Shown: positions 1 to 24,586 of the stretch, piece after piece
How the letters are laid out: each line of letters begins with the position of its first letter
How positions within the stretch are numbered: the first letter of the stretch is position 1
Virus record (IMG/VR): IMGVR_UViG_2698536454_000001
Location: 1 to 24,586 of that record
DNA: 24,586 nucleotides
Reading direction: 5' to 3' (one strand)
DNA from: a virus
Lineage: Duplodnaviria > Heunggongvirae > Uroviricota > Caudoviricetes
Position numbers and translations under genes: made by a program
Notes under the pieces: model-generated
What the model was told of the DNA's origin: nothing
The model's input: the letters and a program-made list of their open reading frames with translations, nothing else
Database searches by the model: none

Positions 1-1
1 C

Positions 2-307
2 TGGCTTTACGATGACCCGCTGGAGCTGGCTAAAGCTATCAGAAAAGGTCCTGACATGCCCGAATTCGATGGACCAACTCCGGTAACTCCGGATGGTTGG
101 ATAAGCTGTAGTGAGCGAATGCCGGATACCAAAACAGCCGTTCTTGTTGCCAAGGAGTTTGATAGGAAAGGTGACTGGCGAATGAAATGGGCGACTTACA
201 TCCCGGGGCATCCTGACGCTAATGATGGGTGGATAATTCCTGGGGCGTCGTGGAAACCGTCACACTGGATGCCGCTACCAGAACCGCCTCAGGAGGTTAA
301 GCCGTGA
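2..307 (+). CDS. DUF551-like phage protein (5' end outside window)
   Basis: Frame is open from the window edge to TGA 305-307. Trp/Pro-rich repeats (WISCSERMPD, DGWIIPGASWKP) resemble DUF551 proteins; family assigned from memory. Confidence 0.55.
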   Translation, partial: WLYDDPLELAKAIRKGPDMPEFDGPTPVTPDGWISCSERMPDTKTAVLVAKEFDRKGDWRMKWATYIPGHPDANDGWIIPGASWKPSHWMPLPEPPQEVKP

Positions 308-420
308 TTACAGCACTAGCATGGCATTTCAGTGAAAGCATTTATGGCTGGATGCTGGCAATTACAGCAATTCAGGATTTGGCAATCACATCGTTTATTT
401 TCAGCCTGTGCAGGAGGTGA
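304..420 (+). CDS. possible 38-aa hydrophobic small protein
   Basis: GTG 304 lies 7 nt after AGGAGG (291-296). Translation MITALAWHFSESIYGWMLAITAIQDLAITSFIFSLCRR is membrane-helix-like. Below the ORF-track length cutoff; overlaps the alternative long reading of 332..637. Confidence 0.3.
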   Translation: MITALAWHFSESIYGWMLAITAIQDLAITSFIFSLCRR

Positions 421-426
421 AGCCGT

Positions 427-637
427 GAGTAAGCACATTATCAAATATGACTATCGTGACGGCGCCAAGCTTGCAAAGCATGAAATGGAGACGTGGTGCG
501 GACATGTACCACAATTTTCAGACTGGCTTTTTCAGGATGCTCAGCATGCACTGTTGAGCATTGAGCAGGGTTCATTTCAGGTTCCGTGCAAGAATTGCCT
601 GGCTGCAATCATCAAAGCGGCGCAGGAGGTAAAGTGA
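427..637 (+). CDS. hypothetical phage protein (about 70 aa)
   Basis: GTG 427 is preceded by AGGAGG (413-418). Same frame as track ORF 332..637, so the start could instead be GTG 332 or ATG 344. No recognisable motif. Confidence 0.5.
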
Positions 638-759
638 TGAACAAGTGCAACGCTCTGCTTTATGCCATGGTGATTGGTTTCGGCCTGGCTGCTGGTATCC
701 GGGTTTATATTACCTGGGAGTCATTAATCAATCTGGCGTGGAGTGCGATTCGTGGCTAA
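637..759 (+). CDS. possible 40-aa small membrane protein
   Basis: ATG 637 overlaps the upstream stop (TGATG) and follows AGGAGG (623-628). Translation MNKCNALLYAMVIGFGLAAGIRVYITWESLINLAWSAIRG has one hydrophobic helix. Below the ORF-track cutoff. Confidence 0.35.
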   Translation: MNKCNALLYAMVIGFGLAAGIRVYITWESLINLAWSAIRG

Positions 760-1090
760 ATCCCCCGCAGAACGCAAAGCCGCGCAGCGCGCTCGGCAGT
801 CCGCCGCCGGTGAGCGCAAAATTGAACTGGTGCTGGATAAGCAGGAGCAGGAAATGCTGGCGCGGAACTGCGCCGCCCGGCGCCCTGGTCGCGATCCCTA
901 TGAAATGGCCGAGTACATCGCGCTGCTGATCCGCCAGGATGATGCACGTGTGCGCGGGCGCATAAAATCGATCAGCAGAAAACGTTGCGGTAAGTGCGGT
1001 GAGAGAGTTCCAGTTAATTCATGCCCGTGTAATGGTGACTCGCAATGCTGGGTGACTAAAGGCTGGCATGAAACGAAATTAATAGTGTGA
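752..1090 (+). CDS. hypothetical protein with basic N-terminal part and Cys-rich C-terminus (possible zinc ribbon)
   Basis: Track ORF 743..1090; GTG 752 has GGAGTG 7 nt upstream. Cys cluster RKRCGKCGERVPVNSCPCNGDSQC. GC-rich 5' half, ordinary 3' half. Confidence 0.55.
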   Translation: MAKSPAERKAAQRARQSAAGERKIELVLDKQEQEMLARNCAARRPGRDPYEMAEYIALLIRQDDARVRGRIKSISRKRCGKCGERVPVNSCPCNGDSQCWVTKGWHETKLIV

Positions 1091-1098
1091 CATGTCAC
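1087..1098. repeat. palindrome GTGACATGTCAC, copy 1 (overlaps the stop of 752..1090)
   Basis: Perfect 12-bp palindrome; shares an extended flank with copy 2. Confidence 0.9.
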
Positions 1099-1107
1099 GA
1101 AGGTGTT

Positions 1108-1320
1108 ATGCCAAAAATACGCTACGACCTTGAAGATATGAGAGATAACTCAGCAAATTTTCCGAAAGAGGTTAAATTTCTCATGCATAAGTATGGTTGC
1201 GCCAGGAGGGATATAGTTATCGACAGTCAGCACCCTTGCGGCGAGGATGTAATTTTCATTCGCGGTAAATGGGAAGGGTATCTTGACGAGAGTTTTTACG
1301 ATGAATTTGATGGACTTTGA
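1108..1320 (+). CDS. hypothetical phage protein (70 aa)
   Basis: ATG 1108 follows GAAGGTG; track ORF 1087..1320 begins at a GTG inside the palindrome. No recognisable motif. Confidence 0.5.
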   Translation: MPKIRYDLEDMRDNSANFPKEVKFLMHKYGCARRDIVIDSQHPCGEDVIFIRGKWEGYLDESFYDEFDGL

Positions 1321-1325
1321 ATACT

Positions 1326-1351
1326 GCCGCCAACTATGGCGGCTTTATTTT
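1326..1351 (+). terminator. intrinsic terminator
   Basis: GCCGCC-aactat-GGCGGC hairpin followed by TTTATTTT. Confidence 0.6.
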
Positions 1352-1385
1352 GCATGGTACTATTACCACAACGGTAACTATTACC

Positions 1386-1991
1386 ATGGTGGTTATGATG
1401 CCTGCTGAACCTAAAACCTATAAACGAAAATCAACGCAATTTAAGCCGCTCACAGCAATGCAGGAGGCTTATTGCCAGTCATACATCAAAACGCCTGAAA
1501 ACCAGACTCAGGCAGCGATTAATGCAGGATTCTCCCCAAATACAGCGGCAGTTAAAGCCAGTGTCATGATGCGCGATGAACGCATTCAAAAACGCATTGC
1601 CGAGTTGATGGAGGAGCGCAACAAACGAATGCGCGTCAGTGCTGATTACGTTCTCATGCGCCTGGTGGAGATCGACCAGATGGACGTGATAGACATCCTC
1701 AACGACGATGGGAGCCTTAAACCAATCCGTGAGTGGCCGAAAATCTGGCGCACTACGCTTAGTGGCTTTGATCTGTCATCGACCATCATGAACATGAACG
1801 AGGATTCGATAGAGACAATCCTCAAAAAAATTAAATGGCCTGACAAGGTGAAGAACCTCGAACTGATTGGTAAGCACGTCGACGTCAACGCATTCAAAGA
1901 ACGCCTGGATGTTAATGTGAATGTGACAATTGCTGATCGTATAGCGGCAGCCAGGAAGAGACTGAAAGAACGTCAGGATGGCAATCAGTGA
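1386..1991 (+). CDS. terminase small subunit
   Basis: Track ORF 1317..1991. Sits directly upstream of and overlapping (GTGA) the large terminase. N-terminal region (QAAINAGFSPNTAAVKASVMM) looks like the HTH-type DNA-binding part of Terminase_2/P27-like small subunits. Start uncertain among ATG 1386, 1395, 1398. Confidence 0.7.
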   Translation: MVVMMPAEPKTYKRKSTQFKPLTAMQEAYCQSYIKTPENQTQAAINAGFSPNTAAVKASVMMRDERIQKRIAELMEERNKRMRVSADYVLMRLVEIDQMDVIDILNDDGSLKPIREWPKIWRTTLSGFDLSSTIMNMNEDSIETILKKIKWPDKVKNLELIGKHVDVNAFKERLDVNVNVTIADRIAAARKRLKERQDGNQ

Positions 1992-3463
1992 CAGATACAG
2001 CGTTATCTCCTGAAGAGCAGTTAATCGAGGATATTGCAGGGTTCACTCACGATCCGCTTGGCTATGCCCTCTATGCGTTCCCGTGGGGGGAAGAGGGGAC
2101 TGAACTGGCACATGCTACCGGCCCACGTCAGTGGCAGGCTGATGCGTTCCGAGAGATACGTGATCACCTGCAGAATCCGGAGACGCGCTATCAGCCGCTT
2201 ATGCTGTCACGCGCTTCTGGTCACGGTATTGGTAAATCCGCATTTATCTCAATGCTGATCAACTGGGGCATGTCCACTTGCGAGGATTGTAAGGTCGTGG
2301 TGACCGCCAACACCGACAACCAGCTACGAACGAAGACCTGGCCGGAAATTATCAAGTGGTCGAACCTTGCTATCACGAAAGACTGGTTTACCTGTACCGC
2401 TACCGCGATGTACAGCAATGACCCTGGGCACGACAAGCGGTGGCGAGCTGACGCAATCCCCTGGTCTGAGCACAACACTGAGGCATTCGCCGGACTACAC
2501 AACGAGCGCAAACGCATCATCGTGGTATTCGATGAAGCGTCGAACATTGCGGATCTGGTGTGGGAAGTTGCTGAGGGTGCGCTTACGGACGAAGACACTG
2601 AGATTATCTGGGTGGCGTTCGGAAACCCTACACGTAACACCGGACGTTTCCGCGAATGTTTCCGCAAATATAAACACCGCTGGAAAACTGCGCAGATTGA
2701 CAGCCGAACGGTGGAAGGCACCAACAAACAGCAGTTGCAGAAATGGGTTGATGACTACGGGGAAGACAGCGACTTCGTTAAAATCCGTGTGCGCGGCATA
2801 TTCCCGGATGCATCTGAATTGCAGTTTATCCCTACCGGTCTTACTGATGAGGCAATGAAACGGGTGGTAACCGCTGCGCAGGTTGCACATGCTCCTGTGA
2901 TAATCGGCGTTGACCCGGCATACTCCGGCGTTGATGACGCTGTGATATACCTGCGGCAGGGTCTGCACAGTAAGGTGCTGTGGACTGGCAACAAGACCAC
3001 TGACGATCTGATAATGGCGAAGCGTATCGCTGACTTTGAAGACCAGTACCAGGCTGACGCGGTGTTCATCGACTTCGGTTACGGAACCGGTCTGAAGTCA
3101 ATCGGTGACGGTTGGGGGCGCACATGGCAACTTGTTCCGTTCGGTGGCGCGTCTACTGACCCGCAGATGCTCAACAAGCGCGGGGAGATGTTCAACTCAT
3201 GCAAGACATGGCTGAGGTTGGGCGGGATGCTGGATGACCAGGAGACAGCGGACGATCTGTCGGCGGCAGAGTACAAAGTTCGCGTGGACGGTAAAATCGT
3301 TATCGAACCGAAGGAAGATATCAAGGAGCGGCTTGGGCGTTCGCCGGGTAAAGGCGATGCGCTACTGCTGACGTTTGCGTTCCCTGTGTCGAAGCGTCTG
3401 CGAATTCCCGGGCAGCAGAACCAGCAAGGCAAGGCCATCACAGATTACGATCCCTATGCTTAA
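1988..3463 (+). CDS. terminase large subunit
   Basis: 491 aa. Walker A-like SRASGHGIGKSAF, Walker B-like IIVVFDEASNI, C-terminal acidic nuclease-type motif VIIGVDPAYSGVDDAVI. GTG start coupled to the small-subunit stop. Confidence 0.85.
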   Translation: MTDTALSPEEQLIEDIAGFTHDPLGYALYAFPWGEEGTELAHATGPRQWQADAFREIRDHLQNPETRYQPLMLSRASGHGIGKSAFISMLINWGMSTCEDCKVVVTANTDNQLRTKTWPEIIKWSNLAITKDWFTCTATAMYSNDPGHDKRWRADAIPWSEHNTEAFAGLHNERKRIIVVFDEASNIADLVWEVAEGALTDEDTEIIWVAFGNPTRNTGRFRECFRKYKHRWKTAQIDSRTVEGTNKQQLQKWVDDYGEDSDFVKIRVRGIFPDASELQFIPTGLTDEAMKRVVTAAQVAHAPVIIGVDPAYSGVDDAVIYLRQGLHSKVLWTGNKTTDDLIMAKRIADFEDQYQADAVFIDFGYGTGLKSIGDGWGRTWQLVPFGGASTDPQMLNKRGEMFNSCKTWLRLGGMLDDQETADDLSAAEYKVRVDGKIVIEPKEDIKERLGRSPGKGDALLLTFAFPVSKRLRIPGQQNQQGKAITDYDPYA

Positions 3464-3514
3464 TCCGCTGGTGGGGATAATGCTGCTGATATCCTCTGGT
3501 GAGGATAAAACAAA

Positions 3515-3537
3515 GCCAGCCCATGAGCTGGCTGTTT
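3515..3537. terminator. bidirectional intrinsic terminator between convergent genes
   Basis: GCCAGC-ccatga-GCTGGC hairpin with TGTTTG on the + side and an A-rich run (UUUGUUUUAU on the - strand) on the other. Confidence 0.65.
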
Positions 3538-3549
3538 GTGACATGTCAC
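3538..3549. repeat. palindrome GTGACATGTCAC, copy 2 (between the bidirectional terminator and the stop of 3554..3925)
   Basis: Perfect 12-bp palindrome, then GGTGTTAT. Confidence 0.9.
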
Positions 3550-3553
3550 GGTG

Positions 3554-3925
3554 TTATTGCTCGCTTAACTTCTGCTTCAGCAAGTAACCTTCAAGCATCC
3601 AGATTTTGTTTACGGCATTCTGCCGGGCAATCTTCCGACCAATTTCTGCATCAAAGTTTTCCTGGCTTGCACAGGCACTCTCTCCGGTGACGGTGAAGCC
3701 ATTGCGCAGCACCAGGACGCAGAACGTCAGCAGAGAAAGTGATTCGTGCGGCTGGTAGTTTACCTCTCCGCCAGTATGTTTCGCTTTTATGGCTTTGCCA
3801 AAGGCACCATCTTCTGCTGTGAAATATGCCTCCTGAGCAATAATGCCTTCGATATGGTCTGGCGTAACGCGCGGTGCCGTTTTGCCTTTCTCAACGATTT
3901 CTTTTTCGATTTGCTGGTCGTTCAT
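3554..3925 (-). CDS. conserved small phage protein (123 aa), possibly Gp49/Sf6 gp66-like
   Basis: ATG 3925 with AGGTGAG RBS. Family name is a weak recollection, not verified. Confidence 0.6.
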   Translation of the reverse strand: MNDQQIEKEIVEKGKTAPRVTPDHIEGIIAQEAYFTAEDGAFGKAIKAKHTGGEVNYQPHESLSLLTFCVLVLRNGFTVTGESACASQENFDAEIGRKIARQNAVNKIWMLEGYLLKQKLSEQ

Positions 3926-3936
3926 AATCTCACCTT

Positions 3937-3960
3937 AAAAAAATGCCCGGCGAACCGGGC
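3937..3960 (-). terminator. intrinsic terminator (minus strand) directly upstream of the 3554..3925 RBS
   Basis: GCCCGG-ttcg-CCGGGC hairpin followed on the minus strand by a run of seven U. Confidence 0.6.
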
Positions 3961-4123
3961 GAACTGGAAGCAATGAGTTATGCCTTCCGTGGCTGTACGG
4001 GTTTACAGCATGAAGTCATCGCAATGGCGTCCTGCTGTAAAAAGGGCGGTGATAGTCCTTCAAGGGAAACCATCACCGCCAAGCACCTGGAACTTCTGGC
4101 ATCACGGTCCTTAGGCGTGATTC

Positions 4124-4200
4124 TGGCGTGGCATGCAGGATTCGAACCTGCGACCAACCGCTTAGAAGGCGGTTGGTCTGTCCGACTGAGCTAATGCCAC
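4124..4200 (-). tRNA. tRNA-Arg (anticodon UCU), argU-like, with one C-C mismatch in the D-stem
   Basis: Reverse complement folds as a 77-nt cloverleaf: 7-bp acceptor stem GTGGCAT/ATGCCAC, anticodon stem ACCGC/GCGGT with loop CTTCTAA, T-arm GCAGG-TTCGAAT-CCTGC, encoded G-CCA 3' end. D-stem GCTC/GACC has one mismatch. Confidence 0.85.
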
Positions 4201-4627
4201 AACGCTGAGAGCACTTAGCCTGTTAAGGCACCACACTTTGTCGCGGCTCCATAAATGCTCTCATCGTTGTACCCTCGTCTCTTCCGAGGCGTCACACCGA
4301 ATCGCCGGGATGGTGAATCCCCGTGCGCGGAATAAAACCGCTCGACTTGCACATTCCGGCTACCTGGTTCGTTTGCCCGAGCAAGGGAGGGTGCCCCTTA
4401 AACGTATCCAGACCGCTATCGGCGCATGTGCCATACGCCGTACTGCTCAAAATAAAAGCTCACTCCACCTGTTCAATTTAACGACAAGCCAGTCAGGTTA
4501 GTAACCGGAATGAGCTCTTTGGTTACCTGAAAGGTAATAATTTGTGCGTTAAATGTCAACTATCTACGATAAATAAATCATATGTGGTTAAATTGGTAAT
4601 AATTTAATTGCGTACGGAGTCATTGAT

Positions 4628-4834
4628 ATGTGCATGGGTAGCTCACCATCAGTGCCTGCAACACCAGAAGTTCAGGCAGCACCACAGGAGCAGGATGCCG
4701 CCGTTGTTGATGCCCGCGACGAAGAAACACGTCGCCGTCGCGCTGCTGCTGGTCGTAGTTCTACGCTGCTTACCGGTTCTCAGGGCGACACATCAACCGC
4801 TAATACCAGCGGTAAAACGCTGCTTGGTCAGTAA
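4628..4834 (+). CDS. small Ala/Arg-rich protein (68 aa), first gene of the morphogenesis operon
   Basis: ATG 4628 follows GGAG; its initiation region CGGAGTCATTGA is duplicated before the portal start. Low-complexity sequence. Confidence 0.45.
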   Translation: MCMGSSPSVPATPEVQAAPQEQDAAVVDARDEETRRRRAAAGRSSTLLTGSQGDTSTANTSGKTLLGQ

Positions 4835-4848
4835 CCGGAGTCATTGAA

Positions 4849-6528
4849 ATGGCGGAAACAACTAAAGAGCGATTGAACAAACAGTTCGCACAACTTGAAA
4901 GCGAGCGTCAGTCGTTCGAGCCGCACTGGCGCGAGTTGAGTGATTACATCAACCCACGTGGTTCCCGCTTTCTGACTTCTGAGGTCAACCGTAACGATCG
5001 ACGCAATACACGCATTATTGATTCGACCGGGACTATGGCGGCGCGCACTCTCGCCAGCGGCATGATGTCAGGCATCACAAGCCCCGCGCGTCCGTGGTTT
5101 CGCCTGGCTACGCCAGATCCTGAAATGATGGATTATGGCCCTGTTAAGTTGTGGCTTGAGGCGGTGCAGAACCGCATGAACGATATGTTCAATAAGTCGA
5201 ATCTCTATCAGTCGCTGCCGCAGTTATACGGAAGCCTCGGCACATACAGCACTGGTGCAATGGCGGTGCTGGAGGATGACGAGGACATCATTCGCACAAT
5301 GCCATTCCCGATAGGCAGTTACTACTTGGCTAACTCACCTCGTGGCAGTGTGGACACCTGTTTTCGCAAGTTCTCTATGACTGTTCGTCAGCTTGTTCAG
5401 GAATTCGGACTAAATAACGTCAGCGAATCCGTAAAAAGCATGTGGGAAAGCGGCACCTACGAGAAGTGGATTGACGTGATGCATTCGGTTTACCCGAACA
5501 TTGACCGCGATACATCGAAGCTGGATAGCAAGAACAAGCCATTCAAATCGGTTTATTACGAGGTTGGTGGCGATAACGACAAGTTGTTGCGTGAGTCCGG
5601 ATTCGATGAGTTTCCAATTATGGCTCCGCGCTGGGAAGTTAACGGCGAAGATGTTTATGGATCATCATGCCCGGGTATGCTGGCGCTTGGACCTGTTAAG
5701 GCATTGCAGCTTCTCCAGAAGCGCAAGTCGCAGTTGATTGATAAAGCCACCAATCCGCCGATGGTTGCTCCGACTTCCCTCAAGAATCAGCGTGCCTCCC
5801 TTCTTCCTGGCGACATCACGTATATCGATCAGATTACTGGTCAGGATGGTTTCAGGCCTGCTTATCTGGTTAACCCTAGTACAGCAGATCTGGTGGCAGA
5901 CATTCAGGACACTCGCCAAATCATTAACAGCGCCTACTTTGTCGATCTGTTCATGATGTTGCAGAACATCAATACCCGCTCGATGCCTGTTGAAGCAGTG
6001 ATCGAAATGAAAGAAGAAAAACTTCTGATGTTGGGGCCGGTTCTGGAGCGTCTGAACGACGAATGTCTTAATCCTCTCATTGACCGCGCTTTCTCGATGA
6101 TGGTGCGTAAAAACATGCTGCCGCCACCGCCTGACGCGATGGAGGGTATGCCCCTGAAGGTCGAATACATTTCCGTCATGGCTCAGGCGCAGAAGTCTAT
6201 CGGCCTGTCCAGTCTGGCGTCTACGGTCAACTTCATTGGTCAACTTGCGCAAGCGAAACCAGAAGCTCTCGACAAACTCAACGTTGATCAGGCGATCGAT
6301 GCATTCGCTGATATGTCCGGAGTGTCTCCAACCGTCATTGTTCCGCAGGAACAGGTTGAGCAGGCTCGCCAGCAACGGGCACAGCAGCAACAGCAGCAAC
6401 AAATGATGGCGATGGGGATGGCGGCGGCACAGGGTGCCAAGACGCTAAGCGAAGCTAAAACTTCGGATCCGAGTGTTTTGTCAGCTATGGCGAATGCAGT
6501 TAGTGGTCAGGGTGGGCAATCACAATGA
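4849..6528 (+). CDS. portal (head-to-tail connector) protein, T7 gp8-like
   Basis: 559 aa. Gln-rich C-terminal tail (QQRAQQQQQQQMMAMGMAAAQGA...) and overall layout recall T7 gp8; followed by scaffold and capsid genes. Confidence 0.8.
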   Translation: MAETTKERLNKQFAQLESERQSFEPHWRELSDYINPRGSRFLTSEVNRNDRRNTRIIDSTGTMAARTLASGMMSGITSPARPWFRLATPDPEMMDYGPVKLWLEAVQNRMNDMFNKSNLYQSLPQLYGSLGTYSTGAMAVLEDDEDIIRTMPFPIGSYYLANSPRGSVDTCFRKFSMTVRQLVQEFGLNNVSESVKSMWESGTYEKWIDVMHSVYPNIDRDTSKLDSKNKPFKSVYYEVGGDNDKLLRESGFDEFPIMAPRWEVNGEDVYGSSCPGMLALGPVKALQLLQKRKSQLIDKATNPPMVAPTSLKNQRASLLPGDITYIDQITGQDGFRPAYLVNPSTADLVADIQDTRQIINSAYFVDLFMMLQNINTRSMPVEAVIEMKEEKLLMLGPVLERLNDECLNPLIDRAFSMMVRKNMLPPPPDAMEGMPLKVEYISVMAQAQKSIGLSSLASTVNFIGQLAQAKPEALDKLNVDQAIDAFADMSGVSPTVIVPQEQVEQARQQRAQQQQQQQMMAMGMAAAQGAKTLSEAKTSDPSVLSAMANAVSGQGGQSQ

Positions 6529-6821
6529 CAGATTACGAAGACGATCAACTGAAAGAAGAAAACGCCCGTAAGCAACGTGACATGGCGCAGCGTGAAATTG
6601 ATGACATTCGCTTTGTCATGAGCAGTGAACAGGGGCGTCGCGTTGTCTGGTCTGTGCTGGAGAAAGGCCGGGTGTTTTCCGCTATCTCTCCGATGGACGC
6701 TATGGCAATGGCATTTAATGAGGGGCAACGCAATCTGGCGCTGGAACTGTTTCAGCGCGTTATGGCGCATTGCCCTGAACAGTATTTGAAGATGGCCAAA
6801 GAGGCCAGTGAACAGGAGTGA
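6525..6821 (+). CDS. hypothetical head-assembly-region protein (98 aa)
   Basis: ATGA overlap with the portal stop; GGTGGG RBS; lies between portal and scaffold. Confidence 0.6.
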   Translation: MTDYEDDQLKEENARKQRDMAQREIDDIRFVMSSEQGRRVVWSVLEKGRVFSAISPMDAMAMAFNEGQRNLALELFQRVMAHCPEQYLKMAKEASEQE

Positions 6822-6823
6822 TC

Positions 6824-7519
6824 ATGAATTTATTTGAGCGTTTGCTGTATCGCCGTCTTTGCAATGAGCAACCAGTCGATGGTGGAGCAGCTCCGGCTGC
6901 GTCAGAACCGTCAGCGCCTGCAGGTGATAACCCTGCTCCAGTTGGTGATCCATCACAACAGGAAGGTGATAAGCCACAACCTGTTGCTGATGGCGATAAA
7001 CCTGCTGATGACAAAAAGCCTGAAAACGATAAGCAGGATGAAAAAAAGGACGGCGATAAACCAGAGGGGGCGCCTGAGAAGTACGAGTTTCAGGCTGCCG
7101 AAGGCGTAGAGCTGGATACAGAAGCGTTGAAGGAATTCGAGCCGGTGGCGCGAGAACTTAACCTGACCAACGAACAAGCGCAAAAGCTGGTTGATGCTTA
7201 TCCGAAGATTCTGGCAGGTGTTCAGCAGCGCCAGGCAGAAGCCTGGCAGAAAACAACCGAGCAGTGGGCTGCGGATGTAAAAGCTGACAAAGAAATCGGT
7301 GGCGACAAGTTGATTTCTAACCTTAGCGCCGCACAGCGTGCGCTTGACCAGTTCGGGACACCTGAACTCAAAGAATATCTGAACACCACCGGGCTGGGTA
7401 ATCACCCTGATCTGGTCAAGACGTTCGTGAAAATCGGAAAGGCGATGTCTGAAGATGGCATGGTCACCGGTGGTAATGAAGGCCAGCGTAGTGCGGCCGA
7501 AGTGCTCTATGGCAAATAA
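6824..7519 (+). CDS. capsid scaffolding protein (putative)
   Basis: Track ORF 6818..7519; ATG 6824 follows AGGAG. Acidic, Pro/Lys-rich N-terminal region, predicted helical C-terminus, positioned immediately before the major capsid gene. Confidence 0.6.
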   Translation: MNLFERLLYRRLCNEQPVDGGAAPAASEPSAPAGDNPAPVGDPSQQEGDKPQPVADGDKPADDKKPENDKQDEKKDGDKPEGAPEKYEFQAAEGVELDTEALKEFEPVARELNLTNEQAQKLVDAYPKILAGVQQRQAEAWQKTTEQWAADVKADKEIGGDKLISNLSAAQRALDQFGTPELKEYLNTTGLGNHPDLVKTFVKIGKAMSEDGMVTGGNEGQRSAAEVLYGK

Positions 7520-7533
7520 GAGAGGAAATGACA

Positions 7534-8520
7534 ATGGCTGTTAAAGGCTTAACTGCGCTAACGCTGGCTGACTGGGGTAAGCGCGTCGATCCAAACGGGA
7601 AAGTCGATAAGATTATCGAGCTTCTCGGTCAAACTAACCCGATCCTTCAGGATATGCCTTTTGTCGAAGGGAACCTTCCTACCGGACACCGAACCACCAT
7701 TCGTTCTGGTTTACCTTCAGCCACCTGGCGTTTGCTGAACTATGGCGTACAGCCAAGCAAATCAACCACAGTGCAGGTCACCGATTCCGTTGGCATGCTG
7801 GAAACCTATGCGGAAGTCGATAAGTCACTGGCTGATCTGAACGGCAATACCGCCGAATTCCGCCTGTCTGAAGACCGCGCATTTATTGAAGCGATGAATC
7901 AGCAGATGGCGCAGACTCTGTTTTATGGTGATTCCAGCGTTAACCCTCAGCAGTTTATGGGACTGTCCTCCCGCTATTCCAGCCTGTCTGCGGGTAATGC
8001 TCAGAACATCATTGATGCTGGTGGCACGGGTACAGATAACACCTCAATCTGGTTAGTGGTGTGGGGAGAAAACACCGTGCATGGCATCTTCCCGAAAGGG
8101 CAGAAGGCTGGAATCCAGATGGAAGATAAAGGCCAGGTGACACTGGAAGATGCTGATGGCGGCAAGTACGAAGGCTATCGCACCCATTACAAATGGGATA
8201 ACGGACTTGCTCTGCGTGACTGGCGTTATGTTGTTCGCATTGCAAACATCGATGTCAGCAATCTTTCAGAACCTTCCTCTGCCGCAAATATTGCGAAGTT
8301 GATGGTTAAAGCACTGCATCGCATTCCAAACCGTGGCATGGGTCGCCCGGTGTTCTACATGAACCGCACTGTAGGCCAGGCTCTTGATCTGCAGTCTCTG
8401 GAGAAAACATCTCTGGCGATTAGCGTAAAAGAGACTGAAGGCGAGTGGTGGACTTCATTCCGTGGTGTACCAATCCGTGAAACTGATGCGCTTCTGGAAA
8501 CAGAAGCCCGCGTGGTGTAA
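7534..8520 (+). CDS. major capsid protein (putative)
   Basis: Track ORF 7528..8520; ATG 7534 has GAGGAA 6 nt upstream. About 330 aa in the canonical position after the scaffold; followed by a stem-loop. Confidence 0.7.
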   Translation: MAVKGLTALTLADWGKRVDPNGKVDKIIELLGQTNPILQDMPFVEGNLPTGHRTTIRSGLPSATWRLLNYGVQPSKSTTVQVTDSVGMLETYAEVDKSLADLNGNTAEFRLSEDRAFIEAMNQQMAQTLFYGDSSVNPQQFMGLSSRYSSLSAGNAQNIIDAGGTGTDNTSIWLVVWGENTVHGIFPKGQKAGIQMEDKGQVTLEDADGGKYEGYRTHYKWDNGLALRDWRYVVRIANIDVSNLSEPSSAANIAKLMVKALHRIPNRGMGRPVFYMNRTVGQALDLQSLEKTSLAISVKETEGEWWTSFRGVPIRETDALLETEARVV

Positions 8521-8536
8521 CGCCTGTTATTAACCT

Positions 8537-8556
8537 GTGGGTCGTAACAGACCCAC
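8537..8556 (+). other. intergenic stem-loop after the capsid gene (no U-run)
   Basis: GTGGGTC-gtaaca-GACCCAC; could be an mRNA-stability or processing element rather than a terminator. Confidence 0.4.
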
Positions 8557-8571
8557 TAATGGAGAAAGAAG

Positions 8572-9009
8572 ATGATCACCGACAAACTGTTGATGTTCTC
8601 CGAAGCTCAGGCGGTTACGAATACCGCGGCTTCTACTGACGTAATCGATCTCGGTCCAATTGACGGAAAACGTCGTGATATCGGCGTGGGTTACCCGCTT
8701 GAGTTTTGGGCGCTGGTTAACACAGCCGCCGCAGCAAGCGGTGATGCAACTGTAAACATCCAGTTGCAGACGAGTGAGGATAACAGCTCATGGACCACTA
8801 TTTATGATAGTGGTGCACTGGCAAAGACCGCCCTGACAGCAGGTAAACGAGTTGTTTCTGCAAAGGTGCCTGCCGGTGTTCAGCGATATCTGCGTGTTAA
8901 CTACTCCGTCGCAACTGGCCCACTAACGGCTGGCGAATTCACTGCGGGTATCAGTCTTGATGTTGATGCCAATACGCCGTATCCGATCCGCTCAAAAGTA
9001 ACTGGTTAA
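8572..9009 (+). CDS. virion structural protein (145 aa), possible capsid decoration protein
   Basis: GGAGAAAG RBS. Gly/Thr/Val-rich, beta-type composition. Role inferred from position only. Confidence 0.55.
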   Translation: MITDKLLMFSEAQAVTNTAASTDVIDLGPIDGKRRDIGVGYPLEFWALVNTAAAASGDATVNIQLQTSEDNSSWTTIYDSGALAKTALTAGKRVVSAKVPAGVQRYLRVNYSVATGPLTAGEFTAGISLDVDANTPYPIRSKVTG

Positions 9010-9019
9010 GGTGATATCG

Positions 9020-9355
9020 ATGTCAGGTGAGAAACCAAGATACCGCGTTCTGCGCCTCTCTCATATCCATAACACTCTGTGGCCGGAGGGGGCAGAAATA
9101 GAATACGAAGGTGAGCCTGGTAGCGCACTGGAACCTGTTAACGATGCAGCCAGACAGGCAAAAGCAAAAGTTGCAGGAAAGGTGTCAATGGCAGCAACCA
9201 GCACCAAAATCATCAACGATGTGTCAGATGATGGTGAACTGGATAAGCTCCGTGAAGAGTACGAATTGCTCTTTAACGAGAAGCCACACCATAACGCCAA
9301 AGCCGAAACGCTCCGCGAGAAGATCGCAGATAAGCGTAAAGAACTGGGCGTGTAA
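9020..9355 (+). CDS. hypothetical virion-module protein (111 aa)
   Basis: Track ORF 9011..9355; ATG 9020 follows AAGGTGA. Charged, helical C-terminal half. Confidence 0.55.
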   Translation: MSGEKPRYRVLRLSHIHNTLWPEGAEIEYEGEPGSALEPVNDAARQAKAKVAGKVSMAATSTKIINDVSDDGELDKLREEYELLFNEKPHHNAKAETLREKIADKRKELGV

Positions 9356-9373
9356 GCCTCGCGAATCAGACAA

Positions 9374-9393
9374 GGGGCTTCGGCCCCTTTATT
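9374..9393 (+). terminator. intrinsic terminator
   Basis: GGGGC-ttcg-GCCCC hairpin followed by TTTATT. Confidence 0.65.
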
Positions 9394-9405
9394 GCAGGAG
9401 TGTAT

Positions 9406-9729
9406 ATGGAACTCGTAAACCTCAAAACCGGCACTGACAGCTACCAGGATGAGAGCGGAGAAACCAGAACTCGCGATGAATACGCGTGGGGGCTGTGCAT
9501 CACTCTTAATAACGACACATTGAATAAGCTGAAGGCGCAACCTCAGGGCGTCGGAACAGAAGTGATGATAACTGCAAAGGCTGTTATTCGAGGCCTGTCT
9601 GCCAGAGAAACTGACGATGGTGTTAATCGCAGCGCCGATCTGCAGATCACTGATATGGCAATCGCTCCTGTTTCCGGTGATGTAGAAAAATCAGCGGCTG
9701 AAACTCTGTACGGCAATGGGGGTGAGTAA
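9406..9729 (+). CDS. hypothetical virion-module protein (107 aa)
   Basis: Track ORF 9400..9729; ATG 9406 follows GCAGGAG. C-terminus SAAETLYG resembles the scaffold C-terminus SAAEVLYGK. Confidence 0.55.
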   Translation: MELVNLKTGTDSYQDESGETRTRDEYAWGLCITLNNDTLNKLKAQPQGVGTEVMITAKAVIRGLSARETDDGVNRSADLQITDMAIAPVSGDVEKSAAETLYGNGGE

Positions 9730-10334
9730 TGGCCTCTGTAGTAGAGATCTGCAATCGTGCGCTGTCCAATATTGGCAACAGCCGCAGCATTAACAGCCTG
9801 ACGGAAGCCAGCAAGGAAGCGGGGGAATGTTCGCTGCACTTTGAGGCCTGCCGTGATGCTGTGCTTTCTGATTTTGACTGGAACTTTGCTACCAAACGCG
9901 TGGCGCTTGCAGATACGAGCAATCCACCGCCTGACTGGGAATATGCGTACCAGTACCCGTCCGATTGTCTGCGCATTACTGAAATTATGCTTCCTGGTGT
10001 ACGCAATCCAACAGCAGCAATGCGCGTTCAGTACGAAGTTGGTGCAGACACCAACGGAACAGGAAAGTTGATCTACACAGACCAGCCGCAGGCATGGCTC
10101 AAGTATGTATCTCGCGTTTCAGATGTGAACATGTTTGATGCCATTTTTATGGAGGCGTTGGCCTGGCGTCTTGCGGCAGCTATTAACATGGCGCTGACTG
10201 GGAATGCAGACCTCGGTACGTTTGCCCTCAATATGTACAATCGCGTGATTCTTAGTGCTGGCTCGCATAGCCAGAATGAATCACAGGAACCACAGCCACC
10301 GGTTGACGAGTTTACCATTGCGAGGTTGTCCTGA
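9729..10334 (+). CDS. tail tubular protein A / adaptor (T7 gp11-like)
   Basis: 201 aa. N-terminus (VEICNRALSNIGNSRSINSLTE) matches the pattern I recall for T7 gp11 (VNDILASIGEPPVSTLEG); size and position fit. Confidence 0.65.
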   Translation: MASVVEICNRALSNIGNSRSINSLTEASKEAGECSLHFEACRDAVLSDFDWNFATKRVALADTSNPPPDWEYAYQYPSDCLRITEIMLPGVRNPTAAMRVQYEVGADTNGTGKLIYTDQPQAWLKYVSRVSDVNMFDAIFMEALAWRLAAAINMALTGNADLGTFALNMYNRVILSAGSHSQNESQEPQPPVDEFTIARLS

Positions 10335-12805
10335 TGGCTATCAGTTGGATCCAGCCCAGCTTTGCCGGTGGTGAGATTGGACCGTCGTTGTACGGTCGTA
10401 TCGACATGGCGAAGTACCAGGTGGCATTGCGCAAGTGCGATAACTTTATCGTGCGGCAGTATGGCGGCGTTGAGAATCGACCTGGTACGCGTTTTGTCGG
10501 TGCCGCCAAATACCCAAATCGGAAATGCCGCCTGATCCCGTTCCAGTTCTCGACTGTTCAGACCTATGTTCTGGAGTTCGGACACCAGTACATGCGCGTT
10601 ATCAAAGATGGTGCGTTGGTGCTGAACAGCAGCAATGTTATTTATGAAATTGCCACGCCATATACTGAAGCCGATCTGTTCCGAATTAAATTCACGCAAA
10701 GCGCCGACGTGCTTACGCTGGTTCACCCGGCATACCCGCCGAAAGAGTTGCGCCGCTATGCGCATGACAACTGGCAACTGGTTGATGTGGTAACGAAGAA
10801 CGGGCCATTTGAAGATATCAATATTGACGAGTCAGTGACGGTTTATGCCAGCGACAGCACCGGGACAATTACGTTAACGGCAAGCGCCTCTATTTTTGGC
10901 GCCGAGCAGGTAGGCAAATTGTTCTATCTGGAACAGCCTGCAGTGGATTCAGTGCCGGTATGGGAAACCAGTAAGAGTACGTCGATTGGCGATATTCGCC
11001 GTGCAGACAGTAACTACTATCGCGCCGTTACAGCAGGCAAAACAGGCACTTTGCGCCCTTCGCATACAGAAGGAACATCATGGGATGGCTGGGGCGGATC
11101 CGGTGATGATGATACTGGCATTGAGTGGGAGTATCTGCACAGTGGTTTTGGCATTGCCCGTATCTCTGCTGCAAATGGAACTACTGCAACTGCTGAGGTG
11201 ATTTCCTATATCCCTTCGCAGGTAGTTGGCGAGGATAATGCCAGCTATAAATGGGCTAAATATGCCTGGAATAGTGTTAACGGTTATCCTGGCACTGTTG
11301 TTTATTATCAACAACGTCTTTACTTCGCCGCATCGACTGCGTTCCCTCAGACTATCTGGGCCAGCCGTACTGGGGATTATAAGGATTTTGGCAAAAGCAA
11401 TCCTACGCAGGATGACGACAGAATTATCTACACCTATGCCGGGCGTCAGGTTAATGAGATCCGCCACCTGATTGATGTTGGTTCGCTGGTGGCGCTGACT
11501 TCCGGAGGTGAGTACGTCATCACCGGCGACCAGAACAAAGTATTAACCCCATCATCATTTGCATTCAGCTCTCAGGGATCAAATGGCTCGAGCAATGTCC
11601 CACCAATTGCCGTGGCGAATATTGCTCTGTTCGTCCAGGAGAAAGGCAGTGTTGTCCGTGATCTGGCCTACTCATTCGATGTTGACGGCTATCAGGGGAA
11701 CGACCTAACCATCCTTGCCAATCATCTTTTTCAGAAGCACAGCATTGTTGACTGGTGCTTCTCTATTGTCCCTTACTCCAGCGCCTTCTGCATTCGTGAT
11801 GACGGTAAATTACTGGTGATGACCTATTTGCGTGATCAGCAGGTTTTTGCATGGGCACCACAGTCCAGTACCGGAAAATATGAAAGTACATGCAGTATCA
11901 GCGAAAGCAATGAAGATGCGGTGTATTTCGTCGTTAACCGAACCGTTAACGGGCAAACAGTGAGATACATCGAGCGACTGTCAAGCCGTTTATTTACCAG
12001 CGATGAAGATGCTTTCTTTGTTGATTCTGGCCTTAGCTATGATGGAAGAAATACGTCTGACAGAACGATGACCATCACTGGTGGTTCTGGCGAATGGGAT
12101 TACCGCGCGGAATATACAATCAGTGTTTCTGGTGGTGCGTACTTCACCAGTAGTGATGTCGGTGCGCAACTACAGTTCCCTTATACCGTAACCGATCCTG
12201 ATACTGGCGATGAAGTGTCAAAAAAATTACGTTGCGACATTATTTCTGTAACCAGCAATACTGCTGTAGTGGTTCGTGCTAACAGGAACGTCCCGACATC
12301 CCTCAGGGATGTGGGCACCACGAACTGGCAGATGGCGCGCCGGACATTTGGAGGCCTGTCTCATCTTGAAGGACAGACCGTAAACATTCTCTCTGATGCT
12401 AATGTGGAGCCACAGAAAGTGGTTTCCGGAGGTGCCGTCACGCTGGAATCACCTGGGGCTGTAGTGCACATCGGCCTGCCAATAACTGCTGAATTCGAAA
12501 CACTGGATATCAACATTAACGGACAGGAAACGCTGCTGGACAAAAAACAGGTGATCCCGTCCGTTACTCTGGTTGTGAATGCCAGCCGCGGCATCTGGGC
12601 GACTACGCCCGGCGGTAAATGGTACGAATATCCACAGCGTGAATTCGAGTTCTACGATGATCCTGTTGATGACGCTACCGGAAAAGTAGAAGTGAAACTG
12701 GACAGTAACTGGGGCAAAAACGGACGTGTAAGAATCCGTCAGCTTGACCCGTTGCCGCTGTCTGTTCTTGCCGTTATTCCTCGCCTTACTGTTGGGGGGT
12801 TCTGA
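10334..12805 (+). CDS. tail tubular protein B / nozzle (T7 gp12-like)
   Basis: 823 aa, start coupled to the gp11-like stop (TGATG). Size and position fit gp12; no motif verified. Confidence 0.6.
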   Translation: MAISWIQPSFAGGEIGPSLYGRIDMAKYQVALRKCDNFIVRQYGGVENRPGTRFVGAAKYPNRKCRLIPFQFSTVQTYVLEFGHQYMRVIKDGALVLNSSNVIYEIATPYTEADLFRIKFTQSADVLTLVHPAYPPKELRRYAHDNWQLVDVVTKNGPFEDINIDESVTVYASDSTGTITLTASASIFGAEQVGKLFYLEQPAVDSVPVWETSKSTSIGDIRRADSNYYRAVTAGKTGTLRPSHTEGTSWDGWGGSGDDDTGIEWEYLHSGFGIARISAANGTTATAEVISYIPSQVVGEDNASYKWAKYAWNSVNGYPGTVVYYQQRLYFAASTAFPQTIWASRTGDYKDFGKSNPTQDDDRIIYTYAGRQVNEIRHLIDVGSLVALTSGGEYVITGDQNKVLTPSSFAFSSQGSNGSSNVPPIAVANIALFVQEKGSVVRDLAYSFDVDGYQGNDLTILANHLFQKHSIVDWCFSIVPYSSAFCIRDDGKLLVMTYLRDQQVFAWAPQSSTGKYESTCSISESNEDAVYFVVNRTVNGQTVRYIERLSSRLFTSDEDAFFVDSGLSYDGRNTSDRTMTITGGSGEWDYRAEYTISVSGGAYFTSSDVGAQLQFPYTVTDPDTGDEVSKKLRCDIISVTSNTAVVVRANRNVPTSLRDVGTTNWQMARRTFGGLSHLEGQTVNILSDANVEPQKVVSGGAVTLESPGAVVHIGLPITAEFETLDININGQETLLDKKQVIPSVTLVVNASRGIWATTPGGKWYEYPQREFEFYDDPVDDATGKVEVKLDSNWGKNGRVRIRQLDPLPLSVLAVIPRLTVGGF

Positions 12806-13269
12806 TGATCGACGTTCAAATTATTCCCTCTACCGAAGAGCATCTTCAGATGATTTTGCCGGATGTTCGTCAGGCTGATATTGACGAACTGTATGCGGTA
12901 TCGCTGATGACTACCGAAGATGCGCTGCGTGTTGGTCTTCGCACTGCGACTATGGCCTGGTCAGGATTTGCGAACGGAGAACTGGTAACCATGTTTGGCG
13001 TATCTCCGGCGTCAATGATCGGTGGCAATGGTACGCCATGGCTGGTAGGAACCAGCCGTATTGAAAAATATCAGAAGACATTTCTTCGCCACTGCCGCCC
13101 TGTATTGCAGCAGATGCTGGCAGTTTATCCGCGCCTGGAAAACTACGTCGACGAGCGAAACCATGTTGCCAAATCATGGCTGCACTGGCTTGGATTCAGG
13201 CTTGAAGAAGCCGCGCCTTATGGTGCTCTTGGTCTTAATTTCCACAGATTTCACATGGAGAGAAAATAA
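12805..13269 (+). CDS. hypothetical virion protein (154 aa), possibly gp13-like
   Basis: Translationally coupled between the gp12-like and gp14-like genes. Confidence 0.5.
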   Translation: MIDVQIIPSTEEHLQMILPDVRQADIDELYAVSLMTTEDALRVGLRTATMAWSGFANGELVTMFGVSPASMIGGNGTPWLVGTSRIEKYQKTFLRHCRPVLQQMLAVYPRLENYVDERNHVAKSWLHWLGFRLEEAAPYGALGLNFHRFHMERK

Positions 13270-13847
13270 TGTGTAACCCAGCCATCGCTTTGGTTGCCGT
13301 CACAGTGGCATCCACAGCCGCGTCAATGTACAGCCAGAGCAAGCAGGCAAAATACCAGTCAGCCATAGCTGATCGGAATGCTGAAATTGCTGAAGCTCAG
13401 GCACAGGATTCAATCAATCGTGGGAATATTGAAGCGGATCAGCGTCGTCGTGAAATGCGTCAACGCTCAGGTACTGCGGCGGCCACTATGGGGGCTACCG
13501 GTGCGGAATTAAGTAGCGGAACAGCTCTTGACGTTTTTGCGGATAATGCTCAGTTCGGCACTCTTGATGCGTTAACGACAGTGAATAATGCTCAGCGTGA
13601 GGCATATGGGTATCAGGTTCAGGGAATGAATGCTCAGGCACAGGGGGCTGCTGCTCAGTCGGCTGCTAAATCATCGATGACCAGCACTTTGTTAACGGCA
13701 CCACTAAAAGCATACGGTGCGTACCAGATGTTTGGTGGGACGTGGAGTCCGTTCTCTAAAGGAAGTACATCTAGTGGTGGGACGCCAATGTTATCTAACT
13801 CAGGTTTTATGAATTCTGACTCCCGATTCAAAATAGGAGGTTACTGA
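13269..13847 (+). CDS. internal virion / ejection protein (T7 gp14-like)
   Basis: 192 aa. N-terminus MCNPAIALVAVTVASTAAS parallels T7 gp14 (MCWAAAIPIAISGAQAISG); Ala/Gln-rich; position before two very large genes. Confidence 0.65.
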   Translation: MCNPAIALVAVTVASTAASMYSQSKQAKYQSAIADRNAEIAEAQAQDSINRGNIEADQRRREMRQRSGTAAATMGATGAELSSGTALDVFADNAQFGTLDALTTVNNAQREAYGYQVQGMNAQAQGAAAQSAAKSSMTSTLLTAPLKAYGAYQMFGGTWSPFSKGSTSSGGTPMLSNSGFMNSDSRFKIGGY

Positions 13848-16594
13848 TGCCTGTTGTTCCTACTACATCCGGACGCCAGGTGCAAAGTCGTGGTGTGCAA
13901 ACCGGTGGTTTTCAGACCTTCGATGTTCCTCAAGCAGGTCAGGTGCTGGCGAATGTCGCAGATCAGTATGCGGTGGCATATGGTGAAGCCAGGCAGAAAG
14001 CGAATGTTGCTATGGCTCAGGAGGCGTTACTGCAATTTAACCAATTTGCAGATGACCAGATTAACAGCCCTGAAAATGGGCTGATTTCTAAACAGGGTAA
14101 AAACGCTCTTGGTCAGAGTGACGCTGTTATGAAAAATATGCAGGAAAGGGCTCAGGCATTATTAGGCTCAATTCCTGAAAGTGAGGAAAGGAATAAATTA
14201 TCCTTTCAACTCCAGCAGTCTATGCAGTCTTATTACAATCAGGCACGTCGATATGAAGTTGGGCAGTTTCAGCAATTCCAAGATCAAACGTATTTGTCAG
14301 GAAATGCATTGGCTGTCACTCAGTCTGCGGGGCTATATAGCGATAACCAAGCATTTGTCGATTTAGCCAAGCAGCGATTTGAATCTATTGATCAATACGC
14401 TGATGCGCATGGGCTTCCTGATGAGTGGCGTGTTCAGCAGAAAACTCAGCTCAAGGAACAAATGGGGCAGCAAGCATGGATAGGAAATATCGCTCAAAAA
14501 TACAACGAGTTTCTTCAGGTTAATGGAGAGCCAGGGGATCTTGATGGTGTGAGTCGTGCAATATCACATGGTAATTCATTGGATGCTCGTGGTTTACGTA
14601 ATAATAACCCTGGTAATATTGAAGCGAGCAAATCTAACCCGTGGGAAGGTCAGATCGGTAGCGATGGACGTTTTGCAACGTTTGCTACCCCTGAGCATGG
14701 AATCCGCGCGTTGGGTAAAAATATGTTGTCTTACCAGCGTCAAGGCTATGATACCGTTAGCGAGATTGTTAATCGCTATGCTCCGGCTAGTGATGGTAAT
14801 AATACTGATGCTTATATTAGGGCATTGTGTGGTGAGCTTGGTGTTGGGGAGAATGATCAGCTTGATATCTCTAACCCAAAGACACTAGCTGCTTTATGTG
14901 CTGGGATTATTAAACACGAAAATGGCAGTATGCCTTATAGCACCGAACAGCTTGAAACTGGTATCTCGGCAGCCCTTGGTCTAACTAACCTTGATTCACC
15001 TAAGCGTTATACGGGCAATGCGGCATTTGACGCTATGAGCCCTCAAATGCAAATACAGGCATTGAGGCAGGCTAATGAGCTGAGAAATCAGTACCGCCAG
15101 CAGTATGCGGACCAGCTTAGCACCGTAGTTAAAGATGCATATTCAGCCCTTGATGAAGGATTGAAACCTGAGAAGTTACCTTCTGAGGACGATTTTATCC
15201 GGGCCAATGGTCCGCGCATTGGCGCTATGAAGTGGAAGGATATGCAGGCGCAGATACAATATGGAGGTGTCATTGGTGCCGCTAAAGACCTCACTCCAGA
15301 AGGACGACAAGACATTCTTGAACGTTTACGTCCACAGGATCCAAACGCTCCTGGATTTGCAGCTAACCAGCAACGCTGGGAGAAAATGCAGGCTAAATTT
15401 AAAGAGATGGATAGGGAGTGGGAGATTCAGCAGGGAAGAAACAGGTTCGTGTCTTCAATGCAAAATAACTTCCCGCTGGACCCGAACGACAAAAACAATC
15501 AGGCAGCGGTAGACCGTTATTTCGCGCAGGATATCGCGCCTTCGTTTTCCATATCTGATCCGCAGAGCATCAATACACTGGTCACCGTCACAACTAAAAG
15601 CGGCATGATACCAACTCAGGTTAAAACAATGCTTAACAGTGGAGCAACATCAAGAGATCCTGCGCTGGTTGTCCCGATGGCAAAATTCTACGGTCAGTTA
15701 TTCGATAATAATCCGGCAGCAGCGGCAACACTTGATAAAAGTACGATGGCATTTTACGGCAAGGTTTACGATTATTCCCGCGCTGGCGTGCCGGAGGATA
15801 AGGCTGTTGATATGGCTTACAGCCAGGTGTTCCAACAGGATGACCGAATGAAACAGATGCTTTCCACTGCCATGCGAGACAAAAAATATGTCGCGGCGAG
15901 GGCAACTGCTGCACAAAATAACGCCAGCAGTCTGACTTCCTTTGGTTCGTGGTCTCCGGATATTACCGATCCAGGAAAATCAAATGCGGCCTATCAGCGA
16001 GATTACCAGACAATTTACGATGCTAACTTTGTACAGACAGGTGGCGATGCAGAACAGGCTGAGAAAATGACCAATGCCATGATCAGAACCACCTGGGGAG
16101 TTTCTACGGTTAATGGCAAAGCAGAGGTTATGAAGTATGCACCTGAGGCATTGTACGGAGTAAATAATGGTGCTGGTAACTGGATACAGGGGCAGTGGGA
16201 GCAGGAAAAACGCGAGCTTAAATCAAAATCCTTTGGCGGTCCTCGCAGTGATACGGACTTAATACTTGTTTCTGATGGCCTTACGGCAAGGGATAGGAGT
16301 TATGCTGTTATGGTTTTACAGCCTGACGCAAACGGAGCGATAGAACCGAGAAATTATATTGGAGAAAATGGTCTCCCTGTTCGTTTCAAGCCGGATCAGC
16401 TGACATCTCCAATGTACAGGCAAACCATTCAGTTCCAGCAACAGCGTGTTGATGAGGCTAGAGTGCGGAGAGAAGGCAATCCGCTGCCGCAGTTCAGCAA
16501 TAAAGATGGATATACTCCTCCAGATCTGACCAAACCATTCGGTTATGGTTCAGCCAATTACCTTCCGAGCAATATATACGCAGGGGGCAAATAA
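13847..16594 (+). CDS. internal virion / ejection protein (gp15-like, 915 aa)
   Basis: AGGAGG RBS. Large Gln-rich protein in the gp15 position. Carries a conserved-looking block RGLRNNNPGNIEASKSNPWEGQ...FATFATPEHGIRALGKNMLSY. Confidence 0.65.
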   Translation: MPVVPTTSGRQVQSRGVQTGGFQTFDVPQAGQVLANVADQYAVAYGEARQKANVAMAQEALLQFNQFADDQINSPENGLISKQGKNALGQSDAVMKNMQERAQALLGSIPESEERNKLSFQLQQSMQSYYNQARRYEVGQFQQFQDQTYLSGNALAVTQSAGLYSDNQAFVDLAKQRFESIDQYADAHGLPDEWRVQQKTQLKEQMGQQAWIGNIAQKYNEFLQVNGEPGDLDGVSRAISHGNSLDARGLRNNNPGNIEASKSNPWEGQIGSDGRFATFATPEHGIRALGKNMLSYQRQGYDTVSEIVNRYAPASDGNNTDAYIRALCGELGVGENDQLDISNPKTLAALCAGIIKHENGSMPYSTEQLETGISAALGLTNLDSPKRYTGNAAFDAMSPQMQIQALRQANELRNQYRQQYADQLSTVVKDAYSALDEGLKPEKLPSEDDFIRANGPRIGAMKWKDMQAQIQYGGVIGAAKDLTPEGRQDILERLRPQDPNAPGFAANQQRWEKMQAKFKEMDREWEIQQGRNRFVSSMQNNFPLDPNDKNNQAAVDRYFAQDIAPSFSISDPQSINTLVTVTTKSGMIPTQVKTMLNSGATSRDPALVVPMAKFYGQLFDNNPAAAATLDKSTMAFYGKVYDYSRAGVPEDKAVDMAYSQVFQQDDRMKQMLSTAMRDKKYVAARATAAQNNASSLTSFGSWSPDITDPGKSNAAYQRDYQTIYDANFVQTGGDAEQAEKMTNAMIRTTWGVSTVNGKAEVMKYAPEALYGVNNGAGNWIQGQWEQEKRELKSKSFGGPRSDTDLILVSDGLTARDRSYAVMVLQPDANGAIEPRNYIGENGLPVRFKPDQLTSPMYRQTIQFQQQRVDEARVRREGNPLPQFSNKDGYTPPDLTKPFGYGSANYLPSNIYAGGK

Positions 16595-19500
16595 TGCCGA
16601 TATATGAACAGGATCCTAAAGAGTTGCTTGGCGAGGATATTCAGCAAATAGCAGCACCTGATGACAGTAATTTCTATATGGAAACACCTTCTTTGCTTTC
16701 TGCTGTGAACCCATTTACCAGTGATCAACGCGTTCAAAGGTCTAGACAAGCAGCATTTCGTATAGATAACACGCTGGGTAGCTTTATTGCCAGTGCTCCT
16801 TTCAGTCAGTTTGACAGGGTTGAAGGATATAACCCATTTGATAACGATGCAGCAGATATTAAAGGCTATGAAGATTTTGCAGATTCGTTTATCAACTCCG
16901 GTTCGCATGAAGAAACAATGGCAATTAAACATCGAATCGATAAGCAAAGAACAGATAGAGAATATCTATCTGAAATGGGGGGTGCTGGTACTATTTCAAG
17001 CTTAGCAATGGGAATGATAGACCCGGTTAATGTGGCTGCAATGTTCATCCCTGTAGGGGCGGTAGCGCGTGGAGGAAGTATTGCTGAGACGGCAGGGCGT
17101 TTTGCCCTGGCGAATGCTGCTGGTGGGGGAGTATCAGAAGCCGCATTACAGGCCACTCAGGAAGCTCGCTCACCGATGGAGAGCGTATCGAACGTTGTTG
17201 TTGATGCTCTCGTTGGTGGGATCCTTGGTGCTGGTGCACAGCTACTTGCTGGACCTAGCGCGCGCGAGGCAGTGGTTAACTCAGTAGGTAATCATTTGCG
17301 AGGTATGGATTCTCCTCAAAGCATTGGTGCAGCTCAGGTTTTCAATACCACACTCGATCAGGAACAGCTCGCTGGACTTGGACTTGCTAACAAAACGTTG
17401 AGTGTCACTCCTGCTGGCCGCTTGGCGCAATCACCATCTCTTGTCTCCCGTCAGATTAACCAGCAGCTTGCCGAAAATAACTATTTCTTCGCCAAAAATG
17501 ATGAGGGGTTGGCTACGTTTACGGCAGTCGAGACTAAGATTAAGCAATACGACGCCATGCTTTATAAGCAGATGGAAGCCACTCGTGATGCTTACCAGCA
17601 GTACAGCAAATCTGTTAGCGCCCGCGGCGTGAAGAGGATGAACTTTATTGATTTCAATGAAGCTGTTGGCATGGCTATGCGCCGTGGTGATCAGAGTGAT
17701 ATTCCTGAGGTTTCACAAGCAGCCGCCAGAATCCGCCCCATTTTCGAGACCACAAAAGCCCGTATGCAGGAACTGGGGATCCTTCCTGAGGATATCGATG
17801 TCGTGACGGCGAAAAGTTATCTTCCCCGCATTTATAAGTTCGATAAGATACTTTCCGACCGCACTGAATTCAGAGGGCGAATTGCCAACTGGATACAAGG
17901 GATTAGTGCCAAAGGTGCTGACAAAGCAGGTCAGCGAATTGAAAGGATAAATTCATTGCTAAAAACTGCAGAGGAATCGGCACCGCGCGCTGATGCTCTC
18001 GCTAGTGAAATCGCTGAAGCGGAGAAATGGTCTGGTAAAAAAATTCTACTCATGGAAGAACTGGATAAACGAAATAAGCTTATATCTCAGGAGACTGACA
18101 CACAGGCGCGTCTTACAAGAATAGAAAAAGAGTTGGCCGAGACTTCATCAGAAAAACTTCAGGCAAGAATGATGAAAGAAAGCTCTGACCTTAAAACACG
18201 CCTTGATGATATAGCGCAGGCAAAGAGTGAGCTTCCTGTCTATCAGCGTCATATGGAGTTGCTGGATAATCCACGGAAATATCGTTCTGAGCTTCGCCGA
18301 CTGCAAAAACGGGCAAATTCAACCACAAGGCTGAATGCAAGCCGCGAACGAGCACTGAAGCAGATGGAGCCTCTATCCCGAGAGGAAGCAGAGGACGCTG
18401 CTGACGAGATCGTGAATAAAATAATAGGCGCACCTTCCGGTCTTGTACCAGCCGATATTATCCCAGAGAGACTCGTTGGTCGGGCTGGTTTCACTAAAAG
18501 CAGAACGCTGCTTATTCCTGATGAGCGTATAGAAGATTTTCTTGAATCAGATGTTAACTACATCATGGAAAGTTATCTCCGGCAGGTGGCACCAGAAATT
18601 GAGCTGACTGCGCAGTTTGGCCGTAAAGATATGGGGGAGCAAATCCGTCAGGTTAGTGAGGAATATACCCGGCTAATAAAAGAGGCTAAAACACCTAAAC
18701 GACGTGCAGTTCTTGAGAAGCAACGGGAGGCTGATATTAGGGATATTACGGCTATGCGTGATCGACTGCTTGGTACTTACGGCGCACCTCAAGATCCACG
18801 CAGTTTCTTTGTTCGTGCCGGGCGAGTTGCTAGGAATATTAACTTCCTCCGTTTGCTTGGTGGAATGACTGTCTCCGCTGCAACTGATCTGATGCGACCG
18901 ATGATGCAGCATGGCCTGAGAAAATCTCTCGGACCAATGGTAAGCATGCTTAAAAATATGGACTCAGTGAAAATTGCAACCAGGGATTTGCGAGAAATGG
19001 CCGTTGGGCTTGATTATGTCCTGTCTACGCGTACAAAGGCTATAGCGGATCTTACTGACCCCTATAGCCGGAGAAGCGCCGCTGAGCGAGGTCTGAACTG
19101 GATGACGCAGAAATTCGGTAACTGGACGCTGATGAATCAGTGGAACAGCGCACTTAAATCATGGTCCGGGATGATAGTGCAGTCGAGGATACTTGACGCG
19201 GCTCGCCAAGTTTCTGCTGGTGGCACGCTCTCCAAAAGTGAAATGCGGAAGATGGCACAGGTCGGCATCAATGAAGATGTTCTGCGCCGAATTGGGGAGC
19301 AATTCGGGAAGCACGGAGAGGATATGGACGGGCTGTTAACCGGGCATAGTCATCTGTGGGATGACCGTTTCGCTAGAGAGATTTTCCAGTCTGCAGTGCT
19401 GAAAGATGTAGACTCAGTGATTGTAACGCCTGGCGTAGGTGATACACCGCTGTTTTTTAGTAAAGAAGGCTGGAAGATGATCACGCAGTTCAAAACGTTT

Positions 19501-19983
19501 ATCTTCGCACAGCATAACAGGGTGCTGGTATCTGGTATCCAGCAGGGCGATGCTGCATTCTATCTTGGCGCGCTTGGCACGATTGCACTTGGCTCAATGG
19601 TCTATATGATGAAACAGAAGTTAAGCGGTCGCGATATCGACTACAGCTGGAATAACCTTGTGAAAGAGGGGATCGACCGGGGCGGAATGCTTGGCTGGCT
19701 CTCTGAGCCGCTGAATACCGTTGAGAACATAAGCGGCGGTAGGTTTGGTCTTGGCGCGATGTTTGGTGCGCCTCCGGTATCAAGGTTTCAGAGTCGTAAT
19801 GCTATTGGTGCTTTACTTGGTCCTACCTTTGATCTTGGCGGTGATGCCGCGACGGTTGCGAATGGTGTACTTAACGGAGAATTTGACAGCCAGCAAACCC
19901 ACGCGGTCCGTAAAATGCTACCTTTTCAGAACCTGTGGGCGATATCACCGTTACTAAATAAAGTTGAAGAGCAGATGAAATAG
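16594..19983 (+). CDS. internal virion / ejection protein (gp16-like, 1129 aa)
   Basis: Start overlaps the upstream stop (TAATG). Largest gene, last of the operon, Gly/Ala-rich segments. Confidence 0.65.
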   Translation: MPIYEQDPKELLGEDIQQIAAPDDSNFYMETPSLLSAVNPFTSDQRVQRSRQAAFRIDNTLGSFIASAPFSQFDRVEGYNPFDNDAADIKGYEDFADSFINSGSHEETMAIKHRIDKQRTDREYLSEMGGAGTISSLAMGMIDPVNVAAMFIPVGAVARGGSIAETAGRFALANAAGGGVSEAALQATQEARSPMESVSNVVVDALVGGILGAGAQLLAGPSAREAVVNSVGNHLRGMDSPQSIGAAQVFNTTLDQEQLAGLGLANKTLSVTPAGRLAQSPSLVSRQINQQLAENNYFFAKNDEGLATFTAVETKIKQYDAMLYKQMEATRDAYQQYSKSVSARGVKRMNFIDFNEAVGMAMRRGDQSDIPEVSQAAARIRPIFETTKARMQELGILPEDIDVVTAKSYLPRIYKFDKILSDRTEFRGRIANWIQGISAKGADKAGQRIERINSLLKTAEESAPRADALASEIAEAEKWSGKKILLMEELDKRNKLISQETDTQARLTRIEKELAETSSEKLQARMMKESSDLKTRLDDIAQAKSELPVYQRHMELLDNPRKYRSELRRLQKRANSTTRLNASRERALKQMEPLSREEAEDAADEIVNKIIGAPSGLVPADIIPERLVGRAGFTKSRTLLIPDERIEDFLESDVNYIMESYLRQVAPEIELTAQFGRKDMGEQIRQVSEEYTRLIKEAKTPKRRAVLEKQREADIRDITAMRDRLLGTYGAPQDPRSFFVRAGRVARNINFLRLLGGMTVSAATDLMRPMMQHGLRKSLGPMVSMLKNMDSVKIATRDLREMAVGLDYVLSTRTKAIADLTDPYSRRSAAERGLNWMTQKFGNWTLMNQWNSALKSWSGMIVQSRILDAARQVSAGGTLSKSEMRKMAQVGINEDVLRRIGEQFGKHGEDMDGLLTGHSHLWDDRFAREIFQSAVLKDVDSVIVTPGVGDTPLFFSKEGWKMITQFKTFIFAQHNRVLVSGIQQGDAAFYLGALGTIALGSMVYMMKQKLSGRDIDYSWNNLVKEGIDRGGMLGWLSEPLNTVENISGGRFGLGAMFGAPPVSRFQSRNAIGALLGPTFDLGGDAATVANGVLNGEFDSQQTHAVRKMLPFQNLWAISPLLNKVEEQMK

Positions 19984-20424
19984 CTATTCACAATTAGTGA
20001 TGGCGTATGTATCAAATATATTGCCATCACTAAATACATACCTATACTCAATCTCTCCGCCAAGGTGAATAAATGCTTTCATTTGCCTGTTGGAGCAAAT
20101 GCTCGATTTTGAATAATTTCGCATTACACTCTTTAATTTATTTTCTAAGGTTACATCACCATTATAAACTTTTGATAAATAGCTGTTGTTGTAATTAAGA
20201 TGCGCTACAACTAAAAGTTTGTTTAGTATTGCATTTATTGAAACAATAGACATATTATCATTCAATTTTATGGGAAGTGACTTTCCTGCTTCTGATGCGA
20301 TTTTGTTTGCATGTGCACACATATCCTCATTTATTAAATTCTTAAAACATATGTCGTTTGCAAACGAAAAAATTGGTAGGATAAACAAAACGGTAGCTGT
20401 AATAGCGTGCATCGGCTTAATCAT
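19984..20424 (-). CDS. secreted/periplasmic protein of unknown function (146 aa)
   Basis: N-terminal signal peptide (MHAITATVLFILPIFSFA, then NDI); four Cys in the mature part; visibly AT-rich coding sequence. Start could be ATG 20424 or 20412. Confidence 0.6.
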   Translation of the reverse strand: MIKPMHAITATVLFILPIFSFANDICFKNLINEDMCAHANKIASEAGKSLPIKLNDNMSIVSINAILNKLLVVAHLNYNNSYLSKVYNGDVTLENKLKSVMRNYSKSSICSNRQMKAFIHLGGEIEYRYVFSDGNIFDTYAITNCE

Positions 20425-20436
20425 TAGGTGACCTTT

Positions 20437-20886
20437 ATGTTCAAGAAGATGATCAACAGATTAATCGGTGGTAAGGAGGTTAGCAATAAAATTCAACCTC
20501 TTATCTTTAAGGATAACTTTTCAGCTTTTGAGTATGCGTGTAAGTATCTTGACACAAGCCTTTCAGCCAATAAACCAATGCCAGCCATCATCATACCTGG
20601 CCCCAGTGGGGAACAGCCAGTTTTGCTAGATTCTGGAAGACAAAGGGCAATGCTGAAGGTGTGCTCAGCTGATGGTGGATTTTTTGTTATTGCCGATTCA
20701 TCTTACAGCAAAGGACCAAAGCTGAGGATTGGTGATCTTGTTGCTTGGTTGCCTGTGAGTTATGCCGAAGAATTAACGGATAAAATAGAAGATCCTCGCT
20801 CCGCTATGGTTGGCTTGATATTGGGAACCATTCATCCTGAACTAACATCTACTGGCTGGAAGGGTAAAGAAAGATTTCGCAAGTAG
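20437..20886 (+). CDS. soluble protein of unknown function (150 aa)
   Basis: Track ORF 20428..20886; ATG 20437 follows AGGTGA. AT-rich. Divergent from the secreted-protein gene with starts only about 12 bp apart. Confidence 0.6.
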   Translation: MFKKMINRLIGGKEVSNKIQPLIFKDNFSAFEYACKYLDTSLSANKPMPAIIIPGPSGEQPVLLDSGRQRAMLKVCSADGGFFVIADSSYSKGPKLRIGDLVAWLPVSYAEELTDKIEDPRSAMVGLILGTIHPELTSTGWKGKERFRK

Positions 20887-20887
20887 C

Positions 20888-20899
20888 GTGACATGTCAC
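20888..20899. repeat. palindrome GTGACATGTCAC, copy 3 (between the stop of 20437..20886 and a terminator)
   Basis: Perfect 12-bp palindrome 1 nt after TAG and 1 nt before the terminator hairpin. Confidence 0.9.
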
Positions 20900-20900
20900 A

Positions 20901-20925
20901 GGCCGCTTTCGCGGCCTTGTTTTTA
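20901..20925 (+). terminator. intrinsic terminator
   Basis: GGCCGC-tttc-GCGGCC hairpin followed by TTGTTTTT. Confidence 0.7.
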
Positions 20926-21084
20926 ACGAATGCCGCCGCCGCCCGGGCGGGAATCCGCAGAACGCCCACCGCAGCGGGAGCCGTCAGCGGCAGTATCGCT
21001 GTCGTGCTGACAACGGCCGGCAAAGGCCTGAGTTGAAGCTACCAGAGACAACAAAACGAACAGTGCAGCAAATGCTTTTTTCAT
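20923..21084 (-). CDS. possible small secreted peptide (53 aa)
   Basis: Inside track ORF 20923..21111. ATG 21084 gives MKKAFAALFVLLSLVASTQAFA (signal-like) plus a Gly/Arg/Asp-rich 31-aa tail with two Cys. Weak RBS; GC-rich island in an AT-rich block. Confidence 0.3.
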   Translation of the reverse strand: MKKAFAALFVLLSLVASTQAFAGRCQHDSDTAADGSRCGGRSADSRPGGGGIR

Positions 21085-21157
21085 TGTGAAAAATTTCCAT
21101 CTATAAGCCACCTCAATGTGGCGTCAATGAGTGTAGCACTGACTTTTGTTTCGTCCA

Positions 21158-21178
21158 CAAAAAAGCCCGCAGCGCAGG
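21158..21178 (-). terminator. intrinsic terminator right after the stop of 21180..21719
   Basis: GCCUGC-gcu-GCGGGC hairpin (one G-U pair) followed by six U on the minus strand. Confidence 0.6.
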
Positions 21179-21179
21179 C

Positions 21180-21719
21180 TTACCAAAACTTGTACCACGG
21201 GGATTTATCCTTCAATGGACAATCCTTCCATCGTGTGGCCAACCATTCATATTCTTTAAAATATGTGTTTATGTTTTCTTTTTCTCTAATGGCTTGTATA
21301 AGAGGTAGCGCAATCTGATAGTTATTTACAACGGAGCTGTAAAATACTTCCTTAATCATGGTCTCATCATAAGTTTTCCGCTTCACGCTCACAGCCATGC
21401 GTTCGTAGAAACCTAGACAGTAAATTATTTCTCTCTTCTCTGTCTTTTCTTCATCCGTAAGATCAGCCTGCCCATTGCTTGGATACATATAAGAGCGGAA
21501 TGATTTGTTCGATTCGTGAATGCGGCGCATAGTAGATAGGCCTTTCTTATAATCTACATCAAACCTGCTTTCACCAAGGAATACTGAAGTGTGTACTTTT
21601 CTCGCTGTATTTACATTATAAATAATAGTAGCGATAGCTATGAACAAGCCAAGCGAAACCGCGACTGCACTTACGATTTGAGCCACAGCCATGGCAAATT
21701 GCATTTCTTCACTTAACAC
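21180..21719 (-). CDS. membrane-anchored protein of unknown function (179 aa)
   Basis: GTG 21719 follows GGAGA (alternative ATG 21704). One N-terminal transmembrane helix (AMAVAQIVSAVAVSLGLFIAIATIIY), then a charged soluble domain; AT-rich. Confidence 0.6.
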   Translation of the reverse strand: MLSEEMQFAMAVAQIVSAVAVSLGLFIAIATIIYNVNTARKVHTSVFLGESRFDVDYKKGLSTMRRIHESNKSFRSYMYPSNGQADLTDEEKTEKREIIYCLGFYERMAVSVKRKTYDETMIKEVFYSSVVNNYQIALPLIQAIREKENINTYFKEYEWLATRWKDCPLKDKSPWYKFW

Positions 21720-21734
21720 AAACTGTCTCCAGAC

Positions 21735-21758
21735 ATGAAAACGGGGCCTAATGGCCCC
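21735..21758 (-). terminator. intrinsic terminator directly upstream of the 21180..21719 RBS
   Basis: GGGGCC-auua-GGCCCC hairpin followed by GUUUUC on the minus strand. Confidence 0.55.
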
Positions 21759-21894
21759 GTCATTAAACTATCCGAATGTTAAACGCCTTCGTACTCGTCA
21801 AATTTTCTCATGTGGGCTCCTCCTGTATCGGTGCCTAATCGCTATGGATCACCCGTGAGGTAATAGTACGCTATTCACCTGCAATCTGTACAGA

Positions 21895-21920
21895 ATTATT
21901 TAAAGGCACATCCCTGTGCC
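21895..21920 (-). terminator. weak terminator-like hairpin after the antirepressor gene
   Basis: GGCACA-ggga-UGUGCC followed by UUUAAAUAAUU. Confidence 0.35.
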
Positions 21921-21928
21921 GCCGCCCG

Positions 21929-22615
21929 TCAGAAGAACCCTGCCTTGTCATTGATGTACTCTGCGTGAGTCTGGATATCACGCAGGCATTTGCTCACACC
22001 GACGATGTAGCAGAACATGGTGGTCAGTTCCGCCGCTGCGCCCGATACGTCGTGCCCGTCGTCCTGTAACTGGTTCAGCAGATTCATCAGCAGTGAGTTC
22101 TCCGTCAGGCCGAGAACACCAGACGGCGAGTGAATCAGGCTGCGGTAGCCGGGCTTCAGTGGGGCACTGTAGGTTTTGTTCTCTATCTTCATCGCCTGCA
22201 TTACTGCTGACGCCGTGGCGTTGGCTACCTGGTCGGCAACCATCTTTATGCGTTCTTCCTGCGGGAGCGAGTTTTTAATGTAACTTCCGGTGCGGCGGAT
22301 CTGAGGAAGAACCTCACCTGTAACCCATTTACGAAAGCGGTAGGGGATAGTGCCTGGTGTCACCGCATCGCGGCAGCGGAGGATCAGTGTGTAGAGGCCT
22401 GACTCGTTGATAATATTGGTTTCGCCTTGACGGCCTAAGTTAAATTTAGCCCTTTCATCATCATCAAGAGATTTTATTGACATAGTGGGGTTTGTCAGTT
22501 GAAGAGCTTTAATAACGTCTTTGGCAACAAACCAAGGATTTCCATCAATAACAATGGCTCGAATGGTTGCTTCTGATTCAAAATGAAAAACAGATGGGGT
22601 TACGTTAGCAGTCAT
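21929..22615 (-). CDS. Bro-N domain antirepressor (Ant-like), 228 aa
   Basis: Track ORF 21929..22768; ATG 22615 follows AAAGGTGA. N-terminal Bro-N signature (FHFESEATIRAIVIDGNPWFVAKDVIKAL). C-terminal 85 aa homologous to the product of 22929..23186. Confidence 0.75.
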   Translation of the reverse strand: MTANVTPSVFHFESEATIRAIVIDGNPWFVAKDVIKALQLTNPTMSIKSLDDDERAKFNLGRQGETNIINESGLYTLILRCRDAVTPGTIPYRFRKWVTGEVLPQIRRTGSYIKNSLPQEERIKMVADQVANATASAVMQAMKIENKTYSAPLKPGYRSLIHSPSGVLGLTENSLLMNLLNQLQDDGHDVSGAAAELTTMFCYIVGVSKCLRDIQTHAEYINDKAGFF

Positions 22616-22768
22616 AGTGATCACCTTTGTAGTTAGGTTAATCACCACTACCGACGCCAATCGGTTGGTGGTGAACTGTGCAGGGTTGGCGTAACCGGCT
22701 ACAAAGGACCCGGCGCACCTTTCGGTGCCCCCACACAGCCCACCATAGAATAGGTGCGCTTTACACAT

Positions 22769-22788
22769 AAAAAAAACCGCTTATGCGG
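22769..22788 (-). terminator. strong intrinsic terminator between the small LexA-controlled gene and ant
   Basis: CCGC-auaa-GCGG hairpin followed by eight U on the minus strand, with an adjacent GGCA-cata-TGCC hairpin. Confidence 0.7.
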
Positions 22789-22928
22789 CATATGTGCCTC
22801 TGTAGTAACCCGGGACGCCAATCCCGGCACTAGATTTTGCCAGTGCCCGACTACTATGGCACAAGAGGAGTGCGATGTAAATTTACCGCAAAGGTAAATA
22901 TAAGCACTCCACTTGGTAATTGCAAACC

Positions 22929-23186
22929 TTATCTGGTTTGTTTTCGTAATTGTTCGGCACAATAGTCGAGATGTGTTTGCAGATCCTGCATAGACATCTG
23001 TGAGCTGGTGACGTAGTTAATCAGTGCAGTCAGTTCGGCAAGTGGGCCATCGACATTAAATCCATCCTTATCGAGATCCCGGAGTAATTTCATCAAGTGC
23101 GATCTCTCCACCAGTGACCTGACGCCTCCCGGCGTGTGAATCCTTTCGGTAAATCCGTCTTCCAGTGGATAGTGATACTGCTGCAT
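22929..23186 (-). CDS. small antirepressor-like protein (85 aa), LexA-box-preceded
   Basis: Track ORF 22929..23204 begins at TTG; ATG 23186 follows GGAGAA. Aligns with the Ant C-terminal domain (IH-P-GV, LM-LL, DG-V-G-AELT, D-QTH-Y). Confidence 0.65.
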   Translation of the reverse strand: MQQYHYPLEDGFTERIHTPGGVRSLVERSHLMKLLRDLDKDGFNVDGPLAELTALINYVTSSQMSMQDLQTHLDYCAEQLRKQTR

Positions 23187-23205
23187 CTTATCTTCTCCAT
23201 GCAAT

Positions 23206-23225
23206 AACTGTATATTTATACAGTA
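23206..23225. promoter_or_regulatory. LexA (SOS) box
   Basis: AACTGTATATTTATACAGTA matches the consensus TACTGTATATATATACAGTA at 18 of 20 positions, including both CTGT/ACAG arms; about 20 nt upstream of the minus-strand ATG 23186. Confidence 0.75.
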
Positions 23226-23381
23226 TCAAATAATTTGTTTGCTATCCAGCACGTTTTGCAAATCACCTGAAAGGTAATATCTATTCGTATTTATGGGTTG
23301 TCTATCCATATGTGGTTTTTCGGGTAATAGAATAACCGGATATGCGGCGCAACGGGTGCTGCGACTATCTGGAGAATTAAC

Positions 23382-24586
23382 ATGACAGTCTCAACCGAAA
23401 TCAGCCACAATGAGTATCTCGGGAATGGAGTCACGACATCATTCCCATATACTTTCAGAATTTTTAAAGATACAGATCTTGATGTAAGCACAATAACCGC
23501 TGACGGTCTTGTTTCTCCAATGATCCTGGGGACAGATTACATGGTTACAGGTGCTGGCTTATCTTCCGGTGGAAGCGTTATTACGTCATCTCCTGTTTTG
23601 CCAGGCATTACAATATCAATCACTCGTAACCTTCCAGCAGTGCAGGAAACTGATTTAAGAAATCAGGGGAAATTTTTTGCAGAGGTCCATGAGGATGCAT
23701 TCGACTACCTTACCATGCTTATTCAGCATGCGATGTTCAACATCGGTGCTCTTCAGAGAAATACGCTTAGGGTTCCTGAAAACAGTGTAAACCTGGTGCC
23801 AAAGGTATCAAGTCGCCGGAATATGATTTTTGGCTGGGATGACAGTGGGCAGCCTATAGCCATTCTCCCTCCGAGTGCTTCTGCCAGTGAAGTGCTGATT
23901 CTTCTTGCTCAGCCTGACGGATGGAAAAAGATCGGTGGCGTGGATAAATTTGAGCCGATACCAATCACCGTTATGCCATCTTACAATCAATCAAACGTTG
24001 TTGCAGCATGGGTGGAGAGTGTAAATCTCTATGGCTATGTTTATTTCCCTTGTCACTCTGCAACAAAGAAAACTTATACAATACCAGGAACGGCCTCACA
24101 GGCAGGAAATCTGCAAAACTCCCGTGTAATCGTTGATAAAAACGTCATTCTTAAATTCGACAGCGATCTTTACTCGCTTTATAAGTCGCTGAAGTTTGAA
24201 GGTGAATGCACTTTTGAGTTTTCCCATCTTAATTTCACAACAACCGGTGGAGAAGTGGATTACCTGGCAAAGCAGGCTATCCTCAACCGAAACCCTATCC
24301 GCATGAAGCGAGTGGAATGGTCAGATTGTAAAATCTATTCCATACATGATGACGTGTTCTTCTATGAAGGTGAAGTCGTCACATACTCAGATAGCGCAGC
24401 TATCCTCGGCTTAACTACTAACCGTATTACAGGCCTGTTCGCGCCAATAGGTATTGGAGAGCATATTTCTGCACATATTCGCATGGAGTCTCAGACCGCC
24501 TCAGAAGTTGGGATTGTTCTGCGATGCTCTGGTGGTTGGATGATGTTCTATGGGGCACCAGGTGCTACACAGTGGTCTTATAGACA
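23382..24586 (+). CDS. tailspike protein (3' end outside window), conserved N-terminal particle-binding domain
   Basis: ATG 23382 follows GGAGAA and the frame stays open to the window end. N-terminus (MTVSTEISHNEYLGNGVTTSFPYTFRIFKD...TDYMVTGAG...ETDLRNQGKFFAEVHEDAFDYLTMLIQ) matches the conserved tailspike N-terminal domain of enterobacterial podoviruses as I recall it. Confidence 0.8.
   Translation, partial: MTVSTEISHNEYLGNGVTTSFPYTFRIFKDTDLDVSTITADGLVSPMILGTDYMVTGAGLSSGGSVITSSPVLPGITISITRNLPAVQETDLRNQGKFFAEVHEDAFDYLTMLIQHAMFNIGALQRNTLRVPENSVNLVPKVSSRRNMIFGWDDSGQPIAILPPSASASEVLILLAQPDGWKKIGGVDKFEPIPITVMPSYNQSNVVAAWVESVNLYGYVYFPCHSATKKTYTIPGTASQAGNLQNSRVIVDKNVILKFDSDLYSLYKSLKFEGECTFEFSHLNFTTTGGEVDYLAKQAILNRNPIRMKRVEWSDCKIYSIHDDVFFYEGEVVTYSDSAAILGLTTNRITGLFAPIGIGEHISAHIRMESQTASEVGIVLRCSGGWMMFYGAPGATQWSYR

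Follow-up and report, generated by a model that had tools for sequence, protein, structure and literature searches.

Escherichia, Salmonella, Klebsiella, Yersinia, and Vibrio belong to groups in which MatP has been reported, a ribbon-helix-helix (RHH) protein that reads matS sites dispersed on the replicon. The matS consensus is the 13-bp sequence GTGACRNYGTCAC, with a 3-nt spacer between its half-sites (PMC6907758, PMC3603311), and avoidance of true matS by prophages has been reported (PMC3603311). Other RHH proteins, including the repressors Arc, Mnt, CopG, and ParG and various antitoxins, use tandem half-sites approximately 11 bp apart. In the lambda Q/qut arrangement, the early-right genes end with the regulator gene, which is followed directly by its DNA site, a terminator, and the late genes. 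Here, we describe a perfect 12-bp palindrome, GTGACATGTCAC, within a 24,586-nt window (the whole stretch of DNA analyzed), which represents the late region of an E. coli prophage of the epsilon15/phiV10-like (Uetakevirus) kind. The copies do not match matS itself; all of them in the window are 12-mers with a 2-nt spacer and no site with a 3-nt spacer occurs at 0 mismatches. The palindromes most probably serve as docking sites for a small DNA-binding protein whose gene ends inside one of them.

The palindrome and its surroundings in the window

Exact copies of GTGACATGTCAC occur at 1087-1098, 3538-3549, and 20888-20899 (copies A, B, and C) and nowhere else in the window, as the initial annotation had stated, and its view that these copies are not due to chance is upheld by 100 dinucleotide-preserving shuffles that yielded 0 copies against the 3 observed. 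Also confirmed was the proximity of every copy to a stop codon. Copy A contains one, copy B is separated by 4 nt from the TAA (complement of 3554-3556) that ends the minus-strand gene, and copy C begins 1 nt past the TAG (20884-20886) of the preceding open reading frame (ORF). Two copies had been described as adjoining intrinsic terminators, and we found a terminator stem directly after copy C and another 4 nt from copy B. The motif lies outside both stems (20900-20917 and 3533-3514) and is neither a GC-rich stem nor a U-tract. A simple consensus scan found no sigma-70-like promoter near any copy. The CRP operator is TGTGA-N6-TCACA and the LexA operator is CTGT-N8-ACAG; the window sequence reads TGTGA-N4-TCAC, and the earlier exclusion of both regulators was right. 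Coordinates of all features are collected in Table 1.

Table 1. Palindrome copies and neighboring features in the window
Feature	Position	Strand	Details
RHH/Cys-rich protein gene	752..1090	+	112 aa; epsilon15 gp49 / phiV10 p55 / N15 gp46 family, phrog_536
Palindrome copy A, GTGACATGTCAC	1087..1098		Includes TGA stop (1088-1090) of RHH gene, ORF 743/752..1090
Small ORF, phrog_1541	1108..1320	+	70 aa; present/absent cassette between copy A and pre-terS terminator
Terminase genes	1317..3463	+	Small, 1317/1355-1991; large, 1988-3463; transcription unit bounded by copies A and B
Intrinsic terminator hairpin and T-run	1326..1343	+	Between RHH gene region and terS; z = -3.96
Terminator hairpin of minus-strand gene	3514..3533	-	T-run 3513-3504
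Palindrome copy B	3538..3549		Convergent terL/minus-strand-gene junction; 4 nt to gene's stop, 4 nt to terminator stem
Minus-strand gene, Phage_gp49_66 family	3554..3925	-	PF13876; N4 gp49 / Sf6 gene 66
Low-GC cargo ORF, phrog_8772	19984-20424	-	Replaced by other genes in relatives
Low-GC cargo ORF, phrog_9944	20428-20886	+	Abuts copy C; replaced by other genes in relatives
Palindrome copy C	20888..20899		End of structural-gene operon, directly before intrinsic terminator
Intrinsic terminator hairpin and T-run	20900..20917	+	Directly after copy C

The initial annotation also pointed to an extended flank shared by copies A and B (GTGACATGTCACG..GGTGTTAT). The window does contain this flank, but it is not retained in epsilon15, Tyrion, or SPN1S. 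At copy A it consists of the next ORF's Shine-Dalgarno sequence and ATG, and at copy B it includes the minus-strand gene's stop codon; the likeness of the two flanks is probably coincidental. A near-copy at 6577 (GTGACATGGCGC, 2 mismatches) lies within a Bbp19-family coding sequence and is absent from epsilon15, and we took it as chance or coding conservation.

Conservation and mosaicism among epsilon15-like phages

Copy A is matched exactly at its position in epsilon15, Tyrion, and SPN1S and with 1 mismatch in phiV10, and copies B and C have syntenic exact matches in all four phages. At each syntenic site (4 to 5 lineages compared), 12 of 12 motif columns are invariant, and the numbers of invariant flank columns are 26/48, 11/48, and, at copy C, just 2/48. 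The 12-mer is an invariant island at the same syntenic positions in genomes that are approximately 80% identical. Among 80 close relatives, copy A is found at the gene's stop codon in about 77, and copy B carries a 1-nt mutation in 6 and is missing together with its cassette in 13. Copy C is bordered on its left by at least seven unrelated families of flanking sequence among 102 relatives.

Genes flanking all three sites vary among relatives, in line with the earlier suggestion that the motif may mark variable-gene boundaries. For copies A and C the coincidence is close, with homology to relatives breaking no more than 2 to 3 nt from each copy and exchangeable cargo abutting both. Downstream of copy A, homology ends at 1100 and restarts at 1300, across the region of the small ORF, of which phiV10 retains a mere remnant; in epsilon15, SPN1S, and Tyrion, the terminator lies 22 nt past copy A. 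The block at 3463-3936, comprising the minus-strand gene, copy B, and the hairpin, is swapped as a single unit in some relatives, and one relative (L060) has a deletion endpoint inside copy B. A candidate fourth site at the end of the Rz gene (GTGACATGGCAT in epsilon15 and GTGACATGTCAT in SPN1S) was rejected for lack of conservation in phiV10, in Tyrion, and in the closest E. coli prophage. The phiV10 record opens in the middle of copy A, which we considered as a physical genome end and discarded, since the record merely starts at the base after the last gene's stop codon. The repressor sites annotated in the epsilon15 record differ from the palindrome.

A predicted ribbon-helix-helix protein paired with the site

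The gene that ends in copy A is the last early gene ahead of the late genes. Its 112-aa product has no sequence match in Pfam, NCBIfam, or the PDB. A confident AlphaFold model shows an RHH fold followed by a Cys-rich C-terminal module; as modeled, the protein has the beta-strand, helix, helix core that defines the RHH superfamily, and the Cys-rich module is probably zinc binding. Foldseek searches of the PDB and viral models returned one RHH-like match and were otherwise uninformative, and PADLOC gave no match for the protein or the neighboring genes. Homology to MatP was not detected, with hhalign comparisons of A1 and A3 against E. coli MatP giving probabilities of 0.1-0.2%, profile searches of the PDB returning no MatP entry, and the Pfam scan returning neither MatP nor any other family. 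Pfam and NCBIfam likewise gave no homology to the Q family.

The protein family comprises 246 clusters at 50% identity and has homologues in N15, phiKO2, P2-like Yersinia phages, and Vibrio siphophages. GTGAC-NN-GTCAC overlaps the homologue's stop codon in 77 of 80 distant loci, including those of N15 (gp46), phiKO2 (gp45), and the P2-like Yersinia phages at 33-45% protein identity. The site again overlaps the stop codon in still more distant members (L299 and L301), and in the remaining family members sites lie within approximately 470 nt of the gene. The pairing spans podo-, sipho-, and myovirus-type temperate phages that share no neighboring genes. Loci retrieved through protein homology, 2.74 Mb in total, contained GTGAC-N2-GTCAC 282 times against 2.6 expected, and spacers of 0, 1, 3, 4, and 7 nt had 0 occurrences each. 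Across 289 loci, we counted about 450 sites with N2 (or N1) spacers and one with an N3 spacer, and in one distant lineage each of the three sites has a 1-nt spacer. The arms are constant across lineages and the center dinucleotide is lineage dependent, following the sequence of the beta-strand in a comparison covering only three lineages. No half-sites were found near the gene's 5' end in 8 lineages, and we rejected a mobile cassette flanked by sites.

The setting of the sites differs among phage groups. Boundary geometry like that of the window is also seen in L055 and L297, the latter with the order gene, site, terminator, and downstream genes. N15-type sites have no adjacent terminator or structure, and one lies inside the repA coding sequence. 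The Morganella and Providencia relatives have one site between two head genes, and P2-like phages usually have a single site. Overall, the motif is conserved and nonrandom, and very different phages carry the protein family and the site family together. The literature searched (the epsilon15 genome paper lies outside it) contains no mention of GTGACATGTCAC or its N15- and P2-type variants in a phage context, and the gene-plus-site pairing has apparently not yet been described.

Proposed role of the sites and alternative explanations

Three roles had been offered for the palindrome: an operator for a phage-encoded dimeric regulator, an RNA processing site, or a junction scar of module exchange or homing-type insertion. 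We favor the first, with the RHH product of gene 752-1090 as the candidate protein, which the initial annotation had not singled out. From the perfect palindrome and the gene-site linkage, we infer that this protein binds the site as a dimer on symmetric DNA. The likely mode would be one homodimer per GTGAC-NN-GTCAC palindrome, in which the beta-ribbon covers the variable center and the constant GTGAC arms are contacted by conserved basic residues of the N-terminal helix.

What the bound protein does is suggested less strongly. In the Uetakevirus group, sites are always found at transcription-unit 3' edges, beside an intrinsic terminator: copy A after the early-right operon and before terS, copy B at the junction of terL and the minus-strand gene, and copy C closing the structural operon. 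Because of these positions, and because the gene is the last of the early set, our proposal is that the protein, once bound, acts on RNA polymerase where it crosses from one unit to the next. A bidirectional roadblock or insulator is one possibility, and a roadblock at the gene's own stop codon would also autoregulate, as with LacI at O3. Alternatively, it could serve as a Q-like switch that permits read-through into the late genes. Being invariant, the site may double as a short homology for module exchange. Taken as a whole, the reading of the 12-mers as cognate sites of an RHH-protein homodimer acting at unit boundaries seems to us reasonably probable. Several observations count against its functional part: N15-type sites lie away from terminators, and one is within repA; a strong roadblock between the Morganella and Providencia head genes would hurt; P2-like phages mostly have a single site; and 13 of 80 relatives do without copy B and its cassette. 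Furthermore, N15, phiKO2, and P2-like phages carry their own annotated late regulators (Q-like or Ogr-like), and the family is therefore no universal late switch.

The same protein might instead organize DNA in the manner of MatP at matS, bridging or positioning phage DNA or influencing host SMC complexes rather than transcription. We regard this as unlikely, as the protein has no detectable sequence homology to MatP and does not have its four-helix bundle and coiled coil, and many family members have a single site and thus cannot bridge within the genome. It is more doubtful still that a host protein, MatP or another enterobacterial factor, binds the sites and that their association with the phage gene is incidental. 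Although the arms are identical to those of matS and the hosts (Escherichia, Salmonella, Klebsiella, Yersinia, and Vibrio) fall in groups with reported MatP, the spacing in the 289 loci is almost exclusively that of the phage sites, and true matS is reportedly avoided by prophages (PMC3603311). Binding by a host factor would also leave unexplained why, in genomes of unrelated type, the site almost always overlaps the stop codon of a single phage gene family.

The breakpoints near copies A and C, the variable genes flanking all three sites, and the L060 deletion endpoint could be read to mean that the 12-mer is a mere linker or junction for module exchange with no dedicated protein. This is very improbable, given that 12 bases are very short for homologous exchange, that the sites are syntenic and invariant in genomes of about 80% identity, and that the arms are conserved, with a strictly constrained spacer, in phage types without common neighbors. 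The junction-scar or homing role suggested initially fits the breakpoints and variable cargo at copies A and C but not the invariant syntenic island or the gene's 5' end, which has no half-sites. Least probable, to the point that we give it hardly any weight, is a role of the transcribed palindrome in RNA processing or as an auxiliary terminator signal. Transcription of the terminating gene does pass through each Uetakevirus site just before it reaches the terminator hairpin. However, the motif RNA folds into a 4-bp stem only, and the regional z-scores are due to the terminators themselves. Perfect two-fold DNA symmetry, free center bases, and a variable spacer next to fixed arms fit a protein dimer on DNA; N15-type sites have no structure beside them, with the repA copy in coding sequence; and Tyrion keeps copy B though its hairpin has decayed. 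The proposed RNA processing site is thus not supported.

Protein binding, our preferred explanation, would provide a testable DNA target for a small uncharacterized family in the model phages epsilon15, phiV10, SPN1S, N15, phiKO2, and P2-like phages, and would account for the unchanging stretch of sequence found where cargo genes swap at mosaic breakpoints. A site embedded in the gene's own stop codon across unrelated genome architectures would be an unusual way of linking a protein to its cis site. If the protein does control read-through at operon ends, it would fill a gap in the late-gene timing of epsilon15-like phages.

Comparison with known systems

The palindrome is unlike the stoperators of mycobacteriophages, which are many asymmetric repressor-bound sites, as the window has only 3 sites and these are symmetric. 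It resembles the mosaic linker sequences of temperate phages in being a short conserved sequence exactly at module breakpoints but differs in that it is a palindrome under strict constraint, goes with one protein family, and is conserved in phage types that have no adjacent modules in common. Compared with the RHH repressors, the phage sites are not at a recognizable promoter but at gene 3' ends and terminators, in coding sequence, or ahead of ribosome-binding sites; each is a single 12-bp palindrome rather than a tandem pair, and the phage protein has the extra Cys-rich domain.

The gene order of the Q module is found in the window (752-1090, copy A, terminator 1326-1343, and terS) and in epsilon15 alike, with the late genes beginning with terS in the Uetakevirus group and with lysis genes, then terS, in Vibrio phages. 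In contrast to lambda Q/qut, there is no Q homology, a simple consensus scan near copy A found no sigma-70-like promoter, no pause element was identified, additional sites are located after operons and beyond a hairpin (copy B), and homologues occur beside annotated Q-like or Ogr-like regulators. LacI bound at O3, at the 3' end of lacI, acts as a roadblock that gives a truncated, tmRNA-tagged product, and by analogy the putative site of the phage protein overlaps the end of its own coding sequence, although the two folds are unrelated.

Likeness to MatP/matS, which the initial annotation had not pointed out, extends to identical GTGAC/GTCAC half-sites, a short perfect palindrome, few dispersed sites per replicon, and an RHH protein as reader, putatively so in the phages. 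The arm identity raises the question of cross talk with, or avoidance of, the host Ter organizer. It is a rather remote prospect, slightly more so than DNA organization as such, that temperate phages carry an unrecognized protein-plus-site module that is a distant functional analogue of MatP/matS, organizing or bridging phage DNA or, while the phage infects, manipulating the host's chromosome-organizing machinery (MukBEF or another SMC complex) or its divisome link. Carriers of such a module would be temperate podo-, sipho-, and myoviruses of Enterobacteria and Vibrios. The GTGAC arms would have been kept with a deliberately different spacer, and the site would be welded to the stop codon so that recombination could not separate the pair. 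The phage system differs from MatP/matS in its spacer of 2 nt (1 nt in one lineage) versus 3, in a Cys-rich C-terminal module where MatP has a four-helix bundle and coiled coil, and in being phage borne, with one site fused to the gene's own stop codon.

Palindromes at gene ends in an epsilon15-like prophage

The window is late-region DNA from an E. coli prophage of the epsilon15/phiV10 type (genus Uetakevirus), running from the end of the early-right operon through terS, terL, a minus-strand Phage_gp49_66 family gene, a tRNA-Arg gene, and the portal through internal virion protein genes to cargo genes and an antirepressor region. The palindrome GTGACATGTCAC occurs exactly three times (copies A, B, and C), and 100 dinucleotide-preserving shuffles produced no copy. 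The initial annotation described these copies accurately, as their positions, the stop codons that they abut or overlap, and the presence of terminators beside two of them are as it reported. It also noted an extended flank common to copies A and B, which is present in the window but absent from other lineages; this looks like a coincidence between a Shine-Dalgarno sequence plus ATG at one copy and a stop codon at the other.

Palindrome copies and other features discussed (window positions unless a compared locus, L number, is named)
Feature	Position	Strand	Observation
Family gene	752-1090	+	Last early-right gene ahead of terS
Copy A	1087-1098		Holds TGA stop (1088-1090) of ORF 743/752..1090
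Variable ORF	1108-1320		Present/absent cassette
Direct repeats, ATTACCAC type (ggtactattaccacaacggtaactattaccacgg)	1355-1400; L001 68-120		Right after terminator and at terS start
Replaceable block	3463-3936		Copy B, hairpin, and neighboring gene
Copy B	3538-3549		Separated by 4 nt from stop codon of minus-strand gene 3554..3925 and by 4 nt from terminator stem of same gene (3533-3514, T-run following)
Terminator-like hairpins	3960-3945; 4080-4045	-	Flank tRNA-Arg
tRNA-Arg	4124-4200	-	Anticodon TCT; between terminase genes and portal gene
Last large virion gene	16594-19983		1129 aa, DUF919; ~300 aa longer than phiV10 counterpart (824 aa); homology to phiV10 lost in this part of window
Cargo ORF pair	19984-20886		Divergent, low GC (about 0.41), at end of structural operon; 146 aa (-) and 152 aa (+); phrog_8772 and phrog_9944
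Copy C	20888-20899		Begins 1 nt past TAG of ORF 20428..20886; terminator stem 20900-20917 directly after
62-aa ORF	20923-21111	-	Signal-peptide or lipoprotein-like N-terminus, Gly/Arg-rich tail; converges on terminator after copy C
13-mer GTGACACCGTCAC	L008 19491-19503		Vibrio phage K233; overlaps TGA stop of small ORF
Partial copy B	L060 ~12881-12930		Left half only (GTGACAT), joined directly to sequence normally upstream of minus-strand gene
GTGACCTGTCAC pair	L291 10506-10549		32 bp apart around AT-rich, promoter-like stretch (aataggctatttatataaat) upstream of lysis genes; first site overlaps TGA of small ORF after family gene
Sites at head gene	L293 17846-17857; L295 17357-17368		Morganella, Providencia relatives; central ATG is apparent start codon of head gene after Bbp16-family gene
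11-mers GTGAC-N-GTCAC	L299 10315, 18059, 19448		P22-like context (tailspike head-binding domain, NinG)

The closest complete prophage (L002, about 40 kb) contains only these three copies. Epsilon15, SPN1S, and Tyrion, with terminase genes ~80% identical to those of the window, each carry three exact copies in the same three places, and phiV10 carries two exact copies and a one-mismatch copy spanning the ends of the deposited record. In a motif-anchored comparison of 4 to 5 lineages, all 12 motif columns were invariant at each site, as were 26 of 48 flank columns at site A (with its protein-coding left flank), 11/48 at site B, and 2/48 at site C. Purifying selection thus acts on the 12-mer itself. 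Separately, at the place equivalent to the direct repeats near terS, the epsilon15 record carries an annotated binding site for the prophage repressor, which suggests that the late operons are under direct repressor control.

The palindrome is paired with a small regulator-like gene

The 112-aa product of gene 752-1090 belongs to the epsilon15 gp49/phiV10 p55 family (phrog_536, labeled "transcriptional regulator") and has no sequence match in Pfam, NCBIfam, PADLOC, or PDB. This family is small (246 clusters at 50% identity), its members almost always stand alone at 100 to 135 aa, and databases name them "hypothetical protein" or "transcriptional regulator." Homologues detected by tblastn occur in N15 (gp46), phiKO2 (gp45), P2-like Yersinia myoviruses, Vibrio siphophages, and others. 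GTGACTGGTCAC or its complement is present three times in each of N15 and phiKO2, over the homologue's TGA stop, inside repA, and downstream of gene 33, and in a P2-like Yersinia phage GTGACGCGTCAC covers the homologue's stop. Of the loci retrieved by protein homology, about 77 of 80 close ones and 77 of 80 distant ones have a palindrome that begins a single base ahead of the TGA; the remainder are accounted for by a contig end, a fusion-deletion, and genomes in which the sites lie elsewhere. Relatives in Morganella, Providencia, Vibrio, and Photobacterium have two to three GTGAC-NN-GTCAC sites close to the family gene but not at its stop, in positions 19 to 100 nt upstream of it or 180 to 290 nt downstream, before the lysis genes and 10 to 20 nt short of the terS ribosome-binding site.

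Across 2.74 Mb of loci chosen by protein homology rather than by motif, GTGAC-N2-GTCAC was observed 282 times versus 2.6 expected, and spacers of 0, 1, 3, 4, and 7 nt did not occur. Two more distant family members extend the pairing: L301 has GTGACAGGTCAC over the gene's stop, and L299 has GTGAC-A-GTCAC there, with two further 1-nt-spacer copies within 20 kb; in L299, protein and spacer length have changed in concert. This gene-site finding is general, clean, and directly testable.

We infer that the family protein would bind each palindrome as one dimer, based on the perfect palindrome (constant arms, free center, spacer fixed within a lineage), its association with a single ribbon-helix-helix (RHH) family in genomes without other common neighbors, and the predicted RHH fold. 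The center dinucleotide is lineage specific and tracks the sequence of the beta-strand predicted to read the DNA: AT accompanies RK[ILV]E[LI]VLD, TG accompanies RRDW[VIL]LE, and GC accompanies NE[IV]RARLE. With only three lineages, this apparent covariation is suggestive, not conclusive. In constantly recombining genomes, no link between protein and cis site could be tighter than fusion of the site to the stop codon.

Mosaic junctions at the palindromes

The window's homology to its relatives breaks off at 1100, two bases past copy A, and restarts at 1300, making ORF 1108-1320 a present/absent cassette. At site B, the minus-strand gene is variable while its stop stays 3 to 4 nt from the motif, and at site C, 102 relatives have the motif and terminator in common, yet seven or more unrelated sequences flank the site on the left and several on the right. 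As the initial annotation considered, the motif thus marks points of exchange, but it does so as a conserved functional island and not as a scar of module exchange. One relative (L060) has a partial copy B left by a deletion that ends within the palindrome. The cargo ORF pair has no PADLOC match, and its spot holds at least seven different insertions among relatives.

Possible function of the protein and its sites

In the Uetakevirus group, each of the three sites has a stop codon before it and an intrinsic terminator after it, reading along the terminating gene (plus strand for A and C, minus for B), and this stop-motif-hairpin order is found again, in an unrelated context, in both L055 and a Photobacterium phage. 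The family gene of Vibrio-type phages precedes the lysis genes and terS, a position like that of the late antitermination gene Q, which in lambda lies ahead of the lysis and late genes. Because of this geometry and Q-like position, we favor an action on RNA polymerase at transcription-unit boundaries, where the bound protein might either block or insulate transcription from both directions or control read-through as a switch. Several observations speak against one simple function: N15-type sites lack nearby terminators, and one of them falls within repA; in some relatives, a site separates two head genes; P2-like phages mostly carry a single site; in 13 of 80 relatives, unrelated sequence takes the place of the block containing copy B; and late regulators of their own are annotated in N15, phiKO2, and the P2-like phage. 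The main alternative to action on RNA polymerase is an architectural role like that of MatP, the E. coli Ter macrodomain organizer.

Comparison with matS and MatP

The MatP site, matS, is GTGACRNYGTCAC (PMC6907758; PMC3603311) and has the same arms as the phage palindrome, whereas its spacer is 3 nt rather than 2 nt. Prophages are reported to avoid matS (PMC3603311), and true matS-type 13-mers are essentially absent from our loci, with one case in 289. In Vibrio phage K233, a single 13-mer fits the host matS consensus and is accompanied by three 12-mer sites. MatP shares the RHH fold predicted for the phage family, without detectable sequence similarity between them. Given the different spacer, the near absence of 13-mers, and this lack of similarity, we rejected the palindrome as a matS site and the phage protein as a demonstrable MatP homologue; the two families could be either distant relatives or convergent. 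The literature searched, which did not extend to the epsilon15 genome paper, yielded no paper that gives the 12-mer or its N15- or P2-type variants in connection with phages. RHH proteins that pair with a palindromic site are known as a type; what distinguishes this case is the unusual placement of the sites, together with matS-like arms.

Follow-up and report, generated by a model that had tools for sequence, protein, structure and literature searches.

An Accessory Unit Between Terminase and Portal in a phiV10-Like Escherichia coli Prophage: a Conserved Leader RNA, an argU-Like tRNA and an Exchangeable Cargo Slot

Organization of the Locus

The window analyzed here is the whole of a 24,586-nucleotide viral record (IMGVR_UViG_2698536454_000001) and represents a phiV10/epsilon15-like (Uetakevirus) prophage of Escherichia coli. 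Set between its terminase and portal genes is an accessory unit on the minus strand, in which a sigma-70-type promoter with an operator is followed by a leader RNA, a tRNA-Arg(UCU), two terminators (T1 and T2), a shared ribosome-binding site (RBS), a cargo gene and, finally, a terminator held in common with terL. By position, the features are:

3514-3533, either strand, convergent bidirectional intrinsic terminator common to terL (plus) and the gp49 unit (minus), with an 8-bp stem and a T-rich tail on the minus strand
3554-3925, minus strand, gp49, encoding a 123-aa protein of the Acb4 family (PF13876), the current occupant of the slot (Pfam, phmmer, loci of relatives)
3929-3936, minus strand, Shine-Dalgarno sequence AAGGTGAG of the cargo gene, in the constant flank
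3945-3960, minus strand, terminator T2, GCCCGG-TTCG-CCGGGC plus T7 (terminator scan)
4045-4080, minus strand, terminator T1, a 14-bp stem plus CTTTTT (terminator scan)
4124-4200, minus strand, argU-like tRNA-Arg(UCU) with encoded CCA and the rare G24C allele, C11:C24 (ARAGORN, Rfam, alignments, fold)
4201-4262, minus strand, 3' extension of the leader RNA, a long stem (GAUGAGAGCAUUU...AAGUGCUCUCAGC)
4263-4447, minus strand, conserved structured core of the leader RNA, about 185 nt (alignments A1-A3, pair counts, covariance model R1)
4523-4559, minus strand, putative sigma-70 promoter of the unit (conserved across genera; -10 element under the scan threshold)
4595-4604, minus strand, second AATTATTACC box, in the control region from which this unit and the 68-aa/portal operon diverge

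Much of this arrangement is familiar. Positions 3400-4900 are 96% identical to phiV10 and to E. coli O157 typing phages 9 and 10, in which a tRNA-Arg is already annotated at the matching locus, and 100% identical to E. coli 602687 (98.99% over 1-21182), for which RefSeq lists a "Gp49 family protein" and a "tRNA-Arg" at this place. The same position between terL and portal, with tRNA-Arg(TCT), leader and terminators, is found in phiV10, typing phages 9 and 10, phiv142-3 and the Salmonella phages SPN1S, SPN9TCW and SPC32H, all Uetakevirus, identity to the window being 96-98% in the phages of E. coli and near 80% in those of Salmonella; several of these records annotate the tRNA-Arg. The tRNA and Gp49 together are an ordinary unit of phiV10-like/Uetakevirus phages that is already annotated in RefSeq and in several GenBank phage records, and what is new in the vicinity is confined to a conserved folded RNA, so far without annotation, immediately 5' of the tRNA. 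An attP-type role for the tRNA was considered and rejected, as the prophage of the closest complete-genome relative adjoins guaA, with its integrase 17 kb away.

An earlier description of this locus, made from the sequence only, saw a single opposite-strand insert ending at 4200 and bracketed by a bidirectional terminator. Its location and strand are correct, but comparison with relatives resolves the insert into two joined modules, namely a constant one (promoter, leader RNA, tRNA and two terminators) and a separately exchangeable cargo slot. The bidirectional terminator lies at the gp49 end alone, between the stop codons of terL (3463) and gp49 (3554); it makes a good minus-strand terminator and a poorer one on the plus strand, on which the phiV10 record annotates a terminator at this point. 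At the other end, 4201-4559 holds the promoter and the structured leader rather than a terminator, so the transcription unit reaches to about 4559. The second terminator proposed between the tRNA and the gene, against the RBS, is indeed present as T2, 9 nt before the Shine-Dalgarno sequence, and relatives from other genera likewise have a terminator just before their cargo gene. The stronger T1, 44 nt past the 3' end of the tRNA, had been overlooked.

Gp49 and the Exchangeable Cargo Slot

The gene next to terL, first described simply as a small conserved phage gene, is a genuine ORF that starts at an ATG at 3925 and has a known family. Gp49 matches PF13876 at 118.5 bits (cutoff 27; E=1.8e-34) across model positions 1-82 of 82, and it is in this Pfam family that the Acb4 paper places Acb4; Tad2-Acb4 fusions are reported as common. 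Full-model membership is shared with Acb4 (anti-CBASS 4) of Bacillus phage SPO1, though the pairwise match is weak (phmmer against PDB 9E4W, E=0.0061 over 42 residues of the beta-core) and Gp49 is the longer protein, with 123 aa against 96 aa. Given this family, Gp49 is likely a cyclic-nucleotide sponge directed against CBASS, and as such a candidate anti-defence protein. A sponge of the Acb4 type would form a tetramer, bind 3'3'-cGAMP or other signals of CBASS and thereby rescue the phage.

The position that gp49 occupies is open to other genes. Among 80 close relatives it is swapped for something else in 43, and of 82 loci only 37 are collinear with the window, the rest carrying at least eight different minus-strand genes. 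The locus that the sequence-only reading had suggested looking for in related phages is thus found in many of them, with varying cargo that includes Tad2 domains; SPN9TCW, for example, has a 168-aa protein here and a Klebsiella phage has Tad2. Relatives with near-identical portals (99-100%) place the breakpoints of the slot at 3463-3559 and 3918-3937, and homology resumes at the latter whatever the cargo, with the Shine-Dalgarno sequence in the constant flank. The locus thus shows what defines a moron or accessory slot, namely variable genes at a fixed site, with conserved flanks and a terminator, in otherwise near-identical phages. No promoter of the cargo's own was detected between T1/T2 and gp49 in the promoter scan, and the sole conserved promoter lies 600 nt upstream. 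One useful correction to the first description is that the neighbor of the tRNA belongs to the Acb4 family, is a candidate sponge against CBASS and occupies an anti-defence slot whose content can be swapped; as first written, the finding changes little, for it concerns a known type of tRNA that is already annotated.

The tRNA-Arg(UCU) and Its D-Stem Allele

ARAGORN calls tRNA-Arg(tct) as the only tRNA gene in the window, and the minus-strand, argU-like tRNA with a UCU anticodon of the original description is well borne out. Against Rfam RF00005 it scores 62.5 bits (E=1.4e-11), far above the gathering score of 29, and the low covariance score that would speak against it was not seen. It is 77 nt long with an encoded CCA and is identical to E. 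coli argU (dnaY) at 62 of 77 positions. Compensation for the rare AGA and AGG codons by argU-like tRNAs carried on phages is textbook knowledge, argN and argO of Stx phages being examples of such tRNAs. With argU the phage tRNA shares the rationale of a rare AGA/AGG decoder, the anticodon, the whole anticodon loop and the T-arm, whereas its acceptor and anticodon stems have been recoded with compensatory changes. Recognition by E. coli ArgRS depends on A20, C35, U36 and A/G73, and inspection of the aligned sequence finds A20 (in the D-loop AGUCGGACA), the anticodon U34 C35 U36 and discriminator G73, of which A20 and G73 are again common to argU. Rfam searches revealed no degenerate second tRNA hidden in the spacer between the tRNA and gp49 or in relatives without the tRNA. 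Such tRNA-less relatives exist in other genera, which makes the tRNA dispensable for this type of phage.

The D-stem mismatch noted at the outset is also real. A single pair in the RF00005 alignment is flagged as non-canonical, namely C11:C24 of the D-stem (GCUC/GACC), so that this stem, unlike that of argU, falls short of four canonical pairs by the loss of Y11-R24. It is, by the comparison of relatives, a rare derived G24C allele and not a trait of the phage family: 79 of 80 relatives have G24, the Uetakevirus phages listed above have the canonical C11-G24, and among 501 E. coli genomes carrying the tRNA just 6 have the exact C24 sequence, a minority allele of about 1%. Other stem-breaking variants exist among the relatives, each as a singleton. 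Sequencing error can be dismissed as the source, since strain 602687 has C24 too, as do five Z1323CEC isolates with a diverged prophage. The prophages that share it differ at 170 of 6601 flanking sites (2.6%), so the allele has been retained or has spread, a point against its being strongly harmful.

Its predicted cost is nonetheless considerable. C24 brings the Rfam score down from 73.3 bits, the value for G24, to 62.5, a loss of 10.8 bits, and in ViennaRNA, which models neither tRNA modification nor tertiary contacts, the cloverleaf weakens by 6.7 kcal/mol, from -29.3 (G24) to -22.6 (C24), while the misfolded minimum-energy structure beats the cloverleaf by 14.3 kcal/mol with C24 against 3.5 with G24. 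As the cloverleaf is weakened and a competing extended anticodon stem created, this copy of the tRNA is probably impaired. The choice first posed between "functional-but-divergent" and "decaying" accordingly tilts, on rarity and on modeled folding damage, toward the latter, a decaying or impaired copy appearing more likely than a functional one. As a rare and probably deleterious allele, the mismatch should not be taken as a property of the phage family.

Codon usage favors a role of the tRNA in supply. Counted on the window's own ORFs, AGA is used 5.6 and AGG 6.0 times per 1000 codons (20% of Arg codons), against 1.1 and 0.4 (2.6% of Arg codons) in 42 adjacent host genes. The odds ratio is 7.7 (p=1e-22), so usage in the window's genes is about eight-fold that of neighboring host genes, as the sequence-only reading had expected. 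Its suggestion that the tRNA supports AT-rich cargo holds in part. In the AT-rich accessory genes at 19984-21719, AGA and AGG make up 11 of 20 Arg codons; gp49, however, is not AT-rich (GC 0.49) and has no AGA or AGG at all, and the heavy users are the ejection proteins of 916 and 1130 aa. Supply of rare Arg codons by the phage tRNA is a plausible role.

A Conserved Structured Leader RNA

Upstream of the tRNA, the leader core comprises a P1 hairpin, P2, an invariant GGAAUGUGCAAG, a variable hairpin, P5 with a CACC/GGUG pseudoknot and a P6 hairpin with a GGAAGAG loop. In the alignments, members of the family measure 170-196 nt and hold five helices and the pseudoknot, with 58 invariant positions in the core. 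Covariation appears to support the structure strongly, with 96.2% and 96.9% of pair counts paired and compensatory pairs in 12 of 29 and 11 of 25 cases, and covariance model R1 scores the window's copy at 161 bits. The long stem of the 3' extension, which is kept in lambdoid, Klebsiella and Salmonella copies, ends 4 nt before position 1 of the tRNA.

The family is widespread, occurring in phage P1 (trnI-ban), in the PL leaders of N-less lambdoids and in some 34% of the complete E. coli genomes. Lambdoid copies follow a cI-like repressor gene and operator-like repeats, Uetakevirus copies follow a conserved promoter and precede two terminators, and in P1-like relatives the leader comes after tRNA arrays and ahead of Tad2. 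No tRNA adjoins the leader in most lambdoid copies, nor in many of those from Uetakevirus. In Rfam 15, only the tRNA matches within 3400-4900 at E<=5, and at gathering score 11 related loci, P1 and mEp460 among them, return tRNAs, C4 and isrK with no family for the leader. A literature search on its invariant 15-mer, on RNA features of P1 trnI/ban and on the phiV10 tRNA-Arg found nothing relevant. The yfdP region of CPS-53 in K-12 has no copy, an absence that may explain why K-12 sRNA surveys missed the leader. Absent from Rfam and unannotated in P1 and many lambdoid prophages, the family may matter more than the tRNA.

That 4201-4627 instead encodes a small plus-strand protein, as the old annotation of phiV10 p04 or as mEp460_037 would have it, is hardly credible. 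Plus-strand open frames of 52-87 codons are available, and some records do annotate hypothetical proteins over the region, but PGAP places no gene call there. Moreover, distances between invariant blocks fall into all three classes modulo 3 (12/9/8 and 13/8/8) and the variation is compensatory within helices, and on these two grounds we reject the coding reading. Invariant G:U pairs identify the minus strand as the functional one.

Control and Proposed Mechanism

The candidate promoter has a -35 element TTGACA (4559-4554), a 17-nt spacer and a -10 element TACCTT (4536-4531). The latter matches consensus at three of six positions and is below the threshold of the scan tool, so we treat the promoter as putative; its sequence is conserved across genera. 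Overlapping it is a palindrome, TTACC-N5-GGTAA, at 4537-4523. This motif occurs six times in the window against 0.37 expected, and 13 times in a related prophage, including on both sides of the repressor gene. From its distribution, we infer that the unit is controlled by the prophage repressor, a 195-aa HTH protein. Overlap of a promoter with a repressor-type operator suggests lytic rather than lysogenic expression, and the unit therefore looks like an early one and not like a lysogenic-conversion moron.

Taken as a whole, the locus is in our view best described as a phiV10-like, leftward, repressor-controlled accessory unit with a leader, a probably impaired argU-like tRNA and an exchangeable Acb4-family cargo, an account that we hold to be probable. 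In a lysogen, the repressor would hold the unit off, and the unit would fire early upon induction or infection. The tRNA would be cut free from the transcript by RNase P and by processing of its 3' end, and would add AGA and some AGG decoding for phage genes rich in these codons. Some transcripts would pass both T1 and T2 and express the anti-defence cargo; such read-through would be needed because the cargo has no detectable promoter between the terminators and itself. The leader RNA is the candidate enabler of this read-through.

Other accounts of the unit differ chiefly over the tRNA. The original model, in which a single moron insert, expressed from the prophage, supplies a functional-but-divergent tRNA for AT-rich prophage cargo, draws on the real AGA/AGG enrichment (most marked at 19984-21719), on a tRNA that keeps 62.5 bits and its identity elements, and on the persistence of C24 in diverged prophages. 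We find it unlikely, given that only about 1% of the copies carry the mismatch, for which a large folding cost is predicted, that the adjoining gp49 is free of AGA and AGG, that the unit is modular and that the promoter-operator overlap points to lytic expression. It is possible, if somewhat short of probable, that the tRNA is a non-functional remnant in this lineage, locked by G24C into a rod-like fold with an extended anticodon stem, its gene drifting under relaxed selection in a resident prophage. The drop in Rfam score, the enlarged advantage of the misfold, the dispensability of the tRNA in related phages and the singleton stem-breaking variants of other relatives would all agree with this. 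Against it, there is but one substitution, no other stem and no identity element is affected, and the allele is common to prophages 2.6% diverged. In vivo, modified tRNAs often tolerate one D-stem mismatch, which likewise weakens the remnant reading. The tRNA might lastly serve chiefly in counter-defence, as a spare copy, or as a decoy, where a host anticodon nuclease attacks tRNA-Arg. Phage tRNAs reportedly rescue cleaved host tRNAs in work on T5 and on PARIS/retron systems, and such a role fits a tRNA placed in an anti-defence island and co-transcribed with a slot for sponge-type genes (Acb4/Tad2), as it fits the leader's place between tRNA arrays and Tad2 in P1-like relatives. It is quite improbable all the same: the AGA/AGG enrichment already accounts for the tRNA, an anticodon loop identical to that of host argU would offer no escape from a loop-specific nuclease, and no E. 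coli defence specific for tRNA-Arg(UCU) is known to us.

For the leader, we tentatively entertain a new class of cis-acting phage RNA, either an antiterminator with a distant relation to put that modifies RNA polymerase or a sensor of some signal, that would license read-through of untranslated tRNA stretches and of intrinsic terminators, and by which tRNAs, replication genes and anti-defence cargo (Acb4, Tad2) would be expressed from early operons under repressor control; we think this more doubtful than not. Also doubtful is the notion that the leader is no cis-acting read-through element at all but a stable trans-acting ncRNA freed by tRNA-processing enzymes, RNase P here and 3' tRNA processing in P1, with the orphan stable RNAs of the T4 tRNA cluster as a parallel. 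Such an RNA would suit a leader that abuts a tRNA in two of three contexts and whose core is compact, highly conserved and pseudoknotted. It would suit less well the many lambdoid and Uetakevirus copies without a neighboring tRNA, the constant placement of the leader upstream of co-oriented genes in repressor-controlled early operons, and the terminators that separate leader from cargo in the Uetakevirus context.

Relation to Known Systems

One parallel to the unit is the ban operon of P1 (tciABC-trnI-ban, controlled by C1), which similarly joins a tRNA, the leader and an early gene in a repressor-controlled operon. In P1, P7, D6, SJ46 and RCS47 a member of the leader family sits 14 nt past trnI and about 85-100 nt ahead of ban (153.9 bits in P1), in a stretch that the detailed P1 record leaves unannotated. 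The order in P1 is tRNA then leader, the reverse of that in the window, and no intrinsic terminator follows the P1 leader, unlike here.

Another comparison is with the put RNAs, which make RNA polymerase terminator-resistant through the zinc-binding domain of beta'. In N-less lambdoids the leader occupies the place that putL has in HK022 (putL/putR), and the putL-like element in HK639, just downstream of the repressor gene and PL. A put RNA, however, has about 70 nt and two stem-loops (PMC9378689), compared with the 170-196 nt, five helices and pseudoknot of the leader, which is moreover present in a single copy per phage, unlike the putL/putR pair of HK022. With covariance model R1 finding no match at E<=10 in HK022 or HK639 and nhmmer none in HK639, and with size and helix count so different, we do not place the leader among the put RNAs of the HK022 type, and the resemblance left is one of motif: the base of the first hairpin shares CGGCG...CAUGCGUCG and then AGCGG with put stem I, a 9-nt and a 5-nt motif only. 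Location, in contrast, agrees with put, in that the RNA lies in the leader of early operons in N-less lambdoids and is followed, in the Uetakevirus context, by terminators ahead of the downstream genes. Put-like antitermination is our leading guess for what the leader may do, and if the leader does control read-through into early or anti-defence genes, it would join put as a second system in which antitermination or regulation is carried out by RNA only.

The tRNA-Arg Locus and Its C24 Allele

The tRNA and the small gene beside it are already known and annotated, and as a finding they are real but ordinary. What the present check adds is the assignment of the small gene to the Acb4 family, a modular anatomy in which repressor control is probable and, most importantly, an adjacent structured RNA family not described before. 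The minus-strand tRNA-Arg(UCU) proposed in a sequence-only reading is borne out by both tools applied: across the window ARAGORN calls just one tRNA gene, tRNA-Arg(tct), located at 4124-4200(-), and the Rfam tRNA model scores it at 62.5 bits (E=1.4e-11; gathering score 29), with the D-stem C-C mismatch of that reading present as C11:C24, its sole non-canonical pair. The tRNA is 77 nt long with CCA encoded, possesses A20, C35, U36, and G73 on inspection, and is the same as E. coli argU at 62/77 positions, the anticodon loop and T-arm being identical. Positions 3400-4900 share 96% identity with phiV10 and the O157 typing phages 9 and 10, and ~80% with SPN1S-type phages of Salmonella. These phages all belong to Uetakevirus, and tRNA-Arg is annotated here in several of their records. 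At least 80% of this stretch is carried by 223 complete E. coli genomes, across which RefSeq labels in E. coli read Gp49 family protein, tRNA-Arg, and portal. The best hit is to strain 602687, with 100% identity over 3400-4900 but only 98.99% over window positions 1-21182, which makes the window a close relative of 602687 and not the same genome.

The one unusual feature of the finding, the D-stem mismatch, is a rare, derived minority allele that is probably detrimental to the tRNA. Eighty IMG/VR relatives were gathered via the portal protein. Of 80 tRNA copies from the loci retrieved, 79 have G at position 24; C24 is seen once, in the 602687 locus, which does not differ from the window in this region. 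The tRNA is carried by 501 of 5426 complete E. coli genomes, and the exact C24 sequence by six, namely 602687 and five Z1323CEC chicken isolates. A copy differing only by G24 scores 73.3 bits, a C24 penalty of 10.8 bits under the Rfam model. ViennaRNA gives cloverleaf energies of -29.3 (G24) and -22.6 kcal/mol (C24); with C24, GACC at positions 22-25 is predicted to pair with GGUC of the variable region, growing the anticodon stem to 10 bp, and misfolding is favored over the cloverleaf by 14.3 kcal/mol versus 3.5 with G24. Since the Z1323CEC prophage shares C24 yet differs at 170/6601 surrounding sites, the allele is neither a sequencing error nor a brand-new change. We read its tolerance as reflecting a dispensable tRNA.

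Codon use was counted in the 26 main ORFs of the window and in 42 host genes adjoining a related prophage. AGA and AGG reach 5.6 and 6.0 per 1000 codons in the window (20% of Arg codons) versus 1.1 and 0.4 in the host genes (2.6%; odds ratio 7.7, p=1e-22), and the full related prophage stands at 19% of Arg codons. The heavy users are a 916-aa protein (18/49 Arg codons), a 1130-aa ejection protein (24/86), and the AT-rich accessory genes at 19984-21719 (GC 0.32-0.42, mostly minus strand; 11/20); abundant head proteins have none or one. The suggestion that the tRNA supplies rare Arg codons therefore holds at the level of the whole phage, AT-rich genes included; AGA and AGG are absent from the adjoining gp49.

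A Structured Leader RNA

The 430-nt interval separating the tRNA from the gene for a 68-aa protein is not spacer. It contains the following element, an RNA family undescribed so far:

4263-4447, 3' extension to 4201 (-): leader RNA, directly 5' of the tRNA, pseudoknotted, with strong covariation support

Stx2c phages and further lambdoids keep positions 4201-4441 at ~80%, and P1-type phages keep 4279-4441 to a similar degree; the records examined for these lambdoid and P1-type phages hold no annotation of the stretch, which matches 1840 of 5426 E. coli genomes (~34% of complete genomes). Alignments comprise invariant blocks with variable hairpins between them. The block spacing falls in all three modulo-3 classes, thereby ruling out a conserved ORF, and invariant G:U pairs identify the window's minus strand as the sense strand. 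Applied to 29 distinct sequences, drawn from phages and from 21 Enterobacteriaceae species, a model of five helices with a CACC/GGUG pseudoknot leaves 96.2% of cells paired (slid controls, 27-47%), with compensatory changes in 12/29 pairs, a number reached by 0/500 shuffles. In a second, independent collection, 64 distinct sequences from IMG/VR, 96.9% of cells are paired and 11/25 pairs are compensatory. Rfam 15 yielded no match.

Neighboring tRNAs and downstream genes are all co-oriented with the leader. In Uetakevirus, it diverges from the 68-aa/portal operon and is followed by tRNA-Arg, terminators, and cargo, the tRNA being missing in the Citrobacter, Kluyvera, Erwinia, and similar members examined. 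N-less lambdoids (mEp460, cdtI, 2H10, and Stx2c types) have a cI-like repressor, operator-like repeats, the leader, and early-left genes; P1, P7, D6, and SJ46 have a tRNA array, trnI, 14 nt, the leader, and then ban or Tad2. Full-length copies also occur in Tyrion, a Stenotrophomonas-labelled phage, and Klebsiella SopranoGao, and none in K-12 CPS-53. One IMG/VR contig carries two, at 3985-4159 and 4792-4964 (both -), ~630 nt apart. In three lambdoid loci (L083, L086, and L137) the leader's 3' end is AGCGTTGTGG, keeping the first 4-5 nt of the tRNA-Arg gene without the tRNA. This remnant hints that leader and tRNA may once have moved as one, with the tRNA lost or replaced later.

A Hypervariable Cargo Slot

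Downstream of the tRNA lie the following features:

3463-3937: hypervariable cargo slot for minus-strand genes, with precise breakpoints and unrelated occupants including Acb4 and Tad2 families
3554-3925 (-): gp49 ORF, 123 aa, PF13876 (E=1.8e-34)
3514-3533: hairpin terminator between converging terL and gp49 (terminator scan)
3945-3960 (-): hairpin and T7 run, 9 nt before the cargo SD (terminator scan)
4045-4080 (-): stronger terminator, 44 nt past the tRNA (terminator scan)

The small minus-strand phage gene seen previously is thus confirmed as a PF13876 member. The founding member of this family, SPO1 Acb4, acts as a tetrameric sponge of the cyclic dinucleotides of CBASS, and fusions of family proteins to Tad2 are frequent; Gp49 shows a weak match (E=0.006) to 9E4W, a solved Acb4 chain. 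Both hairpins of the earlier reading were recovered by the scan, but the stronger terminator had been left out.

Among relatives with portals 99-100% identical, only 37/82 loci are collinear with the window. In the remaining loci, 3463/3559 to 3918/3937 is swapped for at least eight other minus-strand genes, encoding a 135-aa protein, 201-310-aa coiled-coil membrane proteins (phrog_4780), 92-, 99-, and 115-aa proteins, or a Tad2-domain fragment; a Klebsiella relative carries a full Tad2 as cargo. The left breakpoint lies at the terL-side terminator and the right at the cargo start codon or SD, so the cargos share one RBS and one upstream terminator. None of the different cargos brings a detectable promoter of its own, and tRNA-less relatives still have a terminator directly before the cargo gene. 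The neighboring large terminase (1988-3463, 491 aa) has no Pfam match at E<=0.01, and RefSeq genomes differ in its label, some giving "hypothetical protein" and others "terminase".

Possible Function and Control of the Leader

With no detectable promoter of its own and lying behind two intrinsic terminators, the cargo would require read-through to be expressed. The leading, if tentative, idea is put-like processive antitermination, which could include anti-Rho protection of the long untranslated tRNA/leader stretches. The leader sits at the putL position in N-less lambdoids, and CGGCG...CAUGCGUCG at the foot of its first hairpin, followed by AGCGG, is matched in put stem I of both HK022 and HK639. 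Points against it are that put is a 70-nt two-stem RNA (PMC9378689), that the leader covariance model (CM R1) found nothing in HK022 and HK639, that P1 has no terminator after its leader, and that mEp460 has a boxA-like sequence further downstream of the leader. There, at 2889-3030, a long-loop hairpin precedes CGCUCUUUUUACAA, a sequence similar to rrn/lambda boxA, and a second long hairpin comes after it; the site may be nut-like, in a phage without a recognizable N gene. About as probable as put-like antitermination is a stable RNA that tRNA processing releases and that acts in trans, and other cis roles take up the remainder.

Upstream of the leader, ATTGACA, 17 nt, and TACCTT (4559-4531, -) are conserved in 11/12 Uetakevirus-type loci from several genera, the first leader hairpin beginning only ~12-35 nt after the -10 in some relatives. 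The palindrome TTACC-N5-GGTAA (4537-4523) immediately overlaps this putative promoter, and its 15 bp recur in the window at six sites versus 0.37 expected. The relevant features are:

1363-1377, 1381-1395, 4523-4537, 21849-21863, 22883-22897, 23263-23277: TTACC-N5-GGTAA sites in the window
10772, 10834, 11546, 11594, and others: palindrome positions in the comparison locus L001
22664-22750 (-): C4 antisense RNA, 79.5 bits
22770-22846 (-): isrK, 72.3 bits

Two of the window's sites immediately precede the terS ATG, and another lies on the isrK/C4 immunity RNA promoter. A related prophage has 13 palindromes versus 0.55 expected, with pairs flanking an HTH repressor gene on both sides. Such over-representation at promoter-like sites and around the repressor gene suggests that TTACC-N5-GGTAA is the operator of the main repressor, a dispersed set like the C1 operators of P1. 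In that case, the leader-tRNA-cargo unit would be kept off by the repressor in a lysogen and switch on early once induced. Repressor control is a step that we infer, given a weak -10 (TACCTT) that the promoter scan did not call. C4 and isrK lie in tandem adjoining a BRO-N gene, the same pair occurring in mEp460, and constitute an immI antirepressor control module of the P1/P7 type, here within a Uetakevirus prophage. Separately, a related RefSeq record annotates the terS start as TTG 1317, upstream of a terminator-like hairpin and two of the palindromes; the ATG at ~1396-1399, right after them, looks the more plausible start. An early unit under repressor control agrees with the lambdoid PL and C1-controlled ban operon contexts.

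Follow-up and report, generated by a model that had tools for sequence, protein, structure and literature searches.

The stable RNAs C and D of phage T4, also called species 1 and 2, are small RNAs encoded in the tRNA cluster; they are co-transcribed with the phage tRNAs, are matured by tRNA-processing enzymes and have no assigned function. T4 is a lytic myovirus, and its RNAs C and D are not known to be tied to repressor-controlled promoters. A structured RNA of another kind is the eps-associated RNA (EAR) of the Bacillales, a cis-acting operon RNA that promotes processive antitermination.

Among phages with early promoters under repressor control, the put RNA of HK022 and HK639 is an RNA of about 70 nt with two stem-loops that functions independently of phage proteins and remains attached to RNA polymerase; its suppression of termination in cis is abolished by mutations in the beta' zinc-binding domain. 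ROOL and GOLLD are phage and prophage RNAs of 580 to >800 nt with multiple pseudoknots, found mostly in Firmicutes, Actinobacteria or metagenomes, which lie near tRNAs, have a variable linker that sometimes contains tRNAs, and have no known protein partner or function.

The element described here lies in the window, by which we mean the whole 24,586-nt stretch of phage DNA that was analysed. Like put, it is a structured RNA just past an early pL promoter in lambdoid phages whose records lack an N gene, and in cdtI-type phages it starts about 50 nt past the pL -10. It differs from put in architecture, having a 5' domain of about 175 nt with a pseudoknot followed by a variable stem, and in its distribution, being present once per phage, also in podoviruses and P1, and often beside a tRNA; the HK639 putL sequence is unrelated to it, and a covariance-model (CM) search of HK022 and HK639 found nothing at the put sites. 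With ROOL and GOLLD it shares a phage origin, an abutting tRNA in 47 of 130 loci and, in some members, tips that resemble a T-arm, but it has no Rfam match to either model, is only about 245 nt long (480-580 nt for the whole unit), and is found in Enterobacterales phages and one Stenotrophomonas phage, where it is tied to early promoters. The T4 RNAs C and D are likened to it by description and not by sequence. EAR belongs to another phylum and is chromosomal, whereas the element is phage-borne, and there is no Rfam match to EAR here.

The gap between the tRNA and the portal operon

The window phage is phiV10/epsilon15-like. The first-pass annotation had described a non-coding gap between its tRNA and the morphogenesis operon, and this gap is real: no gene lies between tRNA-Arg(tct) at 4124-4200 on the minus strand and the ATG at 4628, which follows a GGAG at 4616-4619 and starts the next credible gene, and the equivalent stretch of phiV10, TL-2011b, SPN9TCW and a Klebsiella relative contains 0 annotated CDS. 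The reported split in base composition was also borne out (GC 0.55-0.60 over 4200-4450 versus 0.32 over 4500-4650), as were the inverted repeats, and the only long frame, a plus-strand ORF of 87 aa with a TTG start at 4238..4501, is indeed spurious, being an antisense shadow of a conserved RNA. The description of the gap as a spacer with control signals holds for the tRNA unit; the GC-rich half, however, is structured RNA and not promoter spacer. What had been raised only as a possible sRNA corresponds to positions 4199-4442 on the minus strand, a structured RNA of about 245 nt co-oriented with the tRNA. The covariance search recommended in the same annotation brought no known family to light, as a permissive cmscan of 3400-5200 (E up to 10) returned the tRNA only and Rfam 15 contains no family that matches over the element. 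Nor did the conserved protein-coding gene that it had named as contrary evidence appear, no reading frame being kept across the family.

Of the divergent promoters that had been expected, leftward promoter and operator signals are present in the gap, but no portal-operon promoter could be identified. The candidate leftward promoter (4531..4559, minus strand) has a -35 TTGACA at 4554-4559 and a -10 TACCTT at 4531-4536, separated by a 17-nt spacer; since this -10 matches only three of six positions, the site falls below the scan threshold, and the promoter scan of the gap reported no site on either strand. Its hexamers vary little or not at all among the window, epsilon15, SPN9TCW and the Klebsiella phage while the spacer diverges, and the layout recurs in other subfamilies. 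The -10 is overlapped by a palindromic operator, TTACC-N5-GGTAA (4523..4537), whose half-sites are invariant in four phages and which is annotated as a 'repressor' binding site in the epsilon15 record. Next on the minus strand is a leader hairpin at 4449..4519 (inverted repeat I4; fold -25.3 kcal/mol, z -2.8), the equivalent of the 'RNaseIII' feature of the epsilon15 record. Its stem covaries with that of the Klebsiella phage, two plus-strand mismatches become G-U pairs on the minus strand, and UUUUAUUUU (about 4445-4453) comes after it in the window's lineage.

The rightward promoter put forward for the portal operon on the plus strand (4542..4570), TTGTGC at 4542-4547 and TACGAT at 4565-4570 with a 17-nt spacer, fared less well. 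The hexamers exist, with 7 of 12 consensus matches, but they are unlisted by the promoter scan and are not conserved: in relatives the -35 becomes CTGATG or TTTATC and the -10 TACGCT or TACGAC, and the key final T is lost in the Klebsiella phage. On the same strand lies an AT-rich block (4563..4627) that is nearly invariant, with almost all columns identical across the window, epsilon15, SPN9TCW and the Klebsiella phage, and that ends with the ribosome-binding site before ATG 4628. This block may hold the portal-operon promoter, of a non-sigma-70 type, or activator sites.

Architecture of the RNA

On comparative sequence evidence, the GC-rich half of the gap encodes on its minus strand a 5' domain with five helices, one of them a pseudoknot, and a long stem whose tip is hypervariable. 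The 5' domain (4267..4442), supported by the CM R1 match and pair counts, contains the P1 hairpin (4420-4440), followed by AGCGGUC (4411-4417), helix P2 (4364-4411), the invariant 19-nt core GGUAGCCGGAAUGUGCAAG (4346-4364), the variable helix P3 (4323-4345) and helix P4 (4307-4322). The loop of P4, CACC at 4312-4315, forms the pseudoknot with GGUG at 4295-4298, and helix P5 lies at 4273-4289. Loops and junctions show very high sequence conservation. An alternative pairing is available between the invariant P1 loop, GGCACAU, and the equally invariant AUGUGC of the core, and RNAalifold prefers it. Read directly off the sequence, the P5 loop shows AGA, the codon read by tRNA-Arg(UCU); this loop is unchanged in phage P1-type members linked to tRNA-Ile.

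The long stem, P6 (4199..4270), is a 19-nt inverted repeat, 89% complementary, with arms at 4253-4270 and 4199-4216 that enclose a hypervariable tip of 36 nt (4217-4252), and its last pair engages G4200, the first base of the tRNA. Its arms occur in many covarying variants in relatives, where the tips measure 29-192 nt, and the arm duplex has a median of -24.95 kcal/mol compared with -16.85 for shuffled arms. Otherwise identical elements, such as those of the window and locus L035, have swapped hypervariable inserts between their stems. The variable tips of SPN9TCW, L100 and L104 contain T-arm-like hairpins, and one variable tip contains a hammerhead ribozyme. A role of the tip as an antisense guide was considered and discarded, the search in the window giving a single 12-mer complement against about 0.7 expected by chance.

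The RNA is directly abutted at its 3' end by tRNA-Arg with the anticodon UCU (4124..4200, minus strand; ARAGORN, and 62.5 bits with the Rfam tRNA model). Just 3' of this tRNA lies a hairpin, AUCACG-N9-CGUGAU (4101..4121, minus), conserved in relatives and kept even in those with other sequence in place of the tRNA. The terminator scan then gives two terminators on the same strand: T1 (4039..4080), with a 14-bp stem, the loop UUCCCUUGAAGG and CUUUUU, and T2 (3937..3960), a GC-rich hairpin followed by U7. T2 ends about 2 nt ahead of the ribosome-binding site of the next gene, a member of the Phage_gp49_66 family (PF13876, Pfam E 1.8e-34) at 3554..3925 (minus); no promoter was found between T1 and T2, and after T2 there is no room for one. 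The Klebsiella phage has in the corresponding place a gene with the annotation DUF2829, presumably the older name of PF11195, which Pfam now names 'Tad2-like'.

Conservation and distribution

CM R1 has a single match in the window, at 148.7 bits (E 1e-46). Across 28 sequences 95.2% of helix positions are paired and 12 of the 26 pairs show compensatory changes; across 75 distinct sequences the figures are 96.6% and 13 of 26. None of 500 shuffled controls reached the observed value, slid controls paired at 26-52% in place of the observed 95.2% and 96.6%, and in 16 sequences a pseudoknot pair switches from C-G to A-U. The G-U pairs point to the minus strand (96.6% paired versus 88.6%). The argument for an RNA is carried by this comparative evidence; single-sequence folding gives only a modest z-score (-2.35), and a modest one on both strands.

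The RNA belongs to a phage RNA family of wide distribution that none of the sources searched annotates. Positions 4199-4442 are about 80% identical to unannotated DNA of unrelated phages, and homologous DNA is present in P1, P7 and D6, cdtI, mEp460, Stx2c and Stx2a phages, Klebsiella SopranoGao and a Stenotrophomonas phage, the hosts of the phages concerned including E. coli, Salmonella and Klebsiella. Matches were found in more than 120 IMG/VR contigs, 101 CM matches to the family score 110-171 bits, Enterobacterales species genomes gave 24 matches, and 1840 of 5426 complete E. coli genomes, about a third, carry the element. Pattern matches in wider taxa (Dokdonella, Rhodanobacteraceae, Streptomyces and others) were rejected as a coding gene or chance and not RNA. 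The element is unannotated in phage and RefSeq records and absent from Rfam and PGAP, while some records call an antisense ORF over it a 'hypothetical protein' (mEp460_037). An Rfam scan of ten family loci (E up to 1) gave nothing over the element save the one hammerhead in a variable tip. Neither full-text searches of the openly accessible literature nor papers on Pas sRNAs, genome-language-model mining, the P1 transcriptome, ROOL and GOLLD, put structure and Nus targets gave a description of the element; an earlier one in a subscription journal is possible. Epsilon15 itself, a viable phage, has no tRNA and nothing of the element beyond its first ~35 nt.

Position relative to early promoters and tRNAs

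In relatives the element appears, from the sequence context, to follow repressor-controlled early promoters, at the position of lambda nutL or HK022 putL. In most subfamilies a terminator and a promoter are followed after 7-125 nt by helix P1, and some loci have their predicted start site directly at this helix. On the sense strand 22 of 119 loci reach a best promoter score of at least 10, as against one on the antisense strand. The order in cdtI is repressor gene, terminator, TTGACA-16-CATAAT and, about 50 nt later, the element, and the operator in the promoter spacer recurs twice between cI and cro. In the window the element lies about 90 nt past the candidate repressor-controlled promoter, and in phage P1 it is flanked by trnI and ban, with some 2.3 kb separating it from the promoters annotated for the ban operon. 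It is always oriented with local transcription. Since 57 of 130 loci are just downstream of a repressor gene, a lysogenic 'moron' co-transcribed with cI had suggested itself; this was rejected because a terminator and an operator-bearing promoter separate cI from the element. The early-left operons of mEp460 and cdtI-type phages have no annotated N gene in the records examined.

A tRNA lies nearby in 47 of the 130 family loci, in all 47 on the strand of the element, and is either tRNA-Arg(UCU) just 3' or tRNA-Ile2 just 5'; in the other 83, about two thirds, there is none.

A predicted antitermination leader

The reading towards which we lean, while holding it to be somewhat less than an even prospect, is that the 5' domain is a co-transcriptional antitermination leader, as predicted from its sequence and setting. 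Judging from conservation and relatives, the repressor-controlled leftward promoter would start a transcript containing, in order, the leader hairpin, the RNA, tRNA-Arg, the conserved hairpin, T1, T2 and the gp49/66-family gene (3925-3554), and an RNase P cut at the 5' end of the tRNA would set the 3' end of the RNA. The 5' domain would render RNA polymerase resistant to termination, either alone, in the manner of HK022 put RNA, or in concert with Nus factors by way of a boxA-type segment. This could let early transcription cross the untranslated RNA and tRNA segment and both terminators to reach the downstream gene, and in lambdoid relatives would carry it through the long early-left operon.

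In favour of this prediction, two strong terminators precede a gene that has no room for a promoter of its own after T2. Three members (L033, L046 and L089) also have a perfect boxA (consensus GYTCTTTAANA) on the sense strand 123-130 nt past the core, directly after the 5' domain and preceded by a small hairpin, a feature shared with the boxA-containing Nus-factor sites of rrn leaders (boxB-boxA-boxC) and lambda nut; only six perfect matches occur in 1.2 Mb. Untranslated RNA is moreover combined with a tRNA in the window unit, as in rrn operons. GCUCU(U/C) is found in the P6 3' arm of most members. In the window the boxA-like segment of this arm (GCUCUCAGCGU; GCTCTCAGCGT) keeps C4 of boxA but agrees with only 5 of the 10 fixed positions, and it is paired within the stem; the P6 arms of P1-like and Stenotrophomonas-type members are not boxA-like at all. 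A lambda-type nut site, with the boxA in the P6 3' arm and the following hairpin as boxB, was rejected: unlike in lambda, neither an N protein nor a phage-specific boxB was found with the element, the hairpin with the loop GGCUGA not being phage-specific because it is common to unrelated phage types, and no Arg-rich N-like ORF was found downstream. Intrinsic terminators downstream of the element are not enriched (21 of 40 loci versus 24 of 40 in the antisense control). The distance of the P1 element from the ban-operon promoters and the loss of most of the element in epsilon15 also count against an antitermination leader, and a released, stable RNA would account at least equally well for the tRNA-like arms, for the hammerhead ribozyme and for terminators of such strength.

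Alternative explanations

Such a stable RNA, which we rank almost as likely as the antitermination leader, would be a trans-acting, processed early RNA, a smaller enterobacterial counterpart of ROOL and GOLLD or of the T4 stable RNAs. Early promoters would give rise to it first; it would be released by RNase P at a tRNA or tRNA-like arm, by the hammerhead ribozyme or at a terminator, and would bind a conserved host component (ribosome, RNA polymerase, RNase, or a part or signal of a defence system) in the service of host takeover or counter-defence. Apart from the T-arm-like tips and the ribozyme, it draws support from the constant co-orientation of the adjacent tRNA, whether Arg(UCU) on the 3' or Ile2 on the 5' side, from the strong terminators that close the unit in epsilon15-like and Stenotrophomonas-type loci, from predicted starts right at helix P1, from conserved loops and junctions that suggest a conserved binding partner, and from neighbouring genes of the gp49/66 and Tad2-like anti-defence type; ROOL and GOLLD are also phage-borne and lie close to tRNA islands, in some cases with tRNAs in the linker. 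It leaves unexplained the perfect boxA directly past the domain in three loci and the regular place between an early promoter and a long operon, and the antisense target search in the window gave chance-level matches only. A complex, conserved and pseudoknotted domain at a 5' leader position with variable structures downstream is also what a riboswitch-like leader would look like, in which the domain binds a small molecule or tRNA, sets readthrough of the early unit and so feeds host physiology into the early programme. The alternative pairing of the P1 loop with the core makes a conformational switch conceivable, and the P5 loop shows the codon of the adjoining tRNA-Arg(UCU), but the same AGA loop accompanies tRNA-Ile in P1-type members, there is no consistent expression platform (a tRNA, the long stem, a boxA or the ban start codon follows) and no Rfam riboswitch matches; we consider this explanation improbable.

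An ordinary regulatory spacer with divergent promoters, as originally annotated, plus a long tRNA leader, conserved by recent descent only, would account for the promoter and operator signals in the gap and for an epsilon15 without most of the element; it is contradicted by the covariation, with its compensatory changes around a 19-nt invariant core, and by the spread of the element across unrelated phage types and differing genomic contexts, 83 of 130 loci having no tRNA nearby, and is very unlikely. We give equally little credence to a DNA-level site read as folded single-stranded DNA, be it a single-strand origin, a recombination site or an attachment site: the inserts swapped between the window and L035 resemble cassette exchange, yet the element directly follows promoters, always shares the orientation of local transcription and adjacent tRNAs, has a pseudoknot and strand-specific G-U pairs that suit RNA, and is linked to no recombinase. 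Least probable of all, to the point of being barely conceivable, is a small protein-coding gene on either strand, for instance the ORF at 4238..4501. Many loci do have an open antisense ORF, annotated in mEp460 among others, but with the invariant core as reference even the best frame stays open in just 16 of 43 representatives, the two variable segments have lengths in all classes modulo 3, and sequence variation tracks helices and not codons; the reading is contradicted.

Biological significance

We tentatively propose that the element represents either a new RNA class that makes RNA polymerase resistant to termination, alone or with Nus factors, or an RNA-only factor for counter-defence or host takeover that is freed by tRNA-processing enzymes, a proposal that we regard as possible and no stronger than that. 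If the antitermination leader is the correct reading, the family would constitute a second 'put-like' system with an unrelated structure and a much wider distribution, at work in P1, in lambdoid phages of the Shiga-toxin and SfV-like kinds and in epsilon15-like podoviruses, and it could explain early-operon readthrough in lambdoid phages without an annotated N gene. Either way, about a third of E. coli genomes would contain an undescribed functional RNA. Confirmation would add a new complex RNA family to much-studied phages (P1, lambdoid, Shiga-toxin and epsilon15/phiV10), present in the first transcript after infection or induction, and would offer a tractable E. coli model for the role of tRNA-linked structured phage RNAs, a question shared with ROOL and GOLLD. 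It would also allow the spurious 'hypothetical protein' ORFs over the element to be removed from annotation, and would identify a regulatory point upstream of genes of the anti-defence type and of the early operons of Stx prophages.

Gene content of the gap

The region around the gap between the packaging and portal genes (window 3900-4900, about 1 kb) shares 98-99% identity with Escherichia phage phiV10 and related phages, the epsilon15-like podoviruses of the genus Uetakevirus, with the large terminase (1988-3463) on one side and a small gene (4628-4834) preceding the portal gene (4849-6528) on the other, and with tRNA-Arg(UCU) at 4124-4200 on the minus strand. The first-pass annotation had described 4201-4627 as a gap without a gene, GC-rich and then AT-rich and holding inverted repeats, and this observation is confirmed. 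No CDS is annotated at the equivalent place in phiV10, TL-2011b, SPN9TCW or a Klebsiella relative, the GC content falls from 0.55-0.60 (4200-4450) to 0.32 (4500-4650), and the inverted repeats are found. The interpretation holds in part: as proposed, the stretch has no coding function, is regulatory and does contain an 'sRNA', but chiefly it encodes a large structured RNA, read from the opposite strand.

A structured RNA on the minus strand

There is very little doubt that a functional structured RNA is encoded on the minus strand (4199-4442). Five helices set by eye were tested on 28 diverse members aligned with MAFFT: P1, the P2 base, P4, P5 and a pseudoknot in which CACC of the P4 loop pairs with GGUG further downstream. 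In this alignment 95.2% of cells are paired and 12 of 26 pairs carry compensatory changes; none of 500 shuffles equalled the observed values, and sliding the 3' partners reduces pairing to 26-52%. The covariance model built from this alignment has a single match in the window (4267-4442, minus, 148.7 bits) and finds 101 copies among 100 phage loci. The covariance search of Rfam that had been recommended is empty over the element: no family of Rfam 15 matches it, either in the window or across ten relatives, where the sole match over it is a hammerhead in one P6 tip. When 75 distinct sequences are fitted to our model, 96.6% of cells are paired, 13 of 26 pairs are compensatory, and at the pseudoknot pair 51 sequences have C-G and 16 have A-U. 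The structure is strand-specific because of its G-U pairs, one of which is U-G in 72 of the 75 sequences, and pairing reaches 96.6% in the minus sense versus 88.6% in the complement. A tRNA lies nearby in 47 of 130 loci, on the same strand as the element in all 47, and is either tRNA-Arg(UCU) starting directly after it or tRNA-Ile2(CAU) ending shortly before it.

Comparison of the family gives no sign of a conserved protein gene. The best of six frames sought across 43 representatives is open in only 16, and the variable segments of the element occur in all lengths modulo three. The frame 4238..4501 is present in the sequence, yet, like the 'hypothetical proteins' annotated over the element in some records, it is an artefact, no frame being conserved in the family.

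Read along the minus strand, a leader hairpin (4519-4449) is followed by UUUUAUUUU, P1 (4440-4420), AGCGGUC (4417-4411), the variable branched arm P2 (4411-4364), an invariant core (4364-4346), a variable P3 (4345-4323), P4 (4322-4307, pseudoknot partner 4298-4295), P5 with the loop GAAGAGA (4289-4273) and the long stem P6, whose arms (4270-4253 and 4216-4199) enclose a 36-nt tip. RNAalifold favours another pairing, between the invariant P1 loop GGCACAU and the invariant AUGUGC of the core; both segments being invariant, covariation is silent on this prediction, which may represent a second pseudoknot or an alternative conformation. The P6 stem is real: it is an inverted repeat of 19 nt with complementarity retained in at least nine arm variants, and its median duplex energy is -24.95 kcal/mol versus -16.85 with shuffled arms. 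Its final base pair includes G4200, nucleotide 1 of the tRNA, and therefore an RNase P cut would free the RNA exactly at the foot of P6.

The P6 tip is hypervariable (29 to 192 nt); between the window and one relative (L035) the 5' domains and tRNAs are identical and the tips unrelated. T-arm-like hairpins occur within some tips, and the tip of one member (L062:384-430, plus) contains a hammerhead ribozyme (Rfam Hammerhead_1, 28.7 bits, E 0.0045, slightly below the gathering score) with the canonical core CUGAAGAG...CGAAAC...GUC. In SPN1S-type phages the tip is about 110 nt long (SPN9TCW, ~1795-1890) and holds two T-arm-like hairpins, GGTTCAATTCC and GTTCGATTC, resembling remnants of tRNA genes. 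We also observed that the loop UUCCCUUGAAGG of the terminator T1 (4039-4080, minus) shares the motif CCCUUGAAG with the P2 tip of several relatives (e.g. L037); its CUUG(C) could base-pair with the invariant (G)CAAG in which the core ends, where there is no covariation.

Distribution of the element

With the gap alone as query in a sensitive BLAST search, 4201-4441, and above all 4254-4441, shows about 80% identity to unannotated DNA of quite different phages: the lambdoid phages cdtI, mEp460, 2H10 and the Stx2c and Stx2a converting phages, the group P1, P7, D6 and SJ46, Klebsiella phage SopranoGao and a Stenotrophomonas phage. Adjacent genes run with the sense of the window's minus strand in every context seen; phage P1 has the element between trnI and ban. 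The 19-nt core GGTAGCCGGAATGTGCAAG (4346-4364, minus) is identical in all eight of the first examples, and searching IMG/VR with it retrieved more than 120 contigs with 102 distinct variants. A looser pattern with only seven core bases fixed, run on species genomes, gave 24 genuine copies in Enterobacterales, 23 of them identical at the remaining 12 core bases too; matches in other phyla turned out to be a coding gene or noise. Among complete E. coli genomes 1840 of 5426 carry the element, at 1920 chromosomal and 554 plasmid places, where RefSeq annotates the tRNA only.

One phage contig (L027) carries the element twice on one strand, at a distance of about 800 nt (3994-4154 and 4801-4959, minus), the second copy being degenerate, with the core GGAAGCTGGAATGTGCAAG and a score of 121 bits. 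The module is accessory, because epsilon15 has deleted the equivalent of window 4075-4405 and with it tRNA-Arg and most of the element, leaving P1 and the start of P2 alone (1433-1536, 43 bits).

Candidate promoters and probable position in early transcripts

Divergent promoters had been predicted for the gap, and of the two it is the leftward candidate that is conserved. In the equivalent region of related phages, the leftward hexamers of the window, TTGACA (4559-4554) and TACCTT (4536-4531), recur in epsilon15 and SPN9TCW and, with one change, in the Klebsiella phage; the spacer that separates them diverges. A palindrome TTACC-N5-GGTAA (4523-4537) overlaps the -10 and is labelled 'repressor' in the epsilon15 record, whose feature 'RNaseIII' is the leader hairpin. 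The AT-rich half thus appears to hold a leftward promoter for the RNA-tRNA unit, a candidate that is probably repressor-controlled. The rightward TTGTGC (4542-4547) and TACGAT (4565-4570) do exist with a 17-nt spacer, matching 7 of 12 consensus positions, but are unconserved in relatives; a promoter scan of the gap reported no site on either strand, and no sigma-70-like promoter was found in 4563-4627. This near-invariant block may nevertheless hold the portal-operon promoter: its AT-rich part (4563-4615, plus, 50 nt, CTACGATAAATAAATCATATGTGGTTAAATTGGTAATAATTTAATTGCG) hardly varies between E. coli and Klebsiella phages, exceeds the neighbouring coding sequence in conservation and contains a further GGTAA half-site.

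In 57 of 130 loci the element lies just downstream of a cI-like repressor gene on the same strand. Co-transcription with cI was rejected on the cdtI sequence, in which an intrinsic terminator follows the cI stop and precedes TTGACA-16-CATAAT, the element starting about 50 nt past the -10. This promoter is oL/pL, since the 17-bp palindrome in its spacer occurs twice more between cI and cro. Most other subfamilies have a terminator of the upstream gene, then TTGAC(A/C)-17-TAnnnT, often with a palindrome, and P1 after a further 7-125 nt; the best promoter score is at least 10 on the sense strand in 22 of 119 loci and on the antisense strand in one. The layout of the window agrees with this order. 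From these sequence patterns the element would sit at the start of early, repressor-controlled transcripts. The rightward early region of cdtI-type prophages (L007:4776-4964 and L029:3354-3539, plus) carries isrK and C4-antisense RNA above Rfam gathering scores, which suggests that these phages also have an RNA immunity module of the P4/Gifsy kind.

Modules and genes downstream

Beyond the tRNA the minus strand carries a hairpin (4121-4101), the terminator T1 (4080-4039), a second hairpin (4041-4002) and the terminator T2 (3960-3937). Some epsilon15-like relatives retain these 3' modules and have other sequence instead of the tRNA, closed by a GUGGUG/CACCAC stem; in L044, L059, L085 and L110 (about +150 to +300 nt past the core) the insert is unrelated and this stem stands where the acceptor stem was. 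Many tRNA-replacing inserts open with a hairpin that has a conserved loop GGCUGA and a covarying stem. In the Stenotrophomonas phage, the stretch of P6 and terminator that follows the element (L010:2355-2474, minus) matches RprA below threshold (50 bits against a gathering score of 70), and it is probably the terminator that drives this match.

The RNA unit is followed by a gp49/66-family gene (3925-3554, minus; PF13876, Pfam E 1.8e-34), its place being taken in the Klebsiella phage by a DUF2829 gene (L004:1968-2489, by record annotation); in a P1-like variant (L112-type loci) the downstream ORF has a Thoeris anti-defence 2-like (Tad2-like) domain (PF11195). Given these genes, what is inserted between terminase and portal may be an island of accessory or anti-defence type.

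What the RNA may do

Two accounts agree best with the data. The one we tentatively favour, at rather less than an even chance, is that of a leader acting in cis to render RNA polymerase termination-resistant. The early-left operons of SfV-like phages, cdtI and mEp460 have no annotated or recognisable N gene, and in three distinct loci (L033, L046 and L089) the 5' domain and a small hairpin are followed, at +123 to +130 from the core, by a boxA (GCTCTTTAA[C/T/A]A; e.g. L089:3363-3373) that fits the gamma-proteobacterial consensus GYTCTTTAANA perfectly, an order resembling the boxB-boxA of rrn leaders; 1.2 Mb of loci hold six perfect matches in all. In the window, the gp49/66-family gene lies behind the two strong terminators, with no promoter found by scan between T1 and T2 and no room for one after T2, so the leftward promoter could express it only through readthrough. 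Against such a leader, the family as a whole shows no downstream enrichment of terminators, the boxA-like P6 arm of the window fits poorly and is base-paired, the arms of the P1-like and Stenotrophomonas types do not resemble boxA, and in phage P1 the element is distant from the annotated ban-operon promoters.

The second account, an early RNA that is released and acts in trans, we regard as slightly less probable. It would suit the linkage to tRNAs, the tRNA-like and ribozyme cargo, the strong terminators closing the unit, the start site predicted at P1 in several loci, the anti-defence type of the neighbouring genes and the precedent of the ROOL and GOLLD RNAs, but no partner or target emerged, an antisense-target search yielding chance-level matches only. 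Processing by RNase P or a ribozyme is also compatible with a termination-resistant leader, because put activity is independent of tethering via the nascent transcript. A riboswitch-like sensor is improbable, and all remaining explanations are unlikely even when taken jointly.

Relation to known RNAs and significance

The element is not a put RNA, the model having no match in HK022 or in HK639, which has an annotated putL-like RNA, and the sequences being unrelated. A lambda-type nut site was likewise rejected: no N gene lies downstream, and the hairpin after P6 in many loci (loop GGCUGA) is common to unrelated phage types. ROOL and GOLLD are described as phage RNAs of unknown function often located near tRNA islands, with tRNAs sometimes in the linker; the likeness of the element to them is one of context only. 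The full-text literature searched holds no published description of the element, and an earlier mention is possible, for example in work on Stx-phage nut regions. We rate it as a new family within a kind already known, that of structured phage RNAs associated with tRNAs or with early leaders. The element is of interest for its complexity, for its extreme conservation, because classic model phages and a third of E. coli genomes carry it, and because the antitermination hypothesis is directly testable.

Follow-up and report, generated by a model that had tools for sequence, protein, structure and literature searches.

The stretch of DNA analysed here (the window, 24,586 nucleotides) is, by sequence comparison, a phiV10/TL-2011b-like (Uetakevirus) prophage of Escherichia coli, sharing 96-97% DNA identity with the phages EC.W1-9, TL-2011b, phiv142-3 and phiV10 across most of its length. 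A unit of approximately 300 bp is placed in a variable region of this prophage, with the virion-protein operon on one side and the antirepressor and tailspike genes on the other; BLAST matches to relatives cover positions ~20885-21183 of the window and, based on profile searches, the neighbouring genes encode DUF4760 and Bro-N proteins and proteins of unknown type. The unit contains on its minus strand an ORF (21084..20923, start ATG 21084) for a precursor of 53 residues, MKKAFAALFVLLSLVASTQAFA followed by GRCQHDSDTAADGSRCGGRSADSRPGGGGIR, and the features that surround it are collected in Table 1. The encoded protein matches a CDS annotated in phage TL-2011b (AEW24557.1) with 100% identity, and the ORF is also an annotated CDS in BUCT711, ST512-KPC3phi13.3 and phiv142-3 (Orf11, QGF19617.1); the TL-2011b and phiv142-3 homologues are the same protein at the same position in Uetakevirus genomes. 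An upstream start at GTG 21111 (62 aa) was ruled out because the relatives uniformly begin at the methionine of MKK.

Table 1. Positions of the features of the small-peptide unit and its borders in the window
Feature	Position	Strand	Remarks
Perfect 12-bp palindrome GTGACATGTCAC	20888..20899	both	abuts the terminator; marks the end of the conserved ~300-bp block
G+C-rich hairpin AGGCCGC-GAAA-GCGGCCT	20900..20917	both	5 nt after the stop codon; common to the convergent plus-strand gene 20428..20886
Stop codon TAA	20923..20925	-	
Predicted mature 31-aa peptide GRCQHDSDTAADGSRCGGRSADSRPGGGGIR, codons 23-53	20926..21018	-	conserved core, codon-level selection
Signal peptide MKKAFAALFVLLSLVASTQAFA, codons 1-22	21019..21084	-	KK N-terminus, hydrophobic core, A-F-A before predicted SPase I site
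Weak Shine-Dalgarno-like GGA, 11 nt before the ATG	21096..21098	-	A/U-rich leader; GGA, GGU or AAGGA 6-12 nt before the ATG in relatives
Promoter-like element of the preliminary description: TTGACG (21127..21122), 16-nt spacer (the hairpin), TATAGA (21105..21100)	21100..21127	-	
Stem-loop GCCAC-ATTGAG-GTGGC	21107..21122	-	covariation; predicted 0-2 nt from the mRNA 5' end
Proposed -10 TACACT (TAnnnT)	21130..21135	-	A2 and T6 invariant, T1 at least 90%, in 22 distinct relatives
Proposed -35 TGGACG (4/6 to TTGACA)	21152..21157	-	TGGATG, TGGATA or TTGCCA 16-17 nt from the -10-like hexamer in relatives
Intrinsic terminator hairpin of the DUF4760 gene (21719..21180)	21163..21181	-	8-bp stem with 5 GC pairs, then TTTTGTGGAC

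The preliminary description of this DNA had noticed a GC-rich island and, in its ORF, a signal-peptide-like N-terminus followed by a short Gly/Arg/Asp-rich tail with two cysteines, and all of this is found. The region 20923-21157 contains 53.6% GC and the flanking cargo genes 37-39%, with values of 59% for the ORF and 72% for the mature-peptide codons. Much of this richness is due to the amino-acid composition, because GC is already 0.74 and 0.77 at the first and second codon positions (0.65 at the third) and any encoding of the mature peptide would lie between 45 and 84% GC. The tail is rich in Gly, Arg, Asp and Ser; its two cysteines (codons 21012..21010 and 20973..20971) are spaced C-x12-C in the motif C25...C38-G-G-R...R46-P-G-G. 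By themselves, an ORF of 53 codons or a 5-bp repeat are unremarkable, and their significance comes only from their conservation in relatives.

A probably autonomous unit in the prophage cargo region

The unit is bracketed by terminators. The T-tract of the upstream terminator directly adjoins the proposed -35, and an equivalent hairpin followed by a T-run is present in TL-2011b and in the Klebsiella relatives despite different upstream genes. This predicted terminator of the DUF4760 gene insulates the small gene from upstream transcription. On the other side, the hairpin at 20900..20917 is listed by the terminator scan for the plus strand and is annotated as a terminator in phiV10; a good T-run follows it on the plus strand only, the minus-strand copy in the window being devoid of one, so that its predicted termination efficiency for the small gene is uncertain. 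A hairpin after the stop codon is conserved in most enterobacterial relatives, where TTT(T) follows it at four loci (L004, L005, L012 and L015). The general proposal of a small secreted peptide with its own expression signals finds support, the unit being terminator-bracketed and apparently autonomous.

When 135 loci were clustered, the module formed a single cluster in 118 of them, while each flank fell into 27 clusters. In phiV10 the unit is deleted and only its last ~7 codons remain; phiV10 and the typing phages 9 and 10 match the terminator block only. The highly variable flanks and the phiV10 deletion suggest that the ~300-bp unit behaves as a moron: it has its own terminator and an upstream insulation, it is present or absent among otherwise collinear phages and its GC content is distinct, although the latter is partly forced by the amino-acid content. 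We thus consider that the locus is probably an autonomous minus-strand cargo unit. Phage morons (lambda bor and lom, HK97-type; Juhala et al. 2000; PMC3594210) are likewise small independent units with a promoter-like region and a terminator, compositionally distinct, present or absent among near-identical phages and specifying an exported product. There are differences, however: Bor, Lom and Cor, whose phenotypes are known, measure 100-200 aa and are either lipoproteins or proteins of the outer membrane, whereas the product is here a predicted soluble Cys-loop peptide of ~31 aa, and its domain is also common outside phages.

Of 5426 complete E. coli genomes, 537 carry the module DNA, and relatives of the peptide are encoded on 306 IMG/VR contigs; further IMG/VR scans mainly repeated E. 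coli-type loci and added ~15 new leader variants. The peptide is also carried by prophages of Klebsiella, Salmonella, Cronobacter, Pectobacterium and Methylobacterium, the Methylobacterium copy lying in a prophage between tail-fibre and ANT genes, and many family members are located outside prophages. As for expression in the host, qRT-PCR of phiv142-3 genes found 14 to be serum-induced, orf11 not being one of them (PMC7724020). Carrier prophages such as phiv142-3 change host fitness via cargo genes neighbouring orf11 (PMC7724020), and the cargo region is therefore biologically active.

A conserved reading frame and a family of Cys-loop peptides

The preliminary description had left open whether the locus specifies a peptide or an sRNA. 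Strong purifying selection has kept the frame across phyla, its carriers ranging from E. coli to members of the Rhizobiales and the cyanobacteria. In 17 gammaproteobacterial copies, pS is 0.71 and pN 0.10, the third codon position varying approximately five times more than the first two (entropies of 0.29, 0.21 and 1.26 for positions 1, 2 and 3), which shows that selection acts on the protein and not on an RNA. Pairwise dN/dS, where calculable, ranges from 0.03 to 0.19 over gamma, alpha and Devosia pairs and from 0.03 to 0.13 in gamma-only pairs, and the protein motif is retained in other phyla at 49-60% DNA identity. We consider it very improbable that the locus is a small regulatory RNA, non-coding or dual-function, in which the ORF would be incidental or secondary. 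The unit is indeed short (~240 nt between the promoter-like region and the hairpin), its predicted transcript folds slightly better than shuffled sequences, with a z of -2.0 (4 of 200 shuffles were as good) and conserved non-coding blocks are present in the leader. However, a search of Rfam 15 gave no family match, the only signal being a sub-threshold rli43 (17.7 bits vs 100) at 21213-21291, outside the locus. Moreover, changes at third positions approach saturation although the encoded residues hardly vary, arguing against any RNA-level constraint over the CDS, the signal-peptide grammar is kept, and an RNA-only role would not preserve both the frame and the Cys spacing from Proteobacteria to cyanobacteria.

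Homology searches uncover a widespread family. The full-length protein matches phrog_14503 (E 2.3e-40, residues 1-53 of 53), a family of the category 'moron, auxiliary metabolic gene and host takeover', as well as phrog_3117 (E 4e-36), and the phmmer matches at E 2e-26 are named 'transmembrane anchored protein'. These profile matches place the ORF in the phrog_14503/NCBI 'transmembrane anchored protein' family, of which it has both features, an N-terminal signal peptide and then a C-x12-C-G-x-R...R-P-G-G core. At 90% identity the family falls into 742 clusters, and at 50% identity it has 356 representatives. Conservation is confined to the mature part, the leader being variable, and an ungapped 25-aa core is shared by 59 loci across phyla. 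The groups in which the core occurs include Rhizobiales, cyanobacteria, Vibrio and Bacteriovorax. This core reads C-x4-D-x-A-x-D-G-S-R-C-G-x-R-[SA]-A-x2-R-P-G-G or, in a longer form, G-N-C-x2-P-x-D-x-A-x-D-G-S-R-C-G-x-R-[SA]-A-x2-R-P-G-G; C, G, C and R are invariant across 162 unique cores, and C-x12-C-[GSA]-x-R occurs in 199 of the 203 proteins examined. The core may be N-terminal, C-terminal or in tandem, free-standing or fused to larger envelope proteins, or sit at the extracytoplasmic end of membrane proteins; in some of the 96 longer members scanned, SH3_3, SH3_4, PG_binding_1 and NucA/NucB co-occur with it.

The domain has, by these searches, no relative in Pfam or the PDB. No meaningful match to the peptide came from Pfam, NCBIfam or PADLOC, and when 65 members were compared with Pfam at E <= 10 only signal-peptide noise appeared (PepSY_2, Neurokinin_B, YbgS and the like). 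Full-length and domain-only alignments, used as profiles against PDB sequences, gave 0 matches at E <= 10. An AlphaFold model of the mature peptide built with 65 sequences (pLDDT 77) contains almost no secondary structure, and its comparison with the PDB by Foldseek yielded only noise at E > 4 (pectin methylesterase). A literature search for a phage 'transmembrane anchored protein' or for the motif DGSRCG found no paper, and the gene is not mentioned in two Uetakevirus papers (PMC10408124, PMC9782041). The family is named and PHROG-categorised, but no experimental characterisation, Pfam model, structure or literature description was found.

Proposed start of transcription and the leader hairpin

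The preliminary description proposed that a TTGACG-16 nt-TATAGA element drives a near-leaderless message. Both hexamers exist and the element does end 15 nt before the ATG, but it lies at 21127..21100 and not at 21095-21122. If transcription started from this element, the leader would be ~9 nt or less and lack a Shine-Dalgarno sequence, and the inverted repeat, lying in the promoter spacer, would serve as an operator bound by a protein. The match of its -35 (5/6 in the window) and its 16-nt spacing speak for this possibility, as does the conservation of the TATAGA position, a TAnAnA block in which T36, A37, A39 and A41 are each present in at least 90% of 22 relatives. However, this block ends in A (TATAGA here, TACACA in relatives) and thus misses the highly conserved final T of a -10. 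The -35 is not conserved beyond the E. coli lineage, relatives having ATAAAG, ATGAAG, TCAAAG, CTTCAG and similar sequences at this position, and in distant members of the family the leader is of the usual kind, with a GGAGG-type site. In addition, a consensus promoter scan found 4 promoter-like sites in 3 kb vs 5.4 expected; the element does not exceed chance expectation, and the scan left it out because its -10 lacks the T at position 6. Transcription from TTGACG-16-TATAGA is therefore unlikely in our view, and this promoter assignment is probably wrong. Since the TATAGA block is conserved, something must be selected there, and it could be an additional, lineage-specific start.

The most likely promoter is TGGACG-16-TACACT (21157..21130), located 30 nt upstream of TTGACG-16-TATAGA and better conserved. 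It matches the consensus at 8 of 12 positions and is absent from the scan listing. A conserved TAnnnT hexamer with a -35-like element at 16-17 nt is found in all enterobacterial lineages, and in every lineage the hexamer stands constantly 6-8 nt upstream of the hairpin; the leader sequences were cut by eye to begin at this hexamer, a selection that must be kept in mind when its conservation is read from the alignment. Conservation favours a start ~40 nt upstream of the coding region, and even the other element would give a leader of ~9 nt; the notion of a near-leaderless message is not supported. If the TACACT promoter is used, the CCAC/GTGG repeat would fold as a hairpin that opens a leader of ~40 nt.

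The repeat, first described as CCAC-N6-GTGG, is present and extends to GCCAC-N6-GTGGC (21122..21107). Its interpretation as a feature of the promoter spacer is not supported, as compensatory changes fit a transcribed hairpin. In the hairpin alignment, 85% of cells are paired, compared with 0-61% in slid controls; three of the five pairs changed on both sides and the covariation score was reached by 0 of 500 shuffles. RNAalifold independently predicts the three inner pairs, each with compensatory changes, with a weak energy (-0.87 kcal/mol) for a stem of only 5 bp. The sequence of the repeat shifts (AU to GC, CG to UA) yet it stays complementary, which is expected of an RNA stem more than of an operator with a fixed sequence and also argues against the TTGACG-16-TATAGA promoter. 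The existence of the leader stem is thus shown by covariation among the aligned sequences.

Export and possible function of the peptide

The precursor is predicted to be exported by Sec, cleaved after A-F-A and released in the periplasm. A hydrophobic core is seen in 127 of 130 stand-alone members. An N-terminal K/R occurs in 120 of them, the residue at -1 is small in 117 and that at -3 is small or aliphatic in 126; mature products of 28 or 31 aa are predicted. Alternatively, an uncleaved N-terminal helix could hold the product in the inner membrane and display its Cys loop on the periplasmic side, as small membrane regulators of the MgrB type do. NCBI and the submitters do call the protein 'transmembrane anchored', and in many longer relatives the domain is tethered beside a true transmembrane helix, suggesting that membrane proximity may matter for function. 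However, the hydrophobic core is short (about 13 residues), and a canonical A-x-A/G site (the slash marking the cut) is kept in ~90% of stand-alone members while the leader otherwise drifts, as is typical of cleaved signal peptides; the name itself seems to be an automatic label, with no paper found behind it. We thus regard the anchored form as unlikely and retain the cleaved, periplasmic peptide, in which the two cysteines (C-x12-C) presumably form a disulfide loop made by DsbA.

Several other identities were considered and rejected. The peptide is not a bacterial lipoprotein: the lipobox [LVI][ASTVI][GAS]C is absent and F-A-G-R precedes Cys25, with Arg at -1 (in the family, the residue before the first Cys is Asn in 54%, Pro in 15% and Arg in 10%). 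A microcin or bacteriocin does not fit either, the leader being a Sec signal peptide and not of the double-glycine type, with no exporter or immunity gene, and against an arbitrium-like signalling peptide speak its size of 3 kDa, which makes passage through the outer membrane unlikely, and the lack of a receptor gene in the vicinity. T4 Spackle and the HXS effector HxsA (PMC13128918) are also small Sec-exported periplasmic products of mobile elements, but the analogy is functional only, illustrating how so small a periplasmic product might benefit a prophage, and there is no sequence relationship: NF038309 (HxsA3) scores 12.9 bits vs a cutoff of 65, neither HxS repeats (one HDS only) nor a nearby radical-SAM maturase were found at the locus, and PF25676 (T4_Spackle) was matched by only 1 of 65 members, at E 0.14.

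The extracellular calcium-binding module Excalibur (PF05901) has the motif DxDxDGxxCE and a Cys spacing of ~30, and the D-x...D-G-x-x-C stretch of the peptide resembles it. Excalibur is likewise a short extracytoplasmic Cys-bracketed module, found alone or on secreted or cell-wall proteins including nucleases. In the family described here, however, the Cys spacing is 12 and not ~30, the motif is D-x-A-x-D-G-S-R-C-G and not D-x-D-x-D-G-x-x-C-E, and no PF05901 match was obtained for the window protein (E <= 1), for 65 members (E <= 10) or for 96 long members (E <= 0.01). Three invariant or near-invariant arginines would favour an anionic ligand over a cationic one, at variance with Excalibur.

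A working scheme may be suggested from these results. Transcription would begin at the weak sigma-70-type promoter TGGACG-16-TACACT, just past the terminator of the upstream gene, and the ~40-nt leader would open with the conserved stem-loop (21122..21107), which may stabilise the 5' end of the mRNA by analogy with the ompA 5'-terminal hairpin. The 53-codon ORF is translated, as the codon-level purifying selection across phyla shows, and the precursor would be exported by Sec and cleaved after A-F-A, as the canonical signal-peptide features kept across the family suggest, freeing a 31-aa periplasmic peptide whose C-x12-C loop would be closed via DsbA. An all-vs-all BLAST of neighbours at 57 genome loci showed that only enterobacterial prophage genes are shared, and in a Pfam search of 130 neighbours of non-enteric loci no family occurred in more than 2 loci; in the absence of a conserved partner gene, the peptide probably acts alone on a conserved envelope component. 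The favoured guess is a periplasmic peptide that binds the envelope or excludes phages. For a prophage the likeliest benefit would be a change of the envelope that protects the lysogen, for example by hindering the entry of a superinfecting phage, which is speculation. Taken as a whole, we are reasonably confident that a prophage moron for an exported 31-aa Cys-loop peptide is the best explanation of the locus.

An exclusion or defence role appears to us rather unlikely; PADLOC-DB 2.0 gave no match for the peptide or the four neighbouring proteins. The 25-residue core is almost unchanged between bacterial classes, implying a conserved target. It is tempting to speculate, though we think it unlikely, that the C-x12-C loop is an undescribed extracytoplasmic mini-domain binding a universal anionic envelope component (e.g. 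a peptidoglycan or lipid-linked precursor moiety), the free-standing form having been captured repeatedly by temperate phages of several classes as a periplasmic 'gatekeeper' against cell-wall penetration or DNA entry by competing phages.

For annotation, the name 'transmembrane anchored protein' is probably misleading and a Pfam-type domain model is missing. Small exported proteins are among the least understood prophage products, and this peptide is short enough for chemical synthesis, making its binding partners and its effects on phage entry, envelope stress and serum resistance directly testable. If the gatekeeper reading is true, the peptide would represent a new and very small class of exclusion factor encoded by prophages, one that about 10% of E. 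coli genomes carry.

Coding evidence and base composition

The small ORF on the minus strand (Table) bears the marks of a gene that is translated and kept under strong purifying selection. Across 17 gammaproteobacterial copies, all of which keep the reading frame, column entropy at codon positions 1, 2 and 3 is 0.29, 0.21 and 1.26, and synonymous differences reach a proportion of 0.71, near saturation, versus 0.10 for non-synonymous ones; where calculable, pairwise dN/dS was 0.03-0.19 over all compared pairs and 0.03-0.13 over gammaproteobacterial pairs. Near-saturated synonymous change combined with low non-synonymous change indicates a translated gene without additional RNA-level constraint across the coding region. 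The preliminary description had allowed either a small secreted peptide or an sRNA. We reject the sRNA, which is now very improbable because selection acts on codons, the coding region lacks RNA constraint and Rfam gave no match within the interval of interest (20923-21157), and the purifying selection on the frame, with conserved signal-peptide features, bears out the secreted peptide.

The peptide is already catalogued, with its function uncharacterised: it matches phrog_14503 (E 2e-40), is identical to a TL-2011b CDS named 'putative transmembrane anchored protein', is also an annotated CDS in Klebsiella phages BUCT711 and ST512-KPC3phi13.3, and corresponds to Orf11 of phiv142-3. No Pfam or NCBIfam model matches it. 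Homologues occur in E. coli, Shigella, Klebsiella, Citrobacter, Cronobacter, Salmonella, Pectobacterium and Dickeya, among which CQHDSDTAADGSRCGGRSADSRPGG is almost invariant and the signal peptide drifts. Scanning one genome per species gave 57 loci, which include Rhizobiales, cyanobacteria, Vibrio, Bacteriovorax and one myxobacterium outside the enterics, and all share an ungapped 25-residue core. Alphaproteobacterial copies reading CQHDYDTASDGSRCGDRSADSRPGG in four Mesorhizobium and Methylobacterium loci (L017, L018, L021, L030) are nearer the enterobacterial peptide than other Rhizobiales copies (CNVPSDRA...RAASERPGG), with core identities of 84-88% for L017 and L021, the two that were measured; the pattern suggests a functional subfamily or else transfer by phages from one class to another.

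The GC-rich island noted earlier is real: the interval has 53.6% GC and the 31 mature-peptide codons 72%, against 37-39% in neighbouring cargo genes. It is largely a consequence of the product encoded, since GC is highest at the first two codon positions (0.74/0.77/0.65 at positions 1/2/3 of the peptide codons) and the Gly/Arg/Ala/Asp/Pro content forces 45-84% GC whatever codons are chosen.

Layout of the unit and neighbouring features in the window
Feature	Position	Strand	Remark
Virion operon	1..19983	plus	
146-aa exported Cys-rich protein, phrog_8772		minus	signal peptide and several Cys
152-aa protein, phrog_9944		plus	
DUF4760 membrane protein, phrog_2284	21180-21719		
Intrinsic terminator of upstream DUF4760 gene	21181..21163	minus	hairpin then T-run; rated good
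TGGACG (proposed -35)	21157..21152	minus	16 nt before TACACT
TACACT (proposed -10)	21135..21130	minus	
Inverted repeat GCCAC-ATTGAG-GTGGC	21122..21107	minus	
TATAGA	21105..21100	minus	
GGA	21098..21096	minus	
53-codon ORF	ATG at 21084, TAA at 20925..20923	minus	
G+C-rich hairpin	20917..20900		GAAA loop
Perfect palindrome	20899..20888		12 bp

Proposed promoter and leader hairpin

Alignment of the 5' regions (97 distinct leader sequences and, as a subset, 22 distinct ones from enterobacteria) gave a constant order of elements: a -35-like hexamer, TAnnnT, a stem-loop, CTACACAYGG, a purine-rich GGA/AAGGA and the ATG. The -35-like element (TGGAYG or TTGCCA) lies 16-17 nt upstream of TAnnnT, a hexamer whose register was picked by eye and which occurs as TACACT, TACAAT, TAAACT, TAAAAT, TATGAT or TACGCT; positions A2 and T6 never vary, and T1 is kept in 90% or more. 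The stem-loop, of 4-8 bp, follows 6-8 nt downstream. Its stem sequences vary and their complementarity is kept (GCCAC/GTGGC, GCCGC/GCGGC, CTGCT/GGCAG, GCCGTC/GATGGC, AGGCCATT/GATGGCCT): in the tool-made alignment 85% of cells are paired, three of the five stem pairs show double changes, and none of 500 shuffles reached the observed covariation score, slid controls falling far lower. Independently, RNAalifold recovered the inner three pairs, each with compensatory changes. The inverted repeat CCAC-N6-GTGG is present as first described, more probably as a covarying 5' leader hairpin than as part of a promoter spacer.

The TTGACG-16-TATAGA element previously taken as the promoter does exist, but about 5 nt from where it had been placed, spanning 21127..21100 with TTGACG at 21127..21122. 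No conservation is seen in its -35, relatives have TACACA at its -10 position, which likewise lacks T at position 6, and a consensus promoter scan found promoter-like sites in the region no more often than in shuffles. The TAnAnA block at its -10 position is itself conserved; on balance we consider transcription from this element improbable. Given these observations and the conserved TAnnnT, we place the putative transcription start at about 21122-21124, downstream of a proposed promoter that matches the consensus at 8 of 12 positions. The message would then have a leader of about 40 nt opening with the hairpin, and its description as near-leaderless is probably wrong. A 5'-terminal hairpin is a known means of slowing 5'-end-dependent decay.

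The CTACACAYGG block, which reads TTATAGATGG in E. coli, separates the hairpin from the ribosome-binding region, at 21100-21106 in the window and equivalently in the relatives L002-L218. In the window its ATG (21100..21098) starts a 38-codon ORF that is out of frame; in Enterobacter and Franconibacter relatives this ATG is in frame (MVSTMKK...), and in several Klebsiella-type copies it is replaced by ACG, so that the block's conservation is not that of a start codon.

Predicted export and the Cys-loop domain

The N-terminal part of the precursor carries KK, a 13-residue hydrophobic core and A-F-A ahead of Gly23. In 130 stand-alone members the hydrophobic core is found in 127, an N-terminal K/R in 120, a small residue at -1 in 117 and a small or aliphatic one at -3 in 126; prediction gives a mature peptide of 28 aa for 90 of them and of 31 aa for 26. 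Signal-peptide cleavage, a disulfide bond and a periplasmic location are predicted. An uncleaved N-terminal membrane anchor, as the database name 'transmembrane anchored protein' suggests, is unlikely. A lipoprotein was rejected, there being no lipobox and an Arg immediately before Cys25.

Profile searching across 1.84 billion representatives gave 356 clusters at E <= 1e-3 and a word-indexed search 742 clusters at 90% identity, many of the latter (including Devosia, Mesorhizobium, Rhizobium, Agrobacterium and Methylobacterium) bearing the same NCBI name. Of 203 family proteins 199 contain C-x12-C-[GSA]-x-R, and about half are stand-alone precursors of about 50 aa; elsewhere the loop is N-terminal, between a signal peptide and a transmembrane helix with a cytoplasmic part of about 150 aa, or C-terminal behind a transmembrane helix or Gly/Ser linker, or in tandem. 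Seven proteins (P0080, P0089, P0099, P0116, P0120, P0143, P0192) combine signal peptide, Cys loop, RNPDTDW, one transmembrane helix and a cytoplasmic region of about 150 aa, which has a common (N/G)xYD(A/V)A...Y motif and no Pfam match; this architecture looks like a one-pass membrane protein with the loop as an external module. A four-Cys variant, CxCPY...PxCY, makes up 18% of unique cores. In the form GNCxCPY...G..CGxRSAYSRPGG..P.CY it is seen in P0148 and a Bacteriovorax locus (L050, 3001-3102), often C-terminal to SH3_3; it may form a second disulfide and represent a subfamily of its own.

Pfam domains co-occurring in the 96 longer members are SH3_3 (5), SH3_4 (4), PG_binding_1 (2) and NucA/NucB (1), domains of an extracytoplasmic, cell-wall-related kind. 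No Pfam model covers the loop itself. What we took to be a resemblance to the Excalibur motif prompted a specific test, and Pfam scans of the small ORF product, the 96 longer members and a set of 65 members never matched that family. A PDB profile search found no relative; AlphaFold gave an essentially irregular loop of moderate confidence (pLDDT 77), for which fold comparison returned no match. Invariant or near-invariant are the two Cys, Gly10, Gly14, Arg16, Arg21 and Gly23-Gly24 of the core, Asp5, Ala7, Asp9, Ser11 and Arg12 being 68-88% conserved. The three conserved arginines may point to an anionic ligand.

A prophage cargo unit and its possible role

Most of the window shares 96-97% identity with Escherichia phages EC.W1-9, TL-2011b, phiv142-3, HEMP4 and phiV10 (genus Uetakevirus). 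Beyond 19983 lies a low-GC cargo region with the phrog_8772, phrog_9944, small ORF, DUF4760 and Bro-N/ANT antirepressor genes. Cargo genes in 19984-20886 and 21180-21719 are very AT-rich (32-39% GC), and PADLOC defence models matched none of the phrog_8772, phrog_9944 and DUF4760 neighbours. The antirepressor ORF (21929-22768, minus) has its listed start about 50 codons before the onset of the Bro-N/phrog_130 match (residues 46-69); its N-terminal extension MCKAHLFYGGLCGG... is probably untranslated, a later Met (..ITMTANV..) being the likelier start.

BLAST matches to related phages were confined to about 20885-21183. When 135 distinct prophage loci were clustered, 118 copies of the module grouped together in one main cluster, and the 400 nt beyond the module split into 27 clusters on either side. 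In phiV10 and O157 typing phages 9 and 10 the terminator and palindrome are kept and the small gene is absent. The phiV10 remnant, the last ~7 codons (ttaacgaatgccgcctccgcccg) joined to unrelated sequence beside the common terminator (L253, NC_007804, 2539-2562; record 19528-19551), reads as a deletion scar, and the 29-aa PhiV10p22 annotated from it is probably an artefact. The 12-bp palindrome GTGACATGTCAC occurs in three exact copies in the window (1087-1098, 3538-3549, 20888-20899; about 0.0015 expected). Copies 2 and 3 directly follow, on the 3' side, a terminator-like hairpin rich in G+C. Copies 1 and 2 have a longer common stretch, TGTGACATGTCACG(AA)GGTGTTAT, and the copy adjoining the small gene has been kept in phiV10 and in Klebsiella, Kluyvera and Buttiauxella prophages; the palindrome may be a site at which a regulator of these phages binds.

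Of 5426 complete E. coli genomes, 537 contain the unit's DNA, and a relative is encoded on 306 IMG/VR contigs. A Methylobacterium homologue is flanked by tail-fibre genes (Collar, Peptidase_S74) and ANT antirepressor genes, a setting of the same type as that in the window. Non-prophage loci had no conserved neighbour gene, and this orphan state argues that the peptide works without a dedicated partner. In phiv142-3, where transcription was compared in serum and LB, Orf11 is outside the 14 serum-induced genes; orf6, orf10, orf24, orf40 and orf41 were deleted in that study (PMC7724020). PADLOC had no match for the peptide. The examples of T4 Spackle and of the periplasmic HXS effector (PMC13128918) allow the tentative speculation that its likeliest benefit in the prophage is to protect the lysogen through exclusion or defence. 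The unit is an ordinary prophage moron with an unusually conserved and widespread mini-domain, and the reading to which we commit is that its product would be a peptide exported by Sec to the periplasm, stapled there by a disulfide and able to bind a conserved component of the envelope.

Follow-up and report, generated by a model that had tools for sequence, protein, structure and literature searches.

The main finding of this analysis is that the DUF4760 gene in a stretch of Caudoviricetes DNA (the window, all 24,586 nucleotides of IMG/VR record IMGVR_UViG_2698536454_000001) is preceded by a ten-codon micro-ORF which, judged by its pattern of substitutions, is a translated gene under selection at the amino-acid level, and that between the two lies a structurally conserved intrinsic terminator set directly against the DUF4760 ribosome-binding site. 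The reading that we favor, tentatively and at a little under an even chance, is that of an autonomous two-gene prophage cassette in which the peptide acts in trans as an antitoxin-like partner of DUF4760 and the terminator is internal to the cassette, rather than that of a classic attenuator. Direct evidence supports the layout of the cassette, its terminator and the translation of the ORF, while the role in trans and the function in defense we infer.

Layout of the locus and its cargo slot

The features of the locus are, in 5′ to 3′ order:

21929..22624, minus strand: Bro-N antirepressor gene (ant), the upstream neighbor (Pfam Bro-N, E 5e-20)
21905..21920, minus strand: hairpin GGCACA-GGGA-TGTGCC followed by TTTAAATAATT, an inverted repeat and the probable end of the ant transcript
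21863..21892, minus strand: promoter-like element in the cargo slot, with -35 TGTACA (21892-21887) and -10 TACTAT (21868-21863) separated by an 18-nt spacer
21848..21864, minus strand: imperfect palindrome ATTACC-TCAC-GGTGAT in the -10/start-site region, a possible operator
21817..21824, minus strand: Shine-Dalgarno sequence of the micro-ORF, AGGAGGAG, with spacer CCCAC (5 nt) to ATG 21811
21779..21811, minus strand: micro-ORF MRKFDEYEGV, ten codons and TAA (ATG AGA AAA TTT GAC GAG TAC GAA GGC GTT TAA)
21737..21760, minus strand: intrinsic terminator with stem ACGGGGCC/GGCCCCGT, loop ATTA and tail TTTC (inverted repeat and folding)
21727..21730, minus strand: DUF4760 ribosome-binding site GGAG, 7 nt 5′ of GTG 21719
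21180..21719, minus strand: DUF4760 gene, 179 aa (Pfam DUF4760, E 8e-31)
21163..21181, minus strand: cassette-closing terminator AAGCCTGC-GCT-GCGGGCTT with T6 (terminator scan)

The preliminary description of this stretch had reported the Shine-Dalgarno sequence 5 nt before ATG 21811 and the ten-residue ORF with its stop at 21779..21811, which is correct to the base on the minus strand. It had also placed a terminator hairpin with a U-run 18 nt past the micro-ORF stop, with the ribosome-binding site and start of a 179-aa protein immediately behind it, and both statements hold: the hairpin has an 8-bp GC stem (21760-21741) and a T-run that is present but short (TTTC), and it is followed by GGAG (21730-21727) and GTG 21719. 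Its further suggestion, that the same arrangement recurs at 3937-3960, stands for the terminator placed against a ribosome-binding site, since on the minus strand GCCCGG-TTCG-CCGGGC (3960-3945) is followed by A, T7 (3943-3937), AAGGTGAG and ATG 3925 of a 123-aa ORF, but it does not extend to a comparable Shine-Dalgarno-led mini-ORF. Because this second site lacks such an ORF and lies downstream of tRNA-Arg(TCT), the parallel is only superficial.

Identical RefSeq loci have the same stop for ant, annotated there as a 696-nt CDS, and the identical GTG start for the DUF4760 gene, and the end of ant and the hairpin at 21905..21920 are kept together in ~470 Escherichia coli genomes. Homology between different cargo types ends just 3′ of the promoter-like element, to which we provisionally assign a promoter role from sequence comparison. 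The window copy scores 8/12 only and was not called by a scan, its ancestral -35 (TTGCAG, 21884-21879) having been displaced by a 7-nt spacer deletion; counterparts are TTGCAA-17-TAATAT in L057, TTGCAG-17-TAAAAT in L059 and TTGACG-16-TAAGAT in L063, and a TAnnAT hexamer before TACC is kept in position among divergent loci. At the same position as the palindrome, ATTACC-N4-5-GGTAAT occurs in DUF4760 loci of several genera as well as in L004 and L005, two loci whose cargo is different. The module of micro-ORF and DUF4760 is also found without ant in other contexts, and DUF4760 is present at the P2 gpA-gpQ site, a known defense hotspot (PMC9122126). In one locus (L143) it adjoins Abi_2, and in phage TL-2011b the cargo slot used by DUF4760 in the window is occupied by the YafO toxin. 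Elsewhere in the window, Rfam, applied to the whole of it at the gathering threshold, finds only isrK, C4 and a tRNA.

The micro-ORF and the terminator behind it

The micro-ORF lies upstream of DUF4760 in all of the loci compared (111/111), in 22/22 lineages recovered through DUF4760 protein homology alone (42-99% identity), and in four distant DUF4760 relatives at 24-36% identity (Pseudomonas, Nitrotoga and others), which were gathered by a protein homology search followed by retrieval of the contigs encoding them. The layout is more than chance, being found 5′ of each DUF4760 homologue retrieved. Across the DUF4760 homologues examined, the ORF is 10-12 codons long with a strong Shine-Dalgarno sequence, of the GGAGG/GGGGG type in all 22 lineages, and the consensus of its product is M-[KR]-[KR]-x-(F)-D-E-[FY]-[DE]-G-[FVL]. 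Entropy in the core codons is 0.21, 0.24 and 1.25 bits at positions 1, 2 and 3, respectively, versus ~1.55 in the flanks, and this three-base periodicity together with synonymous third-position changes amounts to a coding signature, so that the micro-ORF behaves as a translated gene. The Klebsiella copy, for example, differs from that of the window by four synonymous changes and R>K, while its flanks are rearranged. Conservation is strongest in the last six codons and residues and in the position of the stop, for which TAA and TGA are both used. A conserved C-terminal motif beside the stop, it should be said, fits an arrest peptide equally well. The type of peptide follows the DUF4760 clade, ending …YEGV, …FDGF or …WEDY. 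We considered whether the micro-ORF is what remains of the 5′ part of an earlier cargo gene, and dropped the idea because its length and stop are constant across lineages.

We found no record of this small gene. The micro-ORF is without an annotated feature in all 52 RefSeq E. coli genomes that carry it, Rfam covariance models searched over 21600-22000 at E up to 10 gave nothing for the leader, and a literature search for the peptide strings returned only unrelated material. For the system as a whole, peptide plus DUF4760, neither Rfam and PADLOC nor the annotation of genomes and the literature yielded a counterpart.

The terminator arms in the window (21760-21753 and 21748-21741) are 8 nt long and 100% complementary, and the hairpin folds with a dG of -17.9 kcal/mol. 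Since its T-run is short, TTTC, or GTTTTC counting only the 6-bp GGGGCC core, termination at this copy may be weak. A simple promoter/terminator scan listed neither the terminator at 21737..21760 nor the promoter, and we used direct folding and comparative data. Across the lineages there are at least nine different stem sequences, every one perfectly paired and followed by a T-run of 4-8, as read by per-sequence hairpin extraction; RNAalifold, given the hairpins as aligned by MAFFT, predicted no pairs, because that alignment mis-registers the 3′ arms. The distance from the micro-ORF stop to the stem has a median of 18 nt (range 7-51, and 16-20 nt in 16/22 lineages), a distance too great for a terminating ribosome to reach the stem. 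Such fairly constant spacing could, taken by itself, point to a cis role. The ensemble probability of the terminator is ~1.0 in 22/24 leaders, and 1.0 for the window copy; forbidding it costs ~8-15 kcal/mol in 22/24 leaders and 2-3 in the other two. Constrained folding and a search for partners of the 5′ arm in these 24 leaders revealed no conserved antiterminator, the predicted partners varying by lineage.

In the distant relatives (Pseudomonas, Nitrotoga) the terminator is absent and the peptide ORF is retained, with 0-64 nt between it and the start of DUF4760; in L139, L140 and L147 the peptide stop directly adjoins the ATG of DUF4760 or comes close to doing so. Because the peptide is kept where there is no terminator, the peptide is the constant feature and the terminator a lineage-specific addition. 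In clade B, with 11-aa peptides, the spacer contains an anti-SD-like TAACCTCT, able to pair with the micro-ORF Shine-Dalgarno sequence, and a TCTATGA...TCATGGA extension covers the DUF4760 ribosome-binding site. Both are absent in the clade of the window, and the terminator-less relatives have nothing comparable. Within clade B, these elements hint at control at the RNA level. Two other ideas were dropped, namely stop-codon read-through into the hairpin, for which no pattern was seen in two sequences inspected by eye, and a promoter in the gap separating DUF4760 from the hairpin, for which the ~20 nt available leave no room.

Possible roles of the peptide

The downstream protein belongs to a single Pfam family, DUF4760 (PF15956; 107.5 bits versus a cut-off of 25, residues 19-164), and consists of one N-terminal membrane helix and an all-helical domain, which would be cytoplasmic because positive residues come after the membrane helix. 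Its invariant residues include E50/S51/R52, E106/R107 and R145. Fold searches brought up EP-domain-like and GST-C-like helical bundles, and the helical domain is probably similar to the EP domain found in EDS1-family immune proteins from plants. Foldseek against the PDB returned nothing significant for DUF4760, none of the PADLOC-DB 2.0 HMMs matched it at E up to 1, and the literature mentions DUF4760 only incidentally, with no toxicity or anti-phage activity reported.

The distribution of the two partners is asymmetric: among the loci compared, the peptide occurs without DUF4760, and DUF4760 never occurs without the peptide. In IAI39-type loci (~11/52 E. coli genomes) the peptide ORF precedes an unrelated phrog_1349 gene, and it also survives in P2-hotspot remnants (L128 and L104). 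The motif is carried by phages as well. In T4-like Karamvirus it forms a small ORF that stands by itself (MFSLRKFDEFDGF in AS6), and in-frame 8-codon indel variants retain the peptide C terminus; in CC31, PG7 and AS6 this ORF encodes 13-21 aa and precedes gene 47. In lambdoid contigs it is an orphan ORF flanked by Q and the holin gene. These orphan phage copies are followed by a hairpin within 2 nt, and orphan copies vary in N-terminal length from 8 to 21 aa.

On the cassette reading, the promoter of the cargo slot, 3′ of the antirepressor gene, would drive a short leader on which the very strong ribosome-binding site ensures that MRKFDEYEGV is translated. Since no structure competes with it, the terminator would be a fixed partial stop, so most transcripts, about 120 nt in length, would encode the peptide alone and the DUF4760 mRNA would be a minority read-through product, the internal terminator thereby setting a high peptide-to-protein ratio. 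Most likely the peptide would be a short-lived, neutralizing, antitoxin-like partner, acting in trans and directed at the helical domain that DUF4760 exposes to the cytoplasm. When host gene expression is lost upon phage infection, DUF4760 would be freed, and the orphan peptides of lytic and lambdoid phages would be counter-measures. We regard it as a possibility, although not a probable one, that this represents an unrecognized class of two-component phage-defense or exclusion system, in which a peptide of 10-12 residues is the labile inhibitor or ligand of membrane-anchored DUF4760 and the orphan phage peptides serve counter-defense.

The same conservation can be read in cis, a serious rival reading that we consider plausible, though less likely than not. 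The nascent peptide would slow or arrest its ribosome as translation of the micro-ORF comes to an end, perhaps in response to a signal or a state of translation, and the position of that ribosome would control DUF4760. In Enterobacterales, it would remodel the surroundings of the terminator, namely spacer, anti-SD and RBS-covering helix; in Pseudomonas-type loci, it would occlude the neighboring start codon or be coupled to it. The best-conserved part of the micro-ORF, its last six codons and stop position, with an acidic/aromatic C terminus beside the stop, is consistent with this, as are its invariable place immediately 5′ of DUF4760 (even in distant relatives, at 0-64 nt), the median of 18 nt to the hairpin in terminator-bearing loci, and the TAACCTCT and TCTATGA/TCATGGA elements flanking the terminator in clade B. 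Furthermore, msrD is reportedly a leader-peptide arrest system with a terminator, and since the phage look-alike ORFs are also followed by hairpins (at <=2 nt), they could be cis devices too. However, we found no conserved alternative RNA structure joining the ORF to the terminator, the spacing ranges from 7 to 51 nt, distant members have no terminator, and the anti-SD features are missing from the window's own clade. Moreover, the mixture of TAA and TGA reveals no dependence on a single release factor, and N-terminal lengths of 8 to 21 aa in the orphans are unusual for tunnel-dependent arrest.

It is improbable that the peptide acts on a separate target (e.g., a host or phage protein recognizing acidic tails that end in an aromatic residue) and is merely co-transcribed with DUF4760, which would then work independently or cooperate only indirectly. 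The free-standing copies in lytic and lambdoid phages and P2-hotspot remnants, and the IAI39-type loci with phrog_1349, would suit such a role, but it leaves unexplained why no DUF4760 gene is peptide-less at 24-99% identity and in several bacterial orders, and why the type of peptide tracks the DUF4760 clade.

The preliminary description had seen here the classic layout of an attenuator, and part of this is right: the leader is translated, as its Shine-Dalgarno sequence and periodicity indicate, the terminator against the ribosome-binding site is conserved, and the order of leader ORF, terminator and gene is as expected. The mechanism, in which stalling at regulatory codons switches antiterminator and terminator hairpins as in trp, his or pheA, is very unlikely, because the peptide has no repeated or regulatory codons and selection acts on its residue sequence, there is no antiterminator (terminator probability 1.0 and ddG 8-15 kcal/mol, each in 22/24 leaders, with inconsistent partners), the ORF overlaps no terminator-competing segment, distant family members have no terminator, and DUF4760 is not biosynthetic. 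Least credible of all is a fortuitous combination of Shine-Dalgarno sequence, ATG and stop next to a hairpin that ends ant or a small RNA: the ORF is indeed only 10 codons long and unannotated, and isrK and C4 nearby (Rfam) show that small RNAs exist in the locus, but conservation is periodic, the peptide is kept across genera while the flanks diverge, no Rfam match appears even at E up to 10, ant is followed by a separate hairpin (21920-21905), and the module also occurs without ant.

Relation to known systems and significance

Several known systems resemble the cassette in part. Type III toxin-antitoxin (TA) loci have, ahead of the toxin gene, a short palindromic terminator by which the relative levels of antitoxin and toxin are regulated (PMC3401426), and such a terminator does precede the DUF4760 gene. 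ToxIN, CptIN and TenpIN share with the cassette the sequence of promoter, small upstream antitoxic element, intrinsic terminator and effector gene, and like it they travel with mobile elements. Abortive infection is a known activity of type III loci. Phages that escape ToxIN carry antitoxin mimics, which the orphan peptide ORFs of Karamvirus would parallel. There are three differences. First, the upstream element of type III loci is an RNA repeat array, whereas here it is a translated ORF of 10-12 codons, and Tandem Repeats Finder gave 0 rows over 21650-22000 at a minimum score of 30. Second, the type III toxin is an endoribonuclease (ToxN/CptN/TenpN), whereas the effector here is membrane-anchored, helical DUF4760. 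Third, the terminator is missing in distant DUF4760 members.

Attenuators (trpL, hisL and pheL, or msrDL and ermCL) likewise combine a short Shine-Dalgarno-led leader ORF, an intrinsic terminator and a regulated gene, and in the arrest-peptide class (msrDL, ermCL) the peptide sequence itself is conserved, as it is here. Conserved residues near the stop, characteristic of arrest leaders (ErmCL, MsrDL, TnaC and SecM), are found in the last six residues of our peptide. Unlike attenuators, the cassette has no codon runs and no conserved antiterminator or anti-antiterminator, its leader stop lies ~18 nt short of the hairpin, and its peptide persists where no terminator exists. Type II TA and prophage "moron" cassettes are similar in that a small gene precedes a larger one under one promoter, bracketed by terminators, in cargo or defense hotspots, and in that the upstream partner is found as an orphan, the downstream one never alone. 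However, 10-12 aa cannot hold a DNA-binding domain, and to our knowledge such a product is far below the size of any described proteic antitoxin. MgtL, which works via a Mg2+ riboswitch and Rho, with proline-acidic motifs and intrinsic ribosome destabilization, is also a very short leader ORF, Asp/Glu-rich near the N terminus, upstream of a membrane-protein gene, but the micro-ORF differs from it by its C-terminal D-E-[FY]-[DE]-G-[FVL] motif and by the lack of any alternative structure that we could see.

A gene of 10-12 codons is invisible to annotation pipelines, and this one is as conserved as its ~170-aa neighbor across Enterobacterales, Pseudomonas and betaproteobacteria. Whichever reading is correct, a check for an antiterminator is needed before a "leader ORF plus terminator" is filed as attenuation. 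The micro-ORF also offers a handle on the uncharacterized DUF4760 family, which is frequent in the P2 gpA-gpQ hotspot and other prophage cargo slots. If the peptide is an arrest peptide, it would be a new compact translation sensor. If it is a neutralizer acting in trans, a micro-peptide type would be added to the repertoire of toxin-antitoxin and abortive-infection systems, along with a new kind of phage counter-defense, and, should the two-component defense system prove true, the peptide would be the smallest known proteic "antitoxin," with natural phage-encoded mimics.

The cargo slot downstream of ant

The window carries an E. coli prophage of the Uetakevirus-like (phiV10/TL-2011b-like) type, whose minus strand is ordered as follows downstream of the structural genes.

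Minus-strand features downstream of the structural genes
22846-22770, minus strand: isrK RNA (Rfam)
22750-22664, minus strand: C4 antisense RNA (Rfam)
Ending at 21929, minus strand: Bro-N antirepressor gene, ant (domain match)
209 nt between ant and DUF4760, minus strand: interval containing the mini-ORF and hairpin
21719-21180, minus strand: DUF4760 gene, 179 aa, GTG start at 21719 (ORF and domain match)
21181-21163, minus strand: terminator after DUF4760 (terminator scan)

The isrK and C4 RNAs (22664-22846, minus) lie directly upstream of the antirepressor and overlap its extended frame, a P1/Gifsy-like immunity layout found here in a Uetakevirus-type prophage.

The elements that the preliminary description had placed ahead of DUF4760 are all present on the minus strand: the Shine-Dalgarno sequence (SD) AGGAGGAG at 21824-21817, 5 nt ahead of ATG 21811; the mini-ORF MRKFDEYEGV-TAA, ending at 21779; 18 nt past its stop, a perfect 8-nt inverted repeat ACGGGGCC/GGCCCCGT (21760-21741; -17.9 kcal/mol); and then a short T-run, GGAG and GTG 21719. 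The terminator-against-RBS arrangement had also been said to recur at 3937-3960, and a minus-strand terminator does abut an RBS there. This site lies behind a tRNA-Arg gene with no comparable mini-ORF and is therefore not counted as the same device. Two hairpin/T-run terminators come after tRNA-Arg(TCT) in this stretch (3923-4200, minus), which showed no conserved mini-ORF; the second (3960-3937) lies directly against the RBS of a 123-aa ORF that starts at ATG 3925.

The end of ant, a hairpin GGCACA/TGTGCC (21920-21905) and a -10-like TACTAT are common to ~470 complete E. coli genomes, which cease to be homologous within a few bases of the end of TACTATTACCTCA, with different cargo beyond. From this comparison, the interval downstream of ant is a mosaic cargo slot with a putative promoter of its own; in phage TL-2011b, the slot holds a YafO toxin. 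In the window copy, the promoter can be assigned only weakly (8/12 match, 7-nt spacer deletion). Relative to EFF60 and IAI39 (compared at loci L001 and L003), these 7 nt are missing from the spacer (21869-21886, minus) of the window copy and of AST20-type copies, which turns TTGCAG-17/18-TACTAT into TTGCAG-10-TACTAT and displaces the -35, so that expression of the window copy may differ. The -10/start-site region of the cargo promoter (21848-21864, minus) contains a palindrome, ATTACC-N4-5-GGTAAT, which recurs at the same position in seven other retrieved loci (L004, L005, L057, L063, L073, L080 and L087). Loci with different cargo genes have it, as do DUF4760 loci in other genera, and it could serve as an operator or mark a recombination boundary.

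The mini-ORF block occurs, nearly identical and annotated in none, in 52 of 5426 genomes. It is followed by the hairpin and DUF4760 in ~41 of these; in the other ~11 (IAI39 type), both are absent and an unrelated phrog_1349 gene stands in their place. The IAI39 copy (L001:2657-3397) keeps micro-ORF and promoter ahead of a 211-aa replacement gene, with the recombination junction in the spacer, near window position 21766.

The micro-ORF among DUF4760 homologues

DUF4760 homologues were gathered blind to the mini-ORF from IMG/VR, exact-protein look-ups and GTDB species genomes. They share 42-99% identity with the window protein and represent Escherichia, Klebsiella, Serratia, Pantoea, Yersinia, Buttiauxella, Xenorhabdus, Enterobacter, Kluyvera, Atlantibacter, Dryocola, Franconibacter, Entomohabitans, Morganella and Pectobacterium. 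In all 22 distinct lineages, the DUF4760 start is preceded by a GGAGG/GGGGG-type SD, a 10-12-codon ORF and a hairpin, and the micro-ORF unit is present in 111/111 DUF4760 loci, a count that includes loci found by peptide patterns. The peptides include MRKFDEYEGV, MKKFDEYEGV, MRKFDEFEGF, MKKFDEFDGF, MKKLFDEFDGF, MKKWFDEFDGF, MTKAYDEFDGF, MKRMDEFEGC and MRYSDEYEGL. One copy, on a Franconibacter/Enterobacter pulveris scaffold (L079), has 15 codons: its stop has changed from TAA to TAC, so that the peptide is lengthened to MKKAFDEFDGFYIMK and its frame ends just 7-9 nt short of the hairpin, a natural variant of the cassette in which DUF4760 is apparently intact.

Across lineages, entropy of the six core codons is 0.21, 0.24 and 1.25 bits at positions 1, 2 and 3, against a flank mean of ~1.55 bits (18 nt before the ATG; 21 nt starting at the stop codon). 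The Klebsiella micro-ORF has four synonymous differences from that of the window, plus R>K, with insertions in the leader and an unalignable spacer. Because of this third-position entropy, the synonymous changes and the diverged flanks, the micro-ORF bears the signature of a translated gene under peptide-level selection.

An SD-led micro-ORF also precedes 4/4 DUF4760 genes at 24-36% identity, listed here with a fifth distant locus.

Micro-ORFs of distant DUF4760 relatives
L139, Pseudomonas: MNKRGMDGWEDY; stop directly abuts the DUF4760 ATG
L140, Nitrotoga: MNHYFSDTWDD; 5 nt to the DUF4760 start
L141: MKNYPRDGWEDY; 64 nt to the DUF4760 start, no obvious terminator
L143, AT-rich locus adjoining an Abi_2 gene: MVNLILDEFDGF; terminator present
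L147, fifth distant locus: MKRTLNDGWEDY; abuts the DUF4760 ATG

Since distant relatives keep the micro-ORF, some without a terminator, a peptide with an acidic/aromatic C-terminus is a family-wide feature of DUF4760 and the primary element, and the terminator is an addition in some lineages. This argues against transcription attenuation as the reason for the micro-ORF's existence.

The terminator hairpin and the case for attenuation

The hairpin is as real as the micro-ORF. Stems such as ACGGGGCC, GCGGGGCT, GAGGCGGGG, AGGGCGGG, GCGGAGC, GATCGGAGG, GAGGCGGAGA and AGGCGGGT each pair perfectly with their own 3' arm; across lineages, the hairpin has a dG of -11.5 to -18.9 kcal/mol and is followed by 4-8 T, except in 2/22 lineages (L070, L081) in which the T-run is absent. 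In the window, the terminator may be leaky owing to its short T-run.

The preliminary description saw in this order a classic attenuator, whose defining features are missing. The micro-ORF contains no regulatory codon runs. When nascent RNAs ending at the 3' arm were folded, terminator probability was ~1.0 in 22/24 leaders; forbidding it cost ~8-15 kcal/mol in 22/24 leaders (2-3 kcal/mol in the other two); before the 3' arm is made, upstream partners of the 5' arm vary among lineages, and the folded leaders revealed no riboswitch-like alternative structure. Stop codon and stem lie a median of 18 nt apart (16-20 in 16/22 lineages; extremes 7, 11, 37 and 51), too far, given the ribosome's footprint, for a terminating ribosome to touch the stem. 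Within the spacer of the 11-residue clade, TAACCTCT is able to pair with the mini-ORF SD, and the DUF4760 RBS is covered by a TCTATGA...TCATGGA extension of the terminator region; these features may represent RNA-level tuning. Of them, the window's clade shares only the 4-bp ATGA/TCAT.

Orphan peptides and a reading of the cassette

The pattern FDEFDGF-stop matched 46 IMG/VR loci, with <1 expected by chance (a rough estimate from pattern degeneracy only, not composition bias). In 33, it marks micro-ORF, hairpin and DUF4760 (down to 35% identity). The other 13 include decayed or orphaned copies in P2 hotspots, in which start codon, hairpin and DUF4760 are lost together (L121/126) or the ORF and terminator are kept and DUF4760 is absent (L128); L104/114 are remnants of a similar kind. 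They also include lambdoid small ORFs (M(L)DEFEGFDEFDGF or MFDEFDGF) flanked by a Q-like gene and the holin gene, and, in T4-like Karamvirus phages, a small ORF immediately 5' of gene 47. The Karamvirus products are MFSLRKFDAEDVDVFDEFDGF in CC31, …EEDFEFFDEFDGF in PG7 (the only phage where it is annotated, as a 21-aa CDS), …EEDFDFFDEFDGF in Pet-CM3-4 and MFSLRKFDEFDGF in AS6, where an in-frame 8-codon deletion retains the C-terminus and the last nine residues match the prophage peptide family. This ORF could be an anti-DUF4760 mimic.

Several details accompany these copies. The Karamvirus ORF (13-21 codons, MFSLRKFD…FDEFDGF; L135:719-784 in CC31, NC_014662; also L136, L137 and L138) runs over the end of a-gt.2 in a different frame, with a hairpin 2 nt past its stop; its C-terminus is the same as that of the peptide linked to DUF4760. 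In lambdoid contigs L094, L107 and L091 (IMG/VR), MFDEFDGF and the tandem-motif MLDEFEGFDEFDGF lie in the gap from Q-like antiterminator to holin/endolysin, a late-promoter leader region (~2.5 kb, 1.3 kb into the oriented extracts), each with a short hairpin directly 3'. Large IMG/VR phage contigs (L156, L159, L154) carry orphan ORFs of 8-9 codons (MRDGWEDY and MACDGWEDY), of which some have strong SDs and all share the Pseudomonas-type DUF4760 peptide ending; these could be coincidental or additional orphan peptides.

DUF4760 starts with a single hydrophobic helix, and the positive residues after it lead us to infer a cytoplasmic C-terminal domain; its AF2 model is confident (pLDDT 93). PADLOC gave no match for it and we found no functional literature on it. 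Its genes lie in recognised defence territory, which includes the ant-downstream cargo slot and the P2 gpA-gpQ hotspot, for which 'DUF4760 + StbA + Plasmid_stab_B' loci are listed (PMC9122126, Table S5).

The comparison shows a conserved cassette of predicted promoter, micro-gene with strong predicted translation, intrinsic terminator (in most cases) and DUF4760; the peptide gene is an obligate companion of DUF4760 and also occurs as an orphan. We hold this anatomy, a real micro-gene and a real terminator in a conserved module, to be very probable. Tentatively, and at a little under an even chance, the terminator would be a fixed partial stop that makes a peptide-only RNA the main product, the peptide would be a labile partner that neutralises DUF4760 in trans, and the phage copies would be counter-measures. 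All the evidence is comparative and computational. The partial-stop role is the one documented for the terminator of type III TA loci (PMC3401426).

That the micro-ORF is instead a cis-acting arrest or translation-sensing leader is less likely, though a serious rival, and that its peptide has an independent target is unlikely. A classic attenuator or chance is, jointly, barely credible.

Among known systems, the cassette is most like type III TA in layout, although it lacks tandem repeats and a ToxN fold, and like type II TA in product type, although it has no DNA-binding antitoxin; with attenuators it shares the leader-ORF/terminator order but neither antiterminator nor codon runs. No matching entry was found in Rfam, PADLOC or the literature. 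It is conceivable, if rather unlikely, that DUF4760 cassettes represent a new class, in which a membrane effector would be controlled by a micro-peptide that phages mimic.

Follow-up and report, generated by a model that had tools for sequence, protein, structure and literature searches.

The locus analysed here raises the question of why two genes whose products share a domain should lie side by side on the minus strand of a prophage, and whether they answer to one signal or to two. An earlier note on the window, by which we mean the whole stretch of 24,586 nucleotides under analysis, had read the pair as a single SOS-controlled antirepressor module. We consider it probable that the region belongs to a phiV10/epsilon15-like (Uetakevirus) E. 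coli prophage and consists of two adjoining minus-strand antirepressor units, working by the mechanism laid out below. The parts are known ones, namely a LexA-controlled ant gene and an antirepressor gene gated by the isrK and C4 RNAs, while the pairing of an SOS-gated ant with an RNA-gated Bro-N antirepressor is undescribed in the literature that could be searched. The features are collected in Table 1.

Table 1. Features of the two units and their surroundings, in the order in which the minus strand is read
Feature	Position	Strand	Remarks
Palindrome TCACCTGAAAGGTAA, TTACC-N5-GGTAA type, ant/tailspike intergenic	23263-23277	.	Candidate Rep (or Cro) operator
LexA box AACTGTATATTTATACAGTA	23206-23225	.	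18/20 against consensus TACTGTATATATATACAGTA, 2 mismatches
ant, 85-aa stand-alone antirepressor, SPC32H Ant orthologue	22929-23186	-	ATG 23186; SD GGAGAA 23193-23198
Palindrome TTACCGCAAAGGTAA abutting isrK promoter -35, centre about -44	22883-22897	.	Candidate Rep operator
Candidate isrK promoter TTTACA, 17 nt, (TG)CATAGT	22853-22881	-	Consensus scan; start about 22846
isrK sRNA (a1b1 element)	22770-22846	-	Rfam RF01394, 72.3 bits (gathering 50)
isrK b1 UUGGCGU	22815-22821	-	
isrK a1 CUACAGAGG	22797-22805	-	
isrK terminator stem	22776-22789	-	5 bp, 4 G-C; then eight T on transcribed strand
C4 antisense RNA	22664-22750	-	Rfam RF01695, 79.5 bits (gathering 45), full length 1-87
C4 a' CCUUUGUAG	22699-22707	-	
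C4 b' ACGCCAA	22686-22692	-	
C4 target on Bro-N mRNA leader	22621-22660	-	b2 UUGGCGU 22654-22660; a2 CUACAAAGG 22624-22632
Bro-N antirepressor gene, 228 aa	21929-22615	-	ATG 22615; Bro-N residues about 18-104; Ant-like C-domain about 147-228 (21932-22177)
Hairpin GGCACAGGGAUGUGCC then UUUAAAUAAUU, 3' of Bro-N stop	21894-21920	-	Read from sequence; absent from terminator scan calls
Third operator-like palindrome TCACCCGTGAGGTAA, downstream of Bro-N gene	21849-21863	.	

The first unit opens with a near-consensus LexA box just upstream of the 85-codon gene, as the earlier note had seen. Namely, no other site in the window comes within three mismatches of the consensus, none of 100 shuffles gave any such site, and the box ends 20 nt upstream of the ant start codon; the core CTGT-N8-ACAG occurs three times in the window, against 0.39 expected. 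The position of the box is kept in SPC32H, Tyrion, phiV10, TL-2011b and ZX5. The product of the gene matches the Ant protein of SPC32H, chain E of PDB 5D50, over residues 2-84 (phmmer, E 5e-47), is 86-88% identical to it (88% by tblastn), and also matches phrog_450 (E 1e-47). The likeness to the SPC32H Ant/Rep system (Kim and Ryu 2013; Kim et al. 2016; PDB 5D50, 5D4Z), whose Ant, Rep and LexA roles we identify from citing papers and PDB molecule names, extends to protein size (85 residues here, 86 there) and to the layout, ant adjoining the tailspike gene and diverging from it, with the LexA box at the same place and the same palindrome upstream. As the citing papers have it, SPC32H Ant, itself a tetramer, binds the C-terminal domain of Rep and splits the DNA-binding Rep tetramer into dimers. 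The window is without the repressor region; in an E. coli prophage 97.8% identical over the module, the Rep homologue is a full-length match to 5D50_A (E 4e-42).

Because of this 86-88% identity to the characterised antirepressor of the genus, the first half of the locus can be regarded as already known, and induction by repressor inactivation and not by autocleavage, which had been proposed before, is indeed the expected mode. The sequence features and homologies of the unit are established in the present analysis, and the binding of Ant to Rep and the SOS control are carried over from experiments on relatives. In particular, with a LexA box over or just upstream of the ant start, DNA damage would lead, through cleavage of LexA, to synthesis of the 85-residue Ant, which, by homology with SPC32H, would bind the C-terminal domain of Rep, turn Rep tetramers into dimers, and induce the prophage with the repressor uncleaved. 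A consensus scan yielded no convincing placement of the ant promoter: with its sole site, TAGACA-17-GATATT at 23276-23304, the LexA box would fall approximately 45-65 nt downstream of the transcription start. The pair TTGATA-N16-TTATTG, which surrounds the box in a recA-like layout, was rejected because it leaves no room for the Shine-Dalgarno sequence.

Tum of 186, GfoA/GfhA/GftA of the Gifsy prophages and AntC of N15 are LexA-repressed small proteins that inactivate uncleavable repressors (PMC3121763), and the first two groups had been put forward as the family to which the locus should be compared. What is shared is a LexA-repressed small antirepressor encoded outside the immunity region. 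However, the ant product gave no BLASTP alignment with the 73-aa ORF of the Gifsy-1 LexA-box/dinI unit, assumed to be the antirepressor. Ant is an analogue of these proteins and not a member of their family, the sequence comparison being with the Gifsy-1 candidate ORF only; its true relative, SPC32H Ant, went unnamed in the earlier note.

The second gene encodes a Bro-N domain (Pfam PF02498, E 5e-20, 72.3 bits against a cut-off of 25.6) followed by a C-terminus of about 80 residues that is indeed shared with the small protein at 37-40% identity: BLASTP finds 31 of 78 residues identical (40%, E 1e-15), a MAFFT alignment gives 37% over 83 columns, and the same C-terminus matches 5D50_E with an E of 2e-13. 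The shared C-terminal domain is real. The 'Ant-C domain', as it had been called, is not the Pfam ANT/KilAC domain (PF03374), which neither protein matches; Bro-N is the sole Pfam match, and the shared domain is covered by no Pfam model. Fused and stand-alone types form separate, old clades, 36-38% identical within each phage, and the paralogues share 22 positions that are invariant in the Ant orthologues as well. An identity of 37-40% is no proof that the C-domain of the Bro-N protein binds the same Rep. The domain occurs fused to four N-terminal domains of DNA-binding type, namely Bro-N, AntA, Rha and ORF6N; these fusions were found by an exhaustive HMMER search, a word-indexed protein search having returned close stand-alone Ants alone. 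In prophage L015, AntA replaces Bro-N, with the C-domain and the locus being the same. PADLOC gave no result for the Bro-N protein or neighbouring accessory genes. Longer reading frames across this part, that is, a 279-aa Bro-N ORF from 22768, an 87-aa ORF at 22699-22962 and the 'ash family protein' of ZX5, were rejected as read-through of RNA genes, the first of them of both. With a diverged copy of the Ant domain at its C-terminus, the Bro-N protein is expected, by sequence, to be a second antirepressor that targets a Rep-type repressor. The hairpin behind its stop codon may mark the end of the unit.

What separates the two genes is a spacer of 313 nt composed of a promoter, isrK and C4. The strong terminator that had been placed between them is present, but it is modest, with a stem of 5 bp, it belongs to isrK, and the spacer holds C4 and the promoter besides. 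The promoter-like site lies exactly 7 nt upstream of the Rfam start of isrK; its TTGTGCCATAGT is kept in all Uetakevirus cassettes, and the Gifsy-1 counterpart, TTGACA/TATATT, takes the same position. The c4-a1b1 model RF03163 also scores on isrK, at 39.2 bits (E 5.5e-8), which is under its gathering score of 46.7. C4 lies 48 nt from the Bro-N start codon, and its a' and b' loops are exact complements, over 9 and 7 nt, of a2 and b2 on the Bro-N leader, with a2 overlapping the Bro-N SD, AAGGUGA (22621-22627). The same loops pair with a1 (9 bp, one G-U pair) and b1 (7 nt) of isrK. What is more, the loops and their targets covary across ten related phages. There are seven variants of a' and three of b' among the compared loci, with one further variant in L015, and each is matched by compensation at a1 as well as a2, or at b1 as well as b2, the exception being SfV, which is without a matching b2. 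Since the MAFFT alignment of the RNA module set the variable-length a' loops out of register, we compared exact complements and duplex energies with a permutation: the mean energy of cognate a' duplexes is -11.6 kcal/mol, whereas non-cognate ones have means of -6.6 with a2 and -5.8 with a1, and 0 of 20000 permutations were as good. In APSE phages, the match of C4 a'/b' to a Bro-N gene leader has been noted earlier (PMC7313666). Given that the C4 loops complement both the Bro-N ribosome-binding site and isrK, with covariation, the Bro-N gene is, to judge by its sequence, a P1-immI/Gifsy-1-type RNA-gated cassette and not simply an SOS gene.

The resemblance to the immI region of P1/P7 (c4, icd, ant; Citron and Schuster 1990) lies in a C4 RNA (RF01695) with a'/b' loops, a1b1 upstream, a2b2 downstream, and an antirepressor gene as the regulated output. 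The differences are that there is no icd-like coupled ORF here, that a2 sits directly on the antirepressor's own SD, and that the a1b1 element comes as an sRNA with a terminator, isrK. In this it recalls the Gifsy-1 isrK-orf45-anrP-isrJ locus (Hershko-Shalev et al. 2016, PMC4825925), which has isrK and C4 (STnc1160) in tandem at equal spacing, a promoter at the same place, PisrK, shown by experiment to drive the downstream antirepressor gene, a leaky isrK terminator, and downstream an antirepressor-like gene whose expression induces the Gifsy-1 prophage. There, however, the cassette follows Q and is distant from the antirepressor under LexA control; here orf45 is truncated to 15 codons, there is no isrJ (no Rfam match in the window), and the Bro-N protein has no similarity to AnrP. 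A stand-alone and a fused copy of one domain were also sought in Gifsy-1 and rejected, as the two Gifsy-1 proteins tested have no domain in common. IsrK turns on translation of the downstream antirepressor gene in trans, and the published model has it act on the long mRNA via orf45 (PMC4825925). The upstream ORFs vary in frame and length (37 codons in phiV10 and ZX5), and with only 15 codons here the details must differ from that model.

The mechanism that we propose for the second unit is as follows. Transcribed from its own promoter, the unit would run through isrK, with a1, b1 and a leaky terminator, and C4, with a' and b', to b2 and a2 on the Bro-N leader. C4 would pair with a2 and b2 and block translation of Bro-N, a2 covering the SD, and isrK, carrying the same two sites, would act as a decoy that competes for C4, or would remodel the read-through transcript, in either case releasing translation. 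The Bro-N protein would then act on a Rep-type repressor as a second antirepressor.

One could argue that the two genes nonetheless form one SOS module of the Tum/Gifsy family, with LexA governing both and the terminator merely attenuating read-through. Namely, a single LexA box lies upstream of ant and the Bro-N gene on the same strand; the terminator scan found no canonical terminator between the ant stop codon and isrK, so that ant transcripts probably continue into isrK; and the isrK terminator is short here and leaky in Gifsy-1. We find this improbable, however. The promoter-like site upstream of isrK is conserved, the isrK-C4 cassette works without a LexA box in Gifsy-1, Stx phages, SfV and APSE, the covarying C4 complements the Bro-N ribosome-binding site, the Gifsy-1 small ORF shows no similarity, and the Salmonella relatives carry the LexA box and ant alone, with a terminator of its own after ant. 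This last is also where SPC32H differs: its ant is solitary, whereas here a 1.0-kb RNA-gated second antirepressor gene with a paralogous domain stands behind it. In other words, the SOS-controlled module first described survives as the LexA-preceded ant; the Bro-N gene has a promoter-like site, an isrK and a C4 of its own, the latter pairing with its ribosome-binding site.

As for what the Bro-N protein does, ORF4 of vB_EcoP_ZX5 (PMC9782041) is its orthologue, encoded at the corresponding locus behind ant, isrK and C4, and is 82% identical, with one residue differing from approximately residue 73 on, although the first 70 or so residues of the Bro-N domain diverge (a mosaic). When GST-tagged ORF4 was overexpressed, lysogens fell from 1e9 to 1e6 and rep mRNA dropped by 75%; the same paper takes ORF4 as the phage's only antirepressor and is silent on the small ant, the LexA box, the RNAs and the shared domain. 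The pro-lytic effect that we ascribe to the Bro-N protein is carried over from this work. It is unlikely, in our estimate, that the protein is not an antirepressor of its own Rep, and that its Ant-like domain hits the repressors of other resident or incoming Uetakeviruses in cross-talk or anti-immunity (cf. P1/P7 Ant and Gifsy GfoA/GfhA), or merely oligomerises a DNA-binding Bro-N regulator. Divergence between the fused and stand-alone clades is enough for a changed specificity, the domain is found on four DNA-binding-type partners, trans-acting antirepressors are documented (PMC3121763), and the tetrameric state of SPC32H Ant, known from the citing papers, would suit an oligomerising role; but ORF4 pushed ZX5 itself towards lysis, and phages of three host genera keep the fused paralogue beside ant and have their own palindrome at its promoter. 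The ZX5 result, promotion of the lytic cycle and no inhibition, also speaks against the idea that the Bro-N protein antagonises Ant and damps induction, be it through inactive mixed tetramers or through competition for Rep without release. While Ant works, according to the citing papers, as a homotetramer and has the 22 invariant positions in common with the paralogue, isrK/C4 cassettes elsewhere gate induction-promoting proteins, and we hold such antagonism to be exceedingly improbable.

The arrangement had been called unusual, which it is not: ant paired with the Bro-N cassette is standard in the Uetakeviruses of E. coli, Enterobacter and Klebsiella and absent from those of Salmonella. Of 5426 complete E. 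coli genomes, no fewer than 114 contain 80% or more of a 1.7-kb query (positions 21700-23400 of the window). The isrK-C4 tandem is found in phiV10, TL-2011b, ZX5, Tyrion, Kp4865-1, APSE-7 and Gifsy-1, and also in vB_EcoP_phi296 (a Stx-phage-like coliphage), SfV and PhiR26_1, the genes 3' of it in those phages being Bro-N, Rha or others of antirepressor type. In phiV10, the Bro-N gene is frameshifted and the -35 of the isrK promoter weakened, and the cassette is therefore dispensable in at least one viable phage; in TL-2011b, ant and isrK are set apart by approximately 1.1 kb of additional sequence, whose sole annotation, on the opposite strand, is 'similar to hypothetical protein'. These two cases, together with the Salmonella relatives that manage without the cassette, would fit a mobile insertion that is in decay and currently plays no part in this phage. 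Intact ORFs and compensating changes by which all three RNA sites stay matched, in phages of E. coli, Enterobacter and Klebsiella, and the number of E. coli genomes just given, make this very improbable.

A link between the two units may be provided by palindromes of the TTACC-N5-GGTAA type. These are enriched: the window contains 6 (0.37 expected), the early region of a related prophage 10 (0.34 expected), and SPC32H 18 (0.68 expected), 3 of which lie in the rep-cro gap. In these phages they mark the rep-cro region and most operon starts. This genome-wide distribution suggests a Rep operator, and such palindromes abut both promoters. The one in the ant/tailspike gap keeps its position in SPC32H, Tyrion, phiV10 and ZX5. 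The one at the isrK promoter has kept its half-sites, with a variable 5-nt centre, in phiV10, TL-2011b, ZX5, Tyrion, Kp4865 and L015, and is absent, among the compared loci, from the Gifsy-1, Stx, SfV and APSE cassettes. It is also part of an imperfect hairpin in the 3' region of ant, and its position, near -44, could equally suit an activator, or it could have no role at this promoter. A repressor-controlled operator here would be a further possible likeness to immI. The promoter of the P1 immI operon has the C1-controlled Op51. If the palindrome is indeed the Rep operator, Rep may control the second unit, and SOS-made Ant would then unlock the second antirepressor too, in a feed-forward loop.

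This leads us to a tentative scenario, possible but short of probable, in which a mobile isrK/C4 cassette has, in non-Salmonella Uetakeviruses, been adapted to the phage's own switch by gaining a Rep operator at its promoter and, as the C-terminus of its protein, a paralogue of the Rep-binding Ant domain. Induction would then run in two stages: LexA-gated Ant would be the trigger, and the Rep-repressed, RNA-thresholded second antirepressor would supply positive feedback, making induction irreversible once LexA is restored, with the N-domain (Bro-N, AntA, Rha) interchangeable. The analysis corrects the annotation of common E. coli prophages, in which the SOS antirepressor is labelled 'hypothetical', spurious ORFs stand in place of the two RNA genes, and the Bro-N protein passes for the sole antirepressor. 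It also brings to light an antirepressor effector domain that has no model and has been shuffled between N-terminal partners of the Bro-N, AntA, Rha and ORF6N kinds. Finally, the locus represents a compact natural system in which one repressor-binding domain would answer, in its two settings, to a host protein repressor and to an antisense-RNA/decoy pair of the phage, and it makes the combination of SOS-dependent and SOS-independent induction testable.

The 1.7 kb around the antirepressor module (window 21700-23400) share 93-98% identity with Escherichia phages Phi05_1387 B, TL-2011b, vB_EcoP_ZX5 and phiV10, as well as with prophages of many E. coli chromosomes; in strain Ecol_AZ146, the prophage site is guaA. 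The gene order of the window, namely terminase, portal, capsid, large internal proteins, a minus-strand gene block and a tailspike gene, is that of the epsilon15-like podophages of the genus Uetakevirus, and related phages carry a tRNA-Arg at the position equivalent to that of the window tRNA gene.

By its sequence, the 85-aa protein encoded by the module is a known antirepressor. Namely, its sole match among all PDB sequences is chain E of 5D50, the 'Anti-repressor protein' (Ant) of phage SPC32H, over the full length and with an E-value of 5e-47. Using tblastn, we found the gene in 35 phage records, none of which, where taxonomy was checked, is classified outside Uetakevirus. SPC32H and SPC32N are among these records and have the gene annotated as ant; in SPC32H it occupies the same place as in the window, divergent from the tailspike gene. 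The LexA box AACTGTATATTTATACAGTA, reported in the earlier note just upstream of the small gene, matches 18 positions of the 20-mer consensus and is the sole site with at most 3 mismatches in 24.6 kb, while shuffled sequences yielded none; the ATG, preceded by the Shine-Dalgarno sequence GGAGAA, begins 20 nt downstream of its end. Two further CTGT-N8-ACAG sites have G+C-rich centres and fail the same test. The region upstream of SPC32H ant aligns with that of the window, LexA box included. Published passages state that Ant binds the C-terminal domain of the repressor Rep (PMC9986798), and that antirepressor production follows LexA self-cleavage (PMC7380047, citing Kim and Ryu 2013). The repressor gene itself lies outside the window, and in the AZ146 prophage, whose module is 97.8% identical, a 194-aa HTH protein gives a full-length match to SPC32H Rep (5D50_A, E 4e-42). 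Taken together, these results lend good support to the proposal that induction proceeds through an SOS-controlled antirepressor and not through repressor cleavage, a mode already established for Uetakevirus. A kinship of the small protein to the Gifsy antirepressors, which the earlier note had cited as precedents, was not borne out, as BLASTP gave no alignment between Ant and the small ORF of the Gifsy-1 LexA-box/dinI unit.

Features of the window discussed in the text
Feature	Position (nt)	Strand	Remarks
TTACC-N5-GGTAA palindromes	1363-1377, 1381-1395, 4523-4537, 21849-21863, 22883-22897, 23263-23277
tRNA gene	4127-4200	minus	62.5 bits; between terminase and portal genes
Two proteins of unknown function	within 19984-21719		phrog_9944, phrog_8772; accessory block
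62-aa membrane-associated moron	20923-21111		phrog_14503; accessory block
DUF4760 gene	21180-21719		phrog_2284; accessory block
10-codon ORF MRKFDEYEGV	21780-21812	minus	strong SD (GGAGG)
Bro-N gene	21929-22615	minus	228 aa
C4 antisense RNA	22664-22750	minus	Rfam, 79.5 bits
isrK	22770-22846	minus	Rfam, 72.3 bits
ant	22929-23186	minus	85 aa
LexA box	23206-23225

The second protein of the module has an N-terminal Bro-N domain (Pfam E 5e-20), and its C-terminal 80 or so residues are 40% identical to Ant (E 1e-15), in agreement with the shared domain described earlier. The same part of the protein matches SPC32H Ant directly (E 2e-13) and the Ant family phrog_450 (E 6e-36). An upstream in-frame ATG was rejected as the start, and the coding sequence begins at 22615. 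Since no Pfam model covers the Ant-like domain, it is not to be taken as Pfam ANT/KilAC. In an exhaustive HMMER search of 1.84 billion representatives, it was found in only 65 clusters, in some of which it makes up a stand-alone protein about 85-95 aa long, while in the others it is fused C-terminally to a Bro-N, AntA, Phage_pRha or ORF6N domain. In a neighbour-joining tree, stand-alone Ant and the Uetakevirus-type fused copies form separate clades, outside of which three more divergent fusions branch, and the two copies within one phage are 36-38% identical as against 51-86% for orthologues across host genera; these sequence comparisons therefore indicate an old duplication. In a related prophage, AntA replaces Bro-N at the equivalent locus with the C-domain unchanged, which points to the latter as the constant, functionally tied part of the fused protein. 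The Bro-N fusion protein also occurs in TL-2011b, ZX5, Tyrion and Kp4865-1. Experimental support comes from ZX5, whose ORF4 shares 82% identity with the window protein, with a single difference past approximately residue 73: its overexpression lowered lysogens thousand-fold and rep mRNA by 75% (PMC9782041). The small ant, LexA and the RNAs all go unmentioned in that paper.

The earlier note had placed a strong terminator between the two genes. A terminator-like hairpin is indeed present, but it is that of isrK, and the 313-nt spacer holds far more, namely isrK and a C4 antisense RNA in tandem. A sigma-70-like site (TTTACA, 17 nt, TG-CATAGT) ends 7 nt ahead of the isrK start and is kept in all related cassettes; the equivalent position in Gifsy-1 reads TTGACA/TATATT, and the isrK promoter of that prophage drives the downstream antirepressor gene (PMC4825925). 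Ten loci besides the window share the tandem (phiV10, TL-2011b, ZX5, Tyrion, Kp4865-1, APSE-7, Gifsy-1, a Stx-phage-like coliphage, SfV and PhiR26_1), each with a gene of antirepressor type (Bro-N, Rha or other) no more than about 50 nt downstream. In phiV10, the Bro-N copy is frameshifted within the Ant-like domain (locus 3071-3750; p23 of 194 aa, p22 of 29 aa) and an extended 18-bp perfect palindrome stands in place of the -35 of the isrK promoter, and therefore the cassette may be inactive in this type phage. In TL-2011b, about 1.1 kb of extra DNA (3280-4368) lies between ant and isrK, with an opposite-strand annotation reading only 'similar to hypothetical protein'. ORF callers create spurious proteins over these RNA genes (window 22664-22962; ZX5 1669-1782), and we discarded as such two window predictions, an 87-aa ORF and the 51 codons that extend the Bro-N ORF at its N-terminus, together with the ZX5 'ash family protein' and the N-terminal extensions of database proteins P0124 and P0132.

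C4 loop a' (CCUUUGUAG) is perfectly complementary to a2 (CUACAAAGG, 22624-22632), which overlaps the Bro-N Shine-Dalgarno AAGGUGA, and so is loop b' (ACGCCAA) to b2 (UUGGCGU, 22654-22660). The 5' part of isrK matches the Rfam model 'a1, b1 targets of C4' below threshold, and isrK carries both sites: the loop of its second hairpin contains b1, and a single-stranded stretch contains a1 (CUACAGAGG, one G-U pair). Across the loci, a' takes seven sequences and b' three, each accompanied by compensating changes in both of its sites (a1 and a2 for a', b1 and b2 for b'), with the exception of SfV, which is without a matching b2; the AntA prophage adds one more variant triple. Cognate a' duplexes average -11.6 kcal/mol versus -6.6 (a2) and -5.8 (a1) for non-cognate ones, and none of 20000 permutations equalled the cognate pairing. 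In addition, a conserved GGUGGUGAU just 3' of b2 (22641-22660, minus strand; all related loci) has its complement in UCACCACC, the 3' strand of the stem that closes C4, which suggests that the two could pair instead and thereby influence how C4 is processed or how the leader folds.

Following the logic of P1/P7 immI, where C4 blocks ant expression by pairing with the ant leader, C4 would pair with a2 and b2 on the Bro-N leader and block expression, and isrK should be a competitor of the mRNA for C4 binding, since the two RNAs have these sites in common. A match of C4 a'/b' to the leader of an adjacent Bro-N gene was noted earlier in APSE phages (PMC7313666). In Gifsy-1, supplying IsrK in trans activates antirepressor translation from the downstream gene by a factor of over 100, and the authors pointed out that IsrK is complementary to the C4-like STnc1160 (PMC4825925). 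That said, the icd-type ORF of P1/P7 is absent here, and a stop in the a' loop leaves Gifsy-1 orf45 with only 15 codons, and therefore control must act directly on the Bro-N ribosome-binding site.

The accessory gene block (19984-21719) lies between the late operon and the module; PADLOC matches none of its proteins, and SPC32H has only a 46-aa membrane protein at this position. The ORF MRKFDEYEGV, with an operator-like palindrome just upstream, a G+C-rich terminator hairpin after it (about 21742-21765) and the DUF4760 gene immediately downstream, could be a leader peptide or micro-protein.

Each component of the module is of a known kind, including the SOS-controlled small antirepressor emphasised in the earlier note. 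In the literature searched, however, we found no description of a LexA-gated Ant paired with an RNA-gated antirepressor bearing a paralogous domain, of interchangeable N-domains, or of an operator-like palindrome at the cassette promoter; Gifsy-1 has both kinds of antirepressor, yet these have no common domain. E. coli, Enterobacter and Klebsiella members carry ant and the cassette, and the 1.7-kb query is covered to at least 80% in at least 114 of 5426 complete E. coli genomes. By tblastn, there is just one Ant-like place in each of the 12 Salmonella phage records, and a third such place in TL-2011b and in HEMP4; SPC32H is without isrK or C4.

What could connect the two antirepressors is the palindrome TTACC-N5-GGTAA, which is enriched 15- to 30-fold: it occurs 6 times in the window (0.37 expected), 10 times in the early region of the AZ146 prophage (0.34) and 18 times in SPC32H (0.68). 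Of the SPC32H copies, three take up the rep-cro gap, another three are found directly past rep and most others stand ahead of operons, while two occupy the rep-cro gap of the AZ146 prophage; most operons of Uetakeviruses are preceded by the palindrome. It is probably the operator of Rep, and perhaps of Cro too; a search of the literature yielded no statement of the operator sequence. The ORF called as small terminase subunit contains two window copies (1363-1395), suggesting an annotated start too far upstream for this gene. Another follows the Bro-N gene (21849-21863), and that upstream of ant (23263-23277) is conserved in SPC32H. The copy at 22883-22897 is directly adjacent to the -35 of the candidate isrK promoter and also forms part of an imperfect hairpin in the 3' region of ant; it is kept, with a variable centre, in Uetakevirus cassettes, being absent from those of Gifsy-1, Stx, SfV and APSE. 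Its position, about -44, would also suit activation. If Rep acts as a repressor at the cassette promoter, release of the second antirepressor would be a further effect of the Ant produced during SOS.

Follow-up and report, generated by a model that had tools for sequence, protein, structure and literature searches.

Two catalogued phage RNA genes, isrK and C4, as a likely immI-type control module for a prophage antirepressor

The DNA directly upstream of the antirepressor gene ant in a 24,586-nucleotide E. coli prophage stretch from IMG/VR (the window hereafter, meaning this whole stretch) consists of two already catalogued phage RNA genes, isrK and a C4 RNA of the P1 type, and is an ordinary, previously described antirepressor control module. 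We consider it likely that these two known RNA genes together make up an immI-type RNA control module for the prophage antirepressor, a reading to which the present analysis contributes the family memberships, the covariation of the RNA structure, the co-variation of loops and targets and the layout of the elements. A sequence-only reading of the same DNA had proposed that ant is controlled by RNA through a single cis-acting leader toggling between a 5-bp and a 7-bp pairing; control at the RNA level is retained here, but the single toggling leader gives way to two RNA genes.

Results

Identity and layout of the RNA genes

With gathering thresholds applied, an Rfam scan of the entire window yielded three matches, namely a tRNA-Arg elsewhere in the window, isrK and C4. 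The isrK small RNA gene (22770-22846, minus strand), which encodes the RNA bearing the a1 and b1 elements, was matched end to end by RF01394 (model positions 1-77 of 77) with 72.3 bits against a gathering threshold of 50. The C4 antisense RNA (22664-22750, minus strand) was matched by RF01695 over model positions 1-87 of 87 with 79.5 bits against a threshold of 45 (E 2e-14). The two genes, both with E-values of about 1e-14, lie back to back on the minus strand. A permissive scan additionally recovered the family c4-a1b1 (RF03163, "a1, b1 targets of C4 antisense RNA") at 22859-22807 with 39.2 bits (E 3e-8), a score below the gathering threshold of 46.7 that does not confer membership of that family; the match overlaps the first two isrK hairpins, and the same stretch is claimed by isrK.

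Read along the minus strand, the stop codon of an 85-aa gene is followed by a hairpin-forming stretch, a promoter-like site and then two hairpins with an intrinsic terminator, after which come a 19-nt spacer, a long GC-rich structure, a leader of about 50 nt and the ATG (22615) of the BRO-N gene. The spacer (22751-22769, minus strand), which would form the 5' leader of the C4 precursor, contains a non-conserved GCGCACC at 22759-22753. Folding z-scores relative to dinucleotide shuffles were -3.9 for 22768-22600 and -4.9 for 22846-22600; the structure of the leader region is more than chance.

Structure and covariation of the C4 RNA

The C4 fold, with an energy of -45 kcal/mol, comprises a 17-bp outer stem enclosing hairpin 1 (GCACC-GAAA-GGUGC, 22728-22715) and hairpin 2 (22714-22694). 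Homologous loci were collected with a structural pattern derived from the invariant C4 positions, which retrieved at least 120 stretches from IMG/VR, and were supplemented with loci found via the Ant protein. Since the search pattern anchors the C4 helices, pairs could be counted directly, and across 97 distinct sequences the 14 variable outer-stem pairs were canonical in 87-99% of cases, with up to six pair types each, while the five hairpin-1 pairs were canonical in 97-100%. Many compensatory changes are therefore carried by the outer stem and hairpin 1 in these 97 sequences, in keeping with the structure that defines RF01695. The hairpin-1 tetraloop was GAAA in 39 sequences, UUCG in 26 and GCAA in 13, together accounting for 78 of the 97.

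Just outside the C4 stem, a conserved 5' U|GG and an unpaired 3' A-CC-A/C tail were observed. The 5' GG and the tail agree with the tRNA-like signature to be expected of a C4 that is processed by RNase P, as has been reported in P1 and P7, and if the processing site is carried over from these phages, the mature C4 would extend over approximately 22744-22666 (about 79 nt), from 5' GGU to 3' ACCA.

Complementarity between C4 loops and their targets

Following P1 usage (PMC5320573), b' designates here the element that pairs with the site adjacent to the ribosome binding site, the GenBank records of the APSE phages carrying the opposite labels. On the minus strand, the hairpin-2 loop of C4 holds b' (CCUUUGUAG, 22699-22707), which complements b2 and b1, and its single-stranded joint holds a' (ACGCCAA, 22686-22692), which complements a2 and a1. 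The corresponding target sites lie in the ant leader, on the same strand, where a2 (UUGGCGU, 22654-22660) is the upstream site and b2 (CUACAAAGG, 22624-22632) overlaps the ant Shine-Dalgarno AAGGUGA, 8 nt before the ATG. Nine Watson-Crick pairs are available between b' and b2 and seven between a' and a2. Within IsrK, again on the minus strand, a1 (UUGGCGU, 22815-22821) occupies the loop of hairpin 2 and has the same sequence as a2, whereas b1 (CUACAGAGG, 22797-22805), located in the linker, mimics b2 with one base different, which places a G.U pair opposite b'. The arrangement expected of an RF01695 member is thus present, with a' and b' facing a2 and b2, b2 lying over the ribosome binding site, and a1/b1 copies located upstream.

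The motif TTGGCGT-N(5-35)-CTACARAGG occurs exactly three times in the 24.6 kb, with none expected by chance: at 22821-22797 (minus strand) in IsrK, at 22660-22624 (minus strand) in the ant leader, and at 22686-22707 on the plus strand, where the sequence complements the loop regions of C4. No further targets of C4 were found within the window, the motif being confined to a1b1, a2b2 and C4 itself.

Co-variation of loops and targets was assessed in a comparative set of 135 distinct C4 loci, representing 88 combinations of hairpin-2 loop and joint sequence, by taking the longest exact complement of each locus's b' or a' in its own flanks and in the flanks of loci with a different loop. Against the downstream flank, b' reached 7.91 nt in its own locus and 4.42 nt in cross comparisons (7 nt or longer in 85% and 4%, respectively), and a' reached 6.8 and 4.6 nt (93% and 6%). 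Against the upstream flank, a' gave 6.83 nt for own and 4.82 nt for cross comparisons (90% and 7% at 7 nt or longer), and b' gave 6.6 and 4.7 nt (54% and 4%), this b1 match being weaker than the other three sets. The fit of each C4 to the flanks of its own locus is far better than to those of other loci.

The order of the elements is likewise fixed. The a2 element comes before b2 in 116 of 116 loci, usually at a distance of 20-25 nt, and a1 lies ahead of b1 in 90 of 92. In most loci the start codon is found 7-12 nt beyond b2, the distance classes of -1 to -5 being spurious, as the start-codon picker sometimes chose a GTG inside the Shine-Dalgarno. A terminator with a perfect stem lies between b1 and C4 in at least 87 of the 135 loci, an undercount because the detector requires perfect stems and misses even the G.U-closed stem of the window itself.

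The isrK gene, its promoter and the upstream repeats

IsrK begins with two hairpins at its 5' end, followed by a single-stranded linker and then an intrinsic terminator (22769-22789, minus strand; GCCGC-AUAA-GCGGU followed by U7, with the stem at 22789-22776 and the U-run at 22775-22769). The terminator that the sequence-only reading had placed upstream of the leader is present, and it is that of IsrK. A promoter scan predicted the isrK promoter at 22853-22881 (minus strand), with a -35 TTTACA (22881-22876), a 17-nt spacer and a -10 CATAGT (22858-22853) preceded by TG, and found no sigma-70-like site in 22616-22768 on either strand, in agreement with the earlier failure to see one there. By homology to IsrK of Gifsy-1, transcription would be initiated near G22846, corresponding to position 1 of the isrK model, so that the promoter-like site and the intrinsic terminator would delimit an RNA of about 77 nt, as expected for isrK.

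Upstream of the promoter, the nested repeats described earlier were confirmed on the minus strand: the arms GGAGTGC (22910-22904) and GCACTCC (22873-22867) of an outer inverted repeat (22867-22910), which forms a hairpin, enclose the inner palindrome TTTACC-TTTGC-GGTAAA (22882-22898; arms TTTACC at 22898-22893 and GGTAAA at 22887-22882). The nested repeat does fold, with a z-score of -2.5 for 22935-22847. The stretch 22790-22928 in which these repeats were reported had been taken as the 3' UTR of the small gene; the repeats are indeed there, but most of the stretch is the isrK promoter and the isrK gene.

The inner palindrome abuts the -35, is one copy of a repeated TTACC-N5-GGTAA motif and is, from its sequence, a candidate protein-binding site, while the 3' arm of the outer repeat falls in the spacer of the isrK promoter. 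In an alignment of 26 distinct upstream regions, the inner palindrome, the -35 TTTACA, the -10 CATAGT and the sequence through IsrK were conserved even where the upstream gene changed, at least four unrelated genes being represented there. The 5' arm GGAGTGC is missing where the upstream gene differs, being found only in the window's own clade together with the window's own upstream gene, and the outer repeat was rejected as a conserved element. The alignment thus points to a mosaic joint, at which only the inner of the two palindromes appears to travel with the isrK module.

Predicted folds of the leader and the read-through RNA

The minimum free energy fold of 22846-22600 pairs a1b1 with a'b' (-103.4 kcal/mol). 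With a 3' end only 4 nt longer, a modular fold with independent IsrK, C4 and leader becomes the minimum (-105.6 kcal/mol), and the two states of the read-through RNA are therefore predicted to be near-isoenergetic. Alternative conformers of the kind described for Gifsy-1, in one of which the middle of IsrK would pair with the downstream RNA, are thus predicted for the window. When the ant leader was folded alone, the 5' part of b2 was predicted to lie in a hairpin loop. The ant ribosome binding site also sits in a predicted local hairpin (-22.5 kcal/mol), which could contribute to repression independently of C4. When C4 was run in RNAcofold together with either the leader or IsrK, the loop pairings, including b':b2, were absent from the output, a result that says nothing on the loops because kissing interactions of structured RNAs are outside the reach of the method.

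Two antirepressor genes and an SOS box

The ant gene (21929-22615, minus strand) encodes a 228-aa BRO-N protein (Pfam Bro-N, 5e-20; PHROG anti-repressor families), of which the C-terminal domain, residues 147-223, matches PDB 5D50 chain E, the SPC32H antirepressor, at 1.9e-13. The upstream 85-aa gene (22929-23186, minus strand) encodes a close homologue of the same SPC32H Ant (5D50_E, 5e-47), an 86-aa protein of a Salmonella phage that was crystallised with its repressor (PDB 5D50), and shares 77.9% nucleotide identity with the ant of SPC32N. From the SPC32H-Ant homology, together with the 40% identity over 78 residues between the 228-aa and 85-aa proteins, it follows that the locus carries two antirepressors with one common domain.

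A near-consensus LexA (SOS) box, CTGTATATTTATACAG, is located at 23208-23223, just upstream of the 85-aa antirepressor gene. The ant of SPC32H is reportedly under LexA control. Probably, the 85-aa antirepressor is SOS-controlled at the level of transcription and ant is RNA-controlled at the level of translation. No intrinsic terminator was found between the 85-aa gene and isrK, and SOS-induced transcripts could for this reason add copies of a1 and b1.

Prophage context and distribution

The window is prophage DNA that encodes a small terminase and a T7-type portal, and its relatives include phiV10, TL-2011b and the O157 typing phages. The region is 99% identical to many E. coli chromosomes and deposited phages, and at least 80% of it is present in 279 genomes. 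The isrK-C4 pair is also present in Stx phages, SfV, phiP27, the APSE phages and the P1-like phage D6, as well as in many genomes of Enterobacterales, Aeromonas, Xanthomonas and Thalassospira. Across the family, C4 is followed by different genes, ranging from BRO-N-type products and Rha- or ORF6N-like N-termini (as judged by eye) to small ORFs of 60-80 aa. In RefSeq, near-identical E. coli prophages list the locus only as "hypothetical protein" and "BRO-N domain-containing protein". A 279-aa ORF starting at ATG 22768 traverses C4 and could mislead gene callers.

Discussion

Relation to known systems

In P1 and P7, processing of the immI operon transcript releases C4, whose loops pair with a2 and b2, whereby b' occludes a ribosome binding site and the antirepressor is not synthesised (PMC5320573; PMC8198154). 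The c4 work in these phages is that of Citron & Schuster 1990, as summarised in PMC5320573 and PMC8198154, and the processing of C4 by RNase P is that of Hartmann et al. 1995, as summarised in PMC5320573. The window resembles P1/P7 in the full-length covariance match, the same three-helix fold, the co-transcription of C4 with its target, the complementarity of a'/b' to a2/b2 with b2 over the ribosome binding site, the upstream a1/b1, the antirepressor product, and a 5' GG with an ACCA-like 3' tail that fit an RNase P substrate. It differs from P1/P7 in that the ribosome binding site of the antirepressor is targeted directly, with b2 placed 8 nt before the BRO-N gene ATG and no icd-like small ORF between C4 and ant as in the P1/P7 immI, where translation of icd is what C4 targets directly; in that a terminator separates a1b1 from C4; in its antirepressor, which is of the BRO-N/SPC32H-Ant type and unlike Ant1/2 of P1; and in its host element, an integrated epsilon15/phiV10-like podovirus prophage rather than a plasmid prophage.

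The Gifsy-1 prophage provides the second comparison. There the isrK promoter drives transcription of anrP, the read-through RNA is translationally silent, and providing IsrK in trans increases the translation of anrP about 140-fold and leads to prophage induction (PMC4825925). In the published model, IsrK opens orf45's ribosome binding site, and ant is translated by coupling (PMC4825925). The IsrK mutations G28A and G31A with the partner mutations C162U and C159U define a long-range helix, and processing yields an RNA of about 80 nt, STnc1160, from the sequence downstream of IsrK (PMC4825925). The order of promoter, IsrK, leaky terminator, structured RNA of about 85 nt and promoterless antirepressor gene is the same in the window, as are the alternative folds pairing the middle of IsrK with the downstream RNA, which are predicted here and were shown experimentally there as conformers A and B of the read-through RNA (PMC4825925). 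A difference, as far as Gifsy-1 can be compared from its published description, is that the window has no convincing equivalent of orf45; the Gifsy-1 orf45 is located inside what Rfam calls C4. The long-range helix of Gifsy-1 is probably a1:a', because positions 28 and 31 sum with 162 and 159 to 190 and fall at a1 and a' in the Rfam models, and STnc1160 is probably a C4 homologue. The Gifsy-1 paper (PMC4825925) cites no P1 c4 work, mentioning neither Citron nor phage P1, and does not draw the link between STnc1160 and C4.

The APSE phages of Hamiltonella (GenBank LR794146; PMC7313666) have the identical arrangement of isrK, C4 and BRO-N gene, and their authors pointed out matches of C4 a'/b' in the non-coding stretch preceding the BRO-N gene (PMC7313666). 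They differ from the window in their loop sequences, in a nucleotide identity of about 70% and in the reversal of the GenBank a'/b' labels relative to the P1 convention. In the P1-like phage D6, the order is isrK-C4-icd-antirepressor, with the icd that the window does not have.

Proposed mechanism

The processing, the translational block and the role of IsrK in the module that we propose are taken over from P1/P7 and Gifsy-1. The promoter at 22881-22853 would fire with a transcript start at about 22846, and most transcripts would end at the terminator (22789-22769) to give the 77-nt IsrK RNA, while some would continue through into C4 and ant. Transcription of ant by such read-through from the isrK promoter is suggested because ant is without a promoter of its own, and it fits Gifsy-1. 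C4 would then be excised from the read-through transcript, by analogy with P1/P7, with RNase P acting at the conserved GG on account of the tRNA-like stem and ACCA tail. Pairing of C4 b' with b2, at the ant Shine-Dalgarno, and of a' with a2 would block ribosome binding; no antirepressor would be made, so the prophage repressor would remain active. The a1 and b1 elements of IsrK, as imperfect copies of the target, would compete for C4 a' and b' and thereby tune Ant translation, acting either in cis, as part of the read-through transcript, or in trans, as the short IsrK, and the loop sequences would act as the determinants of specificity, that is, of immunity. If C4 acts in this manner, a change of b2 from CUACAAAGG to CUAGAAAGG, which keeps the Shine-Dalgarno, would de-repress ant.

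This model, in which C4 represses and IsrK modulates, is favoured because of the P1/P7 and Gifsy-1 results and the near-isoenergetic folds of the window. Against a decoy role of IsrK towards C4, it has to be considered that the published Gifsy-1 model is a different one, with orf45's ribosome binding site opened and ant translation coupled to it. Mutations made in cis in a1 of Gifsy-1 also raised basal translation, which a pure decoy model does not obviously predict.

The mechanism could be taken over strictly from Gifsy-1, in which case the read-through RNA would be the mRNA of a small ORF overlapping C4, whose ribosome binding site the short IsrK opens in trans, ant would be translated by coupling and C4 as a separate antisense repressor would not be key. 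Such a mechanism has experimental support in the closest studied homologue (PMC4825925), and comparable alternative folds are predicted for the window's read-through RNA, in which a 32-aa GTG ORF (22736-22638) does traverse C4. However, this ORF has no clear Shine-Dalgarno and its stop codon lies upstream of b2, 22 nt short of the ant ATG, and no AUG-started ORF that could be coupled like orf45 was found in the window. Of 85 distinct loci, only 23 have an ATG ORF, 25 aa or longer, beginning in C4 and ending near the downstream start, whereas the RNA structure and the complementarity of b' to the Shine-Dalgarno are near-universal. We hold the strict Gifsy-1 mechanism to be unlikely for the window, and less likely than the C4 model. 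An orf45-like coding region was likewise set aside as unsupported.

The toggle put forward in the sequence-only reading, where GGUGCGC pairs either locally (5 bp closed by GAAA) or with a distal GCGCACC (7 bp) and so switches ant, starts from segments that do exist: GCGCACC at 22759-22753, GGCACC at 22729-22724, GGTGCGC at 22719-22713 and the ant ATG at 22615 were all recovered exactly or within one base. The folding and covariation analysis that had been named as its check divides the two pairings. The local hairpin is real and conserved, being the inner hairpin 1 of C4, which, like the outer stem, covaries in the 97 distinct homologues, but it sits inside the C4 fold of -45 kcal/mol. The distal helix, in contrast, is absent from all the predicted folds, and when the longest complement within the corresponding 30 nt upstream was compared with cross-locus controls in 99 distinct homologues, it measured 3.39 nt for own and 3.20 nt for cross comparisons. 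The full 7 bp are reached only in the window's own clade, within which a near-identical relative (L018) has already lost a pair, and we regard the toggle as very improbable. Even less credence is given to a regulator of the P22 type. The sar RNA of P22 immI is an antisense RNA transcribed from the strand opposite its target, and it represses antirepressor translation at the ribosome binding site. Its counterpart here would be a cis-antisense RNA read from the plus strand across the ant start, for which the resemblance is one of function only, an antirepressor whose translation would be blocked by RNA pairing at the ribosome binding site; the window's regulator lies in tandem on the same strand and would act through short loop complementarity. 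No plus-strand promoter-like site near 22560-22700, no suitably placed plus-strand terminator and no plus-strand Rfam match were found, and a sar-like RNA was rejected. The comparison with P22 drawn earlier is better replaced by c4 of the P1/P7 immI and IsrK of Gifsy-1.

An extension of the C4 model, namely that IsrK is an anti-antisense decoy for C4 and that the module is wired to the SOS response, is put forward tentatively, as something that we would sooner doubt than assume. Were it true, DNA damage would generate extra a1/b1 transcripts that titrate C4 and switch on the second antirepressor, which would be a BRO-N fusion with the same repressor-binding domain as the first, and "orf45"/STnc1160 of Gifsy-1 would be a C4 RNA and not a coding region.

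Significance

As a discovery, the module amounts to little, given that both RNAs are Rfam families, the mechanism comes from P1/P7 and Gifsy-1, and the layout has been annotated in APSE. What it may offer is a link between two literatures, in that IsrK bears the a1/b1 of C4, and STnc1160/"orf45" of Gifsy-1 stands at the position of C4. The 88 loop/target combinations among the loci analysed would moreover point to a large and fast-diversifying set of immunity specificities in the prophages of Proteobacteria, which may be of use in immunity typing.

Antirepressor genes at the isrK-C4-ant locus

The 85-aa gene situated directly upstream of isrK (window 22929-23186, minus strand) encodes a product that matches the Ant antirepressor from Salmonella phage SPC32H, which has been crystallised (PDB 5D50_E), at an E-value of 5e-47, and a near-consensus LexA box, CTGTATATTTATACAG (23208-23223), lies a short distance upstream of it. 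This gene probably codes for an antirepressor under SOS control. In the BRO-N 'Ant' (21929-22615, minus strand), the C-terminal domain (residues 147-223) is 40% identical to this small upstream antirepressor (E 1e-15) and also matches 5D50_E (E 2e-13); it is a paralogue of the smaller protein. The locus therefore holds two antirepressors which have one domain in common and differ in their controls, the common domain being the probable repressor-binding unit.

A 279-aa open reading frame (21929-22768, minus strand) opens at an ATG at 22768, directly 3' of the IsrK U-run, and runs in frame across C4 into ant. This ATG lacks a Shine-Dalgarno sequence, the RefSeq start for ant is the ATG at 22615, and the longer frame is likely a gene-caller trap. 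A second promoter-like site, TTGCAA-17-TATATT (22897-22926, minus strand), is found directly 3' of the stop codon of the 85-aa gene, within clade-specific sequence that precedes the conserved promoter module of isrK.

Repeated palindrome and other genes

The palindrome (ACT)ATTACC-N5-GGT(A/G)A was matched 21 times in the window at two mismatches or fewer, against 6.8 expected, and all copies with zero or one mismatch occupy intergenic, promoter-like positions. Two tandem copies (1363-1377 and 1381-1395) stand 5' of the small-terminase ATG and one precedes the portal region (4523-4537); one further copy each lies upstream of the LexA-box promoter (23263-23277), next to the isrK -35 element (22883-22897) and 3' of the ant stop codon (21849-21863). 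The repeat may serve a single phage DNA-binding protein as its operator or activator site.

The prophage also carries a tRNA-Arg gene (anticodon TCT; 4124-4200, minus strand), with the terminase region on one side and the portal region on the other. Downstream of ant, a DUF4760 protein gene (21180-21719, minus strand; E 8e-31) is located in a stretch unlike the nearest E. coli relative, and may be a cargo gene or a moron.

C4 and isrK in other phages

Some viral contigs, such as L133 (9728-11089) and L106 (4694-5402), contain two or three tandem C4 copies at a spacing of about 656 bp, with loop sequences that differ from copy to copy. Each copy is followed by a gene of about 120 aa from one family (187 aa for the second in L106), whose N-terminus resembles Rha when judged by eye; these arrangements look like immunity-module arrays.

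In the P1-like phage D6 (L288, 2492-2702), an isrK match exceeding the gathering score (59.1 bits) is followed immediately by C4 (76 bits), then by icd and an antirepressor gene. This locates IsrK-type RNAs within a classical immI operon.
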